Position numbers and translations under genes: made by a program | Notes under the pieces: generated by a model | What the model saw: only the letters and a program-made list of their open reading frames with translations | The model's database searches: none | Told to the model about the DNA's origin: nothing | NCBI GenBank assembly: GCA_001784435.1 | Contig: MFQZ01000001.1 | Location: 220,742 to 284,741, forward strand | DNA: 64,000 nucleotides | Direction of reading: 5' to 3' | Source of the DNA: Candidatus Magasanikbacteria bacterium RIFOXYC2_FULL_42_28 | GTDB lineage: Bacteria > Patescibacteriota > Patescibacteriia > Magasanikbacterales > GWA2-37-8 | Shown here: positions 1 to 64,000 of the stretch, in pieces | How the letters are laid out: every line of letters begins with the position of its first letter | How positions within the stretch are numbered: the stretch's first letter is position 1

Positions 1-337
1 CAATTGATGGATATGGAATTTCAACGCTTTTCACCATCGTATAGTAACTCCAGGCCCATTGGCCAAATACTTCAGCCAAAAGCCCGAGAGATAGGAAAAT
101 TATTCCTCTCCCCATAACACTACGGTGCTTTCCCCACCTCTTAGAAATCCAAAAAATGCCATACAAGCCACCAATTAAAGAAATCAACGGGTAAAGTGCT
201 CCATATAAATTATTATAGTCGCCTTCTATCAAATTATTAGTTAAAATCCAAATCCAAAAAAATACCAACATCGTATATATGGCAATGATAACTCGGACGA
301 CGTTATTTTGTAATAATTGTTTTAAATTTGCAAACAT
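1..337 (-). CDS. Partial multi-TM membrane protein (N-terminal part; runs off the window start). It is a paralog of the 1842..2726 membrane protein.
   Basis: Manual translation of the minus strand from the ATG at 335-337 gives MFANLKQLLQNN...GLLAEVFGQWAWSYYTMVKSVEIPYPSI, with no stop down to position 1. This matches ...GLLLETFGQIMYSAYLHIFGPEIPYPSIGD in ORF 1842..2726. Confidence 0.5.
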   Translation of the reverse strand, partial: MFANLKQLLQNNVVRVIIAIYTMLVFFWIWILTNNLIEGDYNNLYGALYPLISLIGGLYGIFWISKRWGKHRSVMGRGIIFLSLGLLAEVFGQWAWSYYTMVKSVEIPYPSI

Positions 338-360
338 AATAATAAATTATACCACATTAC

Positions 361-957
361 TTATGACTTAATTTTATACCAATCTTTATTTTTTGTAAAG
401 TGTACCCACAAAAGCAGCCCAGCCACACTCCCCTCGGCGAGCAGTATGTATAAAGGATAAATAACAATGTGAAATTGCCACTGTTCAATAGCTAACAAAT
501 TAATTATACCACCTAAAGTAAAAATACACCATGTTGGCAGATCCTCCGTCCAAGGTTCCTGGAAAGATTTTTTTATAGTTGGCAAAAAGGCAATAAAATC
601 GGCCAATAAATTAAAGACCAGGCCAATAACCGGAGAATCATACAGTTGCCACAGTGCTATTGCAATTGCGGAAAATACCAAATACTTAAAATCGCCTTTC
701 CCTTTCCACCCTTCTCCAAACTTAATGGCAAGAATAAAAACTACCAATGGACCAACCACATTGGCTAAAGCAACGCCGAGGGTCGCTTGAGCGCCGGCAT
801 CTCTGTAGACAATAAAAGTAATCGCGCCTATTAAAAATAGTACCAGCCAAGTGGTGCGATTTGGTTTCGTCCTATTCCTAAAAATACTCACAATGTAAGG
901 GACATAAGCAATAACTGTAAACGCCATTGCTATTTCCCCCATTAGCGCGTGATTCAT
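361..957 (-). CDS. Small polytopic membrane protein, possibly a PnuC-like or PQ-loop-like transporter.
   Basis: 198 aa with about 6-7 hydrophobic helices. Two loop motifs (YVPYIVSIFRNRTKPNRTT and FLPTIKKSFQEP) resemble PQ-loop/PnuC repeats. No catalytic motif was found. Confidence 0.35.
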   Translation of the reverse strand: MNHALMGEIAMAFTVIAYVPYIVSIFRNRTKPNRTTWLVLFLIGAITFIVYRDAGAQATLGVALANVVGPLVVFILAIKFGEGWKGKGDFKYLVFSAIAIALWQLYDSPVIGLVFNLLADFIAFLPTIKKSFQEPWTEDLPTWCIFTLGGIINLLAIEQWQFHIVIYPLYILLAEGSVAGLLLWVHFTKNKDWYKIKS

Positions 958-968
958 ATAAATATAGG

Positions 969-1811
969 CTATTCAACTCTGTCGACCTTAAAATGATTGT
1001 AGCCGCCACCAAAAATATAACCAACTTTAATATTCACAACATCGCCAACTTCGACAGTAAATTCTTTAATTGGGATAAGCATTGGGGCGTTTAATGCTTC
1101 CGTATCTTTTACAGAAATGCCATCGGCTAAAAATGTCTCGCTGGTTAAATAAACACTGTTAACTATGCCGCCCTTTTTTACTTTAAAAGAAATTAAACCG
1201 GTAAATACCTCTTCAATCTTATTATTAAACATCACGGAATTCAATAGCGTCGGTTCTGTAATTTTTTTCACTTTTAAATTGCTCCAATCATGCCATTTCC
1301 AAAGGTGTGATACCATCGGAAATTTTAATCCATAAACGGTAAAATCCGTATTGGTGAGAGTGATATGTGTATCCTGTTTATAGGGCAAAAAAGTGGTTGC
1401 TTGACCGACTACTCCTTGGTTGTGAATATTGTTGATTGCCTGGACTTGATACTCTTCTACCATCCCAGTAGTCAGCATCTCCGCAATAACCACATCAAAT
1501 TTTGTCTTTACCGGAAAAACACATTTCTTGGCGTCCTCAGTAACAAGTGAAATAACATCTGCAAATTTATTTAGGGCTATAGCGTTACGCGCTATCTGGG
1601 CTATGAATTTATCAAATTCAACTGCCACTACTTTTTTTGCTCCGGCCTGTGCCGCTAAGATAGCCATAATACCAGAGCCAGTACCCACATCAAAAACAAC
1701 GTCTGTTTTTTTGACAATTTTGTTTATGGCTTTCTTAAATAACCTTGTCCGCTCTTCATCAACTAAACATTGACCGACGAAATCAATAGAACTAAACAAA
1801 TTATCCGACAT
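969..1811 (-). CDS. Class I SAM-dependent methyltransferase with a PRMT-like (protein arginine N-methyltransferase-like) core plus a C-terminal beta-rich domain.
   Basis: Motif I is VFDVGTGSGIMAILAAQAGAKKVVAVE. The post-I and motif III region FDVVIAEMLTTGMVEEYQ resembles the PRMT pattern VLDVGCGTGILS...AGAKKV..E...VDIIISEWMGY. Confidence 0.55.
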   Translation of the reverse strand: MSDNLFSSIDFVGQCLVDEERTRLFKKAINKIVKKTDVVFDVGTGSGIMAILAAQAGAKKVVAVEFDKFIAQIARNAIALNKFADVISLVTEDAKKCVFPVKTKFDVVIAEMLTTGMVEEYQVQAINNIHNQGVVGQATTFLPYKQDTHITLTNTDFTVYGLKFPMVSHLWKWHDWSNLKVKKITEPTLLNSVMFNNKIEEVFTGLISFKVKKGGIVNSVYLTSETFLADGISVKDTEALNAPMLIPIKEFTVEVGDVVNIKVGYIFGGGYNHFKVDRVE

Positions 1812-1841
1812 AAATATTATAAATAAAAATTAATTAATATT

Positions 1842-2726
1842 CTAAACTTCCACCGACCGTTGTTTTAAAAACCCACTATGATTAAAAAATGGCTTTGTCT
1901 CTCCGTCAATTCCGACAACCGCGCGCGTATCCTCAAAAACGGAACGTAATCTAATTACTCCCAAAATCATTAAAAAGTAAGCAACAAGATATAAGGCGTC
2001 ACCTATCCCGGCCCACTGCCAGGTGTTTTGATAAAATTGAATAGAGAATAAATAATCCGATAGATATTGAACCACCAAAGCCCAAGAAATAATCCGAATG
2101 GAAGAACCAAAAATCCCAGCCATCAGCTCCGGCGAAGAGAAATTAAGCATAAACACAAGCGCCAAATACAAAGCACCAACCAACAAATATCCGATCTCTA
2201 ACAACAACTCAAACCGTGATGATTGTAGCGCGCCGTATCCGTTACCATACAGCCAACTAATCGACGCCAGAGACAAAACCGCAAAAAAGACCAACAGGGC
2301 ATTTAACTCAAATTTTGTGGCATGAGAAAGTTTTCGGACAATTTTCCATAAATAAATAATACCAGCCGCATAAAATACCGGTCCAAAAAAATATCCGACA
2401 TCGCCAATTGAAGGATAGGGTATTTCTGGCCCAAAAATATGCAGGTACGCGGAATACATAATTTGACCGAAAGTTTCCAACAATAAACCAACCGAAAAAA
2501 ACAAGATAGGCCGTCCAAATAAACTTTTGACGCCGCCACAGGCGCGCACGTTAATCAAGCCAAAAACCCCACCTATTAACGCGACAATTCCGTAAGTATC
2601 ACTCCAAAAATCCCGCAAAAAAATCACATCTGCAAAAAATAAGTGAACTAAGAGCCAACTCACAGCCCACACTACAAAAAATAACATGATAATTTGTTTT
2701 TGCCTGACAACACCCATATTTAACAA
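1842..2726 (-). CDS. Polytopic integral membrane protein of unknown function, paralogous to the partial ORF at 1..337.
   Basis: 294 aa with many hydrophobic segments. It shares the conserved block FGQ...EIPYPSIGD with the 1..337 ORF. Confidence 0.5.
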   Translation of the reverse strand: MLNMGVVRQKQIIMLFFVVWAVSWLLVHLFFADVIFLRDFWSDTYGIVALIGGVFGLINVRACGGVKSLFGRPILFFSVGLLLETFGQIMYSAYLHIFGPEIPYPSIGDVGYFFGPVFYAAGIIYLWKIVRKLSHATKFELNALLVFFAVLSLASISWLYGNGYGALQSSRFELLLEIGYLLVGALYLALVFMLNFSSPELMAGIFGSSIRIISWALVVQYLSDYLFSIQFYQNTWQWAGIGDALYLVAYFLMILGVIRLRSVFEDTRAVVGIDGETKPFFNHSGFLKQRSVEV

Positions 2727-2813
2727 AAATACTTTAAATAATGCCTTAAATTAAGGGTAATTTTACTATACCACATTTTTGGCGATTTGGCTATAAAAAC
2801 TAATGGGCAAAAG

Positions 2814-4613
2814 TTACATCTCCCCAACCACTTCAATCCCCAAAATATCCAAAGATTTTGTCAAAACCGTCCGAACGGCGCCGGACAATTGCACCCGCGC
2901 GGAAATTAATTCTTTGCTTTCGGCTTGTAGGACACTATGTTTATTGTAAAATTCATTATATGCTTGCGCTAAATCAAAAGTGTATTTAATAACGACGGAT
3001 GGATTATAATTATTGTACGCCTTTTGGATTATTTCGCCGTATTGTGATAGCAGTAATAACAATTTTTTTTCTTCGGGCGAAGTGAGTGGGACAGAGATCC
3101 CGATTTTCATCGGGATGACAGTTCGGTGAGAGGATTTTTTGATAATACTGTTGATGCGGGCGACCGTATACAAAACATACGGACCGGTAAAACCGTCAAA
3201 ACTTGCGGCCGTGGCCGGATCAAAAACAATCACTTTTTCCGCTTCGTGTTTTAAAATTTCAAATTTTATGGCCGCTTGAGTAATGGTATGCGCGGTGGTG
3301 GCGATTTTCTTTTTAGACCAATCAGTGTGACGCTTGGCGGTTTCGCTCAATAATTTTTCATAAACTTCATCGCGTAAATCTTCGTACAGTAAAACATTGC
3401 CCAAACGCGAAGACATCTTGCCAGAAGTTGTACTCACGAGCCCATAACCAATATGTTTAGTTTGGTAATTAAATCCGGCTAATTCTAAAATTTTGAATAA
3501 TTGTTTAAAATAAAAATTCTGCTCGATGCCAGTTAGGTGAACGCTTTGAAAAATTTTCGGAAATGTTTTATTGCGCAATTGCGCGAGGCCAAGATCGCTT
3601 GTTAAATACAATCCTAAACCATTGCTTTTACGCAATAATCCAATATCCAAATTATATTTATTTAGATCCACAATAATCGCTCCACCCTCGCCCACTTGTG
3701 CCACGCCTTTTTTCAATAATTCATCCACTAATTTTTGGCCGGCCTCTTTGACCTCATGTTCATACAAAACTGTTTTGTGTCGCACTCCCAATTCTTTAAA
3801 AATTATATTGAAACCGGCGATGCTCCACTGGCGCGTGGTTTTATACAACGGCCAAATGGTTTTATCGTGTTTTTCAATTTTATTTTGTATGATCGCGATT
3901 TCGTCTTTGGCTTCCGGATGTTCCGCTAAATAGATGCTCGCTTCCGTATAAATAGCCCCGAGCCAACGCTGTTTGTTGGCCGGCGGTTTTTCATTTTTAT
4001 GGAATTTTAATAAACCCCACAAACATTTGGCCACATGCGCGCCAAAATCATTAAGGTAGTTGATGGGGATAATATTAAAACCATTGGCCTCAAAAATTTT
4101 AATCAGGGAATTTCCCAAACAGATATTGCGTAAATGACCAACATGAATTTCTTTGTGGGTATTGTTGGCCGGATATTCCACGAGAATTTTTTTGCCTTTG
4201 CCGAAATTGTTTGTGCCATATTTTTTATTCGCAACCGCTGGGATAATTTCTGACGCGAGCGCGCCGGTGTTTAGGAAAAAATTGACATAAGGGCCAAAGG
4301 CGGCGACACGGCCAACAATTCGATTGTCATCCCGAGCGTTTTTTACTGTCATTCCGAGCGAGCCCTTAAGGGGCGACGAGGAATCTCCACCGGACGAATT
4401 GAACGCTGACAGAGATTTCTCACCCTTCGGGTTCGAAATGACAATGGCGAGCTGTTTAGCTATTTCAACCGGATTCATTTTTAATTCTTTGGCCAAATTA
4501 AAACACGCAAACGCCAAATCCCCCATCTCCGGTTTGGGCGGGGTGGTTAAATCAATTTCGCCGGTAACCCCGGCAACGCGTAAAATTTTTATGATTTCGG
4601 ATTTGATGTCCAT
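2814..4613 (-). CDS. argS: Arginyl-tRNA synthetase carrying two in-frame repeat-element insertions.
   Basis: HIGH motif HVGHLRN, an MSSRLG KMSKS-like motif, and class I ArgRS architecture. Insert regions translate to ...GGDSSSPLKGSLGMT... and ...MKIGISVPLTSPEE.... Confidence 0.9.
   Translation of the reverse strand: MDIKSEIIKILRVAGVTGEIDLTTPPKPEMGDLAFACFNLAKELKMNPVEIAKQLAIVISNPKGEKSLSAFNSSGGDSSSPLKGSLGMTVKNARDDNRIVGRVAAFGPYVNFFLNTGALASEIIPAVANKKYGTNNFGKGKKILVEYPANNTHKEIHVGHLRNICLGNSLIKIFEANGFNIIPINYLNDFGAHVAKCLWGLLKFHKNEKPPANKQRWLGAIYTEASIYLAEHPEAKDEIAIIQNKIEKHDKTIWPLYKTTRQWSIAGFNIIFKELGVRHKTVLYEHEVKEAGQKLVDELLKKGVAQVGEGGAIIVDLNKYNLDIGLLRKSNGLGLYLTSDLGLAQLRNKTFPKIFQSVHLTGIEQNFYFKQLFKILELAGFNYQTKHIGYGLVSTTSGKMSSRLGNVLLYEDLRDEVYEKLLSETAKRHTDWSKKKIATTAHTITQAAIKFEILKHEAEKVIVFDPATAASFDGFTGPYVLYTVARINSIIKKSSHRTVIPMKIGISVPLTSPEEKKLLLLLSQYGEIIQKAYNNYNPSVVIKYTFDLAQAYNEFYNKHSVLQAESKELISARVQLSGAVRTVLTKSLDILGIEVVGEM
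3089..3122. repeat. Family A hairpin repeat (GGACAGAGATCCCGATTTTCATCGGGATGACAG) inside the argS coding region.
   Basis: The same roughly 33-bp element recurs at 18541, 25648, 35034 and 45601. Here the argS reading frame stays open through it. Confidence 0.85.
4325..4446. repeat. Family B long palindromic element (TGTCATYCCGAGCG...GGAATCTCC...GAGATTTCTC...CGAAATGACA) inserted in frame in argS.
   Basis: Near-identical copies lie at 44797-44890 (uvrA) and 59562-59660 (queA). Shorter copies lie at 10472, 21188, 38109, 42174, 45084 and 61937. Confidence 0.85.
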
Positions 4614-4706
4614 ACTATTGACTTATATATTGTATATGGTATTATATAATTATCACTATGTTAAAGACCCCTATACGGTTCCGTCCGTATCGGGGGCTTT
4701 TTCTTT

Positions 4707-5195
4707 TTAGGGGTAATTTAACCTATTTTTTTGAGCATCTAAATATACCAACGGAATATTTAATTTTCTAAGTAAAAATGAACATTTATTGCTGGGTGCT
4801 ATTAGTGAACGAAAAACATTTTTTTCTTTAAAAAATTTCACTAACCCGGCGTAATCACCATCACTAGTTACCAGAACCGCTTGATTAAATTGTTTTTCAA
4901 AATAATCAACTACTGCTTTTAATACTAAATCAGCATCGCAATTTCCTTTAACTTTTCCTTCACTGTTACAAGTTGTTTCCTTAAAAACCAATGTGAAGCC
5001 GGCTTCTTGTAAAAAAGTATAAAGATCTTTATTTTTTGGCACTAAACCAATAAAAAGGTAAGCGCGCTCCACTGAATATTTTTCTTTAAGCCAAATTCTA
5101 AAACGTTTATAATCTAACCTCCACCCTAAATCAGCTACACCTTTGTGAAGATTGGCGCCATCAATATAAGCAAAATTATTCTCTTTCTTTATCAT
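4707..5195 (-). CDS. NYN-domain ribonuclease (YacP/Rae1-like) embedded in the aaRS operon.
   Basis: It begins AYIDGANL and contains ...LVTSDGDYAGLV, which are NYN/PIN-like acidic motifs. Its start overlaps the tyrS stop (ATGA). Confidence 0.65.
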   Translation of the reverse strand: MIKKENNFAYIDGANLHKGVADLGWRLDYKRFRIWLKEKYSVERAYLFIGLVPKNKDLYTFLQEAGFTLVFKETTCNSEGKVKGNCDADLVLKAVVDYFEKQFNQAVLVTSDGDYAGLVKFFKEKNVFRSLIAPSNKCSFLLRKLNIPLVYLDAQKNRLNYP

Positions 5196-6382
5196 AATAC
5201 TCGCACAAAATGACGACTGCCTTTTTGTATTATATCGCCGGCCTTTACTTTGGCGGAATAATCTTTGGCCTCAACTTTTTTGTCATTAATTTTCACACCA
5301 CCCTGATCAACCGCACGACGCGCCTCGCCTTTACTCGCGCAAATTTTTGCTTCAACTAAAACTTCCACCACTTCATACTTGGCAGGTTTTAATTCAGGCA
5401 TTTCGTCTGGTGTTTGTTTTTTACTGAATGTAGAAATAAAGTATTCTTGCGCGCTTACCGCGTCTTTTTCATTGTGATAAAATTTTACTAATTCAAAAGC
5501 TAATTTTATTTTATAATCGCGCGGATTGGCGCCCGATTTTAATTTTTGTTCAAATTCTTTTATTTCTGGAAGTGGCAACCGTGTCGTTAAAGTAAAATAT
5601 TTAATTATTAACTCATCACTAATTGACATCACCTTACCAAACATATCATTGGGAACGGCCATTAAATCAATGGTATTGCCCCAGCTGGAGCTCATTTTAC
5701 GGCCATCGGTTCCTTCTAAAAGCGGACCGACTAAAATATCTTGTGGCTCTTGTTTGTAAAATTTTTGCAATGTCCGGCCGGCCAGTAAATTAAACCACTG
5801 GTCAGTTCCGCCCAATTCCACATCAGCGCGAACGGCCACGGAATCATAGCCCTGCATCAAGGGATACAACAACTCCCGGAGCGACACCCTGGTGCCGGCA
5901 TCAAGACGTTTTTTAATATTGTCGCGCGCGATAAATTCGGCCAACGAAAATTGGTCGGCCTGTGAACCAATCTCATGATAATTTAATTTACCAAGCCATT
6001 CGCTATTGTGACAAAATTCACATTTATCAATATCAATAACTTTCGCGGCTTGTCCTAAATATCCGGCCATGTTGGATTTTATTTTTTCCGCTTCCAGCAT
6101 CGGACGTTCGCTGGTTTTATCAGAAGTATCGCCAATTACGCCGGTAAAATCACCAACAATAAAAACAACTTGGTGCCCCAACTCTTGGAAATCACGCAAT
6201 TTTAAAAGTGGAATAGAGCGACCGATATGAATGTTTGGACTAGTTGGGTCAATCCCCAATTTTACGCGCAACTGACGACCGGATTTTAATTTCTTTTCCA
6301 AATTATCGCGGTCAACGATTTGATCCACTCCGCGTGTTAAAAGTTCTTCAATTTTTTGAGGGTCGGTGTTAATTTTTGGCAT
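5192..6382 (-). CDS. tyrS: Tyrosyl-tRNA synthetase.
   Basis: GIDPTSPNIHIGRSIP...IVGDFTGVIGDTSDK is a TyrRS-type HIGH region. KMSSS is the KMSKS-like motif. There is a C-terminal S4 domain (GEARRAVDQGGVKINDKKV). Confidence 0.85.
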   Translation of the reverse strand: MPKINTDPQKIEELLTRGVDQIVDRDNLEKKLKSGRQLRVKLGIDPTSPNIHIGRSIPLLKLRDFQELGHQVVFIVGDFTGVIGDTSDKTSERPMLEAEKIKSNMAGYLGQAAKVIDIDKCEFCHNSEWLGKLNYHEIGSQADQFSLAEFIARDNIKKRLDAGTRVSLRELLYPLMQGYDSVAVRADVELGGTDQWFNLLAGRTLQKFYKQEPQDILVGPLLEGTDGRKMSSSWGNTIDLMAVPNDMFGKVMSISDELIIKYFTLTTRLPLPEIKEFEQKLKSGANPRDYKIKLAFELVKFYHNEKDAVSAQEYFISTFSKKQTPDEMPELKPAKYEVVEVLVEAKICASKGEARRAVDQGGVKINDKKVEAKDYSAKVKAGDIIQKGSRHFVRVL

Positions 6383-6383
6383 A

Positions 6384-9119
6384 TTACTTCAAATTACTTA
6401 ATTGCTCTTTTAGTTTAGACAATTTTTGCTCGGTCTCGGCCAATTTTTGGGTTTCTTTTTCAACGACGGCCGGTGGGGCGTTATTGACAAATTCGGCGTT
6501 GGCCAATTTATTTTTCATAACTGTCACAAATTTTTCCGCGGCTTCAACTTCTTTGGTCAAACGCGCGGTTTCTTTTTCAATGTCAACAGCGCCGGATAAA
6601 TCTAAATAAATTTCCATATCACCGCACACCAGCGCCACAGCGTTTTCCGGTTTGACGGCCTTGGTCTCAATGGTTAGTTTTTCTAGACGCGCGAGGCCGG
6701 TGATAATAGCGCTATTTTCGGTTAACAATTTTTCTTTAGCGCCGGCACTGATTATCGCGTCAATTTTTTTGTTTGGTTCAATTTTATTGTCGGCGCGAGC
6801 GGAACGGATGGTGGTGATGATAAGTTGTATGGTATTAAAATCGTTAAGGGATTCCTCCACTACGGTCGGAATGACAAGGTGTGGCCACGATTCTACCATT
6901 AACATTCTATCGATGCCGAACATCTCACTCCAAATTTGTTCAGTAACAAACGGCATAAATGGATGCCACAATTTAAGTAATGTTTGCAAAATATACTGTA
7001 AAATCTCTTCTTTGTCACCCTCTATTTTCGCGATTTCTAAATACCAATCAGCCAATTCACTCCAAGTAAAATCGCGCAATTTTTCACCGGCCGCAGAAAA
7101 TTGAAAATTTTCAATATTCTCGCTTACATCTTTAACGGTAGCATCTAAACGCGACAAAATCCATTTGTCAGCTAATGTCAAATTTTGAATTTTTAATTGT
7201 AATTTTGAATTTTGATTTTTAATTTTTGAATTCGCGATAATAAATCGCGCCATATTCCACAATTTATTTGTAAAATTCCGGAAGCCGGCGATTTTTTCTT
7301 CGGATAATCTAGTGTCATTACCGGGGGTATTTCCAAGTAGTAATGATAAACGTGTAGCATCAGCGCCATACTTAGCAATTGAATCCAACGGATCAATTAC
7401 ATTACCAAGCGACTTACTCATTTTGCGCCCTTGCTCATCGCGCACCAGTCCGTGCATATATACTTTTTCAAACGGAATATCACCCAAAGTATAAGTAGTC
7501 ATGAGTACCATGCGCGCCACCCAGAAAAATAAAATATCATAACCGGTTTCCAACACGGAAGTTGGATGAAAAGTTTGTAAATCAACTGTTTTCTCTGGCC
7601 ATCCCAAAGTAGAAAACGTCCACAAACCCGAAGAAAACCAGGTATCCAACGTGTCAGGATCTTGGTGCAAATCGCCACCATCAGTTTGGTTCCCACAATA
7701 CGGACATACCGCTGGCTCGTCAATACTAACGATGGGATTTTCAGAAACTCCCGGCCCAACTTTTTCGGACACCTCTTGACAGGTGCCGTGGTACCACACC
7801 GGAATCTGATGACCATACCAAATCTGGCGCGAAATACACCAATCGCGCAAATTATCTATCCAGCTAAAATACGTTTTATTAAATCTTTCAGGAATAATTT
7901 CTATCTGCCCACTTGCGACCGCTTCAGACATTAACTTCTTTAAAGTCACTTTTTGACCGGCTTTAATATTTTTCAGTTTTGAATTAACAATTGAAAATTC
8001 TTTATTAACATCAATAAACCACTGCTTAGATGGCAACGGCTCAACCGCTGTACCACAACGATAACAGACGGACAAATTATGTATATAATTTTCATCCACT
8101 CTCTCAAGCAATCCCTTATCTGCTAAAATTTTAACGATCTCTTCCCGACTTGCCTGCGCGTTCTTACCGACAAAATCTCCCGCCGCATCCGTAAAATTGC
8201 CGTCTTCATCAATGATTTGAACAACATCTAAATTGTATTTTTTTGCCAATTCATAATCTTCAAAACTATGCGCCGGAGTAATAGTCATCGCACCCGTACC
8301 AAATTTAGGATCAGAGGCCTGGTCGGCGATAACTTTAGCTATAATTTTGCCACCGATCCAATCCATTTCAAATTTTGTGCCTTGCAATTTTTTGTAACGC
8401 TCATCATCTGGGTGGACGACAATAACCTTATCTAAAAATTTCGTTTCCGGACGCGCCGTGCCAATAATTACCGGACCGTATTTAAAATAATAAAATTTTG
8501 TTTTTTGTTCCTTGTATTCCACCTCATCATCCGCCAAAGTGGAGTGGCACCTCGGGCACCAATTTACAATTCTGTATCCACGATAAATCAAACCGTCGTC
8601 ATACATTTTTTTAAAAACCGTGCGCACTGCTAAATTTCGCGGTTCGTCCAAAGTAAACGCCTCACGACTCCAATCTAACGACGAACCCATTTTTTTACAT
8701 TGATTTACAATCGTATCGTGCGACGCCTGCGCAAATTTATTAACTTCGTCTAAAAATTTTTCACGCCCTAATTCTTTTTTTGGATCCTTAATTCCTTTTT
8801 CAATCAATAATTTTTCTACTTTTGTTTGAGTCGCGATTGCCGCGTGATCCGTCCCAGGCAACCACAAAGTTTTATCACCTTTCATGCGATGATATCGAAT
8901 CATCAAATCCTCTATTGCAAGCATCATGGCATGACCAATGTGAAGTGTGCCAGTTACATTTGGCGGGGGTAAAACTATTGTAAACGGTTTGGCATTTGCA
9001 TCTGTTCCACCTTTCTCAACACATACATCCGGATTAAAAAATCCGCTCTCTTCCCAGCGTTTATAAATCGCATCCTCGTAATTTTGGGGCTCGTAGGCCT
9101 TGGGTAGTTCTTTATTCAT
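6384..9119 (-). CDS. valS: Valyl-tRNA synthetase.
   Basis: PPPNVTGTLHIGHA, KMSKSLGN, and a long C-terminal coiled coil, in 911 aa. It contains an in-frame AT-rich repeat insertion at about 7178-7232. Confidence 0.92.
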   Translation of the reverse strand: MNKELPKAYEPQNYEDAIYKRWEESGFFNPDVCVEKGGTDANAKPFTIVLPPPNVTGTLHIGHAMMLAIEDLMIRYHRMKGDKTLWLPGTDHAAIATQTKVEKLLIEKGIKDPKKELGREKFLDEVNKFAQASHDTIVNQCKKMGSSLDWSREAFTLDEPRNLAVRTVFKKMYDDGLIYRGYRIVNWCPRCHSTLADDEVEYKEQKTKFYYFKYGPVIIGTARPETKFLDKVIVVHPDDERYKKLQGTKFEMDWIGGKIIAKVIADQASDPKFGTGAMTITPAHSFEDYELAKKYNLDVVQIIDEDGNFTDAAGDFVGKNAQASREEIVKILADKGLLERVDENYIHNLSVCYRCGTAVEPLPSKQWFIDVNKEFSIVNSKLKNIKAGQKVTLKKLMSEAVASGQIEIIPERFNKTYFSWIDNLRDWCISRQIWYGHQIPVWYHGTCQEVSEKVGPGVSENPIVSIDEPAVCPYCGNQTDGGDLHQDPDTLDTWFSSGLWTFSTLGWPEKTVDLQTFHPTSVLETGYDILFFWVARMVLMTTYTLGDIPFEKVYMHGLVRDEQGRKMSKSLGNVIDPLDSIAKYGADATRLSLLLGNTPGNDTRLSEEKIAGFRNFTNKLWNMARFIIANSKIKNQNSKLQLKIQNLTLADKWILSRLDATVKDVSENIENFQFSAAGEKLRDFTWSELADWYLEIAKIEGDKEEILQYILQTLLKLWHPFMPFVTEQIWSEMFGIDRMLMVESWPHLVIPTVVEESLNDFNTIQLIITTIRSARADNKIEPNKKIDAIISAGAKEKLLTENSAIITGLARLEKLTIETKAVKPENAVALVCGDMEIYLDLSGAVDIEKETARLTKEVEAAEKFVTVMKNKLANAEFVNNAPPAVVEKETQKLAETEQKLSKLKEQLSNLK
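7178..7232. repeat. AT-rich AATTTTGAATTTT-type repeat inserted in frame in valS.
   Basis: CAAATTTTGAATTTTTAATTGTAATTTTGAATTTTGATTTTTAATTTTTGAATT translates to KIKNQNSKLQLKIQNL. The same motif family occurs in intergenic repeats at 13741, 36590, 55325 and 58478. Confidence 0.6.
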
Positions 9120-9216
9120 AGTATTATTAGTGCTGATATTTTATACCAAAACTAAGAAAAAGGCAAGAAAATGGCTTAATTTTGACAAATTTGCCCCAAA
9201 AATGGCTTACATACTA

Positions 9217-9245
9217 TTGACAAATATTGGAATAATTGGTAAGAT
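9217..9245 (+). promoter_or_regulatory. Sigma70-like promoter for the DHH-family gene.
   Basis: TTGACA (9217-9222), a 17-bp spacer, then TAAGAT (9240-9245). Confidence 0.45.
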
Positions 9246-9309
9246 TACCCGTTATTTCACACTGAAAGATTGCCGCGCCCTTTGGGCTCGCAATGACATT
9301 AACACCGAT

Positions 9310-10452
9310 ATGGCTTTGACCGAAATTGAACAATTTAAACAGCTCGTTAGCGACAGCAAACATATTTTAATTGCCCTGCCGGCGCAAGCGGAAACGGACG
9401 CAACTGCGAGTGCTTTGGCTCTGCAATTATTTTTGACCGCTTCCCACAAGCAAGTTGACATTGTGTCGGCTGATTTTGTCATGCCAAAAAATTTAAAATT
9501 TTTAACCGGCGTGGAAAAAATTAAACCGGAATTGGAACATTTACAAAAATTTATTATTAAAGTGGATGTGTCCAAAGCAAAGATTGACTCCATCAGTTAT
9601 GATATCAAAGATAGTTGGCTTTCCATTTATTTAACCCCTCGCTCCGGCACCGTGGGCGCCTCGGATTTACGCACGGCTCAAACTACTTACCGCTATGATT
9701 TTGTAATTACTCTGGGCGCGCCCGACTTAGCGAGTTTGGGCGAGGTGTTTGCCAACAACACCGATTTATTTTATCGTTTGCCGATTATTAACATCGACAC
9801 GAACGCGGGTAACGAACGATTTGGAAAAATCAACTTCGTGGATTTGAGCGCCGCCGGCGTGGCCGAAATGCTTTTTAAATTATTACAACAAATTAATGAA
9901 CCGCAAATCACGGCCGAAATCGCGACCGCGCTTTTAACCGGCATTACCGCCGCGACGCACAGTTTTAAATCACCACATGTTTCGCCGTTGTCTTTAAAAC
10001 ACGCGAGCACGCTCGTGTCTATGGGCGCGGATCGGGAAAAAATTATCACTCATTTATACCGCACCAAAACTTTATCCGCGCTGAAAATGTGGGGGCAGGC
10101 CTTGGCGCATTTGAAATTTAATCCCGAATTAAAATTGGCCTCGGTGGTAATTACCCGCGATGATTTCACCCGTGCCGGCGCGCGCGCTGAAGAGTTGGCT
10201 GGTCTCGCTGAAGAATTAATTGGCAGTGCTCCCGAAGCGGAATTGACATTGTTAATGTATGAAGATCCGACTGATGGGGTAGTCAACGGCTTGCTTCACG
10301 CTAATTCTAAATATGATGCCAAACAATTGACCGCGGCCTTTGGAAGTGAAGGCAATAAAAAGCAGGCGCGGTTTATTTTGACCGGGGTGGATTTGGTGGG
10401 GGCGGAGGAGAAAGTGGTTGAGCAGCTGAAAAATTTAAATTCTAAATCTTAA
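9310..10452 (+). CDS. DHH/DHHA1-family (NrnA-like) phosphoesterase homolog with degenerate catalytic motifs.
   Basis: The overall layout resembles NrnA, but the DHH motif reads IDTNAGNERFG and motif I reads AETDATAS rather than PDGDALGS. The listed ORF starts at 9100 and overlaps valS. MALTEIEQFK at 9310 is the more plausible start. Confidence 0.5.
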   Translation: MALTEIEQFKQLVSDSKHILIALPAQAETDATASALALQLFLTASHKQVDIVSADFVMPKNLKFLTGVEKIKPELEHLQKFIIKVDVSKAKIDSISYDIKDSWLSIYLTPRSGTVGASDLRTAQTTYRYDFVITLGAPDLASLGEVFANNTDLFYRLPIINIDTNAGNERFGKINFVDLSAAGVAEMLFKLLQQINEPQITAEIATALLTGITAATHSFKSPHVSPLSLKHASTLVSMGADREKIITHLYRTKTLSALKMWGQALAHLKFNPELKLASVVITRDDFTRAGARAEELAGLAEELIGSAPEAELTLLMYEDPTDGVVNGLLHANSKYDAKQLTAAFGSEGNKKQARFILTGVDLVGAEEKVVEQLKNLNSKS

Positions 10453-10471
10453 GCAAATTAAAAAACTAACT

Positions 10472-10506
10472 TGTCATTCCGACGACGAAGGAGGAATCTC
10501 TGTCCA
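10472..10506. repeat. Short intergenic copy of the family B element (TGTCATTCCGACGACGAAGGAGGAATCTCTGTCC).
   Basis: Sequence identity to the intragenic copies. Confidence 0.8.
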
Positions 10507-10527
10507 TTAGTAATCCGAAAAATTAAT

Positions 10528-10566
10528 AATCCACCCCGACGTTACATCGGGGTGGATTTTTTGTGT
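10528..10566 (+). terminator. Rho-independent terminator after the DHH-family gene.
   Basis: ATCCACCCCGA-CGTTACA-TCGGGGTGGAT followed by TTTTTT. Confidence 0.8.
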
Positions 10567-10580
10567 TCCAATACATAGCC

Positions 10581-10609
10581 TTGACATTCATATATATATG
10601 TTAATAATA
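10581..10609 (+). promoter_or_regulatory. Sigma70-like promoter upstream of the GC-rich ORF.
   Basis: TTGACA (10581-10586), a 17-bp spacer, then ATAATA. Confidence 0.5.
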
Positions 10610-10616
10610 AGTGGTT

Positions 10617-10635
10617 GAGTCGGACAGTCTGACTC
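10617..10635. promoter_or_regulatory. 19-bp imperfect palindrome (GAGTCGGACAGTCTGACTC) between the promoter and the RBS, an operator-like site.
   Basis: Dyad symmetry GAGTC...GACTC around a central A. It lies just downstream of the -10 element. Confidence 0.35.
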
Positions 10636-10663
10636 GCAAAACAACCTACACGAGGAGGCAGTC

Positions 10664-10981
10664 GTGAAAATGACCCTTGGTCAAATCGCCACGGACAGAA
10701 AAAAGACAGTCGTCGTCGTTCCGATCGGAGATGGCAAAAACCTGTCTCTCGAAGACGAGGAGTGGCTGACACTGGGAGCATTCCCCGACGTCATCATCGA
10801 GATCGACTCAGAGCGGGCCTTGCCGCTCGAGGCCTATCTGGTCAACGCCGACCAGCGACACCTGCTCATCTGCCCGAAGCACGGCCACACCATCAAGACG
10901 GCTGACGGTAAGCCCTGCGAATACGAGAATGGCCAGCGCAAGCTGTCCATTCAACCTACCAACCTGTACGCGGACAGCTGA
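10664..10981 (+). CDS. Hypothetical 105-aa protein with compositionally foreign coding (GC3-rich).
   Basis: A GAGGAGG RBS at 10652-10658 precedes the GTG/ATG start. Codon usage is dominated by G/C-ending codons (CTG, GGC, GAC, ATC), unlike the neighbouring genes. No recognisable family. Confidence 0.55.
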   Translation: MKMTLGQIATDRKKTVVVVPIGDGKNLSLEDEEWLTLGAFPDVIIEIDSERALPLEAYLVNADQRHLLICPKHGHTIKTADGKPCEYENGQRKLSIQPTNLYADS

Positions 10982-11110
10982 ACTACACGCGACTCCTGCC
11001 AGAACCCCCAGGGCCTGCACATCGTTCTTTCCCACCTTCACATCCCAGGCCCGCCCATTCTTTACAATAAAAATTGCAAAGAGTGATAATCCTGGAATGT
11101 GAATAAGTTT

Positions 11111-11146
11111 AAAAAAACGCTGTCAATTTTGACGGCGTTTTTTTGG
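11111..11146 (+). terminator. Rho-independent terminator downstream of the GC-rich ORF.
   Basis: AAAAAAACGCTGTCAA-TT-TTGACGGCGTTTTTTT. The stem has one G-U pair. It is flanked by A and T runs. Confidence 0.7.
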
Positions 11147-11218
11147 GGGAAATTTTGAAATTTTAAATTTGTTTAGAATCAGGAACAATCAGTTATCCAC
11201 AGCTTAATTGATTAAACA

Positions 11219-11247
11219 TTGACAAAATGCACTTTTTTAGGTATAAT
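11219..11247 (+). promoter_or_regulatory. Near-consensus sigma70 promoter.
   Basis: TTGACA (11219-11224), a 17-bp spacer, then TATAAT (11242-11247). Confidence 0.65.
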
Positions 11248-11253
11248 ACATGT

Positions 11254-11322
11254 GTAAGTTGGAAACAGCTTACAAACAAATCGTTGGCTTGAGGGTCCCC
11301 AAAGGATCCTTTTGGCTTTTTA
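11254..11322 (+). ncRNA. Candidate small RNA of about 65-70 nt, bracketed by a consensus promoter and a terminator hairpin.
   Basis: The TSS is predicted about 7 nt after the -10. The hairpin CCCCAAAGGATCCTTTTGG at 11297-11315 is followed by CTTTTT. The only plus-strand ORF here (68 aa) overlaps the convergent NYN gene and looks spurious. Confidence 0.4.
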
Positions 11323-11353
11323 TAATAGCAACTAACCTAATTTTCGGGCATCC

Positions 11354-12121
11354 TTATAATAATTTATTCTTAAAATCGGCCGTAATTTCAGAAGATAATT
11401 CTTTAGAACGACAAATAAACTCTTTAATTTTCCGAATATCAAAAATACCCGCTTGACTTTGACCAAGCTCAACTGACACTCTCCTTGCGACCGCAAAAAT
11501 CATCACCTTCTTATTGTCATCTACCAACTGTTGGATTGGATCGGCAAAATCGCTATCCCCACTCCACAATATAAAATTATCAATATCGCCTTGGCTGTAA
11601 TCCAAAAGCATATCACGACCAATCTCAACGTCAAAATTACACTTCAACACTTTAAGTGCTTTGACACCACCGCGATTCATTTCCAGCAATTTAGAATTTA
11701 AAAATTCAATTGTCTCAACATCTAATTTATACAGAAACGGTTTAGCAATAAAATTGGCAATTACCGTCGGCGACCCAGGATCAATACCGGATACATCAAT
11801 TGACCAATTCATTACTTTAACCGGCTTCGTCTTTACTTCATAGCCGCAATCCGTGGCTGTTTTTGTATATACATTTTCTAACGGATCATTTTCCAACGTA
11901 CCATAATAAAATTTTACAATTTTTACCATCTCAAAAGAATCAAGTAGTTGCTTTAATCTTTTTAAATCAATGTGCCACCCTAACTTTTTTTGCCAATGTT
12001 TAACGTTAGCAAAATCAATATAAACATTAGTGGGCTTATCAAAAATCGCATCTAACTGTCTAATAATATCCGAAAATTTTTTAGCCAATTCAGCCACACG
12101 CGGCGTTTTTGGTTTGAACAT
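11354..12121 (-). CDS. NYN-domain protein carrying an N-terminal extension domain.
   Basis: VYIDFANV...FILWSGDSDFADPIQQLV are NYN/LabA-like motifs. Confidence 0.6.
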   Translation of the reverse strand: MFKPKTPRVAELAKKFSDIIRQLDAIFDKPTNVYIDFANVKHWQKKLGWHIDLKRLKQLLDSFEMVKIVKFYYGTLENDPLENVYTKTATDCGYEVKTKPVKVMNWSIDVSGIDPGSPTVIANFIAKPFLYKLDVETIEFLNSKLLEMNRGGVKALKVLKCNFDVEIGRDMLLDYSQGDIDNFILWSGDSDFADPIQQLVDDNKKVMIFAVARRVSVELGQSQAGIFDIRKIKEFICRSKELSSEITADFKNKLL

Positions 12122-12138
12122 AAAAAAATGACAGAATT

Positions 12139-13731
12139 TTATATCAACGGCACACCGGTCATTTCAGACGGCTTCTCCACTTCCATCAATTTCAAAACTG
12201 TCGGCGCGATATCAGCCAACACCCCGACCGGATGCATTAAGGACAAATCCCCTTCGGGCGGATCACCGGCCGGGCCGGCTTGGCCTTGAAAATCTTTGCC
12301 GATTATTAAAAGTGGCACCGGATTAGTGGTGTGCTCTTTATCAATTTCGCCGGTTTGTAAATTGATGGTTTCTTCGGCATTGCCATGATCGGCGGTCATA
12401 AGCATTACTCCGCCGGCGGCCAAAGTGTGTTCCACAATTTCACCCAACGCCTTGTCGGCGGCTTCACACCCCTTGATGGTCGCGTTCACGTCGCCGGTGT
12501 GCCCGACCATATCGGGGTTGGCCAAATTAACAATTACCAAATCATATTTTCCGCTATCAATCGCTTTGGACGCTTCTTTGGCCACGCCCGCGGCTGACAT
12601 CTGGGGCTCTTCGTTATAACTGGACACTTGCGGAGAAGGGATAAGCGAACGCTCTTCGCCCGGAAACGGATCTTCCACCGCGCCATTTAAAAAGTAAGTA
12701 ACATGCGCGTATTTTTCCGTTTCGGCCACATGAAATTGGGTCTTGCTTGCCTTACTAACTGTTTCAGCTAAACTGTTAATCACCACGACCGGTGGAAACG
12801 CTACACCAGACACAGGTAAATCTTTTTCATATTCAGTCATGGATACAAACCGCAAATCCCGCAAATATGGCCGATCAAATTTATCAAAACCGGGCAGGAC
12901 AAACGCCTTGGTTAATTGCCGACCGCGGTCAGGCCGAAAATTAAAAAATATCGCGCTATCCCCTTCTTTAAAAATTCCAATCGGTTCGCCTTTTTTGGTG
13001 ATGACTGTAGGAATGAATTCCTCATCATAAACTTTTTTCGCGTAAGAATCAGTAACGGCTTTAAGCGCGTCTTCGGCCGTTTGTTTGCTTTCGCCCAACG
13101 CCATCGCGCGATAGGCCTTTTCCACTCTGTCCCAACGGTTATCGCGGTCCATCGCATAATACCGGCCACAGACAGACGCGATTTTCCCAACTTTTAAACT
13201 ATTCATTTTATCTTGTAACCGACGCACAAAATCCGCGCCGGAATTATAAGGCGCATCGCGGCCGTCTAAAATTACGTGAATAAAAACATGATTTTTTAAA
13301 GTGGTGGAAATTTTTTGCTGACGGCATAAATCCAACAGCGCGTAGAGGTGGCTTTCGGCCGCGTGAATATTGCCGGCGGACAGTAATCCAATTAAATGCA
13401 AATCAGATTTTTTTTCTTTAACTTGATTTAAGGCGCGCGTAAAAGCGGTGTTGGTAAAAAAAGTGCCATCGGCAATGGTTTGGTTAATGCGCGGACAGGA
13501 TTGATAATACACTCGGCCAGCACCGATATTTAAATGCCCTACTTCGGAATTGCCCATTTCGCCAAACATAAGACCAACCTCATTGCCAGACGCAAACAAA
13601 GTCATCGCCGGATATTCTTTAATATACTTATTAAAGTTTTTCATCTGGGCGCGCGTAACCGCGTTGCCTTCTCCAGGTGGAGCAACGCCGAGGCCGTCGA
13701 AAATTGTGAGGACTACGGGTTTATAGGACAT
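12139..13731 (-). CDS. gpmI: 2,3-bisphosphoglycerate-independent phosphoglycerate mutase.
   Basis: VLTIFDGLGV...GNSEVGHLNIGAGRV (catalytic Ser region), in 530 aa. Confidence 0.9.
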   Translation of the reverse strand: MSYKPVVLTIFDGLGVAPPGEGNAVTRAQMKNFNKYIKEYPAMTLFASGNEVGLMFGEMGNSEVGHLNIGAGRVYYQSCPRINQTIADGTFFTNTAFTRALNQVKEKKSDLHLIGLLSAGNIHAAESHLYALLDLCRQQKISTTLKNHVFIHVILDGRDAPYNSGADFVRRLQDKMNSLKVGKIASVCGRYYAMDRDNRWDRVEKAYRAMALGESKQTAEDALKAVTDSYAKKVYDEEFIPTVITKKGEPIGIFKEGDSAIFFNFRPDRGRQLTKAFVLPGFDKFDRPYLRDLRFVSMTEYEKDLPVSGVAFPPVVVINSLAETVSKASKTQFHVAETEKYAHVTYFLNGAVEDPFPGEERSLIPSPQVSSYNEEPQMSAAGVAKEASKAIDSGKYDLVIVNLANPDMVGHTGDVNATIKGCEAADKALGEIVEHTLAAGGVMLMTADHGNAEETINLQTGEIDKEHTTNPVPLLIIGKDFQGQAGPAGDPPEGDLSLMHPVGVLADIAPTVLKLMEVEKPSEMTGVPLI

Positions 13732-13740
13732 AGTGTTATC

Positions 13741-13860
13741 AAATTCTAAACTCTAAATACTAAATTCTAAACAATTTCAAAATTCAAAATTCAAAAAGCT
13801 TAAAATTTAAATTTGGAACATTAGGGTTTATTTAGAATTTAGGGTTTAGTATTTAGAGCT
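13741..13860. repeat. AT-rich palindromic intergenic repeat (TCTAAACTCTAAATACTAAA ... TTTAGGGTTTAGTATTTAGAGC).
   Basis: A long inverted repeat sits between the two iPGM genes. The same motif family is at 36590-36717 and 58478-58527. Confidence 0.75.
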
Positions 13861-15428
13861 TAATACAATGGTCTTCCCGTCATCTCCTTCGCTTTCGCAA
13901 TATTCATCATTTTTAAAAGTGTCGGTGCCACATCAGCCAAAATGCCGTTTCTTAGGCGCTTCGCTTTTCCACCAATTAAAATACATGGCACCGGACTAAA
14001 AGTATGTTCATTCATTTTTTCTTTGGTTTTGTGATTGATCATTACTTCGGCATTGCCATGATCGGCGACGATTAACGCCTGGCCGTGAATTTCCTTCAAA
14101 GTATTAATAATTTTTTTAACGGCCACGTCCATAGTCGCAATCCCTTTTTTGGCCGCGGCTAAATTGCCAGTGTGGCCCAACATGTCGGCGTTGGGGAAAT
14201 TTACGCAGATAAAATTATATTTCCCGGTTTTAAAATAATGGGAAATTTTTTGCGCCAATTGGGGCGCGTGCATTTGGGGTTTTTGCGCGTAAGAATGAAT
14301 TTTGTCCGAATGAATTAATTCGCGCTGTTCACCATTTAAGGCGTCAGGGTACCCGCCGTTGATAAAGTAAGTAACATGCGCGTATTTTTCCGTTTCCGAA
14401 ATATATAATTGTTTATAATGACCATCGATTACCGCCGGCAAACAATTTTTAATGTCTTCGGAGGGGAACGCTGTCAAAACATTGGGCAAGTCCGGTCCAA
14501 AATCCGTCATGGCCACAAAGCGAATATCTTTCGGAACATGGCAACGCGTGAATGACCCGGGATTTTTTTTATTAAAATCGGGCTGGACAAAGGATTTGGT
14601 AATTTGACGAGCGCGATCACTCCGAGCGTTGAAAAAGAAAATCACGTCATTGTCTTGGACTTTTGTCACTGGATGACCATGTTCGGTAATTACCGTCGGG
14701 GTAATATATTCATCGGTTTCGCCCCGGTTATACGCCTGAGCTATTGCGTCTTCGGCCGACACGGCTGTGTTGCCAACACAACCCACCAGCGCGTCGTGCG
14801 CTAATTTTATCCGTTCCCAAATTTTATTCCGATCCATGGCATAAAATCGCCCCATCACCGTGGCAATTTTTTCTGCGCCTTGCATTTTAGCGCGCAATGC
14901 AACTAAATATTTAGCGGCGGCATGCGGAGGAGAATCGCGGCCATCGGTAAATAAATGTAAATAAACTTTTTTCTGTTCTTCTCGGCGGAATAATTCCAAT
15001 AAAGCGTAAAGGTGTTCAGGATACGAATGCGCGCTCGCCCCGTCGGTCAACATCCCCATCACATGCACGGCGCTGTTATATTTTTTAGCGTGATACAACG
15101 CCTGTTTAAAAGCGGTATTTTTAAAGAATGTTCCATCGTGAATGGCTTCAGAAATTATTACTAAATCCTGTTTGACAATCCGACCGGCGCCGATGTTTAA
15201 ATGCCCGGCTTCGGAATTTCCTACTTGCTTCGGAAATAAACCGGCATATTGGCCGTAAGTTTTTAAAGTGGAATGAGGATATTTTTTAAAATATGAAAAG
15301 AGATTGGGCGCAGTCGCGGATGTAATCGCGTTGCCCGGATCGTCTTTTTTTCCAAACCCAAAACCATCCAAGATTATGAGGGCGGTTGATGGACGGATTA
15401 TTTTAGATTTAGAGTTAATTTTAATCAT
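13860..15428 (-). CDS. Second iPGM-family paralog (cofactor-independent phosphoglycerate mutase or a related phosphomutase).
   Basis: ALIILDGFGFG...GNSEAGHLNIGAGRIV. The listed ORF extends to 15494 by translating the upstream repeat. MIKINSKS at 15428 is the more likely start. Confidence 0.8.
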   Translation of the reverse strand: MIKINSKSKIIRPSTALIILDGFGFGKKDDPGNAITSATAPNLFSYFKKYPHSTLKTYGQYAGLFPKQVGNSEAGHLNIGAGRIVKQDLVIISEAIHDGTFFKNTAFKQALYHAKKYNSAVHVMGMLTDGASAHSYPEHLYALLELFRREEQKKVYLHLFTDGRDSPPHAAAKYLVALRAKMQGAEKIATVMGRFYAMDRNKIWERIKLAHDALVGCVGNTAVSAEDAIAQAYNRGETDEYITPTVITEHGHPVTKVQDNDVIFFFNARSDRARQITKSFVQPDFNKKNPGSFTRCHVPKDIRFVAMTDFGPDLPNVLTAFPSEDIKNCLPAVIDGHYKQLYISETEKYAHVTYFINGGYPDALNGEQRELIHSDKIHSYAQKPQMHAPQLAQKISHYFKTGKYNFICVNFPNADMLGHTGNLAAAKKGIATMDVAVKKIINTLKEIHGQALIVADHGNAEVMINHKTKEKMNEHTFSPVPCILIGGKAKRLRNGILADVAPTLLKMMNIAKAKEMTGRPLY

Positions 15429-15429
15429 A

Positions 15430-15470
15430 CTATTTGACATTGGAAATTGGAAATTTGACATTTCGCACAC
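15430..15470. repeat. Family E repeat (TTTGACATTGGAAATTGGAAATTTGACATTTCGC).
   Basis: Copies at 18850-18900, 45133-45180, 53080-53140 and 61081-61200, all at gene 5' ends or inside uvrA. Confidence 0.8.
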
Positions 15471-15471
15471 C

Positions 15472-16716
15472 TTATCTTCCCAACTCCAATTCAATTTCCA
15501 TCAACCGATTATACTTTTCCGTGCGCTCGGAACGCGAAATTGATGTTTTAATAAATTCAGCGTTGACGGCTACTGCTAAATCAGCAATAAAAGTATCGGA
15601 CGTCTCGCCACCGCGATGCGAAATAGTAACCTGATAGCCACTGTTTTTAACCAGCTGAATTGCCACCATAGTTTCGGTTACCGTGCCGATTTGATTCGGT
15701 TTGATAAGTACCGCGTTGGCAATTTTTTCTTTAACACCACGCGTGATCCGCTCGACATTAGTCACAAACAAATCATCGCCAATAAGTGAAACTTTACCAC
15801 CCAATTCTTTAGTTAAAATTTTCCAATTTTCCCAATCATCTTCGGCCAAACCGTCTTCAATGGAAAATAAGGGATATTTTTTCACCCATTGCTTAAAGGT
15901 CTCAATCATTTTCGCCGCGCGCCACGGTTGTTTTTTACTGATGAAATAATAATTGCCCTTGCTATACAATTCCGAAGCGGCCACATCTACCCCCAAAAAA
16001 ACCTGCTTACCCGGTTCCCAACCGGCGGATTTAATCGCTTCAATCATAATTTGCAAAGCGCGTTCGTTGCTGGACAATTCAGCCGCATAGCCACCCTCAT
16101 CACCCACGGAAGTATGATAACCCTTGCGCGCGAGCAAAGTGCCAAGAGCATGAAAAATTTGCGAGCCCATGCGCACGCGTTCACTGAAAATTTTATTGCG
16201 GGGAATAATTAAAAATTCCTGAATTGTCAACCCGCTGTCCGCGTGCCGGCCACCTTCAATTACCATCATCATGGGTACGGGCAAACGATATTCTTTTTCT
16301 TTTATGCCATAAACTTTGCGCAAATAGATATAAAGCGGCAAACGAGCGGCAGACGCACCCGCGCGCGCGAGCGCGAGTGAAACCGCCAAAGTAGCGTTGG
16401 CCCCTAGATTGGATTTATTTTTAGTGCCATCAAGTGTAATTAACATTTGGTCCAAAGCCGGCAAATCTTCCACTTCAAAACCGACTAATTTTTTAGCAAT
16501 TATGGTATTAACATTTTTCACCGCGCGCAATACTCCTTGCCCGCCATAGCGCTTGCCCCCATCGCGCAATTCCCGCGCTTCATGAACACCGGTCGAAACG
16601 CCGGATGGAACTTTGGCCACGGCCATAAGCCCATTTTCCAAAATAACTTTCGCCTCCACGGTCGGATTACCGCGTGAGTCCAAAATTTCGCGAGCGGTGA
16701 TTTGTTTGATTTTCAT
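15472..16716 (-). CDS. eno: Enolase.
   Basis: MKIKQITAREILDSRGNPTVEAKV N-terminus and full enolase architecture. Confidence 0.95.
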   Translation of the reverse strand: MKIKQITAREILDSRGNPTVEAKVILENGLMAVAKVPSGVSTGVHEARELRDGGKRYGGQGVLRAVKNVNTIIAKKLVGFEVEDLPALDQMLITLDGTKNKSNLGANATLAVSLALARAGASAARLPLYIYLRKVYGIKEKEYRLPVPMMMVIEGGRHADSGLTIQEFLIIPRNKIFSERVRMGSQIFHALGTLLARKGYHTSVGDEGGYAAELSSNERALQIMIEAIKSAGWEPGKQVFLGVDVAASELYSKGNYYFISKKQPWRAAKMIETFKQWVKKYPLFSIEDGLAEDDWENWKILTKELGGKVSLIGDDLFVTNVERITRGVKEKIANAVLIKPNQIGTVTETMVAIQLVKNSGYQVTISHRGGETSDTFIADLAVAVNAEFIKTSISRSERTEKYNRLMEIELELGR

Positions 16717-16764
16717 AGAATAATTAAAAAAGTATCAACAATATTATACCATAATCTCGCCAAA

Positions 16765-16795
16765 TAAAAAAGAGCGCCTTCGACGCCCTTTTTTG
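16765..16795 (-). terminator. Probable rho-independent terminator after the SIMPL-domain gene.
   Basis: AAAAAAGAGCGCCTTCGACGCCCTTTTTTG: a short GC stem flanked by A6 and T6 runs. Confidence 0.45.
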
Positions 16796-16803
16796 ACTGA
16801 TAA

Positions 16804-17634
16804 CTACTGTAAAATCTCGTAGGTAATGCTCACATTCATCGCCACATCTTGACTGCCAGAGGCCACCCCCGGCTCGCCGCCGCCTTTTTCCGCGCCCATC
16901 ATGCTATACACCGGATATGGCCCGGGTGACGCGTCCCACTCTGAAAAACTAATCACTCCACCCAAGCGTACTCCCAAAGCGACCGCCATTTGACCAGCTT
17001 TTATTTGGGCATCTTCTAACGCCTTTTTGCGCGCCTCATTTTTTAAATTTTCCGGGTCATCAATGGTAAAATTTAAGCCCGAAACTTCTGTCGCGCCGTA
17101 TTTGCCAGCCAACCCCAACACCGCGCTCACTTTGCTTAAATCGCGAATTTTAACAGTGAGTTGATTGGAAACGCGATACCCTTGCAACACCTGGCCTTTT
17201 TCTTCAGTATAATTATAATCGGGATAAATCGTATAATTGCTTTGCAAATCTTTATCAGCCACGCCCATAGTTTGTAAGTCCGCCAAAATTTGATCCATTA
17301 CTTTTTTATTTTCCGCCTGCGCTTTAGAAACATCTTTGTCAGTGTTAGAGTGGCCAATCGTGGTAACAGCGATATCATTACTGCCACTCACTTTGCCATA
17401 ACCATTAATCGCGATTTGGCGTTCAAATTTATCGGCCTTGCCAATAAAATCATACTGCTTAATGTTATTACGAATAGTCGTGCCCAGCCAAAAAATCGCG
17501 TAGACCAATAGTACGCCAGCAAAAGTCCACAGCACTTTTTTGCCAAAATCCGCGCCCCAGCAACCGCCGCAGGCCTTATCGGCATTGACGGCGCAGCAAT
17601 TTTCTTTTACTTCTTTGACAAAATTATTTGCCAT
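16804..17634 (-). CDS. SIMPL (DUF541) domain protein with an N-terminal membrane anchor.
   Basis: The region LTVKIRDLSKVSAVLGLAGKYGATEVSGLNFTIDDPENLKNEARKKALEDAQIKAG matches SIMPL-family proteins (compare the 26-kDa periplasmic immunogenic protein). Confidence 0.65.
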   Translation of the reverse strand: MANNFVKEVKENCCAVNADKACGGCWGADFGKKVLWTFAGVLLVYAIFWLGTTIRNNIKQYDFIGKADKFERQIAINGYGKVSGSNDIAVTTIGHSNTDKDVSKAQAENKKVMDQILADLQTMGVADKDLQSNYTIYPDYNYTEEKGQVLQGYRVSNQLTVKIRDLSKVSAVLGLAGKYGATEVSGLNFTIDDPENLKNEARKKALEDAQIKAGQMAVALGVRLGGVISFSEWDASPGPYPVYSMMGAEKGGGEPGVASGSQDVAMNVSITYEILQ

Positions 17635-17681
17635 ATGATTATAGATTATCCCGCCTACGGGATCCCGCTTGGCGGGAAAAA

Positions 17682-18842
17682 TTAAGTTTTTTTTAGTATT
17701 TTTATTCCCGGTAAAATTTTCCCAGATAAATATTCCAACATCGCCCCCCCGCCGGTTGAAACTAAATCAATCTCACCGGCTAATTTTAATTTTTCTAAAA
17801 TTTCAATGGTTTCGCCGCCACCCGCTACGCCAAACGCTTGGCCTTTGGAGCGTGCCGCGAATAACCGCGCGAGCGAATAGGTGCCATATTGATAGGGGTG
17901 TTGTTCAAACCGTCCCATCGCTCCATTCCAAATTAAAGTTTTCGCTTTTTTTATATACTGACTGAATAATTTTACTGTCGCTGGACCGATGTCAAAAATC
18001 CCTTCATTTTTGGATAATTTTAATGGCTTGAGCAAAGATACAATTCTGGCTTTTGTGCCATTGGCACACCCAACGACCACATCCACCGGCATTATTATTT
18101 TTTTATGTGCACCCAATCGCTTCATCAATTTGATATAATCTTTATCAATTAACGACGCACCCAATTGATGCCCATGTCCGGCTAAATAGGTATTAACTAT
18201 CCCGCCCCCGACTAAAATATAATCGGCCTTAGTTAAAAAATTTTGTAAAATGGGAATCTTGGTCTCAATTTTCGCTCCGCCTAAAATTAATACGAGTGGT
18301 TTTTTGGCTTTGGCAGTCGCGTGCTCTAACCCTTCAATTTCTGCGCTTATCAGTAGTCCGGCGTAAGCAGGCAAATATTTGGCCACGCCTGATACTGAAG
18401 CGGACGCCCGATGCGCCACGGCAAAACCGTCTAAAACAAACAGGTCGGCAAGCCCAGCCAATTGCTTTGATAGTATTATACCACATTTTTCTTCTTCCGG
18501 AAAGAAACGGATGTTTTCTAGAAGGACAAGACGCGCACCACTGTCATCCCGACGAAAGTCGGGATCTCTGTCCAGTCGCACTTTCTCTCCCAACAATTTT
18601 TCCAAACACTTTGCCACCGGCGCCAAAGATAATTTTTTATCAACTCCTTTTGGCCGGCCCAAGTGCGACACCAAAATCACCCGCGCGCCTTTGCTTAATA
18701 AATATTTTATCGTCGGCAAACTTTTAATAATTTTAAAATCTTCTTTTACTTTCCCCTTTTCAACCGGCACATTAAAATCCACCCGCACTAAAACGCGTTT
18801 GTCTTTCAAATTTTTTACTTCGGTAATTTTACGCAAACGCAT
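17682..18842 (-). CDS. pgk: Phosphoglycerate kinase with an in-frame hairpin-repeat insertion.
   Basis: VLVRVDFNVP N-terminal motif and two-domain PGK layout. The insertion translates to LDRDPDFRRDDSGARL. Confidence 0.92.
   Translation of the reverse strand: MRLRKITEVKNLKDKRVLVRVDFNVPVEKGKVKEDFKIIKSLPTIKYLLSKGARVILVSHLGRPKGVDKKLSLAPVAKCLEKLLGEKVRLDRDPDFRRDDSGARLVLLENIRFFPEEEKCGIILSKQLAGLADLFVLDGFAVAHRASASVSGVAKYLPAYAGLLISAEIEGLEHATAKAKKPLVLILGGAKIETKIPILQNFLTKADYILVGGGIVNTYLAGHGHQLGASLIDKDYIKLMKRLGAHKKIIMPVDVVVGCANGTKARIVSLLKPLKLSKNEGIFDIGPATVKLFSQYIKKAKTLIWNGAMGRFEQHPYQYGTYSLARLFAARSKGQAFGVAGGGETIEILEKLKLAGEIDLVSTGGGAMLEYLSGKILPGIKILKKT
18541..18574. repeat. Family A hairpin repeat (CTGTCATCCCGACGAAAGTCGGGATCTCTGTCCA) in frame in pgk.
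   Basis: Same element as 3089, 25648, 35034 and 45601. The pgk frame stays open through it. Confidence 0.85.
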
Positions 18843-18849
18843 AATTGGC

Positions 18850-18900
18850 TATTTTTGAAATTGGAAATTGGAAATTTGACATTTCGCCAATATATTATAC
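18850..18900. repeat. Family E repeat (GAAATTGGAAATTGGAAATTTGACATTTCGCC) in the pgk 5' intergenic region. It carries a TATAAT on the minus strand.
   Basis: The minus-strand reading is GGTATAATATATTGGCGAAATGTCAAATTTCCAATTTCCAATTTC..ATG(pgk). Confidence 0.75.
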
Positions 18901-18903
18901 CAT

Positions 18904-19932
18904 TTATTCCGCCAACTCGCCATATCCCGCATCCTCCGGCCAAACATAATTCGCGAGCGCCCACACTCCCAAATCGCGTGCTTCGGTAAAACGAGTTTCA
19001 TTGGTGGTGGCGCCTAAAACTACCACGCGCACTCCCCGCCCGCTCGCATCACCTAATTTTACCGCAAAATTATAACCCGACTCGCCAATATATCCGGTCT
19101 TGCCGGCAATCTGATCGTTATCAAATTTATGCGGAATCCAGCCGGTCAAAAGCCAATCCGTGCTCCAAACACGCGTCGGTTTTTTGGCTCCCACTGATTG
19201 AGCGTAATATTCCGGCGTTTGCAAAGCGCGATAAATTTTATCCTCGCGCAACGCAAATTTTAATAACCGCGCGATATCCCGGCTGTTGCCAACATTGCCC
19301 GCATCTAATCCGGTCGGGTCGGTAAAACGCAAAGAATCCAACCGCCAAATTTTTGCTTTCGCATTCATCCGCGCCACAAATTCCGTTTTGGTCAGTCCGG
19401 TTAAACGCGCGAGCGCGTTCACCGCGCCGTTAGAAGATCCAACCAACGCTAAATTCCAAAGTTCAGTCGCCGTATATTTCTCGCCCGCAGTAGCGACACG
19501 GCTCCCAACGGCCTCATCATCGCTAAATTCCGCTGTGGCCTGCCAATCAAATTTTCTTTCTAAAATAACGAGCACGCTCATTAATTTTGTGATACTCGCG
19601 AGCGCACGCACCGCGTCCGGATTTTTAGAAAATAATTCCGTGTCCGTGCGATTGTCCACTACCAAAACCGCTTCGGCTGTTAGTGGTAAATTAAAATCTT
19701 TTTTATCGGGCTTGACCAAAGGCACAAGCGGATGGCTCACTGGTAAGACCGCTGGTTTTATATCGCCACCTACAAGCAAAGTTTGACGTGGTGTTAATTT
19801 TGGCAATTCTGGCGGTGTCACCACATTCGGCACAATCGAAACCGTACTAAAAAAAAGTCCGCCTATCCCCAAAAAGGCAAGCGAAAAAGAAAAAAATCCG
19901 TCTTTTAAATTGGAATTATTTTCAGGTGTCAT
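18904..19932 (-). CDS. D-alanyl-D-alanine carboxypeptidase (PBP5-like, serine type).
   Basis: SITK (SxxK) and SSN (SxN) motifs, and an N-terminal signal/anchor. Confidence 0.8.
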   Translation of the reverse strand: MTPENNSNLKDGFFSFSLAFLGIGGLFFSTVSIVPNVVTPPELPKLTPRQTLLVGGDIKPAVLPVSHPLVPLVKPDKKDFNLPLTAEAVLVVDNRTDTELFSKNPDAVRALASITKLMSVLVILERKFDWQATAEFSDDEAVGSRVATAGEKYTATELWNLALVGSSNGAVNALARLTGLTKTEFVARMNAKAKIWRLDSLRFTDPTGLDAGNVGNSRDIARLLKFALREDKIYRALQTPEYYAQSVGAKKPTRVWSTDWLLTGWIPHKFDNDQIAGKTGYIGESGYNFAVKLGDASGRGVRVVVLGATTNETRFTEARDLGVWALANYVWPEDAGYGELAE

Positions 19933-19934
19933 AA

Positions 19935-20477
19935 TTATACGGTCGGTTGCGTCGCGCGCGCGGCCGTCAGATACTCGTGATTATGCAAAGTCGCATAATC
20001 CGGCAATTCATGTAAAGAATTTAATCCTAAGCGGCGCAAATAATCCATCGTCACTTCGTAAGTTGGTAATAAATTAGTCGCATCATCGCGCTCTTTCACC
20101 AGTCCCCGCATCATTAAATTACGCAAAATCAAAGCGCAATTCACACCGCGAATTTGTTCTAATTCCGGTTTGGTTATCGGCCCGCAATACGAAATCACGG
20201 TTAGAGTTTCTAATTGCGGGCGAGTTAATTCCCCCGACACTTCGGCTTTGATAAAATTTTCCGCCACCGTTTGATTATCCGGACTCGCAACCATTTGGTA
20301 TTCATCATTATTTTCCACAATCACCACGCCAGAATTTTCCACATTATATTTTGCGCGCAATTCAGTGACAACAGTCAAAACTTCTTCAGCCGAAACATTT
20401 AATGCCTTGGCTAATTTTTTAACGCCAAGCGGTTTAGACGCTACGAATAGGATTGATTCTAATTGAGAGACAAGCAT
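19935..20477 (-). CDS. scpB: Segregation and condensation protein B.
   Basis: LESILFVASKPLGVKKLAKAL winged-helix N-terminus. Confidence 0.85.
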   Translation of the reverse strand: MLVSQLESILFVASKPLGVKKLAKALNVSAEEVLTVVTELRAKYNVENSGVVIVENNDEYQMVASPDNQTVAENFIKAEVSGELTRPQLETLTVISYCGPITKPELEQIRGVNCALILRNLMMRGLVKERDDATNLLPTYEVTMDYLRRLGLNSLHELPDYATLHNHEYLTAARATQPTV

Positions 20478-20486
20478 AAAATAAAA

Positions 20487-21179
20487 TTAAATTTTTACAA
20501 TTTCCATATCGCCAAACGCGCTCGTCTGTCGCGCCGACGCTTTGGCTTCTTTTAATAAATCTAACACCGCCAAAAATGTCACTATTACATCGGTGCGACT
20601 TTCGGCTTTTTCTAAAACACTTCTAAAATTAAAACTTTTGTGCGTTTTTAAAATTTCCCACAGTGCGACTACTCTTTCTTTTACGGATAATCCCCTGTCA
20701 ATTTGCACACGTGGCAGTGGATTAATCGGTTTCAAACGCGTTAACAATTTTTCAAACGACGCGCGCAAATCTTCTATTTTTGCATTCGCCGGTAAAACAA
20801 ATTCTTTTAATTTAATTGGCGGTTCAACGCGACCATACGCCACTCTGCCTTCATTCCATTTACCTTCAATAATTTTACTCGCCTCCACATATTGGCGATA
20901 CAATTTTAATTGGTCAGCGAGGTTAGGGCCGTCATCTTCTTCGGGATATAAATATGGCAGTAAAGTGCGTGATTTTAAATATACCAATTTTGTGGCGACA
21001 ACTAAAAAATCCGCCAACTGCTCGGAACGCTCGCCGTCTAATTTATCCAAGTATTTAATAAACTGCTCGGTCACTTGCGAAAGAGAAACTTCGGTAATAT
21101 TTAATTTCTCCTCGTCAATTAATTGGAGGAGTAAATCTAACGGCCCTTCAAATTTTTCTAGTTTTAGTTCGTGGATCAT
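20487..21179 (-). CDS. scpA: Segregation and condensation protein A.
   Basis: LKLEKFEGPLDLLLQLIDEEKLNITEVSLSQVT N-terminus. Confidence 0.85.
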   Translation of the reverse strand: MIHELKLEKFEGPLDLLLQLIDEEKLNITEVSLSQVTEQFIKYLDKLDGERSEQLADFLVVATKLVYLKSRTLLPYLYPEEDDGPNLADQLKLYRQYVEASKIIEGKWNEGRVAYGRVEPPIKLKEFVLPANAKIEDLRASFEKLLTRLKPINPLPRVQIDRGLSVKERVVALWEILKTHKSFNFRSVLEKAESRTDVIVTFLAVLDLLKEAKASARQTSAFGDMEIVKI

Positions 21180-21187
21180 AATAGTTA

Positions 21188-21294
21188 ACTGTCATCCCGA
21201 GCGTAGCCGAGGGATCCCTTAATGTTGACATTGTTTTTGATGTTGACTATAAGGGATTCCTCCGCTCCCTGCGACGGTCGGTCGGAATGACAAG
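21188..21294. repeat. Intergenic long palindromic element (family B variant) between scpA and aspS.
   Basis: CTGTCATCCCGAGCGTAGCCGAGGGATCCCTTAATGTTGACAT...TAAGGGATTCCTCCGCTCCCTGCGACGGTCGGTCGGAATGACAAG. Confidence 0.8.
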
Positions 21295-21299
21295 TGATA

Positions 21300-22649
21300 T
21301 TACTGTTTATACTCCGGCGGAGAAATTTGTAAATCTATTCTATTTAAATCACGCGGAAATAGGGTAGCGTATTTTACATTATCAATTTCCAGCAAGCGCG
21401 CTGTCAAACGCTCTAATCCCAAACCAAATCCGCCTTCTGGGGGCATACCGTATTTAAACGCTTCCAAATAAAATTTAAAATCCTCCGGATTCAATCCTTT
21501 ATTTTCCATACTTTTAACAAGCGCATTGTAATCGTTGTGACGCTGTCCGCCGGAAGTAATTTCAATTCCACGAAACAACAAATCAAAACTTTTGGTAAAT
21601 TCCGGATTTTTTTCATCAGGATACGTATACATCGGACGCTTGGAGGTCGGATAATGTGTGACAAAAATAAAATCAGAATTAAAGATGGTTTTAGCATATT
21701 CACCAAGCCATTTTTCTTCACTTGGTTCCAAATCCGGCTCGCTAATGTGATCTACGCCGGTTTTTTCTTTGATTAATTGCTGAACTTCGCGCAAAGTCAT
21801 AAACGGAACTTTTTCCGGCAAGAGTGGGCGCGCATATTTCCATATTTTTAATTCACTGGAAACGGTCGCATCCAAATGATTTAAAATGTGGCGCATCATT
21901 GCCATTTCCAAATCCATCACATCATGGTGATCGGTAATCATCCCCATTTCCAAATCCAATCCGGTAAATTCATTCAAGTGGCGCGTGGTGGCGTGCTGTT
22001 CCGCGCGAAAACAATTTCCCACCGCGAATACGCGTTCAAAAACTCCGACCATAATTTGCTTATAAAATTGCGGACTTTGCGCGAGAGTCGCTTTATTTTT
22101 TAAATATGATACTTCAAACACATCGGCTCCACCCTCGGCCGCGGCCGCCACAATTTTAGGCGCTTGAATTTCGGTAAAACCTTGCGTATTTAAATAATCA
22201 CGAAAGCCACGGACAATTTCCGCTTGAATTTTAAACACCGCGCGATATTTATCCGCACGCAAAGTCAAAGGTAAATAATCCAAATGCACATCCATGCCAA
22301 TTTTTTCATCTTCCAAATCCAACGGCAATGGCTCGGCCTCGGCTAAAACTTTTAACTCCTTGGCTAAAACTTCCACCATCCCAGTCGGCATTTCCGGATT
22401 TTGTTGTTTGGCGCCACGCGCGTTTACGACACCGCGAATTTCCACGACCCATTCCGGGCGCACGGTTTTTAATTTTTCTTGACTCGCTTCGTCCAATTCT
22501 GCCGGCACGCCGACAACCTGAACAATTCCAGCGCGGTCGCGCAAATCCAAAAATACGATTTTTCCCATGTTGCGGCGGGCATTGACCCAGCCTTTTAGTG
22601 TTACCTCTTGGCCGATTTTGTTATTGGTTTCTACAGATAATGTTCTCAT
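21300..22649 (-). CDS. aspS: Class IIb aspartyl-tRNA synthetase, archaeal/type-2-like and possibly non-discriminating. AsnRS is not excluded.
   Basis: N-terminal OB fold (GWVNARRNMGKIVFLDLRDRAGIVQVV). Motif 2 FRAEQHATTRHLNEFTGLDLEM resembles archaeal AspRS (TTRHLNE). Motif 3 GGFGLGLERL. 449 aa. Confidence 0.7.
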   Translation of the reverse strand: MRTLSVETNNKIGQEVTLKGWVNARRNMGKIVFLDLRDRAGIVQVVGVPAELDEASQEKLKTVRPEWVVEIRGVVNARGAKQQNPEMPTGMVEVLAKELKVLAEAEPLPLDLEDEKIGMDVHLDYLPLTLRADKYRAVFKIQAEIVRGFRDYLNTQGFTEIQAPKIVAAAAEGGADVFEVSYLKNKATLAQSPQFYKQIMVGVFERVFAVGNCFRAEQHATTRHLNEFTGLDLEMGMITDHHDVMDLEMAMMRHILNHLDATVSSELKIWKYARPLLPEKVPFMTLREVQQLIKEKTGVDHISEPDLEPSEEKWLGEYAKTIFNSDFIFVTHYPTSKRPMYTYPDEKNPEFTKSFDLLFRGIEITSGGQRHNDYNALVKSMENKGLNPEDFKFYLEAFKYGMPPEGGFGLGLERLTARLLEIDNVKYATLFPRDLNRIDLQISPPEYKQ

Positions 22650-22651
22650 AT

Positions 22652-23233
22652 TTAATTTTTTCTTGATTTCATTATTAATTTTTTAAACATTTGATAATTT
22701 TCTTCTGTTTCTTTTTTACAAATATCAAGCGATAATATTTTATGTTTTTCGTCAATTTTTGATTCCATAAACTGTAAATTTTTATCCAAATCTTCCGAAT
22801 CACGTTTCCCCAATAATGTCATATACGCAAAAAATCCCCTGGCGCTTAAAAATCGATAGCAATCGGCATTGGCACAGATTTCTGCTTCTAGACAGCTAAA
22901 AGGAACTGCGCCGTGGTGCGCTTCTATGCAATTTATTACTTTATTTTTTAAATCATCGTCAACTCGTAATTCTGATAGCCACTCACTACCCCATTTAGAA
23001 CTCATTGCCACATGGTCTTGAATTTTGCCTTCTTTTAAGGCCTGGCCCAATTTACAATCCATCAAATAACAACCGGCCTTTACAATATTAACGTCGACAC
23101 CTAATTTTTCCGCTAATTCTATCCCCTTTTGTTCGGAAATTACAAAATGTTCTGGAATTGGCGTACCATATTTTTCCGTCTCCGCCCAGGCTAATTGTCT
23201 TAATTTTTGTAAAACTTCTTCACTCAAAGACAT
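22652..23233 (-). CDS. Hypothetical protein, possibly a degenerate HD-domain phosphohydrolase.
   Basis: AGCYLMDCKLG (HD-like, with H replaced by M) and CIEAHHG...CANADCYRF. Confidence 0.35.
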   Translation of the reverse strand: MSLSEEVLQKLRQLAWAETEKYGTPIPEHFVISEQKGIELAEKLGVDVNIVKAGCYLMDCKLGQALKEGKIQDHVAMSSKWGSEWLSELRVDDDLKNKVINCIEAHHGAVPFSCLEAEICANADCYRFLSARGFFAYMTLLGKRDSEDLDKNLQFMESKIDEKHKILSLDICKKETEENYQMFKKLIMKSRKN

Positions 23234-23244
23234 ATTGATTTAAA

Positions 23245-23598
23245 TCATGGTATCTTATTTCTCGCCGCCATTGCAAACTCAAAAAAATATTTTTCCATTT
23301 TTTCCGGTGTGTCGCCATATTGCCTGTCGCCATAAAAAGTGTCAGCTAACACCTCACGCGCCCGACAAATTTCTTTCAATTTCGGACCATGCCAACGAAT
23401 ATCCGCAATTGTTAAATCTAGCAATTCAAAACCACGCTCAAGCGCTTTATCGCGCATTTCCCGCATCCCTTTTACCTCCCATTTAGCCGCCCGGCCAACT
23501 TCACTGCCAACATTGCCTAACTGTTCGCACAGCGTCAAAGTTTGCCATTTGCCAGTCGCTTGGTCAGCGTGAATAAAATCTGCCATATCAATCAACAA
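23245..23598 (-). CDS. Small MazG-like nucleotide pyrophosphohydrolase-like protein.
   Basis: LCEQLGNVGSEVGRAAKWE...E..R helical pattern typical of the all-alpha NTP-PPase fold. Confidence 0.35.
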   Translation of the reverse strand: MLIDMADFIHADQATGKWQTLTLCEQLGNVGSEVGRAAKWEVKGMREMRDKALERGFELLDLTIADIRWHGPKLKEICRAREVLADTFYGDRQYGDTPEKMEKYFFEFAMAARNKIP

Positions 23599-24004
23599 TT
23601 AATTTACCAACCAATGCCAAAATCTGCTCACGAATTTGCTCATCTTCCACACTACGCGAACGATTATTTTGACGCGGACGAATATTTATCATTGAATCGA
23701 ATTCAATCCTATCCGCAACCGGCAAATCCGGATAAATATTTATCCCCCACAAATCATTTTGCTTAGAACCATCTTCTAATAATAATTGCTCTTCATCAGC
23801 GTGCATTTCCCCGCCCAAAGCCATTTTTCCACGCGACAAATCAACCACAATCTTAACCATATCACCCATTCTTTGGCTGGCGATTTCTTTTATTTTTGCT
23901 ATGGTAATTGGTTGATCAGTAATCAATATTTCACTCATATTTTTATAATTATTTCCACCACCGCGGTAAGATATCAGAACATATCTGCCATCTTTCCACG
24001 TCAA
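23588..24004 (-). CDS. Hypothetical protein.
   Basis: Open reading frame with typical codon usage. No recognised motif. Confidence 0.4.
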   Translation of the reverse strand: MTWKDGRYVLISYRGGGNNYKNMSEILITDQPITIAKIKEIASQRMGDMVKIVVDLSRGKMALGGEMHADEEQLLLEDGSKQNDLWGINIYPDLPVADRIEFDSMINIRPRQNNRSRSVEDEQIREQILALVGKLIVD

Positions 24005-24479
24005 TTAAATCACGGTGATTGCGTAAAATAAATGGGAGATTTCGAACGCGCGATCCCGGATATATGCCAACAATTTTACCATTCGCGTCGGCAATCGTAA
24101 TTACACGTTCTTTTCCCGAAGCCACATCGGCAATCGATAAATCAATATTACCATCTAACATCTGAGCCTGTCTATATGCCGAAATCCAACCACCTAAACA
24201 ATCAATAAAATATCCACCGATACCACACATCGCGCCGATACAAAATGACTCATCGCCAAAAGCCCGAACATAAAAACTGGAAATTGGGACGTGATCGTCC
24301 GGTGGCGCCCAACCGGTAGATTCTCCCGCCTTTTCAAAGGTATTCATGCCTAATATTATCCCTTTATAACTTCTAACACCAAATGGATAACGCCAAGCTA
24401 CAACAATAACCACAGTCGTAATAACCACTGCTAATATTATAATAATTTTTTTATGATTGAATTTCATATCATTCAACAA
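23949..24479 (-). CDS. Hypothetical secreted or membrane-anchored protein.
   Basis: N-terminal hydrophobic segment IIIILAVVITTVVIVVAW. Cys-rich. No recognised motif. Confidence 0.4.
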   Translation of the reverse strand: MLNDMKFNHKKIIIILAVVITTVVIVVAWRYPFGVRSYKGIILGMNTFEKAGESTGWAPPDDHVPISSFYVRAFGDESFCIGAMCGIGGYFIDCLGGWISAYRQAQMLDGNIDLSIADVASGKERVITIADANGKIVGIYPGSRVRNLPFILRNHRDLIDVERWQICSDILPRWWK

Positions 24480-24628
24480 CCTCTAATACCCCAACACTTT
24501 GACTGTCGCCCTTGCGCGCTTTGACCAACATATCATAAATTTCACCCCATTTCTTTTGATCTAACACCGTAATACAACCCAAAGAATGTCGGCCAGTATG
24601 AATATAACGCTCACCACTATGCCAATGA

Positions 24629-25624
24629 TTAACCAAACAACTCCGCCATTTCTATCATGCGATGGGCGTAGCCACATTCATTATCATACCATGCCACCAC
24701 TTTTACCAAATTGCCACCGACGACATTCGTAAGCGCGCTATCCACAATTGCCGAGTAAGTATTGCCGACATAATCAGACGACACTAGTGGCTCTGATGAT
24801 ACTGCCAATACACCAGCAAAACGCGCGGTTTGCGAAGCGGCCAATAACGCCAAATTAACTTCTTCTTTGGTCACATTTTTTTTCAAAACCGCGGTAATAT
24901 CGGACAAGGAACAAGTTGGTACTGGCACACGAAACGCTACGCCATCAAAAATTCCTTTTAAATTTGCCTTTGCTTCCCCCACAGCTTTGGCTGCACCAGT
25001 AGAAGTCGGCACGATATTTTCCGCGGCCGCGCGCGCCCGGCGCAAGTCCTTGTGCGGACCGTCTTGTAAATTTTGGTCGGCGGTGTAACCGTGCACCGTG
25101 CTCATCAAAGCTTTTTCAATGCCAAATTTTTCGTCTAATACGGCCATTACCGGGCCAATACAATTAGTAGTGCAAGAAGCGTTGTTAATTACACGAGATT
25201 TTTCCTGGCTAACCTTGCCACAATTTACCGCGCGGACATAGGTCGGGACATCGGCGCCTTTAGCCGGAGCGGAAATTATTACTTTGCCGGCACCGGCGGT
25301 CAAATGCGCCGAAGCGGAAATTTTATCGGTAAATCGGCCAGTGCATTCCAGAACTATATCTACTTTTAATTTTTTCCATGGCAACATCGCCGGATCTTTT
25401 TCCGCAAACACCGGAATTTTTTTACCCTTAACAATTAAATTTTTTTCATCATACGAAACTTCCACCTCCCATTTTCCATAGGCAGTATCATATTGCAAAA
25501 GATGCGCCAAAGTTTTCGTATCGGTCAAATCATTAACCGCGACAACTTTAACATTTTTACGACCCCAAGCGGCTTTAAACGCCTGGCGACCGATACGACC
25601 GAAGCCGTTGATTGCGATGTTCAT
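24629..25624 (-). CDS. gap: Glyceraldehyde-3-phosphate dehydrogenase.
   Basis: NIAINGFGRIGR Rossmann motif and the catalytic ASCTTNC motif. Confidence 0.95.
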   Translation of the reverse strand: MNIAINGFGRIGRQAFKAAWGRKNVKVVAVNDLTDTKTLAHLLQYDTAYGKWEVEVSYDEKNLIVKGKKIPVFAEKDPAMLPWKKLKVDIVLECTGRFTDKISASAHLTAGAGKVIISAPAKGADVPTYVRAVNCGKVSQEKSRVINNASCTTNCIGPVMAVLDEKFGIEKALMSTVHGYTADQNLQDGPHKDLRRARAAAENIVPTSTGAAKAVGEAKANLKGIFDGVAFRVPVPTCSLSDITAVLKKNVTKEEVNLALLAASQTARFAGVLAVSSEPLVSSDYVGNTYSAIVDSALTNVVGGNLVKVVAWYDNECGYAHRMIEMAELFG

Positions 25625-25647
25625 AGATAATAATTAGAAATAAGATA

Positions 25648-25680
25648 GACAGAGATCCCGATTTTCATCGGGATGACAGA
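25648..25680. repeat. Family A hairpin repeat, intergenic copy.
   Basis: AGACAGAGATCCCGATTTTCATCGGGATGACAGA. Confidence 0.85.
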
Positions 25681-25702
25681 TATATTTTACCTCATCATTA
25701 AA

Positions 25703-25738
25703 ACAAAAACAAGGGCGTTATTAGTACCCTTGTTTTTA
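25703..25738 (-). terminator. Rho-independent terminator after the giant surface-protein gene. The symmetric sequence could act bidirectionally.
   Basis: AAAACAAGGG-CGTTATTAGTA-CCCTTGTTTT flanked by A and T runs. Confidence 0.75.
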
Positions 25739-25749
25739 AGTTATTTATT

Positions 25750-28700
25750 CTACCTTGCGTTCAACGCCGCTCGCGTGGCCGGACCCAAATGGCCAGGATA
25801 TGGCTTCAAATCCTTAGCTTTTTGGAATTTAACCACCGCCGCTTTGGTAACCGCGCCATAGTAACCGGTGATGGTTGGGTAAGTGAAATAACCTAAATCT
25901 TTCAACACTTGCTGTAATTGTTTCACTTCTTCACCAGTCGCGCCCATTCCCAAATACTTGGTAAATTTGTAGCCCGAGGACACAACTGGTGCTGGTGTTG
26001 TGACAATCGGCGCCGATCCATTTAATTTTTCACAAGTGGCCGTATTCAACTTACCATTTATCGGCAAGCCCTTGGCCTTTTGATAAGCGCTTACCGCTTT
26101 TGCTGTCACCGCACCGTAATAACCGGTGTTAGAAGGGTAAGTAAAATATCCTAATTCTTTCAAATGCGCCTGTAAATCTTTGACCGCGTTACCTCGCGCG
26201 CCCGGATTTAGATTGCCTTTACACCTGATGATGGTAACTGCTGGTGTTACTACGACGGCGACCGGTTGAGTTGTGGTCGACACAACTACTGGTGGTGGCG
26301 TCGTAGTTACCGGGGAAATCAAAGTGATCGTATCTGACACGGCATTGGAGACATTTCCAGAATCGTCGCGGAATTTAGCGTATACGGTCTTGACACCGTC
26401 GCCCACAGCCAATACCCACGCTTTCGTCGTAGAATATGTCGTCCAGACGCCACCAGCAAATGCGCTATCATTAGCAACCATCATATGCGATGCGCCAGTC
26501 GCGGCTAAAGCCAGATTAACGCTTGTAGTCGCGATAGAAGTCGCGCCGTCCGCTATTACAACTGAAGTGTTGGTCGGTGGAGTGGTGTCAGATGAACCGC
26601 CGCCACCGCCACTCGATGCTGAATCATTATCAGTGATAGCAACGGTAATATCGTTAATTACTAAACCATTATAATCTGAATCATCACTTGTTACCGCGTG
26701 AGTAATGGTGGTGCTATGTGACCCCTCAACCGTGCTATCATCGGTAGCGGTAACGATTATTGATTGAGGTGTGGCATAATTGCCCGAAGTAAATGTCAAA
26801 CTGGACGGCGACCGAGTGGCCTGACTGGCGATTGATGGGGTAATTACCACATTGGCTGTGGGCTCGCTAGTCAAAACATAACTTACCGTGTCGGTGGTTC
26901 CACCTTCGGTAACTGCGGTCACCTCATCTGATTGAGTAACAGTAATACCGGCACTACCTTGTGTATAAGTAATCACGAAATCCGTAAAGTGGCTGGTCAA
27001 ACCGGTGATAGTATTATTAGCCGTATCAATGGTAAACCCGCCCTCTACCGGCACATAATCGCCTTTTTCTGGAGAGTAATAAGCTAATTTCAAATCTGAT
27101 TCCGAAACCCCTTCCGGCAAATCAGCCAATAAACTGGCGTAATCGATTTGAATTTCCGCGTTGCCGGATAAAGTTTTAATACTGGAATCTCCGGTAGCGT
27201 TGATACTGAAGTTGGCGTTACCCAACGCTTGATAGTTAGCGGTATCAGGAGCGTTATAACTCTTTTCAAAATTTAAGGTAACATCGCCCGAACCGGTTTC
27301 CAACACGCCCGCGCCGGCTGTTAATTTAAGCCCGGTGCCGGAACTATCATTCACCGAACCACCGGCCGAAGCGGTCAAAATCCCCGAGGTAGAAGTAGCA
27401 ACATTACTAGCATCGGCAGTCAAAACGAAACTGGCAATTTCATCACCGCCACTTACGATAACCGCGCCACCACTATTAGTAGTTTCAGTATGACTCTCAC
27501 CCACACCTTTAAGGGTCCAAGTACCGGTGGCAACAGCCAAAGAATACGAACCATCAGCATTAACCGGAGCCGTAACTACGGTACCGGAAGCATTGGTCGC
27601 CCAGACATAACCCTCATCCATAGCCACGCCGGCTGAACTGCTCACCGTGCCGGAAATAGTGTAAGGCGCGCTTGTAAGGGCGGCTTGGCCATCGTTGTCC
27701 GTGCCACCTTCACTCGTGCCAAAATCATACCCAGCAGTACTAGTGGCGAACTCTACACTGGTATCTTTAGTAGGCAAATATCCGGCCAAAGAATCACTCA
27801 CGCTGTAATCACCGGCTTTTAATTGCGCGCTATATTGTCCGTTGGAATCAGTCGTTGCCGTAATCGTGCTACTGGCATTGGTAAAGGTGATAAGAGCGCC
27901 GGATTTGGCGTTACCACTGTCATCATAAACCGTACCGGTAACAGTAAGCAGAGTGGCACCACTTAAATTAATGGCAACTTCCGCTTCACCCTCTAAGAAA
28001 TTTAAAATCGTACCGGTAAACTTACCAATACCAAAAACATCGGCAAAATAAGTGTAGGTCGCACTATCATTTGGAACTGATATGGTGGTGGCGGAATCCA
28101 AACCGTTAATTTGTTTGGCGATTTTTTTATTTTTATCAGCGTTATTTTTTAATTCAATAAACGCGTCCATATCAGCGGCACCACCCGTAAAGGTGAAAAT
28201 AACAGAGCCATTGCTAACTGTTAAATTTTTAGTAGTATTAGCGGCAACTGTTACTGTGTCGCTTAACTCTCCATAAGTGGAACTCCAAGAACCAACCCGA
28301 TAGGTCCCGGCACCGACTTTGACTGAATAATCACCGGCACTATCAGTAGAGCCACCGACTCGGATACCGGCCGGAGCTGGACGATTGTTATCCGCGTCCC
28401 ACTCTTCAATAAATATCGGGGCATTGGCAATATCAGCAACATTACCACTTAAAGTATAACAAGTTGAAACCGACGGAGTAATATTTTGGCTGGATTGATT
28501 GGCGCCACTAACCGTAACGGATTTGGAGAAAGAGCCACAGGTGTCTGATTTACTCGGCGGTAATTGCGCCCGCACGGTCCAAGTGCCATTATCAACAAAC
28601 AAAGTATAACTACCGTCCGAAGAGGTCATACCAAAGACACTGGTACCACTCGCGCTCACTGCTGAAATGGGGGCGTAGCCAATAGCGCTATTGTTGCCGT

Positions 28701-31700
28701 CTAAAACCTTACCGGAAATAGTGTAATCGGCTTTTTTCATTGTCAAAACAAAATTGCTGGTTTTATCCTGACCGTCAACATAAATTTTATTCAATTCTCC
28801 CACCGCTCGTAATTCTATATTTTTCATAACTTCCGGCATACCATCTTTATGCGCCCCAATTTCATAACTGCCATAATCAGTAACATTCAAACTAAATGTA
28901 CCAGAAGCGTTGGTTTGAGTAAATACCGGCTGGCTAAAACCTTGGCGATGTAAAAACACTTCCACATTCGCCAAACCATTACCGGCGACATCTTTTACCG
29001 TGCCGGATATGGTTTTGTTAGCCGCAGCAAAAGTAAATGTTACCGTGCCATTGGAATAAGATACTCCGGGTGGCGCGAATTGATTGCCCAGTGCTATTAC
29101 CGGCGTAGTCGCAATATTACTGACACTCAAATTAACCGATGGTGGTGGCATTACTCCCAAACTGGCCGGCTTACCGCCGGACGCGCTTTTAGACATCCCC
29201 GGACCCATCCCAACAAACCAGTATCCATCAGAATTTAATTTTACTTGATAACCGGCCGACAGCGAAGTAGTAACATTGGTTAAATTTTTCACCACAAATT
29301 TACCAGGGCCACCGGCAAAAATATCAATATCCTTGCCACCAAAATTATATGGGTCGCCGCTACTGTTTACAAATTTAACAGTCAAAGTGGCGGTAGAACC
29401 ACCGCTGGCCGAAGTTAAATTGATTGTTTTGCTACTTGATTGGCCACCGCTTAAACAAGCCGGCTCGGGCGACATTTGGCCATAATAATCAGTGCTACCC
29501 AAAGTAACATACGGATCAGTGCCTAAGAAATAACAACCATCCGGCAAGCTGGCATAAATAACCGAAGTCGCGCTGGTGCCATCAACTTTGTCAATAATAC
29601 CATCAGCCAAAGTAAGCAATTTATCCATCGGCCCACCCGGACCACCGCCGTGTAAATACACGGTGCCATTGGCGCCGGCCGCTCCACCACCGGCAGTAAC
29701 ATTAACCGTCAAAGTATTGCTACCACCGGCCATAATAAAGTACGGCATTGATGTTTTGGTGGTAACCGCGGCGCCACCGCGCAACACTTTAATACCAACC
29801 GTATAACCACCGGAGGATGGATCTTTTGGAATAGACGGGTTGAGAATTTTTTTCAAATCAACGGAAATCGGATCAGAAGCATTAGGCGAACCGGAAACAG
29901 CCAAAGTGATAGTAACTTTGTTATTAGCGCTATCCACCGCCACACCGGAACCGGTAATTGTGCCGGCCATAAACTGATTAAAATCAGTATAAAATGGCGA
30001 CTGTGTATCTAAGGTCGCATTGGTAATCGTCGTGCCATTGGGGAATGTTAAAACCACCTGATCACCCTCTATCAAAACAACATTTGGCACAAATTTAATT
30101 TGAAACACATTGGAATCGGCGCTGGCTGTCGGATTAAACGGAAACGCCATATCGGCCTGCCCAAACGAAAATTGATCAGCCGTGAAACTACCAAAACCCA
30201 TTGGTTTAAATTCACCACTGCCAATATTACCCTCACCCATAAAACTTTCCGTTGGTGGCCCAAACATCCCCATATCGCCAAATGAGCCAAAAGTGATTTT
30301 ACTGTCTTCTACTTTACCAACAACTGTACGGACGGTCGTAGAAACCGCGTTATCTGATAAATCAGTGGTGGAAGTGGCAATGGTAGTGGTAACGGTTACG
30401 CCCACCGTTAACCCCAAACCGGTAATACTCACCGCATGGCGCATTGGATCATAACTTAACGGCTTATCGGACAAACTAACCGTACTGCCACCGCTCGTAA
30501 TTGTAAAATTATCAGAGTTTAAAACACTGGCCAACCAACGACTATCGGATTGCGAATCCGCCACCATCGGCTCGTTAAACACCAATTCGCAACGGTAATC
30601 ATCACAACGCGCTTCGCGCAATTGCGGAGCGGTGGAATCAGTGCCGCCGGTAGTATATGCATAGGTGGTGGTGGCGAGAGTGTTTCCGGCCAAGTCAGTT
30701 ACACTGGGGCTAAAAGTAATCGTGTAAGCGGTATTAGGCGCCAAGACATTGCTCGGAACCACAGAAATACTATTTTTACCTGGGTCATAAGCAATGCTAA
30801 CACTTACAGCCGTAGAACCGCGCGTCATAGTAACGTTGGAATTGCTCACAGTGCTAAACGCCAACTGTTCGTTAAAACCAAATTCAAAAATTTTATTAGT
30901 CGGCACACCGGTAGAATTATTAGTAAGAGCGGGGTAAATTGTCGGAGCGGTGGAATCGTTGGAACCGGAAACAGTAAATCTGGAACTAAACGCTGTTTGC
31001 GCCGCCTGTTCCCCGGTGCGCATCGGCACATTACTAATGTTGCTAGCCGCGCCTAAAACACGCACTTCATATTCACCGGCTGATAAAGCGCTATGACTCA
31101 CAGTAACAAAACGTTTTTCGTTGGAATCCAGTGACGCGGTCGTGCCGGCCACAAGCGAACCGCCGACCGTATATAATTTTACCGAACTGGTTACGCTCGC
31201 ACTCATCGCGTCGTTAAACTCCACTAAAACCGGAATATTGGGAGCGGCAGTTATCCCGGGAGACGGAGCAACCGAACGAACATACGGAGGCATATATTGG
31301 CCACCGGTGCCGAACTGTCCGGATATTTGGCTAAAATCAACAAACTGGTCGCCAATAGTGGTAAAAGTTATTTTGTGCCCGCCACCGGAACGATTACCTT
31401 CTACCGCTTGTCCGCCTTGGCTTTTTACTTTTTCGGTAATTACGAGAGTATATTGAGTGCTGGTTGATAAATCAGCGGTTGGGTTAAACAGAATCACGTT
31501 GGTGTCCATACTAAACAACAGCTCACACCCCGCGGCCTGATTATTAGAACAATAAGTTACCGAACCGGCCACATTTTCACCGGTGGCGGTTTTTACTAAA
31601 TAAACATTACTGCTGGTAGCCGAGCTTACTGTTGTAATTGAAGTGGCATCCATTGGCTGATTAAAACCGGCCCGCAACGATTCGGAAATATTAAATCCTT

Positions 31701-33948
31701 GCATGCCATCCGGCGGACCGGAAAATACCACGCGTGGCGCGCCACCCCCATCCATACCGCCACCATCAAAAAAACCAAAGGATCCAAAATTCAAATACAT
31801 GTTAACCCCGGTTTTGTTGCTGGTGCCGATAGTTTCCAATTTACTTGCTTTACCATAACCAACTTTGGTGGCGGAAAAATCAAAACCACTATTGTTCGGC
31901 AAACTGCCAATACTGTAATCGCCACTACCATCGGTAGTTACACCCGCTCCACCAAAACCGGCGGCAAATACAAACGCGTCCGATAAATTGCCCTCTTGAT
32001 TGGTAATTTTCCCGGAAACAGTTCTGCCCCCGGCCGTAACGGTATTAATCACAAACGGACTGGCTTTACAAGTGGAAGTGACGGAAGCAGTGCCATCGGC
32101 GCAAATAAATCTTTTATTGCCACCGGCATCTTGAGCGATTAAATAATATTCCAAAGTATTACCGGCCGCTGGTACTGAACCCACCGAAATGGTAAAAGAA
32201 TATAATTCACCGGCATCGGCAACGGCAACAGCATCTACACTGGCCTCGCTCGCGGAAACATCAGTGCCGTAAAACGCTTTAAAAAATTCCGCTCCGCCAT
32301 CCCCGGTATTGCCAAAGGCAACGGAATTAGTCTGGTCGTCAAAAACAAAAGCATACAGAGTGGCGGTTGCCGCTTCGGTAGCCGTATGAACCGAAATATG
32401 ATCAACTTGCGGGGCGTTAATATCCGGAACAACATCAAAAGATTCGGCATAAGACACCGCGCTGGAAGATGCGATTGATGAGGCAGTGGCGGAAGTAAAC
32501 ACCCAAGCCACATAACTAGAACTGGTGGCATAATTTTGTCGACAACTATCAACATTAGGAAAATTCGGCAAAGTAAAGGTGGCCATGCCTAAAAATTGAT
32601 TAAAAAAACCACGGGGCTCGGGGGCAATATCACCACATCCATTGGTGGTAACATTGCTGGCGGTTAATTGCACACCGCTCGTGGTAATATATATATGAGT
32701 AGATTGATAACCGGCCGGCGCGCTGGAAGTCGGTGTCCAAGTTACTGTAAAATCCCGGCCATCCAAACCATAACCGGCGGCATTGCCCAAAGTGCTGGTA
32801 GAATCGTTATCAGCCAAAACTACATTGGAAACAGCAGCCGGGGTATCACCAACATCCTCTTCAACTGTAGAAGTGGTTAAAGACAGTGTCGTAGTGGCAG
32901 AAAATTTCTCCACGACATAGCTGCTAATTGGCGCGTTTAAAGTATCTAAAGTGCCGGCGCTAACTTCAAACAATAAATCCGCGACTTGACTTTGAATGCC
33001 GGAGGCATTAGTAATACCGGTAAAAGTAAAAGTTAAAGGCGTGCCAGTGGCGATGGTGGAAGTGATATAACCGTAAATTGTTAGGTTTGAACCCAAAATA
33101 TCACCGGCGAAACCGTTATTATTTGCTTTTTTAATATTCAAATTATCAATAATTATCGATTTGGAAGCATCGCCAACAATACCCCAGTTAGGAGTAATCT
33201 CGCCCCCAATAGTGCTGGTAACTGATACCAAAAATGTTTCCCAAGCGGTGGTGGACACGTTGGCAAACTGATAAAAATTGGCCAAACCGGGCATACCACC
33301 GGTATCCTCGAATGTGCTACTGACAAAATTCCACCAAACGTTCGTGCCAACGATCGAAAAACCAAAATATAAATTGGAACTATCCGTGAGAGCGCGAGCT
33401 GTAGCTGAATAGCTATAAACTGAACTGGTAACAACCGTTATGGCTTGAGACATAAAAACCAAATTACCATCACCATCACTCGTAACAACACTGGCCAAAT
33501 TACCATCATAGGACGTGGTGGTGGGCGTAGTAGTGGACAGTCCTACATAGGCCGACTCCCATTGATCTGGTAATTCTCCGGACCATTCTTCCAAACTTGA
33601 ATTTAAAAGTAAATCAAACGGCGAACGATAAAATGTTGAGACGCTTGACGGTATAGCCGGCAAAACAAACGGGGAAGACGTCCCGACCGCGGCCGGAAAT
33701 TTAAATTTAATTATGTCGTTTTCAACAAGAGCTTCCGTTGTGGTTACGTTAAATATCCAACTGGCGTTAGTTGCTCCGCTTTCCATATTAGACGGAGTTA
33801 AACGGATATTCATATTACCATCCGAACTAACGGCCACTATCGGCGGTAAAATTGCGCTGGCTTTGTTAAAAGAAAAAAACACGCCCATGATTATACCGAC
33901 AACAGCAATCGGCATAAATATTGGCGCGAAGCGACGAAAATTTCCCAT
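25750..33948 (-). CDS. Giant secreted cell-surface protein (2732 aa) with two C-terminal peptidoglycan-binding (PGBD-like) domains.
   Basis: Signal peptide MGNFRRFAPIFMPIAVVGIIMGVFFSFNKASA. A very S/T/G/N-rich, repetitive beta-type sequence. A GGGGG linker. Two C-terminal repeats of ...VKDLQAHLKELGYFTYP..GYYGAVT.KAV..YQKAKGL... typical of PG_binding_1. Confidence 0.85.
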   Translation of the reverse strand: MGNFRRFAPIFMPIAVVGIIMGVFFSFNKASAILPPIVAVSSDGNMNIRLTPSNMESGATNASWIFNVTTTEALVENDIIKFKFPAAVGTSSPFVLPAIPSSVSTFYRSPFDLLLNSSLEEWSGELPDQWESAYVGLSTTTPTTTSYDGNLASVVTSDGDGNLVFMSQAITVVTSSVYSYSATARALTDSSNLYFGFSIVGTNVWWNFVSSTFEDTGGMPGLANFYQFANVSTTAWETFLVSVTSTIGGEITPNWGIVGDASKSIIIDNLNIKKANNNGFAGDILGSNLTIYGYITSTIATGTPLTFTFTGITNASGIQSQVADLLFEVSAGTLDTLNAPISSYVVEKFSATTTLSLTTSTVEEDVGDTPAAVSNVVLADNDSTSTLGNAAGYGLDGRDFTVTWTPTSSAPAGYQSTHIYITTSGVQLTASNVTTNGCGDIAPEPRGFFNQFLGMATFTLPNFPNVDSCRQNYATSSSYVAWVFTSATASSIASSSAVSYAESFDVVPDINAPQVDHISVHTATEAATATLYAFVFDDQTNSVAFGNTGDGGAEFFKAFYGTDVSASEASVDAVAVADAGELYSFTISVGSVPAAGNTLEYYLIAQDAGGNKRFICADGTASVTSTCKASPFVINTVTAGGRTVSGKITNQEGNLSDAFVFAAGFGGAGVTTDGSGDYSIGSLPNNSGFDFSATKVGYGKASKLETIGTSNKTGVNMYLNFGSFGFFDGGGMDGGGAPRVVFSGPPDGMQGFNISESLRAGFNQPMDATSITTVSSATSSNVYLVKTATGENVAGSVTYCSNNQAAGCELLFSMDTNVILFNPTADLSTSTQYTLVITEKVKSQGGQAVEGNRSGGGHKITFTTIGDQFVDFSQISGQFGTGGQYMPPYVRSVAPSPGITAAPNIPVLVEFNDAMSASVTSSVKLYTVGGSLVAGTTASLDSNEKRFVTVSHSALSAGEYEVRVLGAASNISNVPMRTGEQAAQTAFSSRFTVSGSNDSTAPTIYPALTNNSTGVPTNKIFEFGFNEQLAFSTVSNSNVTMTRGSTAVSVSIAYDPGKNSISVVPSNVLAPNTAYTITFSPSVTDLAGNTLATTTYAYTTGGTDSTAPQLREARCDDYRCELVFNEPMVADSQSDSRWLASVLNSDNFTITSGGSTVSLSDKPLSYDPMRHAVSITGLGLTVGVTVTTTIATSTTDLSDNAVSTTVRTVVGKVEDSKITFGSFGDMGMFGPPTESFMGEGNIGSGEFKPMGFGSFTADQFSFGQADMAFPFNPTASADSNVFQIKFVPNVVLIEGDQVVLTFPNGTTITNATLDTQSPFYTDFNQFMAGTITGSGVAVDSANNKVTITLAVSGSPNASDPISVDLKKILNPSIPKDPSSGGYTVGIKVLRGGAAVTTKTSMPYFIMAGGSNTLTVNVTAGGGAAGANGTVYLHGGGPGGPMDKLLTLADGIIDKVDGTSATSVIYASLPDGCYFLGTDPYVTLGSTDYYGQMSPEPACLSGGQSSSKTINLTSASGGSTATLTVKFVNSSGDPYNFGGKDIDIFAGGPGKFVVKNLTNVTTSLSAGYQVKLNSDGYWFVGMGPGMSKSASGGKPASLGVMPPPSVNLSVSNIATTPVIALGNQFAPPGVSYSNGTVTFTFAAANKTISGTVKDVAGNGLANVEVFLHRQGFSQPVFTQTNASGTFSLNVTDYGSYEIGAHKDGMPEVMKNIELRAVGELNKIYVDGQDKTSNFVLTMKKADYTISGKVLDGNNSAIGYAPISAVSASGTSVFGMTSSDGSYTLFVDNGTWTVRAQLPPSKSDTCGSFSKSVTVSGANQSSQNITPSVSTCYTLSGNVADIANAPIFIEEWDADNNRPAPAGIRVGGSTDSAGDYSVKVGAGTYRVGSWSSTYGELSDTVTVAANTTKNLTVSNGSVIFTFTGGAADMDAFIELKNNADKNKKIAKQINGLDSATTISVPNDSATYTYFADVFGIGKFTGTILNFLEGEAEVAINLSGATLLTVTGTVYDDSGNAKSGALITFTNASSTITATTDSNGQYSAQLKAGDYSVSDSLAGYLPTKDTSVEFATSTAGYDFGTSEGGTDNDGQAALTSAPYTISGTVSSSAGVAMDEGYVWATNASGTVVTAPVNADGSYSLAVATGTWTLKGVGESHTETTNSGGAVIVSGGDEIASFVLTADASNVATSTSGILTASAGGSVNDSSGTGLKLTAGAGVLETGSGDVTLNFEKSYNAPDTANYQALGNANFSINATGDSSIKTLSGNAEIQIDYASLLADLPEGVSESDLKLAYYSPEKGDYVPVEGGFTIDTANNTITGLTSHFTDFVITYTQGSAGITVTQSDEVTAVTEGGTTDTVSYVLTSEPTANVVITPSIASQATRSPSSLTFTSGNYATPQSIIVTATDDSTVEGSHSTTITHAVTSDDSDYNGLVINDITVAITDNDSASSGGGGGSSDTTPPTNTSVVIADGATSIATTSVNLALAATGASHMMVANDSAFAGGVWTTYSTTKAWVLAVGDGVKTVYAKFRDDSGNVSNAVSDTITLISPVTTTPPPVVVSTTTQPVAVVVTPAVTIIRCKGNLNPGARGNAVKDLQAHLKELGYFTYPSNTGYYGAVTAKAVSAYQKAKGLPINGKLNTATCEKLNGSAPIVTTPAPVVSSGYKFTKYLGMGATGEEVKQLQQVLKDLGYFTYPTITGYYGAVTKAAVVKFQKAKDLKPYPGHLGPATRAALNAR

Positions 33949-34067
33949 ATGTTTATAGGTTAATAAATTTTAATAAAAATTTTTGATGAATGATTTTTCA
34001 TCTTATTTATATTATACCACATTTTTTATTGTCAAGCGAGGGGGATGTGGATAATTGCAAATAACCG

Positions 34068-34145
34068 AAGACTAAAGAATGAAGATTAAAAAAGCCACCC
34101 AATTACGGATGGCTTCAATCGCTAATCTTTAGTCTTCGATCTTTA
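34068..34145. repeat. Nested inverted repeat (GAAGACTAAAGAATGAAGATT ... AATCTTTAGTCTTCGATCTT) downstream of tsf. Probable terminator. Related to the AATCTTC heptamer repeats in prmC.
   Basis: The inverted repeat encloses an inner hairpin GCCACCC-AATTAC-GGATGGC. Confidence 0.5.
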
Positions 34146-34158
34146 TTCTTTCACCAAT

Positions 34159-35022
34159 TTAAGCCATCTGCTCTGCCACCTCGGCCGCAAAGTCCTTCAC
34201 CACCTTTTCAATCCCCTCACCCAATTCAAATCGATAAAAAGTTTTTACCGTTATGCCTGGGCCCTTGGAATCTAAGAATTTCTGGACGGATTTTTCTTCG
34301 TCTTTGATAAATGGTTGTTCCAACAAACACGCCTCGCTGTAAAATTTTTCCATTTTACCTTTCACAATATTTTCAATAATATTTTCCGGTTTGTTTTGGG
34401 CTTTTAATTGCACAACGTAAACTTCTTTTTCTTTTTCTAGAATACTCGCGTCAACTTCATCGCGACGAGTAGCGCGCGGATTACTGGCGGCAACTTGCAT
34501 GCCGATTTCACGAGCTAACGCACTGTCGGTAGTGCCAGTCAAAATTGTCAACACGGAAATTTTTCCACCCATGTGGACGTAATCACCAAACGCTTCGCCA
34601 TCAGATTTTTCAACAACTTGAAAACGGCGTAAAGCAATTTTTTCGCCGATTTTACCGGTCAAAGCGGTTAATTTGTCGTTAATTCCAGAAGCGAGTGCCA
34701 CGTCTAAATTTGCTGGATTTTTTGCGAGCAAATCAGTCGCTACTTCGTCAGCCAATTTAACAAAATCATCACCTTGAGCAACGAAATCAGTTTCAGAATT
34801 TAATTCCAGAATAACCGCGCGATTGCCGGCAATTTTAATTTTGGTCGCGCCTTCGGCGGCAATTTTATCTGCGCGTTTGGCGGCCTTAAGAACTCCTTTT
34901 TTACGCAAGATGTCTATGGCTTTTTCAGAATCGCCACCCGCTTCTTCTAAAGCGGCCTTACAATCCATCATACCGGCACCGGTGGAAGTGCGCAAAGCGG
35001 AGATTTGTGATGCTGTGATCAT
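34159..35022 (-). CDS. tsf: Elongation factor Ts.
   Basis: MITASQISALRTSTGAGMMDCKAALEEAGGD UBA-like N-terminus. Confidence 0.92.
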   Translation of the reverse strand: MITASQISALRTSTGAGMMDCKAALEEAGGDSEKAIDILRKKGVLKAAKRADKIAAEGATKIKIAGNRAVILELNSETDFVAQGDDFVKLADEVATDLLAKNPANLDVALASGINDKLTALTGKIGEKIALRRFQVVEKSDGEAFGDYVHMGGKISVLTILTGTTDSALAREIGMQVAASNPRATRRDEVDASILEKEKEVYVVQLKAQNKPENIIENIVKGKMEKFYSEACLLEQPFIKDEEKSVQKFLDSKGPGITVKTFYRFELGEGIEKVVKDFAAEVAEQMA

Positions 35023-35033
35023 ATGTTTAAATT

Positions 35034-35144
35034 TGTCATCCCGATGCGCCCGAGTGTAGCGACAAGTGCCCTTGGGGTGAAAATCGGGATCTCTGTCAGT
35101 TATCCCATTGGATAGGGATCCCGAATCAGGTTCGGGATGACAGT
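35034..35144. repeat. Long form of the family A element (two linked hairpins) between tsf and rpsB.
   Basis: TGTCATCCCGATGCGCCCGAGTGTAGCGACAAGTGCCCTTGGGGTGAAAATCGGGATCTCTGTCAG...GGATAGGGATCCCGAATCAGGTTCGGGATGACAG. Confidence 0.8.
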
Positions 35145-35168
35145 GAAGTAATTATAAAATTTATTTTT

Positions 35169-36008
35169 TTATACGCTTTCCGCTACCACCACTTTACGTT
35201 CTTTACTTTCATCCTTGGCTACGGGCTTTGTTTTTGACGCCACCGGTTTGCTAACTGGTTTACCGGCAACAGCCACCTTAATCTCCGGTTTAACGGCAGC
35301 CATGACCAACTTATTTTTCTCCCATTCCGCTTTTCCTTCTTTCACCGCTTCGGCCATTAAATTAACGATCAACCTAATACTGTTAACCGCGTCATCATTA
35401 GCCGGAATCGGATAAGCCGCTTTTTCTGGATTAACATTGGTATCACAAATACCGATAATCGGCACATTGGTTTTGGTAGCTTCAACTACCGCGGTTTTAC
35501 CAGCGCGCATGTCGGTGATAAAAATCGCGTCCGGTAATTTGTCCAAATTGGCCAAACCATTTAAGTATTTATCCATCTTGTCCAATTTCTTTTTAAATTC
35601 ACCCTGTTCTTTTTTGATATATTTTTCAATTTCGCCGGTCGCCACTTCTTCTTTCATTTTTAAATATTTTTTTAAACGAATTTTGGCTTCATCAAAATTA
35701 GTCAACAGTCCGCCAATCCAACGTTCGGTTAAAAAGGGCGCGCCACAATCGGTAGCGGCCGCCTTAACTATCGCCTGCGCTTGGCGTTTGGTACCGACAA
35801 ACAAAACTGTTTTACCGTTCGCCACCAAACTTCTAACAAAATCCAAGGCCTCTTGTAATTTAGCCTGGGTCTTTTCTAAATCGACGACGTGCACGCCACC
35901 GCGCGCGCCAAAAATATACTGCTCCATTTTCGGGTGCCAGCGAGATTTTTGATGACCGAAGTGTACCCCGGCTTTCAACATCTCTAAAAGAGAAGGCATT
36001 TTTGCCAT
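35169..36008 (-). CDS. rpsB: 30S ribosomal protein S2 with a roughly 45-aa K/P/V-rich C-terminal extension.
   Basis: MAKMPSLLEMLKAGVHFGHQKSRWHPKM canonical N-terminus. Confidence 0.93.
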   Translation of the reverse strand: MAKMPSLLEMLKAGVHFGHQKSRWHPKMEQYIFGARGGVHVVDLEKTQAKLQEALDFVRSLVANGKTVLFVGTKRQAQAIVKAAATDCGAPFLTERWIGGLLTNFDEAKIRLKKYLKMKEEVATGEIEKYIKKEQGEFKKKLDKMDKYLNGLANLDKLPDAIFITDMRAGKTAVVEATKTNVPIIGICDTNVNPEKAAYPIPANDDAVNSIRLIVNLMAEAVKEGKAEWEKNKLVMAAVKPEIKVAVAGKPVSKPVASKTKPVAKDESKERKVVVAESV

Positions 36009-36170
36009 ATTTGCATTTTCCTTAAATCCTCCCCGCTTGCGCTCGCGAGTGGTCGCGAGAGGAAAACATCTCCCGACTAAGTCGGGATCCCAAAATAAGG
36101 GAAAACGGGTGGGTGATTAAATATGCGGACAGTATATCTGAAAACGAAACAACTGTCAAGGGTGCGGGTA

Positions 36171-36199
36171 TTGACATTTTCCCGACTTTGTACTAATAT
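36171..36199 (+). promoter_or_regulatory. Sigma70-like promoter for rpmE.
   Basis: TTGACA (36171-36176), a 17-bp spacer, then TAATAT (36194-36199). Confidence 0.55.
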
Positions 36200-36234
36200 A
36201 TAGCAATTAACTTAATAAACCAATCTCTTCAACT

Positions 36235-36528
36235 ATGAAAAAGGAAATCCACCCAAAATATTACAACGATTGTAAGGTCACCTGCGCCTGTGGCAATGCT
36301 TTTGTTACTGGCTCAACCATGCCGGAAATTCGCACTGAATTATGCAACAAATGCCATCCTTTTTATACTGGCAAACAGAAGTTCGTTGACACCGCCCGTC
36401 GCGTGGAAAAATTCCAAGAAAAAGCAACCCGCGTGGCCAAAACTGCTGCTGTCCGCAAAGGCAAAAAAGTAAAGAAGGCGACTGCCGCCGCCAAAAAAGC
36501 CAAAAAGGTGGAGAAGGCCGAGGCCTAG
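36235..36528 (+). CDS. rpmE: 50S ribosomal protein L31 with a K/A-rich C-terminal tail.
   Basis: [10 protein letters not shown]...C..C...[11 protein letters not shown] zinc-ribbon L31 signature. Confidence 0.9.
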
Positions 36529-36540
36529 ATATTAAATTAA

Positions 36541-36577
36541 AAACAGACCGAGAGTATCTTTTTGGTCTGTTTTTTTG
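36541..36577 (+). terminator. Rho-independent terminator after rpmE.
   Basis: AAACAGACC-GAGAGTATCTTTTT-GGTCTGTTT followed by TTTTTGT. Confidence 0.75.
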
Positions 36578-36589
36578 TATAATAGATGA

Positions 36590-36717
36590 AACCCTAAATT
36601 CTAAACTCTAAATCCTAAACAAACCCAAATATTAAAATTCAAAGTTTAAAACATTTATATTTTGAATTTCGAACTTGTTTAGAGCTTAGTGTTTAGAGTT
36701 TAGAATTTAATAATTGT
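36590..36717. repeat. AT-rich palindromic intergenic repeat (CCCTAAATTCTAAACTCTAAATCCTAAAC ... GTTTAGAGCTTAGTGTTTAGAGTTTAGAATTTAA).
   Basis: Same family as 13741-13860 and 58478-58527. Confidence 0.75.
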
Positions 36718-37770
36718 ATGTTACCAAAATTTGAAGAAATCAAAAATCGTTTTAGCCAGCTGGAATCTGATTTACAATCCCCGGCCGTTCTTAATGATCC
36801 AAAAAAATTAAAAGAGGTATCACAGGAATATTCCGATTTGAAAGAAACTGCGGATCATGTCAATGAACTGGCGAAGGTGGAAAAAAATCTTACCGATGCC
36901 GAACTCATGCTCACCACCGAAACCGACGAAGAAATGCTCACTATCGCCGCTTCCGAAATTTTGGAATTAAAAGAAAAACAATCCGCCTTGCAAAAAATCT
37001 TAAAAGAGTTGACACACCCACGCGACCCGATGGACAAAAAAAATATTATCGTGGAAATCCGGGCGGCCGCCGGTGGTGACGAGTCGGGATTATTCGCGGC
37101 TGAATTGTATCGCATGTATGCCAAATATGCCGAAAGCAAACATTGGAAAGTTAGCGTGTTGGATTCAAGCGAAAGTGGCATCGGCGGATTTAAAGAAATT
37201 ACTTTTGGGATCAAAGGCCAGAACGCTTACCGCGATTTAAAATATGAAATGGGCGTGCATCGTGTGCAACGAGTGCCAGACACGGAAAAAACCGGACGCA
37301 TCCACACCTCCACTGTCACCGTCGCGGTCTTGCCGGAAATTGAAGAAACCGAATTAAAAATTGAAGCCAAAGATTTGCGCATCGATACTTTTTGCGCCGG
37401 TGGCGCGGGCGGACAAAGTGTGAACACGACTTACTCGGCCGTGCGCATCGTGCACATTCCAACCGGCACAATGGTACAATGCCAAGACGAACGTTCCCAA
37501 ACTGCTAATCGCGAAAAAGCCATGGCAGTTTTGCGCTCCCGTTTATACGAATTAGAACGCGAGAAAAAAGCCAAAGAATACACCGACAAACGCCGTTCCC
37601 AAATTGGCTCGGGCGATCGCAGTGAAAAAATTCGTACTTACAATTTTCCTCAAGACCGAATTTCCGACCACCGCGTCCACCAAAATTGGAACAATATTAG
37701 TACCATTATGAACGGCGATTTAGATCCGATAATCAACGCGCTTCATACCGCTGATTATGCGCAAGAGTAA
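36718..37770 (+). CDS. prfA: Peptide chain release factor 1.
   Basis: GGQ motif ([11 protein letters not shown]) and a PxT-type tripeptide region ([17 protein letters not shown]). Confidence 0.9.
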
Positions 37771-38746
37771 ATTTTTTTTGAATTTAGGGCAAATAAAAAA
37801 TTCTTGGAGCGATAAAATTCCGGCTTTGGATTTGGATTTGATTTTGGCTGATGCGATAAACCAACCGAGAGAATTTATAATCACCCATCCGGAATTTCGC
37901 CCAAACCCGTGGCAACTTCTAAAAATTTATATTAATTTGTCACGCCGAAACAACGACGTGCCTATCGCCTACATAACAGGCCACAAAGAATTTTTTGGCC
38001 TTGATTTTTTTGTTAATAAAAATGTCTTAGTGCCACGACCAGATACGGAAATACTCGTCGAAACGGCAATATCGCTAATATCCAATATCTTTAAATCGCA
38101 AAACTTATCTGTCATTCCGACGGCGAAGGAGGAATCTCTATCCGGTTCGCCACATCCAATAACACTCATCGACGTCGGCACCGGCTCCGGCTGTATTCCA
38201 ATCGCGATAAATAAAACACTGCAACAATTAAACACTGCAACAAACAAACAGACCGGCATCACAACCCACGCGATTGATATCTCGCATCGCGCACTTAGAG
38301 TCGTCAAAAAAAATGCCAAAAAACATAACGTAAAAATAAATTTTCACCAAGGCAATTTGATTGAGCCAATCGCAAAATCTTCAATCTTCAGTCTTCAATC
38401 TTCGCTCATCATCACCGCCAATCTCCCCTACCTCACTCAATCGCAATTTGATAATGAACAGTCAATAAAAAAAGAGCCGAAACTGGCTCTAGTCGCGGAT
38501 AATCAAAACGGACTATCCCTCTACGAAAAATTACTCACACAGTTAAAATCTTCAATCTTCAATCTTCAATCTTCCATTACGCTACTCCTCGAAATCGACC
38601 CCAGCCAAACCACTGACATTCGTACACTCGTAAAAAACATCTTCCCATCTGCCCAAATAGAAATCAAAAAAGATTTGGCCGGACTTGATCGCGTGGTAAT
38701 AATTCAATTGATCACTTCAACCACCACCTCCCACGGCACAATTTGA
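37757..38746 (+). CDS. prmC: Release factor glutamine methyltransferase (PrmC/HemK) with three in-frame repeat insertions.
   Basis: [17 protein letters not shown] motif and the NLPY substrate motif ([10 protein letters not shown]). Inserts translate to [26 protein letters not shown] and [10 protein letters not shown]. Confidence 0.85.
38109..38154. repeat. Short family B element in frame in prmC.
   Basis: CTGTCATTCCGACGGCGAAGGAGGAATCTCTATCC. Confidence 0.8.
38375..38404. repeat. Tandem heptamer repeat (AATCTTC, about 4 copies) in frame in prmC.
   Basis: AAAATCTTCAATCTTCAGTCTTCAATCTTC. A second block lies at 38546-38574. Confidence 0.8.
38546..38574. repeat. Second tandem AATCTTC heptamer block in frame in prmC.
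   Basis: AAATCTTCAATCTTCAATCTTCAATCTTCC. Confidence 0.8.
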
Positions 38747-39795
38747 ATCCAAGTAACCCCCGGTTTAAATTTAATTTCTTCTCCGTTTAAATCCGAAAAA
38801 ATCGTCCGACTTTCGGTTGCGTCTTTTTGCCATTGCGCGTAAATTATCCGACCATCGCGCAACACCCGCGCCGAACCACTGCCAATCGTCACAATTTCTT
38901 TGCGATCAACTTCATCTAGTGAGCGGATTTTTACATATTGAATTACCACATTATTCGCATTGATAATTTCGCTTGACGCGTCCGAATACAAAACATTATT
39001 CAATAATCGCTCATACACACTCTGACTGCTATCAAATTTCCAACCGATGTGATAACCGGAATTATATTTTATCAAAACCGAAGACGCGGGCGATGAGCTG
39101 GCCGGGGCGTTATTATCAAATTTACGACCAGACCAAACAATAGTTGTTGTCGAAAATTTCAGCGCTAATTTATTCCATAACTCACTACTGGTAAATAAAT
39201 TATGCGGAGCATAACTATCGGACGTGCGCCAATAATATTGTCCAAAATAAAATTCATTCGCGTCAAAATAATCACTCTTTTTGATTAGCGACAGCGCCTC
39301 GGGCGAACCGCCAGAGTGCATGTAGAGCGGTTTACCATACTCCGCCTGCCAATCCAAAAAATACGGCCGAGCGCTACGTACCGGCCCAACTCGAGCGATA
39401 TTGGTACCCCTATCAAACATTGCCATAAACCGCGTCAGCCCACCTTCAACCGGCACTTCATAAACCACTTTCGCCTGCGCCAACCCATACTGCGGACGCG
39501 CCACTGGAAAATTATCAATCATCACCGCCACCACGCCCGGAGTTTGCGCTTCCGTACTCGTTACCGGCAGGCCATCTAACACACTAAAAAATTTTGGCCC
39601 GTGATTAACAGTCAAAAAATTAACATCTGTTTTGACATTGCCAAACGTCAATAAAAGCCAAACTACCAAAATCAATAAAACAAACAACCCGGCGCCGGCA
39701 ATGATTAAATTTTTACGAGACCGATTCGGCCAACAAATATTACCCAAAGAAATATATTTCATATTGGATATTTTAACACAAAACCCCTCCGGCAC
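38704..39795 (-). CDS. DUF3048-domain (YerB-like) membrane-anchored protein.
   Basis: VVAVMIDNFPVARPQYGLAQAKVVYEVPVEGGLTRFMAMF block and an N-terminal TM anchor. Its 3' end overlaps the convergent prmC by about 43 bp. Confidence 0.6.
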   Translation of the reverse strand: MPEGFCVKISNMKYISLGNICWPNRSRKNLIIAGAGLFVLLILVVWLLLTFGNVKTDVNFLTVNHGPKFFSVLDGLPVTSTEAQTPGVVAVMIDNFPVARPQYGLAQAKVVYEVPVEGGLTRFMAMFDRGTNIARVGPVRSARPYFLDWQAEYGKPLYMHSGGSPEALSLIKKSDYFDANEFYFGQYYWRTSDSYAPHNLFTSSELWNKLALKFSTTTIVWSGRKFDNNAPASSSPASSVLIKYNSGYHIGWKFDSSQSVYERLLNNVLYSDASSEIINANNVVIQYVKIRSLDEVDRKEIVTIGSGSARVLRDGRIIYAQWQKDATESRTIFSDLNGEEIKFKPGVTWIQIVPWEVVVEVIN

Positions 39796-39813
39796 GCAAC
39801 CGAAGGGGTTTTA
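39781..39813 (-). terminator. Rho-independent terminator after rplY.
   Basis: AAACCCCTCCGG-CACGCAA-CCGAAGGGGTTTT with one mismatch. A T-rich run follows on the minus strand. Confidence 0.65.
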
Positions 39814-39824
39814 AAACATCTAAA

Positions 39825-40553
39825 TTACTTTTTCTCTTCTTTTTTATCGCCCTTATCACCATCTTTCTTGTCTTCCTTCTTCTCACCATCCTTGGCTTCC
39901 GCGCCCTCTTCACCTTCGACTGGCTCTTCTTTCTTGCCGGCCACCTCAATCTTGCTAATATCGGCGGTCTTAGACGCTTCTTCCATGGCTTTAATCTGGT
40001 CTTCAGTCAAAGCCGGCTTGGCCGTAGCAATGACGCTCTCGCCTTGCGGTCTTGTTACTACCACACCGGCCGGCGCCTTCAGATCCTTCACACGAATAGA
40101 ATCCTCAAAAGTTTTCAACACGCTCAAATCCACCTCAACATATTCCACCAAGTCATTCGGCAGACATTTAACCTCCACACGGTCAAGATTTTTTACCAAA
40201 GTGCCACCCGATGATTTAACTATCGGCGATTCACCGACAAATTTCAATTCCACAAATACCGTAAGCTCTTTTTTCATATCAATCCGACGCAAATCAACAT
40301 GCGTAATTTTACCAGAAACCGGCTCAAATTGCAACTCTTGCACCAACACCTTACCGGCGTCCTTACCGTCAACTGTCAAATCCAACAAACTGGATTCGGA
40401 AGCATCCTTATAAATTTTGAAAAATTCATTGTATGGCAAAACCAAACTTTGATTTTCCTTCGTCACCCCGTACACTTCAGCCGGGATTCCATGTTCGGCG
40501 CGAACTGTTTCAGGTTTTTTCACCCGTAACATCGCAGACAACTGATAAGTCAT
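39825..40553 (-). CDS. rplY: 50S ribosomal protein L25 / general stress protein Ctc, with a K/E/D-rich C-terminal tail.
   Basis: MTYQLSAMLRVKKPETVRAEHGIPAEVYG N-terminus. Confidence 0.85.
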   Translation of the reverse strand: MTYQLSAMLRVKKPETVRAEHGIPAEVYGVTKENQSLVLPYNEFFKIYKDASESSLLDLTVDGKDAGKVLVQELQFEPVSGKITHVDLRRIDMKKELTVFVELKFVGESPIVKSSGGTLVKNLDRVEVKCLPNDLVEYVEVDLSVLKTFEDSIRVKDLKAPAGVVVTRPQGESVIATAKPALTEDQIKAMEEASKTADISKIEVAGKKEEPVEGEEGAEAKDGEKKEDKKDGDKGDKKEEKK

Positions 40554-40566
40554 AAAATATTTTTAA

Positions 40567-40890
40567 TTAATACCATTTTTGTTTTAAAAATTCGTAGCCC
40601 TCGATTACTTCATCCATCGTAATCTCTTCTTTATTATGCAGGCGCATCGCGTCGCCATAATTCAAATCCGTAACCATTCCTACCGAACTTAGTCCGGCCG
40701 GCGACACCATCACCATCGCGATAAACCCACCGCTACATTTCTCGCAAGTCAAATGCACCAAATTCGCCGCGCCGGCAGAATTTAATTTCTGTGCGCTGTT
40801 GGGGGAATAAATCCCGTTACAAAGCGGGCAATGCCCCATGAATTTTAACGCTTCCTTCCAGGAATCCGGTTGGATTTTGCCGATTGGCAT
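40567..40890 (-). CDS. Small zinc-ribbon hypothetical protein.
   Basis: CPLCNG ... CEKCSG, two CxxC pairs. Confidence 0.4.
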   Translation of the reverse strand: MPIGKIQPDSWKEALKFMGHCPLCNGIYSPNSAQKLNSAGAANLVHLTCEKCSGGFIAMVMVSPAGLSSVGMVTDLNYGDAMRLHNKEEITMDEVIEGYEFLKQKWY

Positions 40891-40937
40891 ATAGGCAACA
40901 GTTTAATATATTTTTAATAAAATGTCAATACCTTTGC

Positions 40938-41198
40938 TCATTCTTTCTTCTTTTCCAATTTAAGCAAATAAACAGAAATGAAAACAGCCACCAATGTGAT
41001 AATCAACGCATAAATCAGTTTTGCCCAAATACCATTGGCTTCCAAAGGGAATAATTGTTCAATAATTGCTTTAATAGCCTCATTCCACGCTAAACCAGAA
41101 ACCAGCCCCAACGCGGCCAATATATAACCTAAAGTTTTCTTTTTTACTTCATCGCCCAATTCTTTGCCTTGAGACACAAATTTTTCTTTAAGATCCAT
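40938..41198 (-). CDS. Small membrane protein of unknown function.
   Basis: 86 aa with two hydrophobic helices. Confidence 0.4.
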   Translation of the reverse strand: MDLKEKFVSQGKELGDEVKKKTLGYILAALGLVSGLAWNEAIKAIIEQLFPLEANGIWAKLIYALIITLVAVFISVYLLKLEKKKE

Positions 41199-41256
41199 AT
41201 TAATTTACCTTTGAAGTGTAATTATATTCTACCACTGATACCATTTTTTGTCCAAA

Positions 41257-42576
41257 TTATTTATTATCTTTAATCTTTCGCTTTTCACGTTGAAATTTAA
41301 TGGCAAACCGATGGGCTTCATCGCGCACTTTAATTAAAACCTCTAAATTTTTTTGCGCCCATTTAGGTACGGGCATGTCTTGTATTTTAGCATTAGTGCC
41401 GACCACCACCAAATCATTGCGCTTCCGTTTTGCGCCTTTGGCAATACCCACAACCGGAATATCTATTTTCAAATTATTTAACACTGATTTTACCGCGTTC
41501 ACCTGGGGCACGCCGCCATCAATTAAAAATACAGCTGGCATCGGCCACTCGCTATGTTTCAATCGGCGCGACAAAACTTCCTTTAAACAATCAACATCGC
41601 TTTGGCCAACCACGGTTTTAATATTAAATTTGCGATAATCGGTTTTAGACGGCACACCACCTTTAAATACTACCATACTCCCAACCTTGCCAGTAGCGCC
41701 CAAATTGGAAATATCATAACCTTCAATCCGCATCTCACCGCTCTGCCCGGACGGATCAATGGTAAAACTTTTATTCAAAAGCGCGATATCCTGAATTCTA
41801 TTTAACGCTTTAATTTGATTTCGCAATCTCCCCGCTTCTTCAAAATTTTCCACGCGCGATGCTTGAACCATTTTTGTATTCAAGCTCCGCAGAAGCGATT
41901 TTTTTTGGCCACTTAAAAATAATTTCAAAGGATTGATAACTTTCTGACGATATTCAGCTGGCGTGATTCCCCCATCGCAAACGCCCAAACACAAACCAAT
42001 CTGCCGATAAAAACACGGACGCGTTTGCCCGGGCGAACAAGTAGAATACAAAAATAAACTCCGCAAAATTTTCAAAGTCGCCGCCGTATTTAATCCTGGG
42101 TACGGGCCAAACACGTTTTTCCTTCCCCTGCCCGAGGGGAGGGCGAGGGTGAGGTGGGAGCGGGCGCCGTTTTTTGTCATTCCGAGCGAAGCTCGCGCCG
42201 ACGAGGAATCTCCATCCAACTCATGCTGTCGCACCACCAAAACCTTCGGAAATTTATCCTTTGTAACCACCAAATAATTCCAACTTTTATCATCTCTCCA
42301 ATCAACATTATACTTCGGCTGTTTTTCCTTAATATATTTCCCCTCCAAAATAATCGCCTCCAAAACCGAATCTGTCACTTCTACTTTTATATCCACGACT
42401 TCATGCATCATTTGTTCGATTGGGCGACTACTGCGCGCGCCCCGAAAATACGACCGCACCCGTGAACGCAAACTCGTTGCCTTGCCAACATAAATTAATT
42501 CTTTTTTTGAATTATAAAATAGATATACGCCGGGTGCATCGGGTAATTTTTTTAATTTTTTCTGGATATCTAACAT
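41257..42576 (-). CDS. uvrC: Excinuclease ABC subunit C. Short form lacking the C-terminal HhH region. Carries an in-frame repeat insertion.
   Basis: GIY-YIG N-terminus (GVYLFYNSKKELIYVGKATSLRSRV). An RNase H-like/EndoV-like domain (GYDISNLGATGKVGSMVVFKGG). Insertion translates to ...SSARASLGMT...LALPSGRGRK. Confidence 0.85.
   Translation of the reverse strand: MLDIQKKLKKLPDAPGVYLFYNSKKELIYVGKATSLRSRVRSYFRGARSSRPIEQMMHEVVDIKVEVTDSVLEAIILEGKYIKEKQPKYNVDWRDDKSWNYLVVTKDKFPKVLVVRQHELDGDSSSARASLGMTKNGARSHLTLALPSGRGRKNVFGPYPGLNTAATLKILRSLFLYSTCSPGQTRPCFYRQIGLCLGVCDGGITPAEYRQKVINPLKLFLSGQKKSLLRSLNTKMVQASRVENFEEAGRLRNQIKALNRIQDIALLNKSFTIDPSGQSGEMRIEGYDISNLGATGKVGSMVVFKGGVPSKTDYRKFNIKTVVGQSDVDCLKEVLSRRLKHSEWPMPAVFLIDGGVPQVNAVKSVLNNLKIDIPVVGIAKGAKRKRNDLVVVGTNAKIQDMPVPKWAQKNLEVLIKVRDEAHRFAIKFQREKRKIKDNK
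42121..42222. repeat. Composite insertion in uvrC: a family C G-rich element (CCCCTGCCCGAGGGGAGGGCGAGGGTGAGG) followed by a family B short element.
   Basis: Family C copies are also at 45647-45686, 57254-57297 and 59931-59970. Confidence 0.8.
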
Positions 42577-42586
42577 ACTAATTTAA

Positions 42587-42616
42587 TTGACATAACATAC
42601 CATTTAATTATATAAT
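42587..42616 (+). promoter_or_regulatory. Sigma70-like promoter upstream of a small GC-rich ORF.
   Basis: TTGACA (42587-42592), an 18-bp spacer, then TATAAT (42611-42616). Confidence 0.5.
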
Positions 42617-42647
42617 CCCAGCGAACCCCAACTCTTCGGAGGAAGAC

Positions 42648-42797
42648 ATGTTGCACGCATTGTTCGCATGTGGAGCGGCGGTTCTCCTTGGCCTCACCAT
42701 TGGCTTCGTCTCGGCGACGTACTTCAACCGACGCGCCCGCGCCAAGATGAACAAGCTGTTCGAACAGAAGCCCAACGCTAGCGATCAGCTCATCTGA
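42648..42797 (+). CDS. Small (49-aa) single-TM peptide with foreign GC3-rich codon usage.
   Basis: A GGAGG RBS at 42638-42642 precedes MLHALFACGAAVLLGLTIGFVSATYFNRRARAKMNKLFEQKPNASDQLI. It is too short for the ORF track. It sits between uvrC and uvrA. Confidence 0.45.
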   Translation: MLHALFACGAAVLLGLTIGFVSATYFNRRARAKMNKLFEQKPNASDQLI

Positions 42798-42937
42798 CCA
42801 CGAACTCCACCCGGGGCCACCAGAAAGGAGGTTCCAAGAACCACCCGCGCCCCACTTTGGCTGTAAAGTATATCATGATTTAAGTCATGATATAAATATA
42901 TATTTTACAATCAAAGTGGCGGGTGGTTTTTGTTTTG

Positions 42938-45589
42938 CTATATAACTCTTTTTAAATAAGCCCCCGTAAAACTCGCCGCCTTTTTCGCCACCTCCTCCGG
43001 CGTCCCCACCGCCACCACCTGCCCGCCCTTATCGCCCCCTTCCGGCCCCAAATCAATCACCCAATCCGCCGCTTTTATTATATCCAAATTATGCTCAATT
43101 ACCAAAATCGTATTTCCTTGCGATACCAAACGCTGTAAAACTTCTAATAACTTCCGCACATCATCGTAATGCAAACCGGTCGTCGGCTCATCTAACAAAT
43201 ACAAAGTTTTCGTCGTGCCATAACGCGCCAACTCCCGTGACAATTTAATTCGTTGCGCTTCCCCACCCGACAAAGTCGTGGCCGATTGCCCCAAAGTTAA
43301 ATAATCCAAACCCACTTCGTTTAAAATTTTCAACTTGTCATAAATCATCGGAATATCGCGGAAAAATTCCTCGGCGTCTTCAATCGTCATTGCCAAGACC
43401 TCGGCAATATTTTTTCCGTTATAACTCACAGCCAATGTCTCATTCGTAAACCGCAAACCCTTACACACATCACAAGTCACTTCCACACTCGGCAAAAAAT
43501 GCATTTCAATTTCCAGCACGCCTTTGCCCTCGCAATTTTCGCACCGGCCGGCATTTTTGACATTAAAACTAAACCGCGAAGCCGTGTACCCCCGCATGCG
43601 CGCCTCGGCCGTTTCGGCAAACAACGCCCGAATATGGTCAAAACATTTGGTATAAGTCGCCGGGTTACTGCGCGAAGTCCGACCAATGGACGACTGGTCA
43701 ATCGTTATCACACCATCCAAATATTCCAAGCCGGAAACTTCCAAACAATTTTCCAATTTCTTTTTCTGGCGAAATATTTTGTTCATGACAGCCGGCCGCA
43801 AAACTTCATTCATCAAAGTTGACTTACCCGAACCCGACACGCCGGTCAAACAGACAAACCGGCGCAACGGAATTTCCACATTAATATTTTTTAAATTATG
43901 CAAATTCGCTTTTTTAATTTTTAATTTCGGCGTCGCGCGATCAACCTCACGCCGTTTCAATGGCATGGGAATAGTTACTTCGCCACGCAGATACTTGCCG
44001 GTTAAAGAACTGCTTTTGTGTTTCGCTGACAGCAAATCTTTCACCGTGCCAGAATACACAATCTCGCCCCCATGCTTCCCCGCCCCGGGACCAATATCCA
44101 CAATCCAATCACTCACCTTAATTGTATCCTCGTCGTGTTCTACTACTATTATCGTATTTCCCGCATCGCACAACGCCCGCAAAGTTTTCACCAACCGGTC
44201 ATTATCACGTTGATGCAAACCAATTGTCGGCTCATCCAATACATACAACGCCCCCACAAGGCGCGTCCCCACCTGCGACGCCAGTCGTATCCGTTGCGCT
44301 TCCCCGCCCGACAAAGTCCCGGCCTTACGATTCAAAGTTAAATAATGCAACCCCACGTCATACATAAACTGCAATCGATTTTGAATTTCTTTCAAAACCA
44401 TTCCGCAAATTTGCATCGTACGTTCAGGCAAATCTAATTCCAACGCCGCGAAAAACTCGCGCGCCTCACTAATAGACAAATTCGTAATTTCCCAAATATT
44501 TTTCCCGCCAATTTTTACGCTTAGCGCGTTAACATTCAAACGCTTACCCAAACACACCGGGCAATCTTCCACTGAAAATAATTCTTTCGTGCCAAGCCCA
44601 GTACACGCCTCGCAATATCCATACGGACTATTAAACGAAAAAAGTCGTGGCTCAATTTCCGGAAAACTAAAACCATCTTTCGGACAAGAATACAAAGTAG
44701 AGAATGTCTGTTCTTCGCCGTCCGCATAGATCACAGCGCACAACCCCTTAGACAAATTCACCGCCGCCTCCACCGCTTCGGCAAGTCGTTGGTTATCTGT
44801 CATCCCGAGCGAGCCCTTAAGGGGCGACGAGGGATCTCCATCCGCCGGTAATTGGGATAGAGATTTCTCCTTCGTCGTCGAAATGACAGCGAGTGGCACT
44901 CGATCAACCACCACCTCAATCGTATGCTTAAAATTCTTTTCCAAAATTATCCGCTCGCGCAAACTTTTTATTTTCCCATCCACCCGCACTTCCAAATACC
45001 CAGAATTATACAAATCATAAAGCATCTGATAATACTCCCCCTTCCTGCCTCGCACCACCGGCGACAAAACAACAATCTCTTTACTGTCATTTCGAGCGAG
45101 GCCTTTTGGCCGACGAGAAATCTTCGCGTCTTCGTCCGTCACTTTGGAAATTGGAAATTGGAAATTGGAAATTCTCGCACCCATCTCATCCACCGTCATC
45201 TTCTCAATCTTACTCCCACAATCCGGACAATGTGGCACCCCCACACGCGCAAAAAGAACCCGCAAATAATCATAAATTTCCGTAATCGTCGCCACGGTCG
45301 AACGCGGATTCGCACTATGCGCCTTTTGATCAATCGAAATCGCCGGCGACAACCCTTCAATTTCATCCACATCCGGCTTTTGCATCCCACCCAAAAACTG
45401 CCGAGCGTAAGCCGACAATGACTCAATATACCGCCTCTGCCCCTCGGCAAAAATCGTATCAAACGCCAAAGAAGACTTGCCCGATCCCGACAACCCCGTA
45501 AAAACAATCATCTGATTGCGAGGCAACTCCAAATTAACATTTTTCAAATTGTGTTCGCGTGCGCCTTTGATAATAATTTTGTTTTGCAT
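42938..45589 (-). CDS. uvrA: Excinuclease ABC subunit A with at least two in-frame repeat insertions.
   Basis: Tandem ABC ATPase modules (GLSGSGKSSLAF...; GVSGSGKSTL), zinc-finger Cys clusters and ABC signature motifs. Confidence 0.92.
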   Translation of the reverse strand: MQNKIIIKGAREHNLKNVNLELPRNQMIVFTGLSGSGKSSLAFDTIFAEGQRRYIESLSAYARQFLGGMQKPDVDEIEGLSPAISIDQKAHSANPRSTVATITEIYDYLRVLFARVGVPHCPDCGSKIEKMTVDEMGARISNFQFPISKVTDEDAKISRRPKGLARNDSKEIVVLSPVVRGRKGEYYQMLYDLYNSGYLEVRVDGKIKSLRERIILEKNFKHTIEVVVDRVPLAVISTTKEKSLSQLPADGDPSSPLKGSLGMTDNQRLAEAVEAAVNLSKGLCAVIYADGEEQTFSTLYSCPKDGFSFPEIEPRLFSFNSPYGYCEACTGLGTKELFSVEDCPVCLGKRLNVNALSVKIGGKNIWEITNLSISEAREFFAALELDLPERTMQICGMVLKEIQNRLQFMYDVGLHYLTLNRKAGTLSGGEAQRIRLASQVGTRLVGALYVLDEPTIGLHQRDNDRLVKTLRALCDAGNTIIVVEHDEDTIKVSDWIVDIGPGAGKHGGEIVYSGTVKDLLSAKHKSSSLTGKYLRGEVTIPMPLKRREVDRATPKLKIKKANLHNLKNINVEIPLRRFVCLTGVSGSGKSTLMNEVLRPAVMNKIFRQKKKLENCLEVSGLEYLDGVITIDQSSIGRTSRSNPATYTKCFDHIRALFAETAEARMRGYTASRFSFNVKNAGRCENCEGKGVLEIEMHFLPSVEVTCDVCKGLRFTNETLAVSYNGKNIAEVLAMTIEDAEEFFRDIPMIYDKLKILNEVGLDYLTLGQSATTLSGGEAQRIKLSRELARYGTTKTLYLLDEPTTGLHYDDVRKLLEVLQRLVSQGNTILVIEHNLDIIKAADWVIDLGPEGGDKGGQVVAVGTPEEVAKKAASFTGAYLKRVI
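44797..44890. repeat. Full-length family B palindromic element in frame in uvrA.
   Basis: Near-identical to 4325-4446 (argS). It translates to DGDPSSPLKGSLGMT. Confidence 0.85.
45084..45180. repeat. Family B variant plus a family E (GGAAATTGGAAATTGGAAATT) repeat in frame in uvrA.
   Basis: CTGTCATTTCGAGCGAGGCCTTTTGGCCGACGAGAAATCTTCGCGTCTTCGTCCGTCACTTTGGAAATTGGAAATTGGAAATTGGAAATTC. Confidence 0.8.
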
Positions 45590-45600
45590 ACATTACAATA

Positions 45601-45686
45601 TTGTCATCCCGATGAAAATCGGGATCTCTGTCCAACGTTCACTCAATTTTCCCCTCCTTTTCAAGGAGGGGCGAGGGGGTGGTTAT
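45601..45686. repeat. Family A hairpin plus family C G-rich element upstream of uvrA.
   Basis: TTGTCATCCCGATGAAAATCGGGATCTCTGTCC ... CCCCTCCTTTTCAAGGAGGGGCGAGGGGGTGGTT. Confidence 0.8.
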
Positions 45687-45834
45687 CACCAAACGCCAAA
45701 ATGACCCAAAAGTGGGTCGCAATATATAAGTTGGAATAAAAGAACTACCTATACCATACCAATTTTGTCTTAAAAAGTCAATTGACCGTATGGTGAATTT
45801 AAGGTAAAATTAAGTAAACTTATTATATATTATT

Positions 45835-46362
45835 ATGTCTGAATCAATAAACAATAATATATCCTTTAAACCGCTTTCTGCTGTTGATCTTCCACTCACC
45901 CACAAGTGGCTTACTTCATCACATGTTAAAGAAGGATATGGTCACGGCAAACAAACAATCGCGGACATAGAAAAGAAATATATTCCGCGAATCAACGGCG
46001 AAACACCCACATCCTGTTTTATTATTTTTTATGATAATGCGCCCATCGGACAAATTCAAATGTATAAAATAAATGATTATCCCGATTACAAAAAAATAAT
46101 TCAAATCGATCAAAGCGCCGCCGGTATTGATTTGTTTATCGGAGAGAAAGATTTTCAACACAAAGGTCTCGGCAGTGTCATTATCCAAAAATTTTTAAAA
46201 GATTTTGTATTTAAAAAATTAAATGTTGAGAGTTGCATCATCGGACCAAACCCAAACAACATCGCCGCAATTAAAGCATACGAAAAAGCGGGGTTTAAAT
46301 ATTTAAAAACGATAATCAATCCGGATGGTGAAGATGAATATTTAATGGAAAAAGAAAAATAA
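45835..46362 (+). CDS. GNAT-family N-acetyltransferase resembling aminoglycoside 6'-N-acetyltransferase AAC(6')-Ib-type enzymes.
   Basis: WLTSSHVKEGYG...IAAIKAYEKAGFKYLKTIINPDGEDEYLMEKE parallels the AAC(6')-Ib blocks WLNRSHIVEWWG and AIRCYEKAGFERQGTVTTPDGPAVYMVQ, recalled from memory. Confidence 0.6.
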   Translation: MSESINNNISFKPLSAVDLPLTHKWLTSSHVKEGYGHGKQTIADIEKKYIPRINGETPTSCFIIFYDNAPIGQIQMYKINDYPDYKKIIQIDQSAAGIDLFIGEKDFQHKGLGSVIIQKFLKDFVFKKLNVESCIIGPNPNNIAAIKAYEKAGFKYLKTIINPDGEDEYLMEKEK

Positions 46363-46387
46363 TTCTATAAAAATCTAACAACCAAAA

Positions 46388-47008
46388 ATGCAAAACTTCG
46401 CCCTAATCGGCACAATCCTATCCATCCACGTCATGGCCTGGCTCACACCCGGCCCTCTTTTTGTATTGATAATCCGAAATTCTCTCGTTTATTCGCGAAA
46501 GATCGGCTTTTGGACTGCGCTCGGATTTGCTCTAGGCAATTTTATCCATATTACACTCGCCGTTTTTGGGATCTCGCTTATTATCCAAAGTTCGCCACTC
46601 GCATTCAGCACTGTCAAATTTTTAGGCGCTGGCTATCTAATATATTTGGGTATCAAAACCTTACTGATGAAAATTAGAACGCAGAAAACCGATACGCCCA
46701 CTGAACACGATAACATCACGGTGCCCCAAGCAATAAAAATTGGCTTCTTAACCAACATCTTAAGCGCGGGCGCATATTTATTCTTCGCCAGCATTTTTGC
46801 CACCGTGTTATCAACGGCTACTTCATCATGGGTAGTGGCAATATTAGCAATTGCGATGCCACTAAATACTTTTGTTATGGCCTCAATTTTATCCCTATTT
46901 TTTACCCACCACAAAATTAAATCAATATATATCAAATTCCAATATATTTTAAATAAATGTTTGGGCGTGGCACTAATATTATTCGCCTTAACAATTGCTT
47001 TTAAATAA
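46388..47008 (+). CDS. LysE/RhtB-family amino-acid (or small-metabolite) exporter.
   Basis: Six TM helices. N-terminal LTPGPLFVLII motif typical of the LysE superfamily. Confidence 0.75.
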   Translation: MQNFALIGTILSIHVMAWLTPGPLFVLIIRNSLVYSRKIGFWTALGFALGNFIHITLAVFGISLIIQSSPLAFSTVKFLGAGYLIYLGIKTLLMKIRTQKTDTPTEHDNITVPQAIKIGFLTNILSAGAYLFFASIFATVLSTATSSWVVAILAIAMPLNTFVMASILSLFFTHHKIKSIYIKFQYILNKCLGVALILFALTIAFK

Positions 47009-47429
47009 TAAATTTATTACCGCTTCTAAACAAATTTACGTCCACCCCGAACATACCGAACATGCTTTTGATTTGCCTTTTTGGCGAGACAACGAAAAAC
47101 TATGGGCTCTCAAAGTTCCGGTGGAAGAAATAAATATCAGCGAATTACTGTGGATTTTTGATATTCCATTTTGGGAAGATGTCGATGGTAACATTGTAAT
47201 TACTCCTAACGAAGTTATTAATAACCCAGATCAATTTATAGAACACTACAACAAAATTCAGGCCACAGACACTTCTTATCCGATTGACATAATGAAAAAC
47301 AAAAAGGGAAAATGGCTAACTTTGGACGGGCTACACCGATTGGTAAAATTATTTTTAAATAAGAAAACGAAAATTCGCGTCCGAAAAATTCCACCTGAAT
47401 TAATCCACCTTACGGCACGAGACGAATAA
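46995..47429 (+). CDS. ParB/Srx-fold (ParB-like nuclease domain) small protein.
   Basis: PIDIMKNKKGKWLTLDGLHRLVKLFLNKKTKIRVRKI matches the ParB N-terminal-domain pattern (..g.y.liDGhHRl.A......I.v). Confidence 0.5.
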   Translation: MLLNNKFITASKQIYVHPEHTEHAFDLPFWRDNEKLWALKVPVEEINISELLWIFDIPFWEDVDGNIVITPNEVINNPDQFIEHYNKIQATDTSYPIDIMKNKKGKWLTLDGLHRLVKLFLNKKTKIRVRKIPPELIHLTARDE

Positions 47430-47445
47430 ATTAAAGAAATCAAAT

Positions 47446-47886
47446 ATGAACGGCATCGTTATCACGACAATAAAAAACCAAGACGAAATCGAATTCCTGC
47501 GTGGCCGGCAATCATTTGAATATACTTATAACGATGAAACCATTGATTCACTTAAAAAACATTTTGACCCGGAAAACAGTTTATATTTGCTCGCAAAAAA
47601 AGGAAGTGAATTTGCAGCTTTTTGTTCGATTGATAGAGGCTGGTGGGAAGAAAATATCTTTTTCATTCGTGAAATTTTAGTAGACCAGAATTTTCAAAAA
47701 CTTGGAATAGGAGAAAAATTAATGCAAAAATGTATAGAATACGCCAAAAGTAAAGGCACAATTGGAGTAGTCACAGAAACTGATTTTAAAAATAAACCGA
47801 TGCAAGGATTGTGCAAAAAACTCGGCTTCAAAGAATGGAATAACCCCCAGTGGAAAAATGGTATTGCTTATAGATTAATATTTTGA
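47446..47886 (+). CDS. GNAT-family acetyltransferase.
   Basis: Q/R-x-x-G-x-G/A-like region VDQNFQKLGIGEKLMQKCIEYAK and a C-terminal LGFKE motif. Confidence 0.65.
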   Translation: MNGIVITTIKNQDEIEFLRGRQSFEYTYNDETIDSLKKHFDPENSLYLLAKKGSEFAAFCSIDRGWWEENIFFIREILVDQNFQKLGIGEKLMQKCIEYAKSKGTIGVVTETDFKNKPMQGLCKKLGFKEWNNPQWKNGIAYRLIF

Positions 47887-47889
47887 CCC

Positions 47890-48363
47890 ATGCCCAAAAT
47901 AATCGTAATCCGCGGCCCACTCGGCGTTGGCAAAACCACGGTCGCCAAAATTTTAGCGCAAAAACTTGACGCTCAATATTTATCGTTGGACAAAATTTTG
48001 GATGATAATGATTTAGCGCCCGCGGACGGAATTCCGATTGAAAATTTTTTAAAAGCCAACGAAATAATTTTGGATTTAGTTGGGCAAAGTAATGAAACTT
48101 TTATAATTGACGGCTGTTTTTACTACCAAGAACAAATTGACGACTTGCAAAAAAAATTTAACGACCAAGTGGTATTTTTTACACTCATGAGTACGGTGGA
48201 AAAATGTATTGAGAGAGATGCCAAACGTGAAAAAATTTACGGCGAGGATTCGGCTCGGTATGTGTATGATATTACCAGTAAAATTCATACTGGCCAGGAA
48301 ATTGATAATACTAATTTGACCGCGAAAGAAACGGTGGACAAAATAATGAAGTATTTAAAATAA
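47890..48363 (+). CDS. Small P-loop kinase (AAA_33/TmrB-like).
   Basis: Walker A GPLGVGKTT. 157 aa. Resembles TmrB and chloramphenicol-phosphotransferase-like small kinases. Confidence 0.55.
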   Translation: MPKIIVIRGPLGVGKTTVAKILAQKLDAQYLSLDKILDDNDLAPADGIPIENFLKANEIILDLVGQSNETFIIDGCFYYQEQIDDLQKKFNDQVVFFTLMSTVEKCIERDAKREKIYGEDSARYVYDITSKIHTGQEIDNTNLTAKETVDKIMKYLK

Positions 48364-48367
48364 AATT

Positions 48368-49084
48368 ATGGACAATCCCACTATTCAATCATCGGCTACT
48401 GCCTTTGCCAGAAAAAATAGAAAAAGAATCGCGAAGGAACGAACGGACAAAAATAAATATCAACCGGACGAAACGCCGGTCTCGGTATTTATGGCCGGAT
48501 CCCCTGGCGCCGGAAAAACTGAATTTTCTAAAAACATCATCTCCATTCTTGAGAAAGGCAGAAAACACCAGGTAATCCGAATTGATGGCGACGACATCCG
48601 CCACGAACTACCTGGATATACTGGCAACAATTCCTATTTATTTCAAAGCGCCATATCATTGATTGTGGAAAAAATTCATGACTTTGTTTTAACACAAAAA
48701 CAAAGTTTCGTCCTAGACGGAACTTTTTCAAAACATACCAAAGCCGCTGAAAATATTAAACGTTCTTTAGACAAAGGACGCGGGGTGTTTATTTTCTATG
48801 TCTATCAACATCCAGCCACCGCTTGGAAATTTACGGAAAAACGCGAACAAGCCGAGGGACGCAATATACCAAAAGAATCATTTATTGAACAATTTATCGG
48901 GGCCAAGGAAACGATAAACCAAATTATAGAAAAATTTGGTGAAAAAGTGACTGTTTTTCTTGTAAAAAAGGACTATGAAAAAAATACAGTCGAAGAAGTT
49001 GTAAAAATAGAACCAAACGACCAGCCGATTGACGAATATATCAAAGAACGGTATAATAAAGAAGACCTAGAAAAAATGATATGA
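48368..49084 (+). CDS. Zeta-toxin-family P-loop kinase (PezT/zeta-like).
   Basis: AGSPGAGKT ... IRIDGDDIRHELPGY ... FVLDGTFSKH parallels the zeta toxin pattern GGQSGAGKT ... IIDGDSFRSQHPHY ... LLIEGTLR. Confidence 0.65.
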   Translation: MDNPTIQSSATAFARKNRKRIAKERTDKNKYQPDETPVSVFMAGSPGAGKTEFSKNIISILEKGRKHQVIRIDGDDIRHELPGYTGNNSYLFQSAISLIVEKIHDFVLTQKQSFVLDGTFSKHTKAAENIKRSLDKGRGVFIFYVYQHPATAWKFTEKREQAEGRNIPKESFIEQFIGAKETINQIIEKFGEKVTVFLVKKDYEKNTVEEVVKIEPNDQPIDEYIKERYNKEDLEKMI

Positions 49085-49266
49085 GTATATTTAGTTTTTT
49101 TGCGGCAACAAAAGAAAAACAAAAAACCGGCGAATTCGCCAGATTCTTTTTGCACGCTTCTGAAAAAGAAAAAAAGCAAGTATTCAAAGACGCGGCCAGA
49201 CGAGCAAACGAAGACCAACGCGCACTCGTTAAAAACGTCAAAGAACTTCAACATAAGGCCACCTGA
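49081..49266 (+). CDS. Small K/E-rich helical protein translationally coupled to the zeta-like kinase. Candidate partner or antitoxin.
   Basis: Start overlaps the kinase stop (ATGA). 61 aa. A terminator hairpin immediately downstream overlaps its stop codon. Confidence 0.45.
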   Translation: MSIFSFFAATKEKQKTGEFARFFLHASEKEKKQVFKDAARRANEDQRALVKNVKELQHKAT

Positions 49267-49283
49267 CAAGGTGGCCTTTCTTG
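49255..49283 (+). terminator. Rho-independent terminator.
   Basis: AAGGCCACC-TGACAA-GGTGGCCTT followed by TCTTGAT. Confidence 0.75.
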
Positions 49284-49309
49284 ATATTATATACGGATAA
49301 AAAAATAAC

Positions 49310-49693
49310 ATGCTTTTCAAAACCGTCAATCACGTCGCCATTATCGCCTCCGATTTGGAAATTTCCAGAAATTTTTACATTGGCAAACTTGGTTTTAAAT
49401 TAATTAAAACAATTGACCGGTCAGAAAGACAATCAACGATTTTATATTTAGACGCGGGAAACATTATAATTGAATTAATGTCTTTCCCCAATCCCCCAAA
49501 ACGCCCGGCCTGGCCAGAAGCTTGCGGTTTGCGACACTTAGCATTTGATGTGGAAAATTTTGATGAAATGATAACGAAATTAAACGAGCTTGGTATCACG
49601 ACCGAACAACCTCGCGTTGACGCGCGCACGGGAAAAAGATTGACTTTTTTTAATGATCCGGATAATTTACCGCTGGAAATTTGTGAGATGTAA
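49310..49693 (+). CDS. VOC-family protein (glyoxalase/bleomycin-resistance fold).
   Basis: VNHVAIIASDLEISRNFYIGKLGFKLI N-terminal beta-alpha-beta-beta-beta module. 127 aa. Confidence 0.7.
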   Translation: MLFKTVNHVAIIASDLEISRNFYIGKLGFKLIKTIDRSERQSTILYLDAGNIIIELMSFPNPPKRPAWPEACGLRHLAFDVENFDEMITKLNELGITTEQPRVDARTGKRLTFFNDPDNLPLEICEM

Positions 49694-49697
49694 TTTT

Positions 49698-50330
49698 ATG
49701 AAAAAACTTAAATGGATATTACCAATATTAATCTTCACGACTCTCGCTATCATTTGGCTTGCCGATTTTAAAATTGAACACGCTACCAATGATTTAACAT
49801 ATAATGACGCCACCGAAATCCCCCACAACAAAGTCGGCCTACTTTTAGGAACCACAAAATACGCCCCATCCGGACAATTAAACGGCTACTTTGTTTACCG
49901 CATCCAAGCGGCCGTTGACTTGTTTAATAACCAAAAAATTGATAACATTGTGATTAGTGGCGATAACGGCACCAAAAAATATAACGAGCCGGAGGATATG
50001 AAAAATGAATTAGTGGCGCGTGGCATTCCGGAGAACAAAATATATTTGGACTACGCCGGTTTTCGGACTTATGATTCGGTCGTGCGATTAAATAAAATTT
50101 TTGGCCAAGATAAATTTACGATTATATCCCAAGAATTTCACAACCGGCGCGCAATATATATCGCCCAAGCCAAAAATTTAGAAGCCGTCGGGTATAACGC
50201 GAAAGATATCAATACTTACCGCGGATTGCGGACAAAATTGCGCGAAAAATTAGCGCGCGTCAAGGTATTTATTGATCTACTGACAAATAAACAACCAAAA
50301 TTTTTAGGCGAAGAAATTGAAATAAAATAA
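49698..50330 (+). CDS. SanA/YdcF-family (DUF218) membrane-anchored protein.
   Basis: N-terminal TM anchor, then NIVISGDNGTKKYNEPEDMKNELVARGIPENKIYLDYAGFRTYDSVVR, the DUF218 core. Confidence 0.65.
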   Translation: MKKLKWILPILIFTTLAIIWLADFKIEHATNDLTYNDATEIPHNKVGLLLGTTKYAPSGQLNGYFVYRIQAAVDLFNNQKIDNIVISGDNGTKKYNEPEDMKNELVARGIPENKIYLDYAGFRTYDSVVRLNKIFGQDKFTIISQEFHNRRAIYIAQAKNLEAVGYNAKDINTYRGLRTKLREKLARVKVFIDLLTNKQPKFLGEEIEIK

Positions 50331-50335
50331 TTAAA

Positions 50336-50372
50336 ACAAAAAAATCAGCTGACACACGCGCTGATTTTTTAA
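50336..50372. terminator. Bidirectional rho-independent terminator between the convergent SanA and pgsA-like genes.
   Basis: AAAAAAATCAGC-TGACACACGC-GCTGATTTTTTAA. Confidence 0.75.
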
Positions 50373-50380
50373 TATATTTT

Positions 50381-51004
50381 TTAGATCCCGTAAGTAAACA
50401 AGCTAATCAACGCGAAACCAATCGCGAACCCAAACAGCCAAAAAGCGACCGCAAATAACAATGGGAAATCCAACAAAAGCGCGAGCAAAACCAAAAATGT
50501 CGCCACCACTTGTAGCCACATTTTTATTTTCCCCCAAACATTCGCCATCCGCGTAATGTGAAAATATTGATGCGAAATATACGCGGCGATAATAAACAAA
50601 ATTTCTACGACCAAAATTGTCAAACCCAACCAATCGGGAAAATAACGAAACACCAAAAGCAAAACCATTGAACCGATCAATAGTTTATCGGCCAAAGGAT
50701 CAAATAATTTGCCAAAATCGGTAATTTGACCACGCATCCGCGCCATTGAGCCATCCATGGCATCGGTAAAAGCGGTTAAAATAAACAGAGTCGCGCCCCA
50801 AGCGTAATGATTGAACAACACCAACAAAAATACCGGCGGAGTCATAATTATGCGCAAAACCGTTAAGCGGTTGGGGGTGACGCTCGGTGGCAGATAACGC
50901 AATAAATACCGATACAAAAAAACATCGTGAACATGGCGTTCAGTTGATTTTTGATAAACAAACAGATCGTCGTGATGATTTTTGAAATTATCAATCCATT
51001 CCAT
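50381..51004 (-). CDS. pgsA: CDP-alcohol phosphatidyltransferase (PgsA-like).
   Basis: DAMDGSMARMRGQITDFGKLFDPLADK matches the D-G-x2-A-R-x8-G-x3-D-x3-D motif. Multi-TM protein. Confidence 0.75.
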   Translation of the reverse strand: MEWIDNFKNHHDDLFVYQKSTERHVHDVFLYRYLLRYLPPSVTPNRLTVLRIIMTPPVFLLVLFNHYAWGATLFILTAFTDAMDGSMARMRGQITDFGKLFDPLADKLLIGSMVLLLVFRYFPDWLGLTILVVEILFIIAAYISHQYFHITRMANVWGKIKMWLQVVATFLVLLALLLDFPLLFAVAFWLFGFAIGFALISLFTYGI

Positions 51005-51024
51005 ACGATAATTAGTATATCAAA

Positions 51025-53079
51025 TTATAGACGTTTCTTCAATTCTCCAATCTCATCCCGCAAAATCGCGGCCAATTCAAATTCCAATTCTTTGGCGGCT
51101 TTGCGCATTTCCATTTCTTTTTCTTTGATTATTTCCGGCAAGGGCCGCGTGTCGCCTTTTAGGTCTAATTCCAAAATTTTCTTGGCCCTACTGTGCCCGC
51201 GTTTGCCCGCGCCCGCCGTCCGCGTCAAACCAAACTCACTTAAAATATCGCGAATATTTTTTTGAATGGTTTTGGGCGTGATATTATGTTTTTTGTTATA
51301 GGCAATTTGCACGGTTCGCCGCCGATCAGTTTCCGACAACGCGCGTTTAATTGAACCGGTGATACTGTCGGCATACAGCACTACTTGGCCATTGACATTG
51401 CGCGCCGCCCGGCCGATAGTTTGAATTAAACTCGTTTCAGAACGCAAAAACCCTTCTTTGTCCGCATCCAAAATAGCCACCAGCGACACCTCGGGCAAAT
51501 CCAAACCCTCGCGCAACAAATTCACCCCGACAATCACATCAATTTTCCCGCGCCGCAGATCAGTAATAATTTCAATACGTTCCAAAGTATCAATTTCACT
51601 GTGAAGATACTTTACTTTCACACCTTTTTTCAACAAATAATCATTTAAATCCTCGGCCATTTTTTTGGTGAGCGTCGTGACCAAAACGCGCTCATTAATT
51701 TTTACGCGCTCGTCGATACGAATAATTAAATCATCAATTTGAGACAAGCCACTCTCGCTATTTTTGATTTTTGATATTTTATTTTTGATATTTCCCCCCG
51801 TCACCGGCCTAATAATCACCTCCGGATCAATCAACCCCGTCGGACGCACAATTTGTTCCACCACTTGTTCACTTTCTTTAATTTCAAACACCGACGGCGT
51901 GGCCGAAACAAAAATCATTTTGTTCACGCGCTTTTCAAATTCCGGATAAGTAAGCGGACGATTGTCGCGCGCTGACGGCAATCTAAACCCATGCTCAATC
52001 AAAGTGTTTTTACGCGCCCGATCGCCATTAAACATTCCGCCGATTTGCGGAATAGTAACATGCGATTCATCCACCACTGTTAAAAAATCCTTATCGCACT
52101 CGCGAAAATAATCCAACAAAGTAAACGGCGCGTCCCCAACAGCGCGCCCATCAAAATATCGCGAATAATTTTCAATCCCACTGCAATAACCAATATTTTT
52201 TATCATCTCCAAATCATAACGCGTCCGGCGTTTTAGACGTTCGTGTTCCAAAACTTTGCCTGCGTCTTCAAAATATTTTAATTGATCTTCCAAATCACTG
52301 CGAATTTGCGCAAAAGCCCGTTCGGTATCTGACGGCGATGCTACATAATGTTTGGTGGAATACAGCCAAACCTCACTCGCATCGCGCACCACTTTTCGCG
52401 TTACCACATCCAAAATTTCCACACGCGCAATTTTATCCGAAATTTCTAAACGATAAATTTTTTCTTCATGCGCCGGCACAATTTCTAATACGGGACCTCG
52501 CAAACGAAATTGTCCGCGCGCCAAATCCCCATTCGTCCGTTCAAATTGCAAATCCACTAATTTTCGCACAACACCATTGCGATCAATTTTCTGTCCCAAT
52601 TCCAACCGCAAAGCCGAACGCAAATATTCCGTGGGTGAGCCCAGACTGTAAATCGCCGACACGGACGAAACCACAATCACATCTTTGCGCGACAGTAACG
52701 CCTGCGTGCACGCATGACGCAAACGATCAATTTCTTGGTTAATCATCGCCTCTTTTTCAATATAGGTGTCTGAACCCGGCATATATGCCTCGGGCTGGTA
52801 ATAATCATAATAAGAAACAAAATATTCCACGGCGCTACCCGGAAAAAATTCGCGGAATTCATTACACAACTGCGCGGCCAAAGTTTTGTTGTGCGCCATT
52901 ACCAAAGTCGGCAACTGCGTTTTTTCAATGACGTTGGCAATCGTAAAAGTTTTGCCCGAACCCGTTACACCCAACAATGTCTGTCGACTCATACCCGAAT
53001 CCAAACCAGCGGTTAATTTCTTAATCGCTTGTGGTTGGTCGCCGGCCGGCTTCATTTTTGTTTTAAGTTTAAATTTCAT
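51025..53079 (-). CDS. uvrB: Excinuclease ABC subunit B.
   Basis: MKFKLKTKMKPAGDQPQAIKKL N-terminus, GVTGSGKTFT Walker A, helicase motifs, and a C-terminal UVR domain (AKELEFELAAILRDEIGELKK). The listed ORF extends to 53175 through the upstream repeat. The start at 53079 is more plausible. Confidence 0.9.
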   Translation of the reverse strand: MKFKLKTKMKPAGDQPQAIKKLTAGLDSGMSRQTLLGVTGSGKTFTIANVIEKTQLPTLVMAHNKTLAAQLCNEFREFFPGSAVEYFVSYYDYYQPEAYMPGSDTYIEKEAMINQEIDRLRHACTQALLSRKDVIVVSSVSAIYSLGSPTEYLRSALRLELGQKIDRNGVVRKLVDLQFERTNGDLARGQFRLRGPVLEIVPAHEEKIYRLEISDKIARVEILDVVTRKVVRDASEVWLYSTKHYVASPSDTERAFAQIRSDLEDQLKYFEDAGKVLEHERLKRRTRYDLEMIKNIGYCSGIENYSRYFDGRAVGDAPFTLLDYFRECDKDFLTVVDESHVTIPQIGGMFNGDRARKNTLIEHGFRLPSARDNRPLTYPEFEKRVNKMIFVSATPSVFEIKESEQVVEQIVRPTGLIDPEVIIRPVTGGNIKNKISKIKNSESGLSQIDDLIIRIDERVKINERVLVTTLTKKMAEDLNDYLLKKGVKVKYLHSEIDTLERIEIITDLRRGKIDVIVGVNLLREGLDLPEVSLVAILDADKEGFLRSETSLIQTIGRAARNVNGQVVLYADSITGSIKRALSETDRRRTVQIAYNKKHNITPKTIQKNIRDILSEFGLTRTAGAGKRGHSRAKKILELDLKGDTRPLPEIIKEKEMEMRKAAKELEFELAAILRDEIGELKKRL

Positions 53080-53140
53080 TTGATATTTGAATTTTGAAAT
53101 TGATTGGAAATTGGAAATTTGGATTTTGACATTATCACTA
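53080..53140. repeat. Family E repeat at the uvrB 5' end.
   Basis: TTTGAATTTTGAAATTGATTGGAAATTGGAAATTTGGATTTTGACATTATC. Confidence 0.75.
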
Positions 53141-54232
53141 ATATCTTCGCACCACCATACTCTCCACCATCCCAATCATCAACAAATTAACAATCAAAGA
53201 AGAACCACCATAAGACACAAACGGCAAGGTAACACCGGTAACCGGCAATAACCCTAAATTCGCCCCCACATTAACAATAAATTGCCCGAACAACGCCACG
53301 GCCACACCGGAAATAAAAACAGCGTAAAAGTCGTCGCCACTTGAAGCCGCCAAGCGCAACAAACGCCACAATAAAAATCCAAACAAGACAATCACGGCCG
53401 CCGCGCCGGCAAAACCCAATTCTTCGGCAATGGACGCGAAAATAAAATCGGTCTGCGCTTCTGGCAAAAATTTTAATTGCGACTGCGAACCAAAACCCAA
53501 GCCCCTCCCAAACAAACGTCCGGAACCAATGGCAATAGTGGCTTGGGCGGTATTATAACCGGCACCCAGCGGATCACGCGCCGGATCAATAAAAGTAAGC
53601 ACCCGATCTTTTTGATAAGGCGCGAGTAAAAAAAACCAAGTTGCCACGCCCACGCCCACTAACAAAATCAATAACCCCATAATATATGAACGACGCACAC
53701 CCACAAGTACCATTGTTCCAAACCAAATCATGCCGGCAATAACCGCTGATCCCAAATCCGGTTGGAATAAAATTAAAATCACCGCGCTACCGGTAATGAT
53801 AGCCGTACCAAAGAAAAATAACGGGCGTTCAAAGCGACGACCGAAATTAGCCACCACATAAGCCAAAATTAAAATCAAACCCAGTTTAGCCAATTCCACC
53901 GGTTGGAAACTAAAACCATAAAAAGTAAACCAACCGGTCGTACCGCGAATATTTTCGCCAAAAAAAAGCACGGCCAAAAGTAAAATTAAACAAAAACCAT
54001 AAAACCATTTAGCATAAGCGCGCCAAAAATTCGGCGCGGTCGCGCTTGCCCCAAAAAATAATACCAAACCAATCCCGACCGCCAACAATTGCCTTTTTAA
54101 TAAAACCAATTCCGTCCCCCGCGACAAGTCAATACTATAAATTGCCGTTAAGCCCACGGCCGAAAGCAAAAAAACAGCCAACGCGAGCGGCCAATCAAAA
54201 TTACGCCAAGAATATTTTGCAAAAAAACCCAT
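53138..54232 (-). CDS. ftsW: SEDS-family peptidoglycan glycosyltransferase (FtsW/RodA).
   Basis: About 10 TM helices. FQPVELAKLGLILILAYV and a C-terminal PFVSYGGSS motif typical of FtsW/RodA. Confidence 0.8.
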   Translation of the reverse strand: MGFFAKYSWRNFDWPLALAVFLLSAVGLTAIYSIDLSRGTELVLLKRQLLAVGIGLVLFFGASATAPNFWRAYAKWFYGFCLILLLAVLFFGENIRGTTGWFTFYGFSFQPVELAKLGLILILAYVVANFGRRFERPLFFFGTAIITGSAVILILFQPDLGSAVIAGMIWFGTMVLVGVRRSYIMGLLILLVGVGVATWFFLLAPYQKDRVLTFIDPARDPLGAGYNTAQATIAIGSGRLFGRGLGFGSQSQLKFLPEAQTDFIFASIAEELGFAGAAAVIVLFGFLLWRLLRLAASSGDDFYAVFISGVAVALFGQFIVNVGANLGLLPVTGVTLPFVSYGGSSLIVNLLMIGMVESMVVRRY

Positions 54233-54250
54233 AGTGATAATATTCTCGGT

Positions 54251-55216
54251 TTACCGCGCTGGAACAATATATTCTGATTTATTGTATAAATTAATCAGCG
54301 GATAAACCACCACTTCGGACGCGGAAATATTGTCGGCAAAAGTGCGAATATCAACCGCCCGCCGACTTTGCGCCGTAAAGTTAGAAATTTGTAAAGGAGA
54401 AACCCCGGTCAAATCATTATTTTGCAAAAAAGCCACATAAAAATCCGGCTCGGTATAACCATAAGCAGAATTATTGGTTAAACTGAATTGCACCACGCCG
54501 GCATTGGCCTGACCATAAGTGGCCGGCACAAAAGTAAGATCAGACACGCTAAAATTCAACCGCTCGCTCTGCCAAGTAATACTATCAGGTATAGTGTGGC
54601 TGTCAATCCTTTGCCAGCGCACATTTTGAATAATAATATCACCTACCCCCGGACTAAAACTCTCATAACCAAAAAATACCAACGGCCGGGACTCGCCCGC
54701 CATAAACACTGCCGACTGCGCCGGCGTGGACGTACCATCTACCGCGAAAAAATAATCAAACGCTACCCTAAAACGAGCGTTGGGATTAGTAACTGTCGAA
54801 ATTAAATCATATTTACCCACCCCACCCGGCAAACCCAGCGGACTGCCAATTTGTAAAGGGGCGGCCCCGTAATGTTCATGCAAAACTGTATAATCTGGAA
54901 ATTGCGATAACTGTAACGCTAAATTTTCATCGCTTCTTAACCCCACAACGGCGTAAGTTACCCAATGAATTAAGCTGGGTACCCAAAGTAAAATGTTGAC
55001 GCCAATAATAATTCCAAACAGCCACTTACGCAAAGTAAATTTATGTTTTACATACCACATCGCTCGCTCAAATTCTTTTTCTTTAAACTCTCCGGTCGGG
55101 TCTTCATACTTGGAAAAATGGGTCGTCGCTGTCGGTAATCCAACACCGGTCGCGCCGGGTTTATTGGTAAATTTATCGTCTAATTGACTATACATAATAA
55201 TTAGTAATTTATACAA
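54251..55216 (-). CDS. Membrane-anchored hypothetical protein with a single TM and a large extracytoplasmic domain. Upstream of ftsW, so possibly divisome-associated.
   Basis: TM segment WLFGIIIGVNILLWVPSLIHWV. No catalytic motif. Confidence 0.4.
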   Translation of the reverse strand: MYKLLIIMYSQLDDKFTNKPGATGVGLPTATTHFSKYEDPTGEFKEKEFERAMWYVKHKFTLRKWLFGIIIGVNILLWVPSLIHWVTYAVVGLRSDENLALQLSQFPDYTVLHEHYGAAPLQIGSPLGLPGGVGKYDLISTVTNPNARFRVAFDYFFAVDGTSTPAQSAVFMAGESRPLVFFGYESFSPGVGDIIIQNVRWQRIDSHTIPDSITWQSERLNFSVSDLTFVPATYGQANAGVVQFSLTNNSAYGYTEPDFYVAFLQNNDLTGVSPLQISNFTAQSRRAVDIRTFADNISASEVVVYPLINLYNKSEYIVPAR

Positions 55217-55295
55217 TACCTATATTATACACGAAAAACACCGTAAAGAAAACCCTTGTGCGTGGACTTAAAATATGATAGAATATAGTTGTTAA

Positions 55296-57578
<2,283 letters not shown>

Positions 57579-57586
57579 TGCCACTC

Positions 57587-57615
57587 TTGACTTCTCGGCC
57601 AAAGTATGCTATACT
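57587..57615 (+). promoter_or_regulatory. Sigma70-like promoter for secE-nusG-rplK.
   Basis: TTGACT (57587-57592), a 17-bp spacer, then TATACT (57610-57615). Confidence 0.55.
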
Positions 57616-57674
57616 ATATCCATACTATAAAACGGCCTCAAGGGCTGTTTTAAAATAGAAAATAACAAAAATCT

Positions 57675-57869
57675 ATGAACATCGTAACTTCTACCAAAAA
57701 CTATCTCCTCGGCTCTTACGAAGAAATGAAAAAGGTCTCTTGGCCCACTAAAAAACAAACCATCAATTACAGTTGGCTGGTTGTTGGCTTGTCTGTCGGC
57801 GTGGCCATATTTTTCGCTGTGCTGGATTATATTTTCAATCTCGGCATCGAGCAAATCATCGTTCTTTAA
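57675..57869 (+). CDS. secE: Preprotein translocase subunit SecE.
   Basis: EEMKKVSWPTKKQTINYSWLVVGLSVGVAIFFAVLDYIF matches the SecE core. 64 aa. Precedes nusG. Confidence 0.85.
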   Translation: MNIVTSTKNYLLGSYEEMKKVSWPTKKQTINYSWLVVGLSVGVAIFFAVLDYIFNLGIEQIIVL

Positions 57870-57902
57870 ATCGTTTTTTGAGTTTAGAATTTTTTAAAAG
57901 CT

Positions 57903-58448
57903 ATGGCCAAGCAAACCCTAAACCTCGGCAAACGCTGGTATGTGCTCCACACTTACAGTGGCTACGAGGAAAATGTTAAACAAAATTTAGAAACTCGTAT
58001 TGAGTCCTTTGACATGCAGGACAAAGTTTTTGGCGTCATCGTTCCAAAAGAAAAAAAGATTAAAATTAAAAATGGCAAACGCACCACTGTCGAAGAAAAA
58101 ATTTTCCCGGGTTATGTTTTAATTGAAATGCTTGTTACGGATGATTCTTGGTATATGGTGCGCAACACCCCCAATGTTACCGGCTTCGTCGGCTCGGGCA
58201 CTACTCCCACTCCGATTGATCAAAAAGAAGTTGATAAATTGTTAAAACGCGTCAACGCCACCGAAGCCCAACACAAAATTGATGTGGCGGTTAACGATGT
58301 GGTGCGCATTACGGACGGTCCATTTAAGAATTTTGAAGGCAAGGTCTCTAATGTGGATGAAGAACGCGGTAAAATCAAAGTCATGGTTACCATGTTCGGC
58401 CGTGAAACGCCAGTGGAATTGGACGCCTTACAAGTTAAAAAAATCTAA
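57903..58448 (+). CDS. nusG: Transcription termination/antitermination factor NusG.
   Basis: KRWYVLHTYSGYE NGN domain and KOW motif (VRITDGPFKNFEGKV). Confidence 0.92.
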   Translation: MAKQTLNLGKRWYVLHTYSGYEENVKQNLETRIESFDMQDKVFGVIVPKEKKIKIKNGKRTTVEEKIFPGYVLIEMLVTDDSWYMVRNTPNVTGFVGSGTTPTPIDQKEVDKLLKRVNATEAQHKIDVAVNDVVRITDGPFKNFEGKVSNVDEERGKIKVMVTMFGRETPVELDALQVKKI

Positions 58449-58477
58449 TAATCTATCCGGTTGGCCAACGGGGCGCT

Positions 58478-58527
58478 TCTCAATCGTATTAGAATTTAGA
58501 GTTTAGTATTTAGAATTTAAAAATATT
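58478..58527. repeat. AT-rich TTAGAATTTAGAGTTTAGTATTTAGAATTTAA repeat between nusG and rplK.
   Basis: Same family as 13741 and 36590. Confidence 0.7.
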
Positions 58528-58950
58528 ATGGCAAAAAAATTACTTACCCAAATCAAATTGCAAATCGTCGGTGGAGCGGCCAATCCCGCGCCTCCAATCG
58601 GTCCAGCTTTAGGCCAGCACGGTTTGAACATTCAAGGATTCTGCAAAGAATTCAACGATAAAACTCAAGACAAAAAAGGCGAAGTGGTGCCGGTGGTTAT
58701 CAATGTATATGCCGACCGTACCTACGATTTTGTCATGAAAACCCCGCCGGTCGCGGAACTCATCAAAAAAGCGGCCAAAATTACCAAAGGTTCCGCCAAG
58801 CCCCTGCAAGATAAGGTTGGTAAAATCACCAAAGCGCAAGTCCGCGAAATCGCGGAAAAGAAAATGCCTGACTTGAACGCCAACGACGTTGAAGGCGCGA
58901 TGAAAATGGTAGAAGGCACAGCGCGACAAATGGGTGTGGTGGTTGAATAG
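58528..58950 (+). CDS. rplK: 50S ribosomal protein L11.
   Basis: [36 protein letters not shown]. Confidence 0.95.
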
Positions 58951-58959
58951 AATTAAATA

Positions 58960-58997
58960 AAAAACAAAAAAATATCCCTACTGGGATATTTTTTTGT
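58960..58997. terminator. Bidirectional rho-independent terminator between the convergent rplK and queA.
   Basis: AAAAAAATATCCC-TACT-GGGATATTTTTTTG. Confidence 0.8.
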
Positions 58998-60215
58998 TTA
59001 AATTATTAACATTGCATCCCCAAAACTATAAAAACGATATTTGGCTTTAATCGCTTCGGCGTAACATTTTAAAACAAACTCTCTGTCCCCGGCAAACGCG
59101 GACACAAGCATCAACAGTGTGGACTCGGGCAAATGAAAATTGGTGATAAGCGCGTCCACCACTTGAAATTTAAAACCGGGGGTAATAAAAATATTAATAT
59201 CGCCATCGTACGGCGTGACTTGTCCGTCAAATTTTTGCGCCACTCCTTCCAACGTCCGCACCGTTGTCGTGCCAACCGCTACCACGCGTCGGCCACTGGC
59301 CTTGGCCGCGTTAATTAACCCGGCATTTTTATCAGTAATTTCTACCCACTCGGCGTGCATTTTATGATCTTCAACTTTTTCGGTTTTAACTGGTAAAAAT
59401 GTCCCTAACCCAACATGCAAAGTAACTTCCGCAAACTCCACACCCTGTTTTTTCAATCGCTCAATCAATTCTTCAGTAAAGTGAAATCCGGCTGTCGGCG
59501 CGGCCACTGAACCTTCATATTTGGCATACACGGTCTGATACCGCTCTGCAACATACTCACTTGTCATCCCGAGCGAGGACTCCCGACTTAGTCGGGACGA
59601 GGGATCTCCACCAACAAATGATTGGGATAGAGATTCCTCCTTCGCCGTCGGAATGACAGAAATGTACGGTGGTGTCGGCACTTCGCCATATTTATTCGCC
59701 TTGGCGCGCACAATCGCGTCCGAATCATTAAACTGTAAATCCACCGTGCCATCATCATTTTTAAACATCACCTCGGCAAAAAAATCATCTGCAAAAACCA
59801 CCCTCATCCCCAAGCGCAATTTTTTTCCCGGCTTAGCGAGCGCCCGCCACACCCCCGGATTTTCCATCGGCCGCGTTAAAAATATTTCGACTTTCGGCGC
59901 GTTAAAAATTACATCAGTACACTCAAATTTCCCCGTCCTTTTCAAGGAGGGGGCGAGGGGGTGGTTCGGCACACCCGCGACCTCCTCATCCAACATTACC
60001 GTCCCGCGCAAGCGCGCCTTAAAAACTTTCGTATTATTCCACACCACCAAATCCCCAGCACGCAAATACTTACAAATTTCCGCAAACGAATTTTCATGCT
60101 GAAAAATCTTGCGTTCGCGATCAACCAACATTAACCGCGAAGAATCGCGTGGCGTTGCCGGCGTTTGCGCAATTAGTTCTTTTGGTAAATTATAATTAAA
60201 ATCCGAGGTGAGCAT
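58998..60215 (-). CDS. queA: S-adenosylmethionine:tRNA ribosyltransferase-isomerase with two in-frame repeat insertions.
   Basis: MLTSDFNYNLPKELIAQTPATPRDSSRLML N-terminus. About 60 aa longer than typical QueA. Inserts translate to GGDPSSRLSRESSLGMT and PTPPLPLKRTGKFECT. Confidence 0.88.
   Translation of the reverse strand: MLTSDFNYNLPKELIAQTPATPRDSSRLMLVDRERKIFQHENSFAEICKYLRAGDLVVWNNTKVFKARLRGTVMLDEEVAGVPNHPLAPSLKRTGKFECTDVIFNAPKVEIFLTRPMENPGVWRALAKPGKKLRLGMRVVFADDFFAEVMFKNDDGTVDLQFNDSDAIVRAKANKYGEVPTPPYISVIPTAKEESLSQSFVGGDPSSRLSRESSLGMTSEYVAERYQTVYAKYEGSVAAPTAGFHFTEELIERLKKQGVEFAEVTLHVGLGTFLPVKTEKVEDHKMHAEWVEITDKNAGLINAAKASGRRVVAVGTTTVRTLEGVAQKFDGQVTPYDGDINIFITPGFKFQVVDALITNFHLPESTLLMLVSAFAGDREFVLKCYAEAIKAKYRFYSFGDAMLII
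59562..59660. repeat. Full-length family B element in frame in queA.
   Basis: TTGTCATCCCGAGCGAGGACTCCCGACTTAGTCGGGACGAGGGATCTCCACC...GGGATAGAGATTCCTCCTTCGCCGTCGGAATGACAGA. Confidence 0.85.
59931..59970. repeat. Family C G-rich element (CCCCGTCCTTTTCAAGGAGGGGGCGAGGGGGTGGTT) in frame in queA.
   Basis: Near-identical to 45647-45686. Confidence 0.8.
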
Positions 60216-60218
60216 ATT

Positions 60219-61070
60219 TTATCTAAGATATTTCGCCACATTAACATTATGCTCGTCCAAAGTTTTGGCAAAATGAGTATTACCTTCCGCATCACTCATA
60301 AAATACCAGTAATCGTTTTTAGTCGGATAAATCGTTGCCGCAATCGCCTTTAAACTCGGATTAGAAATCGGCCCGGGCGTTAATCCTAGATACTTATAGG
60401 TATTATACGGCGAATCAATCGCCCGATCAACCGCTGACACCGCCGGCGTATTTTTTCCGGTAATATAATTTACAGTCGCGCAAGATTGCAACGCCCAATT
60501 ACGCTCATATCGGCGCCAAAAAATATCCGCCACCATCGCCATATCTGCACCCGCCGCTTCTTTTTCTACAATTGATGCCATTGTCAAAATTTCAAAAAAA
60601 CTTTTCCCTTGCCGAGTAATTTCCGTACGCATTTCTGGTGTTATACTTTTATCCAATTGATGAAAAAATTTGTAAGCAATTTCTTCCAACCCCCCATCAA
60701 CATAAACTGTGTGTGTCTCTGGTAATAAATACCCCTCATATGAAACTCCGCCTGGTTTACCAACCAATAATTCTCTTAGAGTATTAGTAGCCAAAAACTG
60801 CCAATCCGCAGCCGGCGCAACACCATGCGCGCCAACAGACGGTGGCATACCAAAATTATAAAAAAACTCCTGCTCTGATTTTATCAACCCCTTCGCTTTC
60901 CAATCTTCCGCAATTTGGCGCAAATTCCAACCCGGTTTAACAATAACATCTACGACCGGTCGCGGTGGTGGTGGAATATAGCGATGAGTATAATGCCAAT
61001 AAAAAAAGAACCCAACCGGGGCAAGAATAATAATTAAAATAGAAGCTATTGTAATTTGTCGGACGGACAT
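60219..61070 (-). CDS. mltG: Endolytic murein transglycosylase MltG (YceG-like).
   Basis: N-terminal TM, then EILTMASIVEKEAAGADMAMVADIFWRRYERNWALQSCATVNY, the YceG core. Confidence 0.8.
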   Translation of the reverse strand: MSVRQITIASILIIILAPVGFFFYWHYTHRYIPPPPRPVVDVIVKPGWNLRQIAEDWKAKGLIKSEQEFFYNFGMPPSVGAHGVAPAADWQFLATNTLRELLVGKPGGVSYEGYLLPETHTVYVDGGLEEIAYKFFHQLDKSITPEMRTEITRQGKSFFEILTMASIVEKEAAGADMAMVADIFWRRYERNWALQSCATVNYITGKNTPAVSAVDRAIDSPYNTYKYLGLTPGPISNPSLKAIAATIYPTKNDYWYFMSDAEGNTHFAKTLDEHNVNVAKYLR

Positions 61071-61080
61071 AGGTGATTAA

Positions 61081-61200
61081 TGCCAAATTTCCAATTTCAA
61101 ATTTCAAATCAATGTCAAAATCAAAATATCAAATTTGACCTTTGGCATTTGAAATTTGGATTTGATTTGACATTGGAAATTTGGATTTTGAAATTTAATT
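61081..61200. repeat. Long AT-rich inverted repeat built from family E motifs (CCAAATTTCCAATTTCAAATTTCAAATC ... GATTTGACATTGGAAATTTGGATTTTGAAATTT).
   Basis: Two arms with extensive complementarity, located between mltG and the nucleotidyltransferase gene. Confidence 0.75.
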
Positions 61201-61231
61201 GATTAATTTACGAATCAAACCTTTGAAAAAT

Positions 61232-61924
61232 TTATACCAGAAATTCCCTCTCTGCCTTCTGATATTTCTCCAACGTATCCGTCGGAAACCACTGCCCATT
61301 ATGCCGATGCGCGAACATTTTCCCAAGCTTGGCGACTTTTTCAAAACAATCACGCTCAATTGACGAAACCCCAACCGGCAAAATGTCCAACACATCCGGC
61401 TCCATAATATACCCGCCGGCATTATTTAAATTTGACGGCGCTTTATCCGGTGTTGGTTTTTCCACAAATTCCAAAATTTTATCTCCTTCTAAGCGCGCGA
61501 TACCATACTGAGTAACGTCTTCAACCGGAAATAAAGACAGGGTCAATTTGGCGTTATTTTTTTTGTGAACTTCAAGCGCCGAAGTCCAATCAAAATCCGC
61601 CAAATTATCCCCGTTAATTGCCAAAAACGTTTCCTTAATTCCTTCAGCCGCTTTTTTCAAAGCCCCACCGGTGCCGAGTGGTTCGCTTTCCACGCAATAA
61701 CTGATTTTCATCCCCCACTTACTCCCATCGCCAAAATAATCTTTAATTTTGTCAGCCATATAACCGATAGACAAAACAATTTTGTCCACGCCATGCTTTT
61801 TAAAATTCAAAATCGCGTGCTCAACAATCGGCTTGCCGTGAATGGGCAAAAGCGGTTTTGGCGTTTCATAGGTTAGAGGGCGTAAACGTGTCCCGAGTCC
61901 TCCGGCCAAAATTATTGCTTTCAT
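61232..61924 (-). CDS. Sugar-phosphate nucleotidyltransferase (RmlA/GlmU-N-like).
   Basis: MKAIILAGGLGTRLRPLTYETPKPLLPI signature. The listed ORF extends to 61942 into the upstream repeat. Confidence 0.8.
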   Translation of the reverse strand: MKAIILAGGLGTRLRPLTYETPKPLLPIHGKPIVEHAILNFKKHGVDKIVLSIGYMADKIKDYFGDGSKWGMKISYCVESEPLGTGGALKKAAEGIKETFLAINGDNLADFDWTSALEVHKKNNAKLTLSLFPVEDVTQYGIARLEGDKILEFVEKPTPDKAPSNLNNAGGYIMEPDVLDILPVGVSSIERDCFEKVAKLGKMFAHRHNGQWFPTDTLEKYQKAEREFLV

Positions 61925-61936
61925 AATTATATCAAT

Positions 61937-62008
61937 TGTCATTGCGAGGAGCCGTAGCGACGCGGCAATCCCAACGTTAGATTGCCACGCTTCGCTCGCA
62001 ATGACAGT
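61937..62008. repeat. Family B variant palindromic element (TGTCATTGCGAGGAGCCGTAGCGACGCGGCAATCCCAACGTTAGATTGCCACGCTTCGCTCGCAATGACAGT).
   Basis: Terminal inverted repeats TGTCATTGCGAG / CTCGCAATGACA. Confidence 0.8.
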
Positions 62009-62014
62009 AAAAAA

Positions 62015-62551
62015 TTAAAAACTTAAATCCACCACAATTAACAAATAATACGCCAAAACTGCCATAAGACCGGCCAAAGAGGCGCCCCCAACAATATCAA
62101 ACGGATAATGCACTGCCGAATAAACGCGCCCCCAAGCCACCCAAAGCGCCAACCCCAAAAATATCCAAACACTCGGCAATCCATATACTAACGCCATAAA
62201 ACAAAACAAAAACGCCGAAAAAGCGTGATCCGATGGAAAAGATTTCCAAATAGATAAAGGATGAAATAAAAGTCGCACCTCCGGATGTTTTAAATACGGC
62301 CGTGGCTCTTTGACAGCTAATCCAATTAAAATGCTAACAAATATCCCCAAGCCCCACATCGCTCCAAACAAAATCATTCCCAAAAATACCATTCTATTGT
62401 CTGCCTCAAAAACCCGAAATAAATCCACCCCAAACCACCAAGCCATCCCAAAAATCACCCACTGCGCGCCGGCGCGGGAAAACAAATCCAGCCAGCGATA
62501 ACGGCCGGACAGTTTGTTGATGCATAAATAAAGTCGTGCGTTCCAATTCAT
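62015..62551 (-). CDS. PAP2-family phosphatase (undecaprenyl-diphosphatase/PgpB-like).
   Basis: KEPRPY, PSDH and SAVHYPFDIVGG match the three PAP2 motifs. Confidence 0.75.
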   Translation of the reverse strand: MNWNARLYLCINKLSGRYRWLDLFSRAGAQWVIFGMAWWFGVDLFRVFEADNRMVFLGMILFGAMWGLGIFVSILIGLAVKEPRPYLKHPEVRLLFHPLSIWKSFPSDHAFSAFLFCFMALVYGLPSVWIFLGLALWVAWGRVYSAVHYPFDIVGGASLAGLMAVLAYYLLIVVDLSF

Positions 62552-62687
62552 ATTTTTGTTTCTTAATTTTACCAGTTAATCCATTTTTACGCAACCCCAA
62601 AATAAGCCAATACTGCGCGATACCACTTGAATTTTTCCACAGAAATGGTATAAATAAATAGCCAGTTAAAATATAAGAAATCAAACT

Positions 62688-64000
62688 ATGGCTGAACAGC
62701 CGTTAATTATTCCACCCGACGCTTTTTTAATCGGAAAACGCGGTAATAGCATCCGCCGGCCAACCGGCTTGCCTGGAATAAGTCAAGATGATAACCCCCT
62801 GGCCAGCGTTTTGAACCCATCTGGATTCGTAAGACAGGGCGATATTTTTATTAAAGACAAGCCAATTGGTGATTTGGGGGTAATTACGGATCTTGCCAGC
62901 GCGCCCAAAGATATTATACAGTCACGCCCTATCAGTACTGAAGAATATTTTGAATTCTCAAAAAATACCCTCACAAAAGTGTTGGCCGCCCACGAAAGCA
63001 AGGGGACATTGCTCGCTTCCGGCCACGACGACCAATTCGTCAATTACCTAGAAACGATACTGGTAGAATCCGGCTTGAAAAAACCCGAGAAACTGGTCCG
63101 AGAGATGACCCTTATCATTAAATCACTGTCATACCAACGAAACAAAGAACTTGAAGAAAAACCCGAAGAAGGCGAAAGAGAGGCGACCTTTTGGATGCGG
63201 GCGATGCCATTTGAACATCCCCAAGCAAAAATTACTAAACGAGACATCAAGGGTGCCGAGGTAATTAAAAAAGATTACCAAGGCGAAGGCACATATGATA
63301 ATTTGAATATTTTATTACTACCGGAAATCTGGCTGTCGATGAACGCGCGCCAACAGGAACTACTTTTGTCCGGAATATTATTTTTATTCAGATACACTGA
63401 AAATACCGCGGATATCAACGCCCCCAGCTTGCTAATCCGTCTAAGCCAAATCACGCGAGAAACCCCAAGCCGTACAATCCGAGAAATGGCCTATGCGATA
63501 ATGACTTCATTGCCATTTGAACAATTGCCCCAAACCGCCAAAGAAACGACTGCGGAAGTAATAATCAAAAACAATGAATATGGCAATGAACTGGCCACCG
63601 CGCTAATCTTTCACGATCGCACCAAAATAGGAGACCGTTTACGCGAGCAGGCTGACCGATTTGAAAAAGAAGTTTTAACCGAACTATCGGTCCCCGTGGA
63701 TAATCTGGCCGCCTATACTCGCCCGCAATGGAACCGACTAACACGCCGATGCATGCAAGTAAATTTATTAAAATTTAACCACCCCGATCACGTTGGGATT
63801 GAAATTGAAATAGCGCCATTTGATAAAAATCCACAAAGCGGAGTAGCAGATATAGATCGTTTAAAGAAAAAAATTGGAGCCGACTCCCCTTTAAGTAGTT
63901 GTGGGGTTGATCGAGACTGTATTGAGGTTAGAAGCGGAAATAACGGATTCATACCGAATCTCAAAAACATGGAACATCTGGCAAATCACTTAAAAAGAAT
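62688..64000 (+). CDS. Hypothetical protein, partial (continues beyond the window end).
   Basis: By manual translation the ATG at 62688 opens a frame of more than 437 codons with no stop (MAEQPLIIPPDAFLIGKRGNSIRRPTGLPGISQDD...). Not in the ORF track because no stop falls within the window. Confidence 0.5.
   Translation, partial: MAEQPLIIPPDAFLIGKRGNSIRRPTGLPGISQDDNPLASVLNPSGFVRQGDIFIKDKPIGDLGVITDLASAPKDIIQSRPISTEEYFEFSKNTLTKVLAAHESKGTLLASGHDDQFVNYLETILVESGLKKPEKLVREMTLIIKSLSYQRNKELEEKPEEGEREATFWMRAMPFEHPQAKITKRDIKGAEVIKKDYQGEGTYDNLNILLLPEIWLSMNARQQELLLSGILFLFRYTENTADINAPSLLIRLSQITRETPSRTIREMAYAIMTSLPFEQLPQTAKETTAEVIIKNNEYGNELATALIFHDRTKIGDRLREQADRFEKEVLTELSVPVDNLAAYTRPQWNRLTRRCMQVNLLKFNHPDHVGIEIEIAPFDKNPQSGVADIDRLKKKIGADSPLSSCGVDRDCIEVRSGNNGFIPNLKNMEHLANHLKR

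Follow-up and report, generated by a model that had tools for sequence, protein, structure and literature searches.

Rickettsia is the textbook example of in-frame palindromic elements, and REPs lying in frame in genes for DNA repair and aminoacyl-tRNA synthetases have already been recorded far outside this genus. The CGTC/TGTC-tagged REP superfamily comprises the families CGTC-1 to CGTC-4; RPE-4 corresponds to CGTC-4 and RPE-6 to CGTC-1, and the Neisseria repeat dRS3 is also a member (Di Nocera et al. 2013, PMC3733652). In this superfamily the tag CGTC, for which TGTC or CCTC may stand, directly precedes a palindrome whose stem starts with AT and measures 8-9 bp, with a loop of 4-5 nt and a short unpaired 3' tail with the consensus CCA. 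Most members form inverted dimers, and they have no dedicated transposase or flanking RAYT (PMC3733652). In-frame copies have been tabulated in uvrA, uvrB, uvrC, dnaE, aminoacyl-tRNA synthetase genes and queA, and those in uvrB, uvrC, dnaE and QueA of R. conorii give in-frame peptides of the types VIP..., ...GMT and ...RND (PMC3733652).

A cognate nuclease family, Ssn, is also known for this repeat class. Ssn is a GIY-YIG nuclease of single-stranded DNA encoded in the layout NTS-ssnA-NTS, with the catalytic residues Y6, Y17 and E64 in SsnA (Chenal et al. 2025, PMC11893778). SsnA binds the palindrome and the C that follows it, cutting needs 3 nt upstream, and SsnA/NTS reduces transformation in N. 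meningitidis. The demonstrated activities of Ssn are the cutting of single-stranded DNA and the lowering of transformation; transposition of the repeats is not among them (PMC11893778). Patescibacteria and intragenic copies do not come up in that paper, and no ssn-comEC adjacency appears in the text searched.

We analyzed a 64,000-nt stretch (the window) of contig MFQZ01000001.1 from Candidatus Magasanikbacteria bacterium RIFOXYC2_FULL_42_28 (GCA_001784435.1). The motif GTCATCCCGA occurs 17 times with at most 1 mismatch (2.2 expected) and TCGGGATCTCTGTC 6 times with at most 2 mismatches (0.13 expected). A covariance model applied to the whole window with filters off found 21 units at E <= 0.04. 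Together with a unit that has a very long loop and a partial left end (4325-4346, in argS), the total comes to 22-23 units at 16 sites, or about one site per 4 kb. An earlier note on this DNA had described two separate families, A and B, each with at least 14 copies. These numbers are not supported, strict family A having 5-6 copies, and the division into two families did not hold: A and B have the tag, an AT-NNN stem base and an ATC tail in common, and B is the long-loop or dimer form of a single hairpin family. The 16 sites are as follows.

3087..3122, minus strand: argS site 2, single unit with 8-bp stem and GAAA loop; in frame, aa 498-509 (TVIPMKIGISVP)
4325..4445, unstranded: argS, partial left end followed by an inverted dimer (units 4345-4394, plus, and 4405-4445, minus); in frame, aa 57-97; about 33 aa added
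6841..6878, minus strand: valS, single unit; in frame, aa 748-758 (LVIPTVVEESL); length-neutral
9259..9300, minus strand: weak unit with TGC stem (E = 0.04), covered by ORF 9100-10452 in its long reading but probably located 5' of the start codon actually used (ATG 9310)
10470..10507, plus strand: intergenic single unit directly after the stop of ORF 9100-10452
18540..18575, plus strand (pgk on the opposite strand): pgk, single unit with 8-bp stem and GAAA loop; in frame, aa 90-101 (DRDPDFRRDDS)
21188..21294, unstranded: inverted dimer, intergenic between scpA and aspS; fold z = -5.9
25645..25680, minus strand: intergenic single unit between gap and a 2732-aa ORF
35032..35144, unstranded: inverted dimer, intergenic between tsf and rpsB; left unit with a 45-nt loop
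38108..38145, plus strand: prmC, single unit; in frame, aa 118-129
42173..42219, plus strand (uvrC on the opposite strand): uvrC, single long-loop unit; in frame, aa 121-134 (DGDSSSARASLGMT)
44796..44890, unstranded: uvrA, inverted dimer; in frame, aa 234-264; 93 bp, 31 codons
45083..45173, plus strand: uvrA, single long-loop unit (45083-45131) plus heptamers (45143-45173); in frame, aa ~144-169
45600..45635, plus strand: intergenic single unit 11 nt upstream of the uvrA start
59560..59660, unstranded: queA, inverted dimer; in frame, aa 186-218; 99 bp, 33 codons
61935..62008, unstranded: intergenic inverted dimer of 72 bp whose stems are of the TGC type; on the left it runs into the first 6-8 nt of a nucleotidyltransferase gene (start codon 61942-61940)

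Each unit has the layout TGTC-AT-NNN…N'N'N'-AT-C followed by a tail, and occurs singly or in an inverted dimer. The TGTC tag is present in all 22 listed window units and in all 21 covariance-model matches. The stem opens with an A-T and a T-A pair, to which three covarying pairs are added and, in most cases, a tandem G·A step with one or more pairs beyond it; it encloses a loop of 4 to ~45 nt; the return arm is followed by an invariant ATC and a CTCTRTCC-like tail. All window units conform to the A-T, T-A stem start, and in alignment A2 the A-U and the U-A pair each score 50/50, as the pattern used for the search required. Neither TGTCAT nor ATC varies in A2 or among the window units, and the tail consensus in A2 is C-TCTRTCC with an invariant first C. 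Four short family-A units (at 3087, 18540, 25645 and 45600; two of them were folded) have an 8-bp stem and a GAAA loop, while in most other window units 5 Watson-Crick pairs lead into the tandem G·A step, and the loop measures 8-45 nt. Dimers, found at 6 of the 16 window sites, are two units joined tail-to-tail in inverted orientation. They measure 72-111 bp, a length divisible by three when the flanking Y and R bases are included, and paired (+)/(-) units predominate across 106 loci. Six of the 16 sites lie in the 8% of the window that is intergenic (p = 9e-4), all of these copies between complete genes, and no window gene is split.

With these features the units fit the CGTC/TGTC-tagged REP superfamily. 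They have the (C/T)GTC tag, the A-T/T-A stem start, a short tail (of different consensus), the inverted dimers and the lack of a flanking RAYT, as well as in-frame copies in repair, aminoacyl-tRNA synthetase and queA genes with VIP.../...GMT/...RND peptides. Family A shares its 8-bp stem and 4-nt loop with CGTC-1. In contrast to the described members, most window units combine 5 Watson-Crick pairs with the tandem G·A and an 8- to 45-nt loop, the tail reads CTCTRTCC and not CCA, the host phylum is new for the superfamily, and the intragenic share in CPR loci is much higher. The resemblance to RPEs is that a host-dependent bacterium with a small genome carries palindromes in frame in housekeeping genes that are unrelated to each other, at loops that tolerate them. 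The link rests on the equation of RPE-4 and RPE-6 with CGTC-4 and CGTC-1 (PMC3733652) and on the shared peptide types. Elements of the RPE-1 type, at 100-150 bp, exceed the window units in length and have no sequence relationship to them.

Several observations show that the hairpin is under constraint. Among 196 units, taken from loci that a pattern of this very hairpin family had retrieved, 180 have fully complementary triplets, in 7 Watson-Crick variants and with both anchors fixed outside the stem; shuffled controls averaged 68 and never exceeded 86. Columns 14-22, a pair not imposed by the search, covary (GC 20, CG 11, AU 10). Family-A units fold with their 8-bp stem and GAAA loop at z = -3.6 and dimers at z = -2.8 to -5.9, and single long-loop units taken alone gave no good fold (z ~0). 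Intragenic copies retain perfect stems.

The central claim of the earlier note, that short palindromic mobile elements lie in frame in essential genes in an RPE-like manner, is supported by nine in-frame sites, in argS (2), valS, pgk, prmC, uvrC, uvrA (2) and queA. All of these genes except valS, whose copy (6841-6878) had been overlooked, were named in the note, and we also found, as it had reported, both orientations relative to the host gene and common peptides (SSPLKGSLGMT in argS and uvrA, SLGMT in uvrC and queA). Other assignments had to be corrected. The gyrB gene (55338-57578), listed as a further host, contains only an unrelated GC-rich palindrome of another family at 57250-57303, and the two copies counted in queA make up one dimer, each arm having been taken for a copy; queA has a further insert at ~59925-59975, which comes from a different repeat family. 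All intragenic copies are free of stops and in phase with the host gene. The 95 intragenic units, counted in loci retrieved with the family's own pattern, use the frames V-I (33), N/D-D (28), M-T (22), C-H (6) and L-S (6), and the TGA frame is not used at all (0). In the same pattern-retrieved loci, the intragenic share is 33% in CPR compared with 5% elsewhere. The open frames suggest that the inserts are probably translated as hydrophilic loops and not removed.

According to AF2 models, the copies in UvrA and ArgRS fall in variable, poorly ordered loops. Residues 146-168 and 238-263 are the only long segments of the UvrA model with pLDDT <50, as is aa 75-94 in the ArgRS model, where the predicted loop 496-512 spans the unit at aa 498-509. 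Of the three proteins onto which the earlier note had suggested mapping the insert sites, UvrA and ArgRS have them in low-confidence loops, and gyrB holds no unit. In prmC the unit lies within ~21 extra aa, with the N-terminal domain on one side and the SAM-binding motif on the other. The same protein loops have been hit repeatedly in different lineages. Alignment with orthologues confirmed the expected clean insertion in part: inserts are absent from most orthologues, but in valS, pgk and argS site 2 native residues are replaced without lengthening of the protein. The pgk product is not longer, and argS site 2, counted among the length-neutral units, adds only 2-4 aa relative to orthologues. 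Hence, these three units are not clean insertions, and replacement without lengthening is not predicted by simple insertion.

In relatives the inserts are absent or different. A UvrA orthologue with 77% identity lacks the inserts, as do most of 120 orthologues, and a 93%-identical protein has both. A sister genome (L065; uvrA 84-90% aa identity) lacks the insert at uvrA site 1, site 2 being masked by N in this record. It carries an 87%-identical dimer at another uvrA site (aa ~525) where the window has no insert, and the flanking uvrA DNA is 90% identical. The queA element is absent from L107 and the uvrC element from L001. Even among close relatives within the Magasanikbacteria, elements have thus appeared, disappeared or moved. 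The same hairpin family is present in independent assemblies from Rifle, Lake Baikal, New Zealand groundwater and other sources.

No ssn gene lies within the 64-kb window, but relatives of the window genome have the motif-ssn-motif layout. In six loci (L011, L057, L087, L093, L104 and L109) an ORF with a GIY-YIG domain (PF01541, E = 1e-12 to 1e-19) lies between a (+) and a (-) unit; in L050 a unit was detected on the 5' side only. The flanked gene encodes a small single-domain protein of ~100 aa with a Tyr-Tyr spacing of 10-11 and a Tyr-Glu spacing of 57-58, as in SsnA. This small GIY-YIG family is the only recurrent protein family between inverted units in the 106 loci, with 6 cases by clustering and 8 by tblastn. 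In L109, from the sister genome RIFOXYD2_FULL_41_14, the ssn-like gene is flanked by units on both sides and shares its strand with comEC, which it precedes by 53 nt; this adjacency was seen in one genome lineage only, L109 and L110 showing the same arrangement. The GTC-AT...AT-C core is common to the window units and NTS/SRM, and the positions needed by SsnA for cutting and binding (the upstream GTC and the C after the palindrome) are invariant in the window units and alignment A2. A near-canonical NTS (TGTCATTCCCGCGAAAGCGGGAATCCAG) is also present in Magasanikbacteria loci. In contrast, the arm sequences of the window units are unlike NTS, and the published SRM pattern HGTCWYN(0-2)YYVSBRHN(0-5)WNVSBRGN(0-2)RNCYNB gave 0 matches on both window strands. 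The intragenic in-frame copies and the Patescibacteria host also set the window apart from the systems treated in PMC11893778.

We consider it probable that the units are CGTC/TGTC-tagged REP hairpins of the RPE-4/RPE-6 and dRS3/NTS class, linked to an Ssn-type nuclease and translated where tolerated. An Ssn-type GIY-YIG nuclease would recognize the hairpins in single-stranded DNA and probably also multiply them, and a copy landing in an essential gene would persist only if its frame, its length and its position in the protein can be tolerated, which would explain the recurrent hot spots. Compatible with this selfish origin, though rather unlikely, is a role for which the host keeps the hairpins: dense Ssn targets would fragment incoming or self single-stranded DNA taken up via ComEC, thereby adjusting recombination in the way known for NTS/SsnA in Neisseria. 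Such a role would fit the ssn-like gene upstream of comEC in the sister genome with its units on both sides, the lower transformation of N. meningitidis with SsnA/NTS (PMC11893778), the perfect stems of intragenic copies and the density of sites. However, the adjacency to comEC was seen in one lineage only, presence differs between close relatives and positions are not conserved, so that turnover fits better than a maintained function, and the intergenic excess is expected of tolerated parasites. A bolder extension of the REP/Ssn explanation, which we regard as distinctly unlikely, ties the Ssn/hairpin pair to ComEC-dependent uptake and assumes that the units do not insert but multiply as short single-strand patches are replaced in an Ssn-dependent manner. 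It would explain how single units replace ~11 codons of essential genes with length unchanged and why certain loops are recurrent targets. If it were true, loops in the proteins of a minimal genome would be a side effect of the policing of single-stranded DNA by such a system.

Movement by another enzyme, a RAYT of the IS200/IS605 tyrosine type or a DDE transposase, with an incidental association of GIY-YIG genes, is quite improbable. The units do share with REPINs and bacterial MITEs the short non-coding hairpins, the ~100-bp inverted doublets and the many copies per genome; the dimer ends TGTCATYCCGA...TCGGRATGACA look REPIN- or MITE-like and fold as long hairpins, and the activities demonstrated for Ssn are limited to DNA cutting and lowered transformation (PMC11893778). 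On the other hand, the tag is TGTC and the GTAG of REPINs is absent, REPINs are almost always extragenic, and the CGTC class has been reported without flanking RAYT (PMC3733652). No Y1 transposase or RAYT was found among the scanned window ORFs or the ORFs flanked by units in the loci, and Pfam or NCBIfam scans of 50 window ORFs revealed no transposase. Unlike DDE-type MITEs, the window dimers have inverted ends without a flanking direct repeat, no target-site duplication being visible around any of them; single units are as common as dimers, and in the 106 loci the small GIY-YIG protein family alone recurs between inverted units. It is very improbable that the segments are excised after transcription or translation like introns or inteins and are missing from the mature proteins. 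Stable hairpins could in principle serve as processing signals, but segments of 30-110 nt are far below the size of group I/II introns or inteins, have no Rfam match at gathering thresholds and recur as identical units in intergenic DNA; excision would not need intragenic copies that are always open and in phase with the TGA frame avoided (0/95). The view that the segments are ancestral protein, look-alike low-complexity linkers or assembly artefacts of metagenome bins is scarcely credible. Although the three length-neutral units could pass for native loops, nucleotide repeats with covarying stems are common to unrelated genes and intergenic DNA and are absent from most orthologues. Independent assemblies carry the family, and the UvrA protein cluster comprises 4 sequences, encoded on 3 contigs of several origins.

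The explanation as Ssn-linked REP hairpins places a known repeat class in a new setting. CPR genomes, with a size of ~1 Mb, are regarded as highly streamlined. Such a genome here tolerates a mobile hairpin about every 4 kb, including copies in UvrA, UvrC, aminoacyl-tRNA synthetases, PGK, PrmC and QueA. The CPR host, the divergent long-loop subfamily and the high intragenic share are new, as are the protein loops hit repeatedly across lineages, the three length-neutral replacement units and the ssn-like gene beside comEC. The earlier note had stated that this behaviour was not described for CPR genomes, and our literature search combining CPR or Patescibacteria with RPE, MITE and REP gave nothing relevant. 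A Rickettsia-like pattern of the same repeat class in an unrelated host-dependent lineage supports a general link of small population size or symbiosis to the fixation of in-frame selfish hairpins. The case joins the literatures on RPEs, CGTC REPs and the Ssn nuclease, and the length-neutral replacements might reveal how such repeats move. In practice, the repeats make CPR protein alignments inflated and distorted, give rise to spurious ORFs and cause breaks in assemblies.

Two other repeats lie close to units described here. (TTGGAAA)n heptamers at 45143-45173 accompany the single unit of uvrA, and a family-C palindrome at ~42125-42170 adjoins the uvrC unit. A sister repeat family in the CPR loci has a tail that ends in CCAG.

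The window is 92% coding, with the housekeeping genes argS, tyrS, valS, eno, pgk, scpAB, aspS, gap, tsf and rpsB and, further, two iPGM genes, prfA, prmC, uvrC, uvrA, uvrB, rodA/ftsW, gyrB, nusG and queA. ARAGORN detected no tRNA genes in the window and no Rfam family reached its gathering threshold there, and the only transposase or nuclease domain that Pfam or NCBIfam detected in the 50 window ORFs was the GIY-YIG domain in UvrC. The two half-motifs that an earlier note had picked out are indeed over-represented (17 occurrences versus 2.2 expected, and 6 versus 0.13 expected), and reading all copies revealed a single modular unit with the layout yTGTC-AT-NNN-GA...N'N'N'-AT-C-TCTRTCC. What the note called family A is the short form of this unit, for example TGTC-ATCCCGAT-GAAA-ATCGGGAT-CTC, and its family B is either the longer-loop version or an inverted pair with the tails inward. 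We scanned the entire window, with filters off, using a covariance model trained on 50 short-loop units, which returned 21 units and no degenerate extra copies. Two features were added to these:

35034-35097, very-long-loop unit
4325-4346, partial left end

In total, the window holds 22-23 units of one family at 16 sites, rather than two families with at least 14 copies each as the note had proposed. Nine sites are intragenic and in frame, in argS (2), valS, pgk, prmC, uvrC, uvrA (2) and queA. The earlier note had listed all of these except valS, which it overlooked, and had added gyrB, which is free of units; the candidate in that gene was rejected as a GC-rich imperfect palindrome unrelated to the TGTC units:

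57250-57303, gyrB palindrome (CGGTGTCTCCCCCTGCCC / GGGTGGGAGCGGACACCG), in frame, within the variable C-terminal part of GyrB

One unit, at 9259-9300, probably precedes the start codon that its ORF really uses. Six of the sites are intergenic, an excess given the 8% of non-coding DNA (p = 9e-4), and none of the window's genes is interrupted by an element.

All intragenic copies are in phase and stop-free, and the dimers including their flanking bases measure 72-111 bp, each length being divisible by three. Across 95 intragenic units from the window and the CPR loci among the matches listed, the units were read in the frames V-I (33), N/D-D (28), M-T (22), C-H (6) and L-S (6), and the frame that reads TGA was used by 0 of 95. 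Conceptual translation of the in-frame copies recovered the peptides quoted in the earlier note. Since such constraints would not arise if the segments were removed from the RNA or the protein, and since the elements are far below the size of known introns or inteins, we infer that the inserts are translated through into hydrophilic loops.

We compared the host proteins with their orthologues, among them UvrA:

42938-45589, minus strand, uvrA, encoding an 883-aa UvrA with 100% identity to the one in Candidatus Magasanikbacteria bacterium RIFOXYC2_FULL_42_28, a CPR/Patescibacteria genome bin

Among 120 aligned Magasanikbacteria-like orthologues, only a 93%-identical protein has the two inserts of the window's UvrA (aa ~144-169 and 234-264). 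Both are missing from the DNA of a 77%-identical relative (L001), and in another relative (L002) a three-unit composite takes the place of the window's insert at site 2. The 'empty' uvrA site of L001 (ACTGTGATC...GGATC) was considered as a decayed unit, the likeness being too weak to call. The uvrA of the sister genome RIFOXYD2_FULL_41_14 (L065; 84-90% amino acid identity to the window) lacks the site 1 insert and is N-masked at site 2 in that record. At a third position (aa ~525), where the window gene is empty, the sister uvrA holds a dimer with 87% identity to the one at site 2 of the window gene, and the gene DNA around it is 90% identical to the window. We read this dimer as a recent movement or an independent gain. 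The uvrC element is likewise missing in L001 and is different in L065. The queA element is missing in a 64% orthologue (L107) and amounts to 33 aa in place of one residue in Thermotoga maritima QueA, PrmC has ~21 extra aa compared with HemK structures, and argS site 1 is a clean insert of ~33 aa.

The expectation of clean insertions held at most sites and failed at valS, pgk and argS site 2, where the protein is not lengthened. Against a CPR orthologue and Pseudomonas aeruginosa ValRS, the valS unit shows no alignment gap. The same holds for the pgk unit against Francisella tularensis PGK, and at this unit the window PGK is 9 aa shorter than a CPR orthologue. At argS site 2 the gain is only 2-4 aa. 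Such length-neutral units would be explained by an insertion with a later compensating deletion, or by a mechanism that replaces a patch of the gene.

The hairpin of the units is under constraint. We collected 196 units from the window and the fetched loci using only TGTCAT and the ATC tail as anchors, leaving the stem free. The stem triplets were fully complementary in 180 of the 196 units (92%), with seven Watson-Crick variants, compared with a mean of 68 and a maximum of 86 when partners were shuffled. In an alignment of 50 short-loop units, columns 14-22, a pair not imposed by the search pattern, covary (GC 20, CG 11, AU 10), and G·A/A·G predominates at the two positions separating this pair from the outer stem. 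Folded as single-stranded DNA, short units adopt the 8-bp hairpin that was expected (z = -3.6) and dimers form long hairpins (z = -2.8 to -5.9), and single long-loop units on their own fold poorly. Many unit loops contain GCGAAGC, a classic DNA mini-hairpin of very high stability.

The insertion sites in UvrA are hot spots: of the 120 orthologues, 23, 28 and 39 have 8 or more additional residues in the loops at aa ~155, 240 and 525, respectively. About 29% of these hot-spot inserts have peptide signatures of the repeat class, compared with ~4% of random 30-aa windows, and the loop at ArgRS site 1 behaves similarly. AlphaFold2 models built from deep alignments agree with a loop location of the inserts in both proteins. 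The UvrA model has a mean pLDDT of 79.9, its only long segments below 50 being aa 146-168 and 238-263, and the ArgRS model has a mean pLDDT of 89.7, with aa 75-94 as the only segment below 50; argS site 2 maps to the loop 496-512.

The earlier note likened the units to Rickettsia palindromic elements (RPE), and the literature bears this out. CGTC-tagged REPs have 4-5 nt loops and a short tail, occur mostly as inverted dimers and lack a dedicated transposase (Di Nocera et al. 2013, PMC3733652). The class includes RPE-6 (CGTC-1, which also corresponds to Neisseria dRS3) and RPE-4 (CGTC-4), and its tabulated intragenic copies include those in Rickettsia conorii uvrB, uvrC and dnaE, an element at aa 170-178 of R. 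conorii QueA (WIPWSNHGMT) and dimers such as VVPAKAGTSLGQSAKTNEIPASAGMT in IleRS and GlyRS of E. litoralis (PMC3733652). GTAG-type REP dimers occur twice in uvrA of Opitutus terrae and Thioalkalivibrio (PMC3733652). The tabulated copies match the window units both in reading frame and in the kinds of host gene. The published search pattern for the Ssn-related motif (SRM) had 0 matches in the window. We assign the units to a divergent subfamily, with long loops, within the CGTC/TGTC REP or Ssn-related-motif class. Searching the literature for the repeat sequence itself matched primers only. A sister family, TGTCATTCCCGCGAAAGCGGGAATCCAG, one base off the Neisseria NTS consensus, is present in Magasanikbacteria loci, partly within long ORFs:

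L013, 3229-3530
L064, 6944-7016
L086, 7566-7633
L096, 1431-1455

NTS (CGTCATTCCCGCGMAVGCGGGAATCYRG, which includes dRS3) is the target of SsnA, a GIY-YIG endonuclease of ~100 aa that cuts single-stranded DNA only (Chenal et al. 2025, PMC11893778). The motif typically lies on both flanks of ssnA; binding requires the palindrome and a C directly 3' of it, and cutting requires three upstream bases (PMC11893778). Independently of this study, clustering of all ORFs from 106 loci among the matches listed flagged a family of small proteins in at least six loci of three phyla. Each is a GIY-YIG domain (PF01541, E = 1e-12 to 1e-19), with Tyr-Tyr (10-11) and Tyr-Glu (57-58) spacings that match Y6/Y17/E64 of SsnA. 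Five of six genes are exactly flanked by a (+) unit and a (-) unit, and the sixth, in L050, has a detected unit on its 5' side only. In the sister genome (L109) the order is leuS, (+) unit, ssn-like gene, (-) unit, comEC, with an in-frame dimer inside leuS and a near-canonical NTS dimer at the 3' end of comEC:

L109, 3001-4858, ssn-like GIY-YIG gene 53 nt upstream of comEC on the same strand, flanked by inverted units

No ssn gene was found within the 64-kb window, and the best 120 homologues of the sister protein included no clear orthologue from the window genome. These homologues (P0241-P0360) lie mostly on very short contigs (0.4-3 kb), as would be expected if metagenome assemblies break at the ssn-like gene and the repeats beside it.

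We analyzed the distribution of the units with the pattern TGTCATYCCGAN{6,36}GGRATCTCTRTCC in one genome per species. At least 106 stretches match, and Patescibacteria are the majority among the matches listed, which also carry titles of Bacteroidota, Clostridia, Melainabacteria, Chloroflexota, Chlorobiota, Verrucomicrobiota, Acidobacteriota, Kiritimatiellia, Bowmanella dokdonensis and a Methanomethylophilaceae archaeon. Another 21 contigs among the matches listed, 20 TPA assemblies and one ordinary MAG (L014), are titled 'uncultured Gammaproteobacteria':

L003, L012, L014, L020-L022, L033, L038, L041, L045, L046, L053, L058, L070, L076, L078, L088, L091, L093, L096, L108

Most of these are syntenic with Magasanikbacteria or Patescibacteria loci at 60-96% amino acid identity, which points to Magasanikbacteria, and we dropped the spread to Proteobacteria that the record titles suggested. 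The organism names of these records appear to be wrong; for L014, with only a weak match (28%), reassignment is unsupported. Among the matches listed, 82 of 245 units in CPR loci (33%) lie within ORFs of at least 300 aa, versus 4 of 79 elsewhere (5%; Fisher p = 6e-8). The repeat family is thus broad, and its heavy residence in frame is what marks Magasanikbacteria.

REPs read in frame are already known from repair genes and aminoacyl-tRNA synthetase genes, and a cognate nuclease is known as well. What remains new is the occurrence in a CPR host, the density and intragenic share of the units, their recurrent hot spots, the length-neutral replacements and the ssn-comEC neighbourhood. In the papers searched, we found no description of any of these for Patescibacteria, in agreement with the earlier note, which knew of none for CPR-type genomes.

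The window contains other repeats. A second palindromic family, ACCACCCCCTCGCCCC(C)TCCTTGAAAAGGAGGGG, has in-frame copies as well, reading NHPLAPSLKRTG in queA and SHLTLALPSGRG in uvrC, and the sister uvrC has an additional copy near the N-terminus that the window gene lacks. A heptamer, (TTGGAAA)n, lies in frame in uvrA and recurs at ~15439, 18854, 53103 and 61087-61195; it may be promoter-associated, since it is found directly upstream of several genes.

~59925-59975, second palindromic family, queA
~42125-42170, second palindromic family, uvrC
45646-45705, second palindromic family, intergenic
45143-45173, heptamer (TTGGAAA)n, in frame in uvrA (NFQFPIS)

Tandem paralogues of cofactor-independent phosphoglycerate mutase (12139-13731 and 13860-15494) share DNA stretches of 71-84% identity, and a 2732-aa ORF (25750-33948) has internal GC-rich direct repeats (family D11). 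Between uvrA and uvrB, a low-GC block (45835-51004, 0.36-0.38) with genes on the + strand encodes two GNAT acetyltransferases, LysE, an AAA kinase-like protein, a zeta toxin, a glyoxalase and a DUF218 protein. The uvrA-uvrB gap is within ~1 kb in L001 and L002, and the block looks like an inserted island.

Follow-up and report, generated by a model that had tools for sequence, protein, structure and literature searches.

We consider here a short gene that stands apart from its surroundings in a 64-kb stretch of DNA (the window, with a GC content of 42.6% over its whole length), which is part of a 355-kb contig of a RIFOXYC2-series MAG of Candidatus Magasanikbacteria (CPR/Patescibacteria). The product of the gene is deposited as a hypothetical protein (OGH88778.1, A3J93_01660). 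The local gene order is ValRS (minus strand), a DHH phosphoesterase (plus strand, ending at 10452), the GC-rich unit that contains our ORF, an NYN-domain gene (minus strand, 11354 to 12121) and two tandem iPGM genes (minus strand). The tail-to-tail gap between the DHH and iPGM genes, both of them core genes, spans 1686 bp (10453 to 12138) and is an accessory insert when compared with related genomes. It holds one copy of a dispersed genome repeat of 28 nt (GTCATTCCGACGACGAAGGAGGAATCTC, 10473 to 10500, plus strand), which occurs four times in the window against an expectation of zero and is given here as context only, and a hairpin (10528 to 10558) that closes the upstream DHH gene and resembles a bidirectional terminator. 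The second occupant of the gap, the NYN gene, has a GC content of 0.348, opposite in composition to the ORF, and the gap is for this reason a composite and not one island. An sRNA-like unit adjoins the ORF unit inside the same gap. Antisense pairing between this sRNA-like unit and the ORF mRNA was rejected, since it scores no better than shuffled sequence. There are no tRNA genes in the 64-kb window.

The composition of the unit sets it apart most clearly. Two-change-point maximum-likelihood segmentation delimits a block of 446 bp (10611 to 11056), made up of the 5'UTR, the CDS and a 3' tail, with a GC content of 0.581 against 0.383 in the local surroundings (LLR 25.5). The boundary of the block is tight on the right (11052 to 11065) and looser on the left (10606 to 10658). 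As the top 440-bp GC window across the 64 kb, 3.5 sd over the mean, the block bears out the GC-rich segment of about 470 bp that an earlier, sequence-only reading of this DNA had pointed to. By part, the GC content is 0.55 in the 5'UTR, 0.57 in the CDS and 0.64 in the non-coding 3' tail (10982 to 11056, plus strand), with 0.26 in the promoter stretch and 0.32 in the terminator stretch. The tail is C-rich and G-poor, with 36 C vs 12 G in the 77 nt from 10982 to 11058. For the ORF (10664 to 10981) the GC contents at the three codon positions are 0.60, 0.37 and 0.745. Every other ORF of at least 150 aa in the window has a GC3 between 0.21 and 0.52, and the GC3 of our ORF lies 4.8 sd above that of 1386 in-frame chunks of 318 nt taken from the other ORFs (chunk maximum 0.604). 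A uniform GC3, which the sequence-only reading had named as evidence against itself, is therefore not what we observe. Its wording was too strong in two places: the codons do not end almost exclusively in G or C, the actual share being 74.5%, and the neighbouring genes are not strongly AT3, as their GC3 of 0.32 to 0.49 is moderate (DHH 0.47, NYN 0.32, iPGM 0.49, ValRS 0.385). The synonymous-codon log-odds is -0.31 for the ORF, and the worst value for any other ORF is -0.05. Not only do the GC content, the GC3 and the codon usage of the ORF stand out; the shift also extends to the non-coding 5'UTR (55% GC) and 3' tail (64% GC), where codon selection cannot account for it.

Both junctions of the block are present in three other assemblies, with identities of 100%, 100% and 99.8%: the Logan assembly of SRR2090171, the MEGAHIT assembly ERZ27254750, and a scaffold (L003, from ERZ28563708) that belongs to a different sample accession. 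The scaffold spans 10349 to 11415 and carries two SNPs, one in the Shine-Dalgarno sequence (10652) and one in the 3'UTR (11034), with the CDS unchanged. Because both SNPs fall outside the CDS, we read it as a natural variant that has the same GC-rich unit. The Logan and MEGAHIT contigs (L001 and L002) both begin at 10472, at the start of the copy of the 28-nt repeat. The chimerism that had been suggested for inspection was thus examined by means of independent assemblies, and a misassembly is not supported.

Related genomes allow the insertion site to be defined. Using the DHH protein as an anchor, we gathered 48 related loci from GTDB species representatives, 31 of which hold both flanking genes. 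In 26 of these 31 relatives the tail-to-tail gap between the DHH and iPGM genes measures -188 to 138 bp, compared with 1686 bp here, and in many relatives the two stop codons overlap by 4 nt. A homologue of the ORF is found at the DHH/iPGM junction in none of the 48 loci, which answers the proposal to look for presence or absence in related genomes. There is likewise no NYN gene at this junction in the related loci, and no DNA similarity to the gap of the window in the 48 syntenic loci. Some relatives have other contents at the same place. The gap of the closest one (L015, 75% DHH identity) holds a cytidine-deaminase-like gene, that of L016 holds GC3-rich ORFs, one with a Fis-type HTH (HTH_8), that of L038 holds an ORF of 717 aa, and L047 has a gap of 569 bp with no convincing gene. 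Since four other genomes have gaps filled by different cargo, the DHH/iPGM junction is a recurrent landing site for accessory DNA. A scan of JGI metagenomes for strains with an empty site, using an exact 40-mer of the DHH 3' end, returned nothing, and a second JGI metagenome scan gave no match.

The expression signals around the ORF make it look like a complete transcription unit, with the transcription start, the promoter and the terminator all predicted by consensus. A sigma-70-type promoter-like site, TTGACA-16-AATAAT (10581 to 10608, plus strand), matches the consensus at 11 of 12 positions within a stretch of 26% GC, and is one of only 7 sites in the whole window that score at least 11/12. 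The sequence-only reading had located the same site but had placed the -10 element one base over, as TTGACA-17-ATAATA. If transcription starts about 7 nt past the -10 element, which ends at 10608, the start would fall at about 10615 to 10618, and an imperfect 19-nt dyad (GAGTCGGACAGTCTGACTC, 10617 to 10635, plus strand) would then make up the initial 19 nt of the transcript, folding as a 5'-terminal stem-loop with 8 bp and a 3-nt loop. The dyad occurs once in the window, where 0.02 matches are expected by chance. It was correctly noticed before; its interpretation as an operator, however, finds no support. Because there is no regulator gene nearby and no DNA-binding motif is predicted in the ORF protein, we prefer a stabilising role for a stem-loop at the predicted 5' end of the transcript. 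Stem-loops at the 5' terminus shield bacterial mRNAs against decay that depends on the 5' end. The Shine-Dalgarno sequence GAGGAGG, which had also been noticed before (10652 to 10658, plus strand; TAGGAGG in the strain variant L003), lies 5 nt ahead of the GTG start. Beyond the stop codon, a long imperfect hairpin of the 3'UTR (67 nt, 11037 to 11103, plus strand) is formed by an inverted repeat that straddles the right composition boundary. It is followed by an intrinsic terminator with 16-nt arms (11111 to 11144, plus strand), also seen in the earlier reading. With an A-run ahead of the stem and a T-run behind, this terminator could act both ways. Compared with shuffled sequence, the fold of the 3'UTR has a z-score of -5.5 and that of the full transcript -5.2, and the CDS alone is not unusual (-1.8). 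Together, the 5' stem-loop, the structured 3'UTR and the terminator would shield the two ends of the mRNA and so may provide stable expression. The 3'UTR hairpin may have a separate RNA role.

The next question is whether the ORF is a gene and to which proteins it is related. We take GTG at 10664 as the start, giving a CDS of 105 aa (10664 to 10981, plus strand), because the N-terminus (MxxT...) is then in register with the homologues; the GenBank entry starts from ATG at 10670 and is two codons shorter (103 aa). The homologue at one other locus (L067) likewise has GAGGAGG followed by GTG. In a word-indexed protein search the sole match is the protein itself. Exhaustive phmmer search of 1.84 billion representatives gives 9 full-length relatives of 93 to 105 aa with 30-44% identity, and profile searches add 5 further members, so that there are about 15 full-length relatives in all; the family amounts to about 17 sequence clusters among 5.8 billion. 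Two long phmmer matches (P0002 and P0005) are set aside as spurious, being repeat proteins in which short motifs are matched many times. The family sequences align collinearly over their entire length, with F38, P52, L53 and P69 invariant. The window protein is without some residues that are near-invariant in the family (the GS motif and the RDP motif), and judged from its sequence it may be functionally divergent within the family. For a close pair of members (P0012 and P0013), dN is 0.17 and dS is 0.85, giving a dN/dS of about 0.2. With the 15-sequence alignment, AlphaFold2 predicts a compact alpha/beta domain at a pLDDT of 90.6 and a pTM of 0.80, as against a pLDDT of 35.6 from the single sequence. 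None of the 15 members has a match in Pfam, NCBIfam, PHROGs or PADLOC, a sequence profile search of the PDB gives nothing below an E of 0.67, and a fold search with the predicted model gives no match among the structures of PDB and BFVD. The description as a 105-aa protein of no recognisable family is thus true for the curated libraries, but a rare, uncharacterised family of proteins of about 100 aa does exist. The GC periodicity over the three codon positions is coding-like, and the ORF is a genuine protein-coding gene whose homologues are under purifying selection.

We recovered about ten independent family loci for context, and their neighbourhoods have little in common. The family gene lies near FtsK and ParE/HicB modules in L004 and L011, near ComEC and NDK in L008, near ComEC in L065, near FecR, an RND membrane-fusion protein and a P-type ATPase in L013 (locus GC 56.8%), and near ribonucleotide reductase in L064; L063 is a TARA marine contig. 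The L067 copy sits tightly between ruvC and a yebC-like gene and is oriented the opposite way. ComEC stands beside the family gene in both L008 and L065, two loci that belong to one subclade and are not independent evidence. A tmRNA beside the L004 homologue was rejected, with no ARAGORN or Rfam support for it, and the only tRNA-like match is in L011. All-against-all comparison of every ORF in the family loci reveals no conserved partner. Nearly every copy of the gene comes with its own terminator and is preceded by a strong Shine-Dalgarno sequence. The GC3 of the family genes ranges from 0.35 to 0.745. The GC content of the gene matches that of the locus in L004, L008 and L013 and lies about 8-13 points above it in L064, L065 and L067 (in the last of these, a gene GC of 0.585 and a GC3 of 0.71 in a locus of 0.455). 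Since GC3 varies over this range and agrees with the host in some loci, a high GC content is not a property of the family as such. Its members stand as solo units in contexts that are unrelated, with a GC content either matched or outlying. The family therefore looks horizontally mobile, and the pattern fits repeated transfer with later amelioration.

Combining the deviant composition, the absence at the orthologous site, the patchy family and the reproducible junctions, we regard the unit as probably a horizontally acquired, self-contained, single-gene transcription unit, in keeping with the transfer proposed at the outset. The direction and the recency of the transfer are read from composition alone. 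The scenario that we propose is one in which the family travels between genomes as a single gene: DNA would be taken up by naturally competent bacteria and would enter neutral tail-to-tail intergenic sites by illegitimate recombination. The copy in the window would be a recent arrival whose donor is unsampled and has a GC content of roughly 55-60%, and another groundwater Patescibacterium would be a more probable donor than a cellular host. Patescibacteria are competent via ComEC, and those of aquifers have hundreds of individually transferred genes that were mostly exchanged within the phylum (PMC12455944). None of the collections searched yields a donor or a relative with more than 44% identity (the best identity is 39-44%, depending on the tool). 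Neither tblastn nor blastn against 50,697 phage and 72,556 plasmid records gives a match, and the same holds for IMG/VR scans. Neither a mobility gene nor an attachment site is found at the locus, and no target duplication there is convincing, the only direct repeats, of 7 nt and 11 nt, being at chance level; the 7-nt repeat (AATAAGT) brackets 10613 to 11101.

Several other explanations of the block have to be weighed against horizontal acquisition. The steps in composition are abrupt on both sides, and the dispersed repeat at which the short-read contigs end lies 110 bp upstream, which is what one would expect if a fragment of a higher-GC organism in the same sample had been joined into the Magasanikbacteria contig. 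Such a chimera is extremely unlikely, however, as three assemblies from different pipelines hold both junctions in unique sequence, one of them (L003) from another sample accession and with two SNPs across 10349 to 11415, and as the block is neatly bounded by promoter, Shine-Dalgarno sequence and terminator. It is barely conceivable that the block is a structured non-coding RNA, or another non-coding element, in which the ORF is fortuitous. GC-rich islands of AT-richer genomes are often RNA genes, the predicted promoter and terminator are strong, and the 3' part is significantly structured; yet Rfam covariance models run over 9500 to 12500 give no match at an E of up to 1, and the coding-type GC periodicity, the full-length protein homologues with their synonymous divergence and dN/dS of about 0.2, and the confident fold that AlphaFold2 predicts for the ORF protein all speak for a protein. 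A native and old gene, lost in the relatives and made GC-rich by selection on mRNA structure or stability, on codon usage or on amino acids, would agree with the several family members that are GC-richer than their neighbours and with the full transcript folding better than shuffled sequence (z-score -5.2). We consider this highly improbable, because the family GC3 runs from 0.35 to 0.745 and follows that of the genome in L004, L008 and L013, the CDS alone is not unusually structured (z-score -1.8), the non-coding tail is GC-richer still, and the explanation calls for 26 or more separate losses, or else for a clean absence throughout the clade.

The two remaining alternatives accept a transfer and differ in the carrier or the donor. 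The unit may be the leftover of a CPR phage, plasmid or mobile element, and so a true moron that lost its carrier by decay or excision. Its architecture is that of a moron, with its own predicted promoter and terminator, a deviant GC content and a position between genes that abut in relatives (PMC3594210), and the same gap has a second foreign-looking gene and an sRNA-like unit. However, no phage or plasmid genes are present in the gap or its flanks, phage records, plasmid records, IMG/VR and PHROGs provide no match, and the readable family loci have housekeeping neighbours; we find this origin improbable. The sequence-only reading had suggested as donor the cellular host of the episymbiont, a high-GC bacterium. 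With a GC content of 57%, the gene would be at home in many Actinobacteria or Proteobacteria of groundwater, and a distant family member (L013) lies in a locus of 56.8% GC whose FecR, RND fusion protein and P-type ATPase look non-CPR. Against this, no host-like homologue occurs among 15 billion proteins, and the relatives with readable context are mostly in Patescibacteria-type neighbourhoods, one of them named Patescibacteria by NCBI, although the closest relatives (P0003, P0004 and P0007) come from short contigs. With relatives in mostly CPR-like contexts and transfers mostly within the phylum (PMC12455944), a high-GC host donor is not favoured, and we hold it to be quite unlikely.

Returning to horizontal acquisition as the preferred reading, we compare the unit with known systems. 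A phage moron is an independent transcription unit added to a phage genome (Cumby et al. 2012, PMC3594210). The unit resembles it as a single gene with what look like a promoter and a terminator of its own, as a segment whose GC deviates from that of the surrounding genes (0.58 vs 0.38; GC3 z-score 4.8), and as additional DNA separating genes that lie side by side in relatives (gaps of at most 138 bp in 26 of 31) combined with horizontal spread. It differs from a moron in that it has no known link to lysogeny, resides in no phage or prophage (its flanks are ValRS, DHH and iPGM) and has no phage homologues. Three of the four moron features are thus present, the missing one being residence in a phage. 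An integron cassette would also be a short single-ORF unit, typically with ORFan cargo, followed at the 3' end by an imperfect inverted repeat, here of about 67 nt. Unlike a cassette, the unit has its own promoter-like site, and the flanking genes examined include no integrase or cassette array. No GTTRRRY attC core is found in 10900 to 11250, and the hairpin is without RYYYAAC/GTTRRRY and without paired cores.

The closest likeness is to the transferred genes and genomic islets of Patescibacteria (PMC12455944), which are also deviant accessory genes of aquifer CPR with no mobility genes, and for which competence-mediated uptake and exchange within the phylum are the likely route. The difference is that the cargo here is an ORFan-like family without annotation and that donor and recipient are not paired. 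Of the features of a genomic islet, the unit has the atypical composition and codon usage as well as the absence at the orthologous site with a patchy family, and it shows neither a donor lineage or near-identical copy nor mobility signatures (integrase, tRNA target, flanking repeats). The most fitting label for the unit is that of an accessory gene transferred on its own, or genomic islet, which carries a member of an undescribed small-protein family.

What the protein does can be approached from its general properties. None of the residues conserved in the family is of a catalytic type, the invariant positions being F, P, L and P. The pI is mildly acidic in most members, and there is no signal peptide and no partner gene. 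The lack of catalytic-type residues, the acidic pI, the solo transfer and the toxin-antitoxin modules near two of the loci lead us to suggest, as a tentative guess that is unlikely to be correct, a non-enzymatic protein of the cytoplasm that works by binding to another macromolecule, for example in inter-microbial conflict in the manner of orphan immunity or anti-toxin proteins. By analogy with orphan immunity and antitoxin proteins, the family members would be soluble, of about 100 aa, mildly acidic, and built around a hydrophobic core with no catalytic signature; their apparent stand-alone horizontal spread and the ParE and HicB modules nearby in L004 and L011 would also be in line with this analogy. 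What sets the family apart from these proteins is that no cognate toxin was found and that it has no conserved partner and no sequence or fold match to the known families. A type II toxin-antitoxin module is rejected: the gene is solo, the small ORFs upstream of it at other loci are mutually unrelated, and there is no Pfam or PADLOC match. Rejected too is a toxin-inhibitor pair formed by the NYN RNase and the ORF protein, as the two genes are opposite in composition and no NYN neighbour is present in any other family locus.

As a case of horizontal gene transfer, the acquisition is an ordinary one. Foreign ORFans in genomic islets are an already known phenomenon, and the case by itself raises no major question. 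It is nevertheless a clean and well-bounded example of the acquisition of a single gene in CPR, at a site that is defined against 31 related genomes, and one in which a compositional flag proved to be real and not an assembly artefact. A further idea, which we consider unlikely, is that the family is an unrecognised, autonomously spreading single-gene cassette of ultra-small CPR bacteria that has no mobility gene. If this were true, the cassette would have landed repeatedly in intergenic or intra-operon positions (DHH/iPGM here, ruvC/yebC in L067) with the GC content of the donor retained, and it would persist either by conferring an advantage that travels with it, such as immunity to a toxin or to a defence system that circulates in aquifer communities, or through selfishness. 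Apart from this idea, the analysis exposes a very rare small-protein family with a confidently predicted fold that has no match in PDB or BFVD and with signs of repeated transfer, and the family would be a reasonable choice for studies of structure and function among the accessory genes of episymbionts.

We begin by considering the start of the family gene (the GC-rich ORF, 10664-10981, + strand). The GenBank annotation, which gives a protein of 103 aa from the ATG at 10670, is probably two codons short. Only 5 nt separate the GAGGAGG from a GTG at 10664, and with a start at this GTG the N-terminus lines up with those of the homologues. A similar correction probably applies to the family member in L067 (3035-3337), where the true start would be a GTG behind GAGGAGG, 7 codons 5' of the called ATG. 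This gene (GC 0.585, GC3 0.71, in a locus of 45.5% GC) is inserted between ruvC and a yebC-like gene, in the opposite orientation. Its contig shares the name prefix ANAN16-1 with that of L003, the strain variant of the ORF locus.

The leaders of two other homologues, L008 (~3345-3365) and L068 (~845-865), have a 5'UTR hairpin, AAAAAACCC(A)TCGGACAAATCGTCC, in common, immediately upstream of the Shine-Dalgarno sequence. TCGGACA occurs in the imperfect dyad upstream of the ORF (10617-10635) as well, and this dyad folds into a hairpin whose placement is comparable. Judged from these sequences, the likeness could be that of a conserved leader element, or it could be due to chance.

Directly on the 3' side of the family gene, two related loci (L011, 491-595; L004, ~2930-3130) carry a tRNA-like Rfam match (39.9 bits, 105 nt, in L011) and a long conserved hairpin, and ParE/HicB modules come after these regions. 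A tmRNA was our first guess for this element; the guess is without support, and ARAGORN makes no call on the tRNA-like/hairpin regions of either locus.

We turn our attention to the other contents of the gap that holds the ORF. The same inserted gap contains a candidate small RNA unit (11219-11320, + strand) with a perfect TTGACA-17-TATAAT promoter and a predicted transcript of ~65 nt that would fold into two hairpins and end at a terminator (11291-11315). The unit finds no match in a search of Rfam, and a check of complementarity between the candidate and the ORF mRNA gives nothing special. The unusually AT-rich NYN-domain gene (11354-12121, - strand; GC 0.348, GC3 0.32) lies 17 nt downstream of the iPGM gene on the same strand, and no NYN-domain gene is found at the DHH/iPGM junction in any of 48 related loci. 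The cofactor-independent phosphoglycerate mutase is itself encoded by two paralogous genes side by side (12139-13731 and 13860-15494, both - strand), each with the iPGM_N and Metalloenzyme domains.

A dispersed 28-nt repeat, GTCATTCCGACGACGAAGGAGGAATCTC, has one copy beside the ORF unit (10473-10500), and the short-read contigs L001 and L002 are broken there. Further copies lie at 38111-38138, 44860-44887 (-) and 59630-59657 (-), making four in the window where none is expected, and three of the four are inside long ORFs. Elsewhere, one ORF (25750-33948, - strand) is very long, at 2732 aa, and the window's GC peaks that rank second and fourth in height lie within it.

The DHH/iPGM junction of another Magasanikbacteria genome (L016, 7387-8375; 48.8% GC) is occupied by two ORFs whose GC3 is 0.73-0.77; a Fis-type HTH_8 domain is encoded by one of them. 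This junction is a second instance of GC-rich foreign cargo in the DHH/iPGM hot spot.

Follow-up and report, generated by a model that had tools for sequence, protein, structure and literature searches.

The type III toxin–antitoxin systems ToxIN, CptIN and TenpIN combine an RNA antitoxin with an endoribonuclease toxin and have a role in abortive infection. In TxpA/RatA and BsrG/SR4 of Bacillus subtilis, the antitoxin RNA is convergent with the toxin gene and its 3′ end overlaps the toxin mRNA, and in SymE/SymR and RalR/RalA a nuclease-type toxin is controlled by a small RNA. PrrC is a latent anticodon nuclease in the EcoprrI restriction–modification (RM) locus, where it is restrained by the restriction enzyme protein and not by an RNA. 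To our knowledge, almost no small RNAs have been characterized in Patescibacteria. AvcI, a single small RNA, acts as an antitoxin by binding its toxin, and its level is far above that of the toxin transcript; when transcription is shut off AvcI is lost and the toxin is activated (PMC10511110). The only NYN defence candidate that has been tested is HEC-09, an NYN-domain protein embedded in a defence system, which protected against no phage tried (bioRxiv 10.1101/2024.01.29.577857). A survey of PIN-like nucleases in 2017 put the COG1432 group at more than 8,700 sequences and gives the function of the LabA-like NYN group as unknown (PMC5499597).

The window, that is, the whole 64-kb stretch of DNA that was analysed, carries a predicted small RNA gene that converges on a gene for a LabA-like NYN-domain protein (Table 1). 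The earlier note had proposed an independent small RNA of about 70 nt at this place, lying between a perfect TTGACA-17-TATAAT promoter and a hairpin with a U-run. The promoter is indeed present and matches the consensus at 12 of 12 positions; exact TTGACA-N16-18-TATAAT sequences occur twice in the 64-kb window, against an expected 0.08, and none of 100 shuffles reached two. The predicted RNA start, G11254, is 7 nt past the −10 element, and the predicted 69-nt transcript folds into two hairpins with an energy of −25.5 kcal/mol (z = −3.9), which none of 200 shuffles equalled. The hairpin that the earlier note had picked out, CCCCAAAGGATCCTTTTGG, lies at 11297–11315 and is followed at 11317–11321 by TTTTT, a U-run found on the plus strand only. 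The terminator scan returned two registers, 11291–11311 and 11299–11315, and covariation backs the former. The main stem of hairpin 2 thus pairs 11291–11298 with 11304–11311, including a conserved wobble pair between G11295 and U11307, and its closing pairs join GC at 11287–11288 with GC at 11315–11316 below a U-rich internal loop. There is no credible coding sequence on the plus strand, as had been claimed: the 68-aa open reading frame at 11250–11456 begins before the predicted RNA start, crosses the terminator and overlaps the NYN gene, and it is not conserved and has no significant Pfam match. The upstream intrinsic terminator is predicted to close the preceding G+C-rich unit and so to insulate the small RNA promoter from upstream transcription; its stem has a C·A mismatch if it is read on the minus strand. 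With a predicted promoter and intrinsic terminator of its own and no coding potential, the stretch has the make-up of an independent small RNA gene. The predicted length of ~66–69 nt agrees with the earlier proposal, which is further supported by the conservation, covariation and sequence constraint described below.

Table 1. Positions of the features at the small RNA locus in the window, with identities to the corresponding segments of the related loci L145 and L146 where these were compared.
Feature	Positions	Strand	Details or basis	Identity to L145	Identity to L146
Upstream intrinsic terminator (predicted)	11112..11144	+	ACGCUGUCAAUUUUGACGGCGU plus U-run, read from sequence		
Upstream segment	11150..11197			42%	6%
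DnaA-box-like 9-mer (tentative)	11198..11206	+	TTATCCACA, 12 nt upstream of −35		
Sigma-70-type promoter of small RNA	11219..11247	+	TTGACA 11219–11224, 17-nt spacer, TATAAT 11242–11247	86%	83%
Predicted small RNA, ~66–69 nt	11254..11322	+	predicted start G11254 to end of U-run	97%	96%
Hairpin 1	11254..11273	+	8-bp stem GUAAGUUG / CAGCUUAC, GAAA tetraloop, extreme 5′ end of RNA		
Single-stranded linker, ~13 nt	11274..11286	+	AAACAAAUCGUUG; from alignments; leads into invariant GCUU		
Hairpin 2 (intrinsic terminator)	11287..11321	+	scan, fold, covariation		
RNA-to-stop gap	11323..11353			68%	19%
Partner gene, 255-aa LabA-like NYN-domain nuclease, convergent	11354..12121	−	Pfam PF01936		
NYN third-codon positions				77%	58%

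No known RNA family accounts for this locus in the searches made. Rfam 15 gave no match in the whole window at the gathering thresholds, none on the plus strand over 11254–11322 at E values up to 10, none at the RNA in the 15 loci with the best-scoring family members and none around locus L052 at E up to 10; the Rfam scan that the earlier note had suggested as a check therefore leaves the RNA uncatalogued. A tRNA/tmRNA scan of the window returned none, the intergenic region of the window has no match among GenBank phages, and a search of IMG/VR with the RNA pattern was likewise empty. Only one full-length NYN gene sits on a 'viral' contig, and the RNA is present there. In the literature on NYN, LabA, DUF88 and COG1432 in connection with small RNAs, antitoxins or defence, we found no description of this RNA. 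Judged from the sequence, the flagged stretch is a real and previously uncatalogued structured small RNA gene of ~66 nt.

To follow the RNA through related genomes, we compared a genome set of 80 related loci, obtained with the NYN protein as the query and one genome per species. Their NYN proteins are only 48–60% identical to that of the window, and by bin label the loci belong mostly to Patescibacteria, with some from Omnitrophota, Acidobacteriota and Planctomycetota, several of these labels being unreliable. The promoter, a GNRA-capped 5′ hairpin, a linker of ~13 nt and the terminator hairpin adjoin the NYN gene in 80 of 80 loci. The earlier note had stated beforehand that a lack of conservation in relatives would speak against the RNA; promoter, hairpins and U-run are instead kept throughout. 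Read as the reverse complement past the NYN stop codon, the family unit runs from TTGACA...TATAAT through a short hairpin, a linker near the family consensus AAUUCUARAG and the terminator to the U-run. Hairpin 1 is represented, for example, by GATCG-GAAA-CGATC and GGTTAG-AAAT-AACC, and the terminator follows the pattern GCUU-RRGGGYYCC-loop-GGRRUCCYY-UUUGC, then the U-run. None of the 82 family copies is without an equivalent promoter; on average 10.1 of its 12 positions match the consensus, and 12 copies match perfectly. Four contigs that encode the nearest NYN relatives, at 91% and 84% identity, carry the RNA too. Hainich groundwater samples ERZ1292621 and ERZ1292622 are a source of relatives.

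The linkage between the RNA and the NYN gene holds in both search directions. A covariance model of the RNA, built from 78 copies, finds one copy beside every NYN gene (the 80 genome loci and the window), and away from NYN it gives one weak match (21 bits, E = 0.31) in 649 kb searched. In the window, the single match at 11246–11325 (46 bits, E = 2e-7) is the sole one in 64 kb. For the reverse test, metagenomes were searched with the terminator-hairpin pattern alone, which gave 64 loci, six of them cut by a contig end; an intact convergent NYN gene lies within −12 to +30 nt in 51 of the 58 informative loci. At two loci (L136 and L138) the full RNA stands beside only the last ~20–25 NYN codons (...IRDFICW...), and at L127 possibly the last few NYN codons are left beside it. 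A UPF0175/DUF3368 toxin–antitoxin pair occupies the NYN position in L086 and L130, and L124 and L139 carry the RNA without NYN. The more distant NYN homologues of L150 and L151 are without the RNA. These patterns make the predicted RNA a family-wide, dedicated partner of one NYN nuclease subfamily in well over a hundred uncultured bacteria.

The predicted fold is supported by covariation in both stems, the check across related genomes that had been proposed at the outset. In the genome-set alignment, standard pairs fill 97.1% of the pair cells, and compensatory double changes occur in 12 of 16 pairs. The alignment has 224 double-change cells; shuffles have 48 ± 11, and none of 500 comes as high. 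When the 3′ partners were slid as a control, pairing fell to 38–61%. All five modelled pairs of hairpin 1 covary in the genome set, and all five covary again in the metagenome set, which is independent of it since its loci were picked without regard to hairpin 1. The main stem of hairpin 2 has compensatory changes in seven of nine pairs with 99% of the cells paired, and 78 of 82 copies retain the mid-stem G·U wobble. The loop of hairpin 1 is GNRA in 69 of 82 copies, and that of hairpin 2 is GNRA or UUCG in 44 of 82. In addition, all 78 of 78 sequences have the G, C and U of GCUU, and two stem G residues and the closing GC are likewise invariant. Pairing amounts to 97.0% on the RNA (plus) strand and 87.6% on the NYN strand, so the fold was assigned to the plus strand; the lower value arises because 132 wobble pairs, including the fixed G·U, turn into mismatches there. 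The compensatory changes across homologues thus place the predicted RNA among structured non-coding RNA families. The reading that hairpin 2 ends transcription in both directions, and so serves NYN too, was rejected: past the stem no U-tract is conserved on the NYN strand, an NYN-strand terminator was not found in 59 of 82 loci, and the strands are asymmetric.

The primary sequence of the RNA is constrained as well. The identities to L145 and L146 (Table 1) indicate purifying selection on the RNA that is stronger than on the flanking DNA, and they point to conservation of its sequence beyond the needs of pure antisense action. The surroundings of these two loci differ. The window module follows enolase and two iPGM genes, with a DHH protein as a further neighbour and no restriction genes beside it, and the enolase–iPGM synteny is kept in L145. 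In L146, whose NYN protein is 84% identical, the similarity to the window spans the −35 element to the NYN start and the surrounding genes are wholly different; the RNA and the NYN gene therefore appear to form one transferable unit. The window module lies among glycolysis genes and not among defence genes, an observation that counts against a defence reading.

Across the family the immediate neighbours are very diverse: they represent 120 Pfam families on one side of the module and 85 on the other. The commonest are RM genes, and about a quarter of the loci lie inside RM clusters. On the NYN side these include N6_Mtase (5), N6_N4_Mtase (4), HsdM_N (3) and Eco57I (3), and beyond the RNA ResIII (11 of 71), Methylase_S (6), HSDR_N (3) and SNF2 (3). 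For example, the order is hsdM–NYN–RNA in L010, where there are two modules, and methylase–KTSC-like–NYN–RNA–Res in the L074 group. Regarding the promoters, an exact DnaA box lies 2–11 nt upstream of the −35 element in 12 of 82, with just 23 exact boxes in 649 kb, and a box with at most one mismatch is found in 28 of 82 against 3.8 expected, an association that is statistical. Promoters with a box include those of L004, L033 and L072. The DnaA-like box of the window is not conserved in L145 or L146 (5 of 9 bases). Conserved dnaA or oriC neighbours that would explain the boxes were not found among the highly variable neighbours.

The position of the RNA relative to the NYN gene is nearly uniform: 80 of the 82 loci have the two in convergent orientation. 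The distance from the NYN stop codon to the 3′ base of the terminator hairpin was compared in 79 loci. In 39 of them it is 0–8 nt, which puts the stop codon inside the U-run; in 31 the NYN frame extends 17–55 nt into the hairpin; and in nine the gap exceeds 8 nt. With a stop codon 37 nt from the hairpin base, the window is at the loose end of the family range. The earlier note had placed the end of the RNA about 30 nt before the NYN stop, and the U-run does end 31–32 nt from that codon. Its suggestion that the RNA could also act as a cis-antisense element to the 3′ end of the gene is strengthened by the geometry of the family, but the RNA of the window falls 31 nt short of the stop codon, and antisense overlap there would depend on the NYN 3′ untranslated region. 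A scan of 350 nt on the NYN strand gave no intrinsic terminator for 59 of 82 loci; therefore, transcription of NYN probably continues antisense across the RNA gene. In the RM-embedded group, the next gene starts just beyond the RNA promoter on the NYN strand. In two loci (L055 and L080) the RNA, with its own promoter, stands in tandem after an intact NYN gene and is not convergent, so antisense overlap is not obligatory. The internal stops in these two NYN genes are all TGA and nearly all at conserved Trp positions, which indicates a code with UGA as Trp. A reading of the tandem loci as decayed pseudogenes was rejected, the genes being intact with UGA as Trp. Pairing of the linker in trans with the cognate NYN mRNA was also tried and rejected: predicted duplexes average −10.9 kcal/mol with the cognate mRNA, −10.4 with non-cognate ones and −10.3 when the linker is shuffled, and the best sites are spread evenly over the gene. 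Likewise rejected was regulation via the NYN 5′ leader, as the upstream regions are unrelated between loci, many look leaderless and there is no conserved target.

The partner protein matches Pfam PF01936 with E = 6e-15 and 56.4 bits (cut-off 24.2), and its AlphaFold model has a pLDDT of 92. The only match to a solved structure in Foldseek is 2qip, a LabA-like NYN protein (E = 2.5e-7), with a query TM-score of only 0.47. Five residues of the acidic motif (D36, D164, D170, D189 and D191) are invariant in 34 NYN homologues. By profile, acidic residues and modelled PIN-like fold, the protein is thus assigned to the NYN family (PF01936) and to LabA-like COG1432. The subfamily comprises at least 1,934 clusters of ~250-aa proteins that are annotated only as NYN, LabA or DUF88. 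An NCBIfam scan of the protein gave no match. PADLOC gave weak partial matches to its HEC-09 and NYN models (E = 1e-7 and 8e-10) over residues 163–246, so that the C-terminal third matches these models and the full length does not.

We tentatively read the ~66-nt RNA gene and the adjacent NYN gene as a two-gene module of toxin–antitoxin-like character, with the RNA as antidote or repressor of the nuclease, and consider this, the best of the readings, quite possible. The RM neighbours and the weak PADLOC matches give the family a defence-like setting that speaks for it. The near-consensus promoter would drive a short RNA that opens with a GNRA-capped hairpin guarding its 5′ end. The linker and the lower terminator stem, with GCUU, the U-rich internal loop and the G·U wobble, would be recognized sequence-specifically, and the reader of these conserved bases would most plausibly be the NYN protein, akin to the single small RNA antitoxin AvcI. 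A second layer would come from the tail-to-tail arrangement: the NYN mRNA would end in sequence complementary to the RNA, and the polymerases would converge; such an antisense or polymerase-collision layer is also likely because 3′ overlap is near-universal, and in view of the convergent, abutting geometry antisense could be the main mechanism and not a secondary one. If the RNA is short-lived, its pool would run down once host transcription is lost, for example on phage attack, and the nuclease would be released. Being highly structured and having stable tetraloops, it may possibly be long-lived, unlike typical labile antitoxins. Within the antidote reading, we infer the transcription of the RNA, the toxicity of the nuclease, RNA–protein binding and any defence role. 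A further-reaching form of it, which on balance we find somewhat unlikely, would be a new class of RNA-gated nuclease modules: a single structured RNA would bind an NYN (PIN-like) nuclease and keep it inactive, the module would have spread by horizontal transfer in Patescibacteria and several other phyla and would often be nested in RM operons as a back-up suicide or defence device, and the DnaA box in about a third of the promoters would tie nuclease release to the replication state.

Pure cis-antisense action, the main rival and of a type I-like kind with 3′ overlap, would explain the convergent arrangement, the stop codons at or inside the hairpin, the probable read-through of the RNA gene and the genes that begin just past its promoter in RM-embedded loci. 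The RNA would then base-pair with NYN mRNA, at its 3′ end or in its 3′ untranslated region, or with operon RNA that runs on into the next gene, and make no contact with the protein; the pairing would trigger double-strand-specific cleavage, or the convergent polymerases would interfere. We consider this account unlikely and favour sequence-specific recognition, because antisense complementarity is automatic and pairing alone requires no conserved sequence, yet the RNA is 96–97% identical where silent sites are 58–77% identical, and unpaired bases are invariant and the G·U wobble is fixed. It is favoured also because the loops are stable GNRA or UUCG tetraloops and not kissing loops, because the tandem loci keep the RNA with no antisense relation to NYN, and because orphan RNAs outlast the loss or decay of NYN, like orphan antitoxins. 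The 31 nt by which the RNA of the window falls short of the stop codon likewise speak against pure antisense action.

The strict one-to-one linkage, the sequence conservation and the structure fit equally well a positive role, in which the RNA would be a structural subunit, a specificity element or a processing substrate of a ribonucleoprotein enzyme; the function of LabA-like NYN proteins, being unknown, leaves room for this (PMC5499597). Against such a role, which is quite improbable in our estimate, the RNA survives beside NYN remnants (L136, L138) or without NYN (L124, L139) in an orphan-antidote-like manner, there is no variable, guide-like single-stranded segment since the variable hairpin 1 pairs with itself, and the linker is without a co-evolving target in NYN mRNA. 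Alternatively, the NYN gene family could encode an ordinary accessory enzyme of RNA processing, with the RNA serving in its autoregulation. In bacteria, small RNAs that act in trans classically show two hairpins with a conserved single-stranded linker between them and then a terminator. The RNA has this layout, and no cognate pairing of the linker with NYN mRNA was found, as would suit a linker that is a seed for unlinked mRNAs with NYN as a merely co-inherited neighbour; we hold this to be very improbable, as the linkage to NYN persists over several phyla, many neighbourhoods and both search directions. Lastly, a hairpin at the end of the NYN gene might be only its terminator or 3′ stabilizer, beside a fortuitous promoter, and where two genes converge one hairpin can work for both strands. 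To this reading we give hardly any credence: it is effectively refuted by the strand asymmetry, with the U-run on the plus strand alone, the pairing lower on the NYN strand and the G·U a C·A mismatch there, and by the promoter conserved at a fixed distance in 82 of 82 copies; moreover, hairpin 1 starts at the predicted RNA start and covaries.

LabA-like NYN proteins are one of the largest nuclease families without a known function, and the linked small RNA offers a concrete hypothesis for them. If the antidote reading is true, a new toxin fold would be joined to an RNA antitoxin, combining type I geometry with type III-like sequence constraint, a regulatory or antitoxin RNA family would be added in Patescibacteria, and the module would be relevant to phage defence nested in RM loci. 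Whatever the function, the covariance model could be used to mark, in hundreds of metagenome-assembled genomes, a gene that annotation currently misses. What is new here is the RNA family, which has no Rfam 15 match and no description in the searchable literature; a small RNA partner or antitoxin of a nuclease gene is already known in kind.

Compared with LabA/VPA0982 (2qip; NYN.COG1432), the partner protein shares the Pfam family and the fold, and its subfamily adds an N-terminal helical pair and an insertion of ~50 residues at about residues 100–155; no RNA partner is described for LabA-like proteins (PMC5499597), whereas the NYN genes here are RNA-linked. HEC-09, whose failure to protect against the phages tried counts against the antidote reading, is distantly similar in the C-terminal part only (E = 1e-7), has a different N-terminal region and, in contrast to the NYN described here, has no reported RNA partner. 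PrrC resembles the module as a latent RNase gene among RM genes, which applies to about a quarter of the NYN loci and not to the window copy. In SymE/SymR the RNA overlaps the 5′ end of its target, and in RalR/RalA the pairing lies in the coding region and depends on Hfq; both systems are without homology to NYN or to the RNA. TxpA/RatA and BsrG/SR4 share the convergent 3′ geometry. However, their toxins are small membrane peptides, and the partner here is a soluble 255-aa NYN-fold protein and not a hydrophobic peptide of less than ~60 aa as in type I toxins. RNAs of the RatA/SR4 type are ~180–220 nt long, have overlaps of at least 100 nt and are conserved in close relatives only, whereas the RNA here is conserved across phyla; the type I antisense geometry fits 80 of 82 loci, with two in tandem and the RNA of the window 31 nt short. 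The likeness to ToxIN, CptIN and TenpIN is that of an RNA antitoxin with an endoribonuclease, the toxicity of NYN being presumed. Type III antitoxins are tandem repeat arrays upstream of the toxin gene on the same strand, followed by a terminator and processed by a toxin of the ToxN/AbiQ fold, while here a single convergent unit lies downstream of a gene for an NYN (PIN-like) fold. The AvcID toxin, AvcD, is a deoxycytidylate deaminase and not a nuclease, AvcI is ~170–300 nt long against ~66 nt here and is without sequence or structure similarity to the RNA, and RNA–protein binding has been shown for AvcI, whereas we infer it for the RNA–NYN pair. In AvcID, too, an adjacent enzyme toxin is matched by one small RNA, not repeated and expressed on its own, which neutralizes it, and it is in this combination of a single small RNA with an adjacent enzyme that the two systems are alike.

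A DnaA-box-like 9-mer (TTATCCACA or TGTGGATAA, in either orientation) lies 2–11 nt upstream of the −35 element of small-RNA promoters. An exact box is present at 12 of the 82 promoters in the genome set, against a total of just 23 across the entire 649 kb. When one mismatch is allowed, the box is observed at 28 of the 82 promoters, compared with 3.8 expected. In the window's nearest relatives, its box is not conserved.

The neighbours of the module formed by the RNA and its convergent gene, which encodes the LabA-like NYN-domain nuclease (NYN), frequently belong to restriction-modification systems. In ten loci (L063, L066–L068, L071, L072, L074, L075, L077 and L079), a small gene directly adjoins NYN, approximately 130 nt upstream, and this gene, NYN and the RNA together lie between a DNA methylase gene and a ResIII/RE_endonuc restriction subunit gene, the start codon of which is located just past the RNA promoter. 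The product of the small gene ends in ...YQYFNVPEHLYQQF...GQFLNDxIRYxYRYQK and looks KTSC-like from its sequence; scanning the L074 ORF against Pfam gave no match. Locus L010 carries two NYN-plus-RNA modules (77–4604) spaced by 3.7 kb, with genes for RadC and hsdM between them, and the hsdM stop codon is separated from the second NYN start by 2 nt. The contig bears the label of an Asgard archaeon bin, probably through an error in binning.

In view of these frequent neighbours and the DnaA boxes, a feature of hairpin 1 could be of importance in the DNA itself. Its stem consists of GATC paired with GATC in 40 of the 82 family copies, the window's copy not being among them, and such a stem places two GATC sites in the DNA right behind the transcription start. 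These sites could act at the DNA level, for example via methylation; equally, GATC may simply be the commonest palindromic stem.

The NYN genes themselves show two further features. In many loci (e.g. L015, L020, L025, L026, L029 and L038), TATAAT-like boxes lie only 5–20 nt upstream of the NYN ATG, and a ribosome-binding site is not obvious there, which suggests that these mRNAs are leaderless or near-leaderless. In L055 and L080, where the RNA is in tandem after NYN, nearly all in-frame TGA codons of NYN fall at conserved tryptophan positions (43, 49, 186 and 238), and a tyrS-like ORF of L080 (4993–6255) is also broken by TGA. UGA thus apparently encodes tryptophan in these bins, which are labelled Saccharibacteria.

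Features of the window and related loci
Feature	Location	Remark
DnaA-box 9-mer	window 11198–11206	upstream of small-RNA promoter
DnaA-box 9-mer, other promoters		L004, L010, L014, L017, L030, L033, L037, L044, L063, L072
Promoter TTGACA-16-AATAAT	window 10581	near-consensus; precedes G+C-rich segment
105-aa ORF	window 10664–10981	inside ~60% G+C segment
Intrinsic terminator	window 11112–11144	end of G+C-rich segment
49-aa hydrophobic ORF, MLHALFACGAAVLLGLTIGFVSATYF...	window 42648–42797	in second ~60% G+C island
NYN gene, L055	4001–4732	in-frame TGA codons
NYN gene, L080	4001–4741	in-frame TGA codons

Upstream of the module (window 10581–11144), segment 10600–11050 has approximately 60% G+C compared with approximately 40% for the genome, and its ORF has no Pfam match and no significant NCBIfam match. 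Since it does not align to L145, the closest relative, beyond window position 10998, the segment resembles an insertion of foreign DNA that separates the DHH gene from the RNA–NYN module. Besides the small-RNA promoter, the only perfect TTGACA/TATAAT promoter in the window, TTGACA-N18-TATAAT at 42587–42616 (+), is predicted to drive the second island (within 42587–42850), which contains a GGAGGA ribosome-binding site and is flanked on both sides by minus-strand genes. Its ORF may encode a small membrane peptide of foreign origin, possibly toxin-like.

Finally, the metagenome loci L086 (1402–2013) and L130 (54–961) each contain a complete RNA copy and its promoter, but the convergent genes that follow are a UPF0175/DUF3368 (PIN-like) toxin–antitoxin pair rather than NYN.
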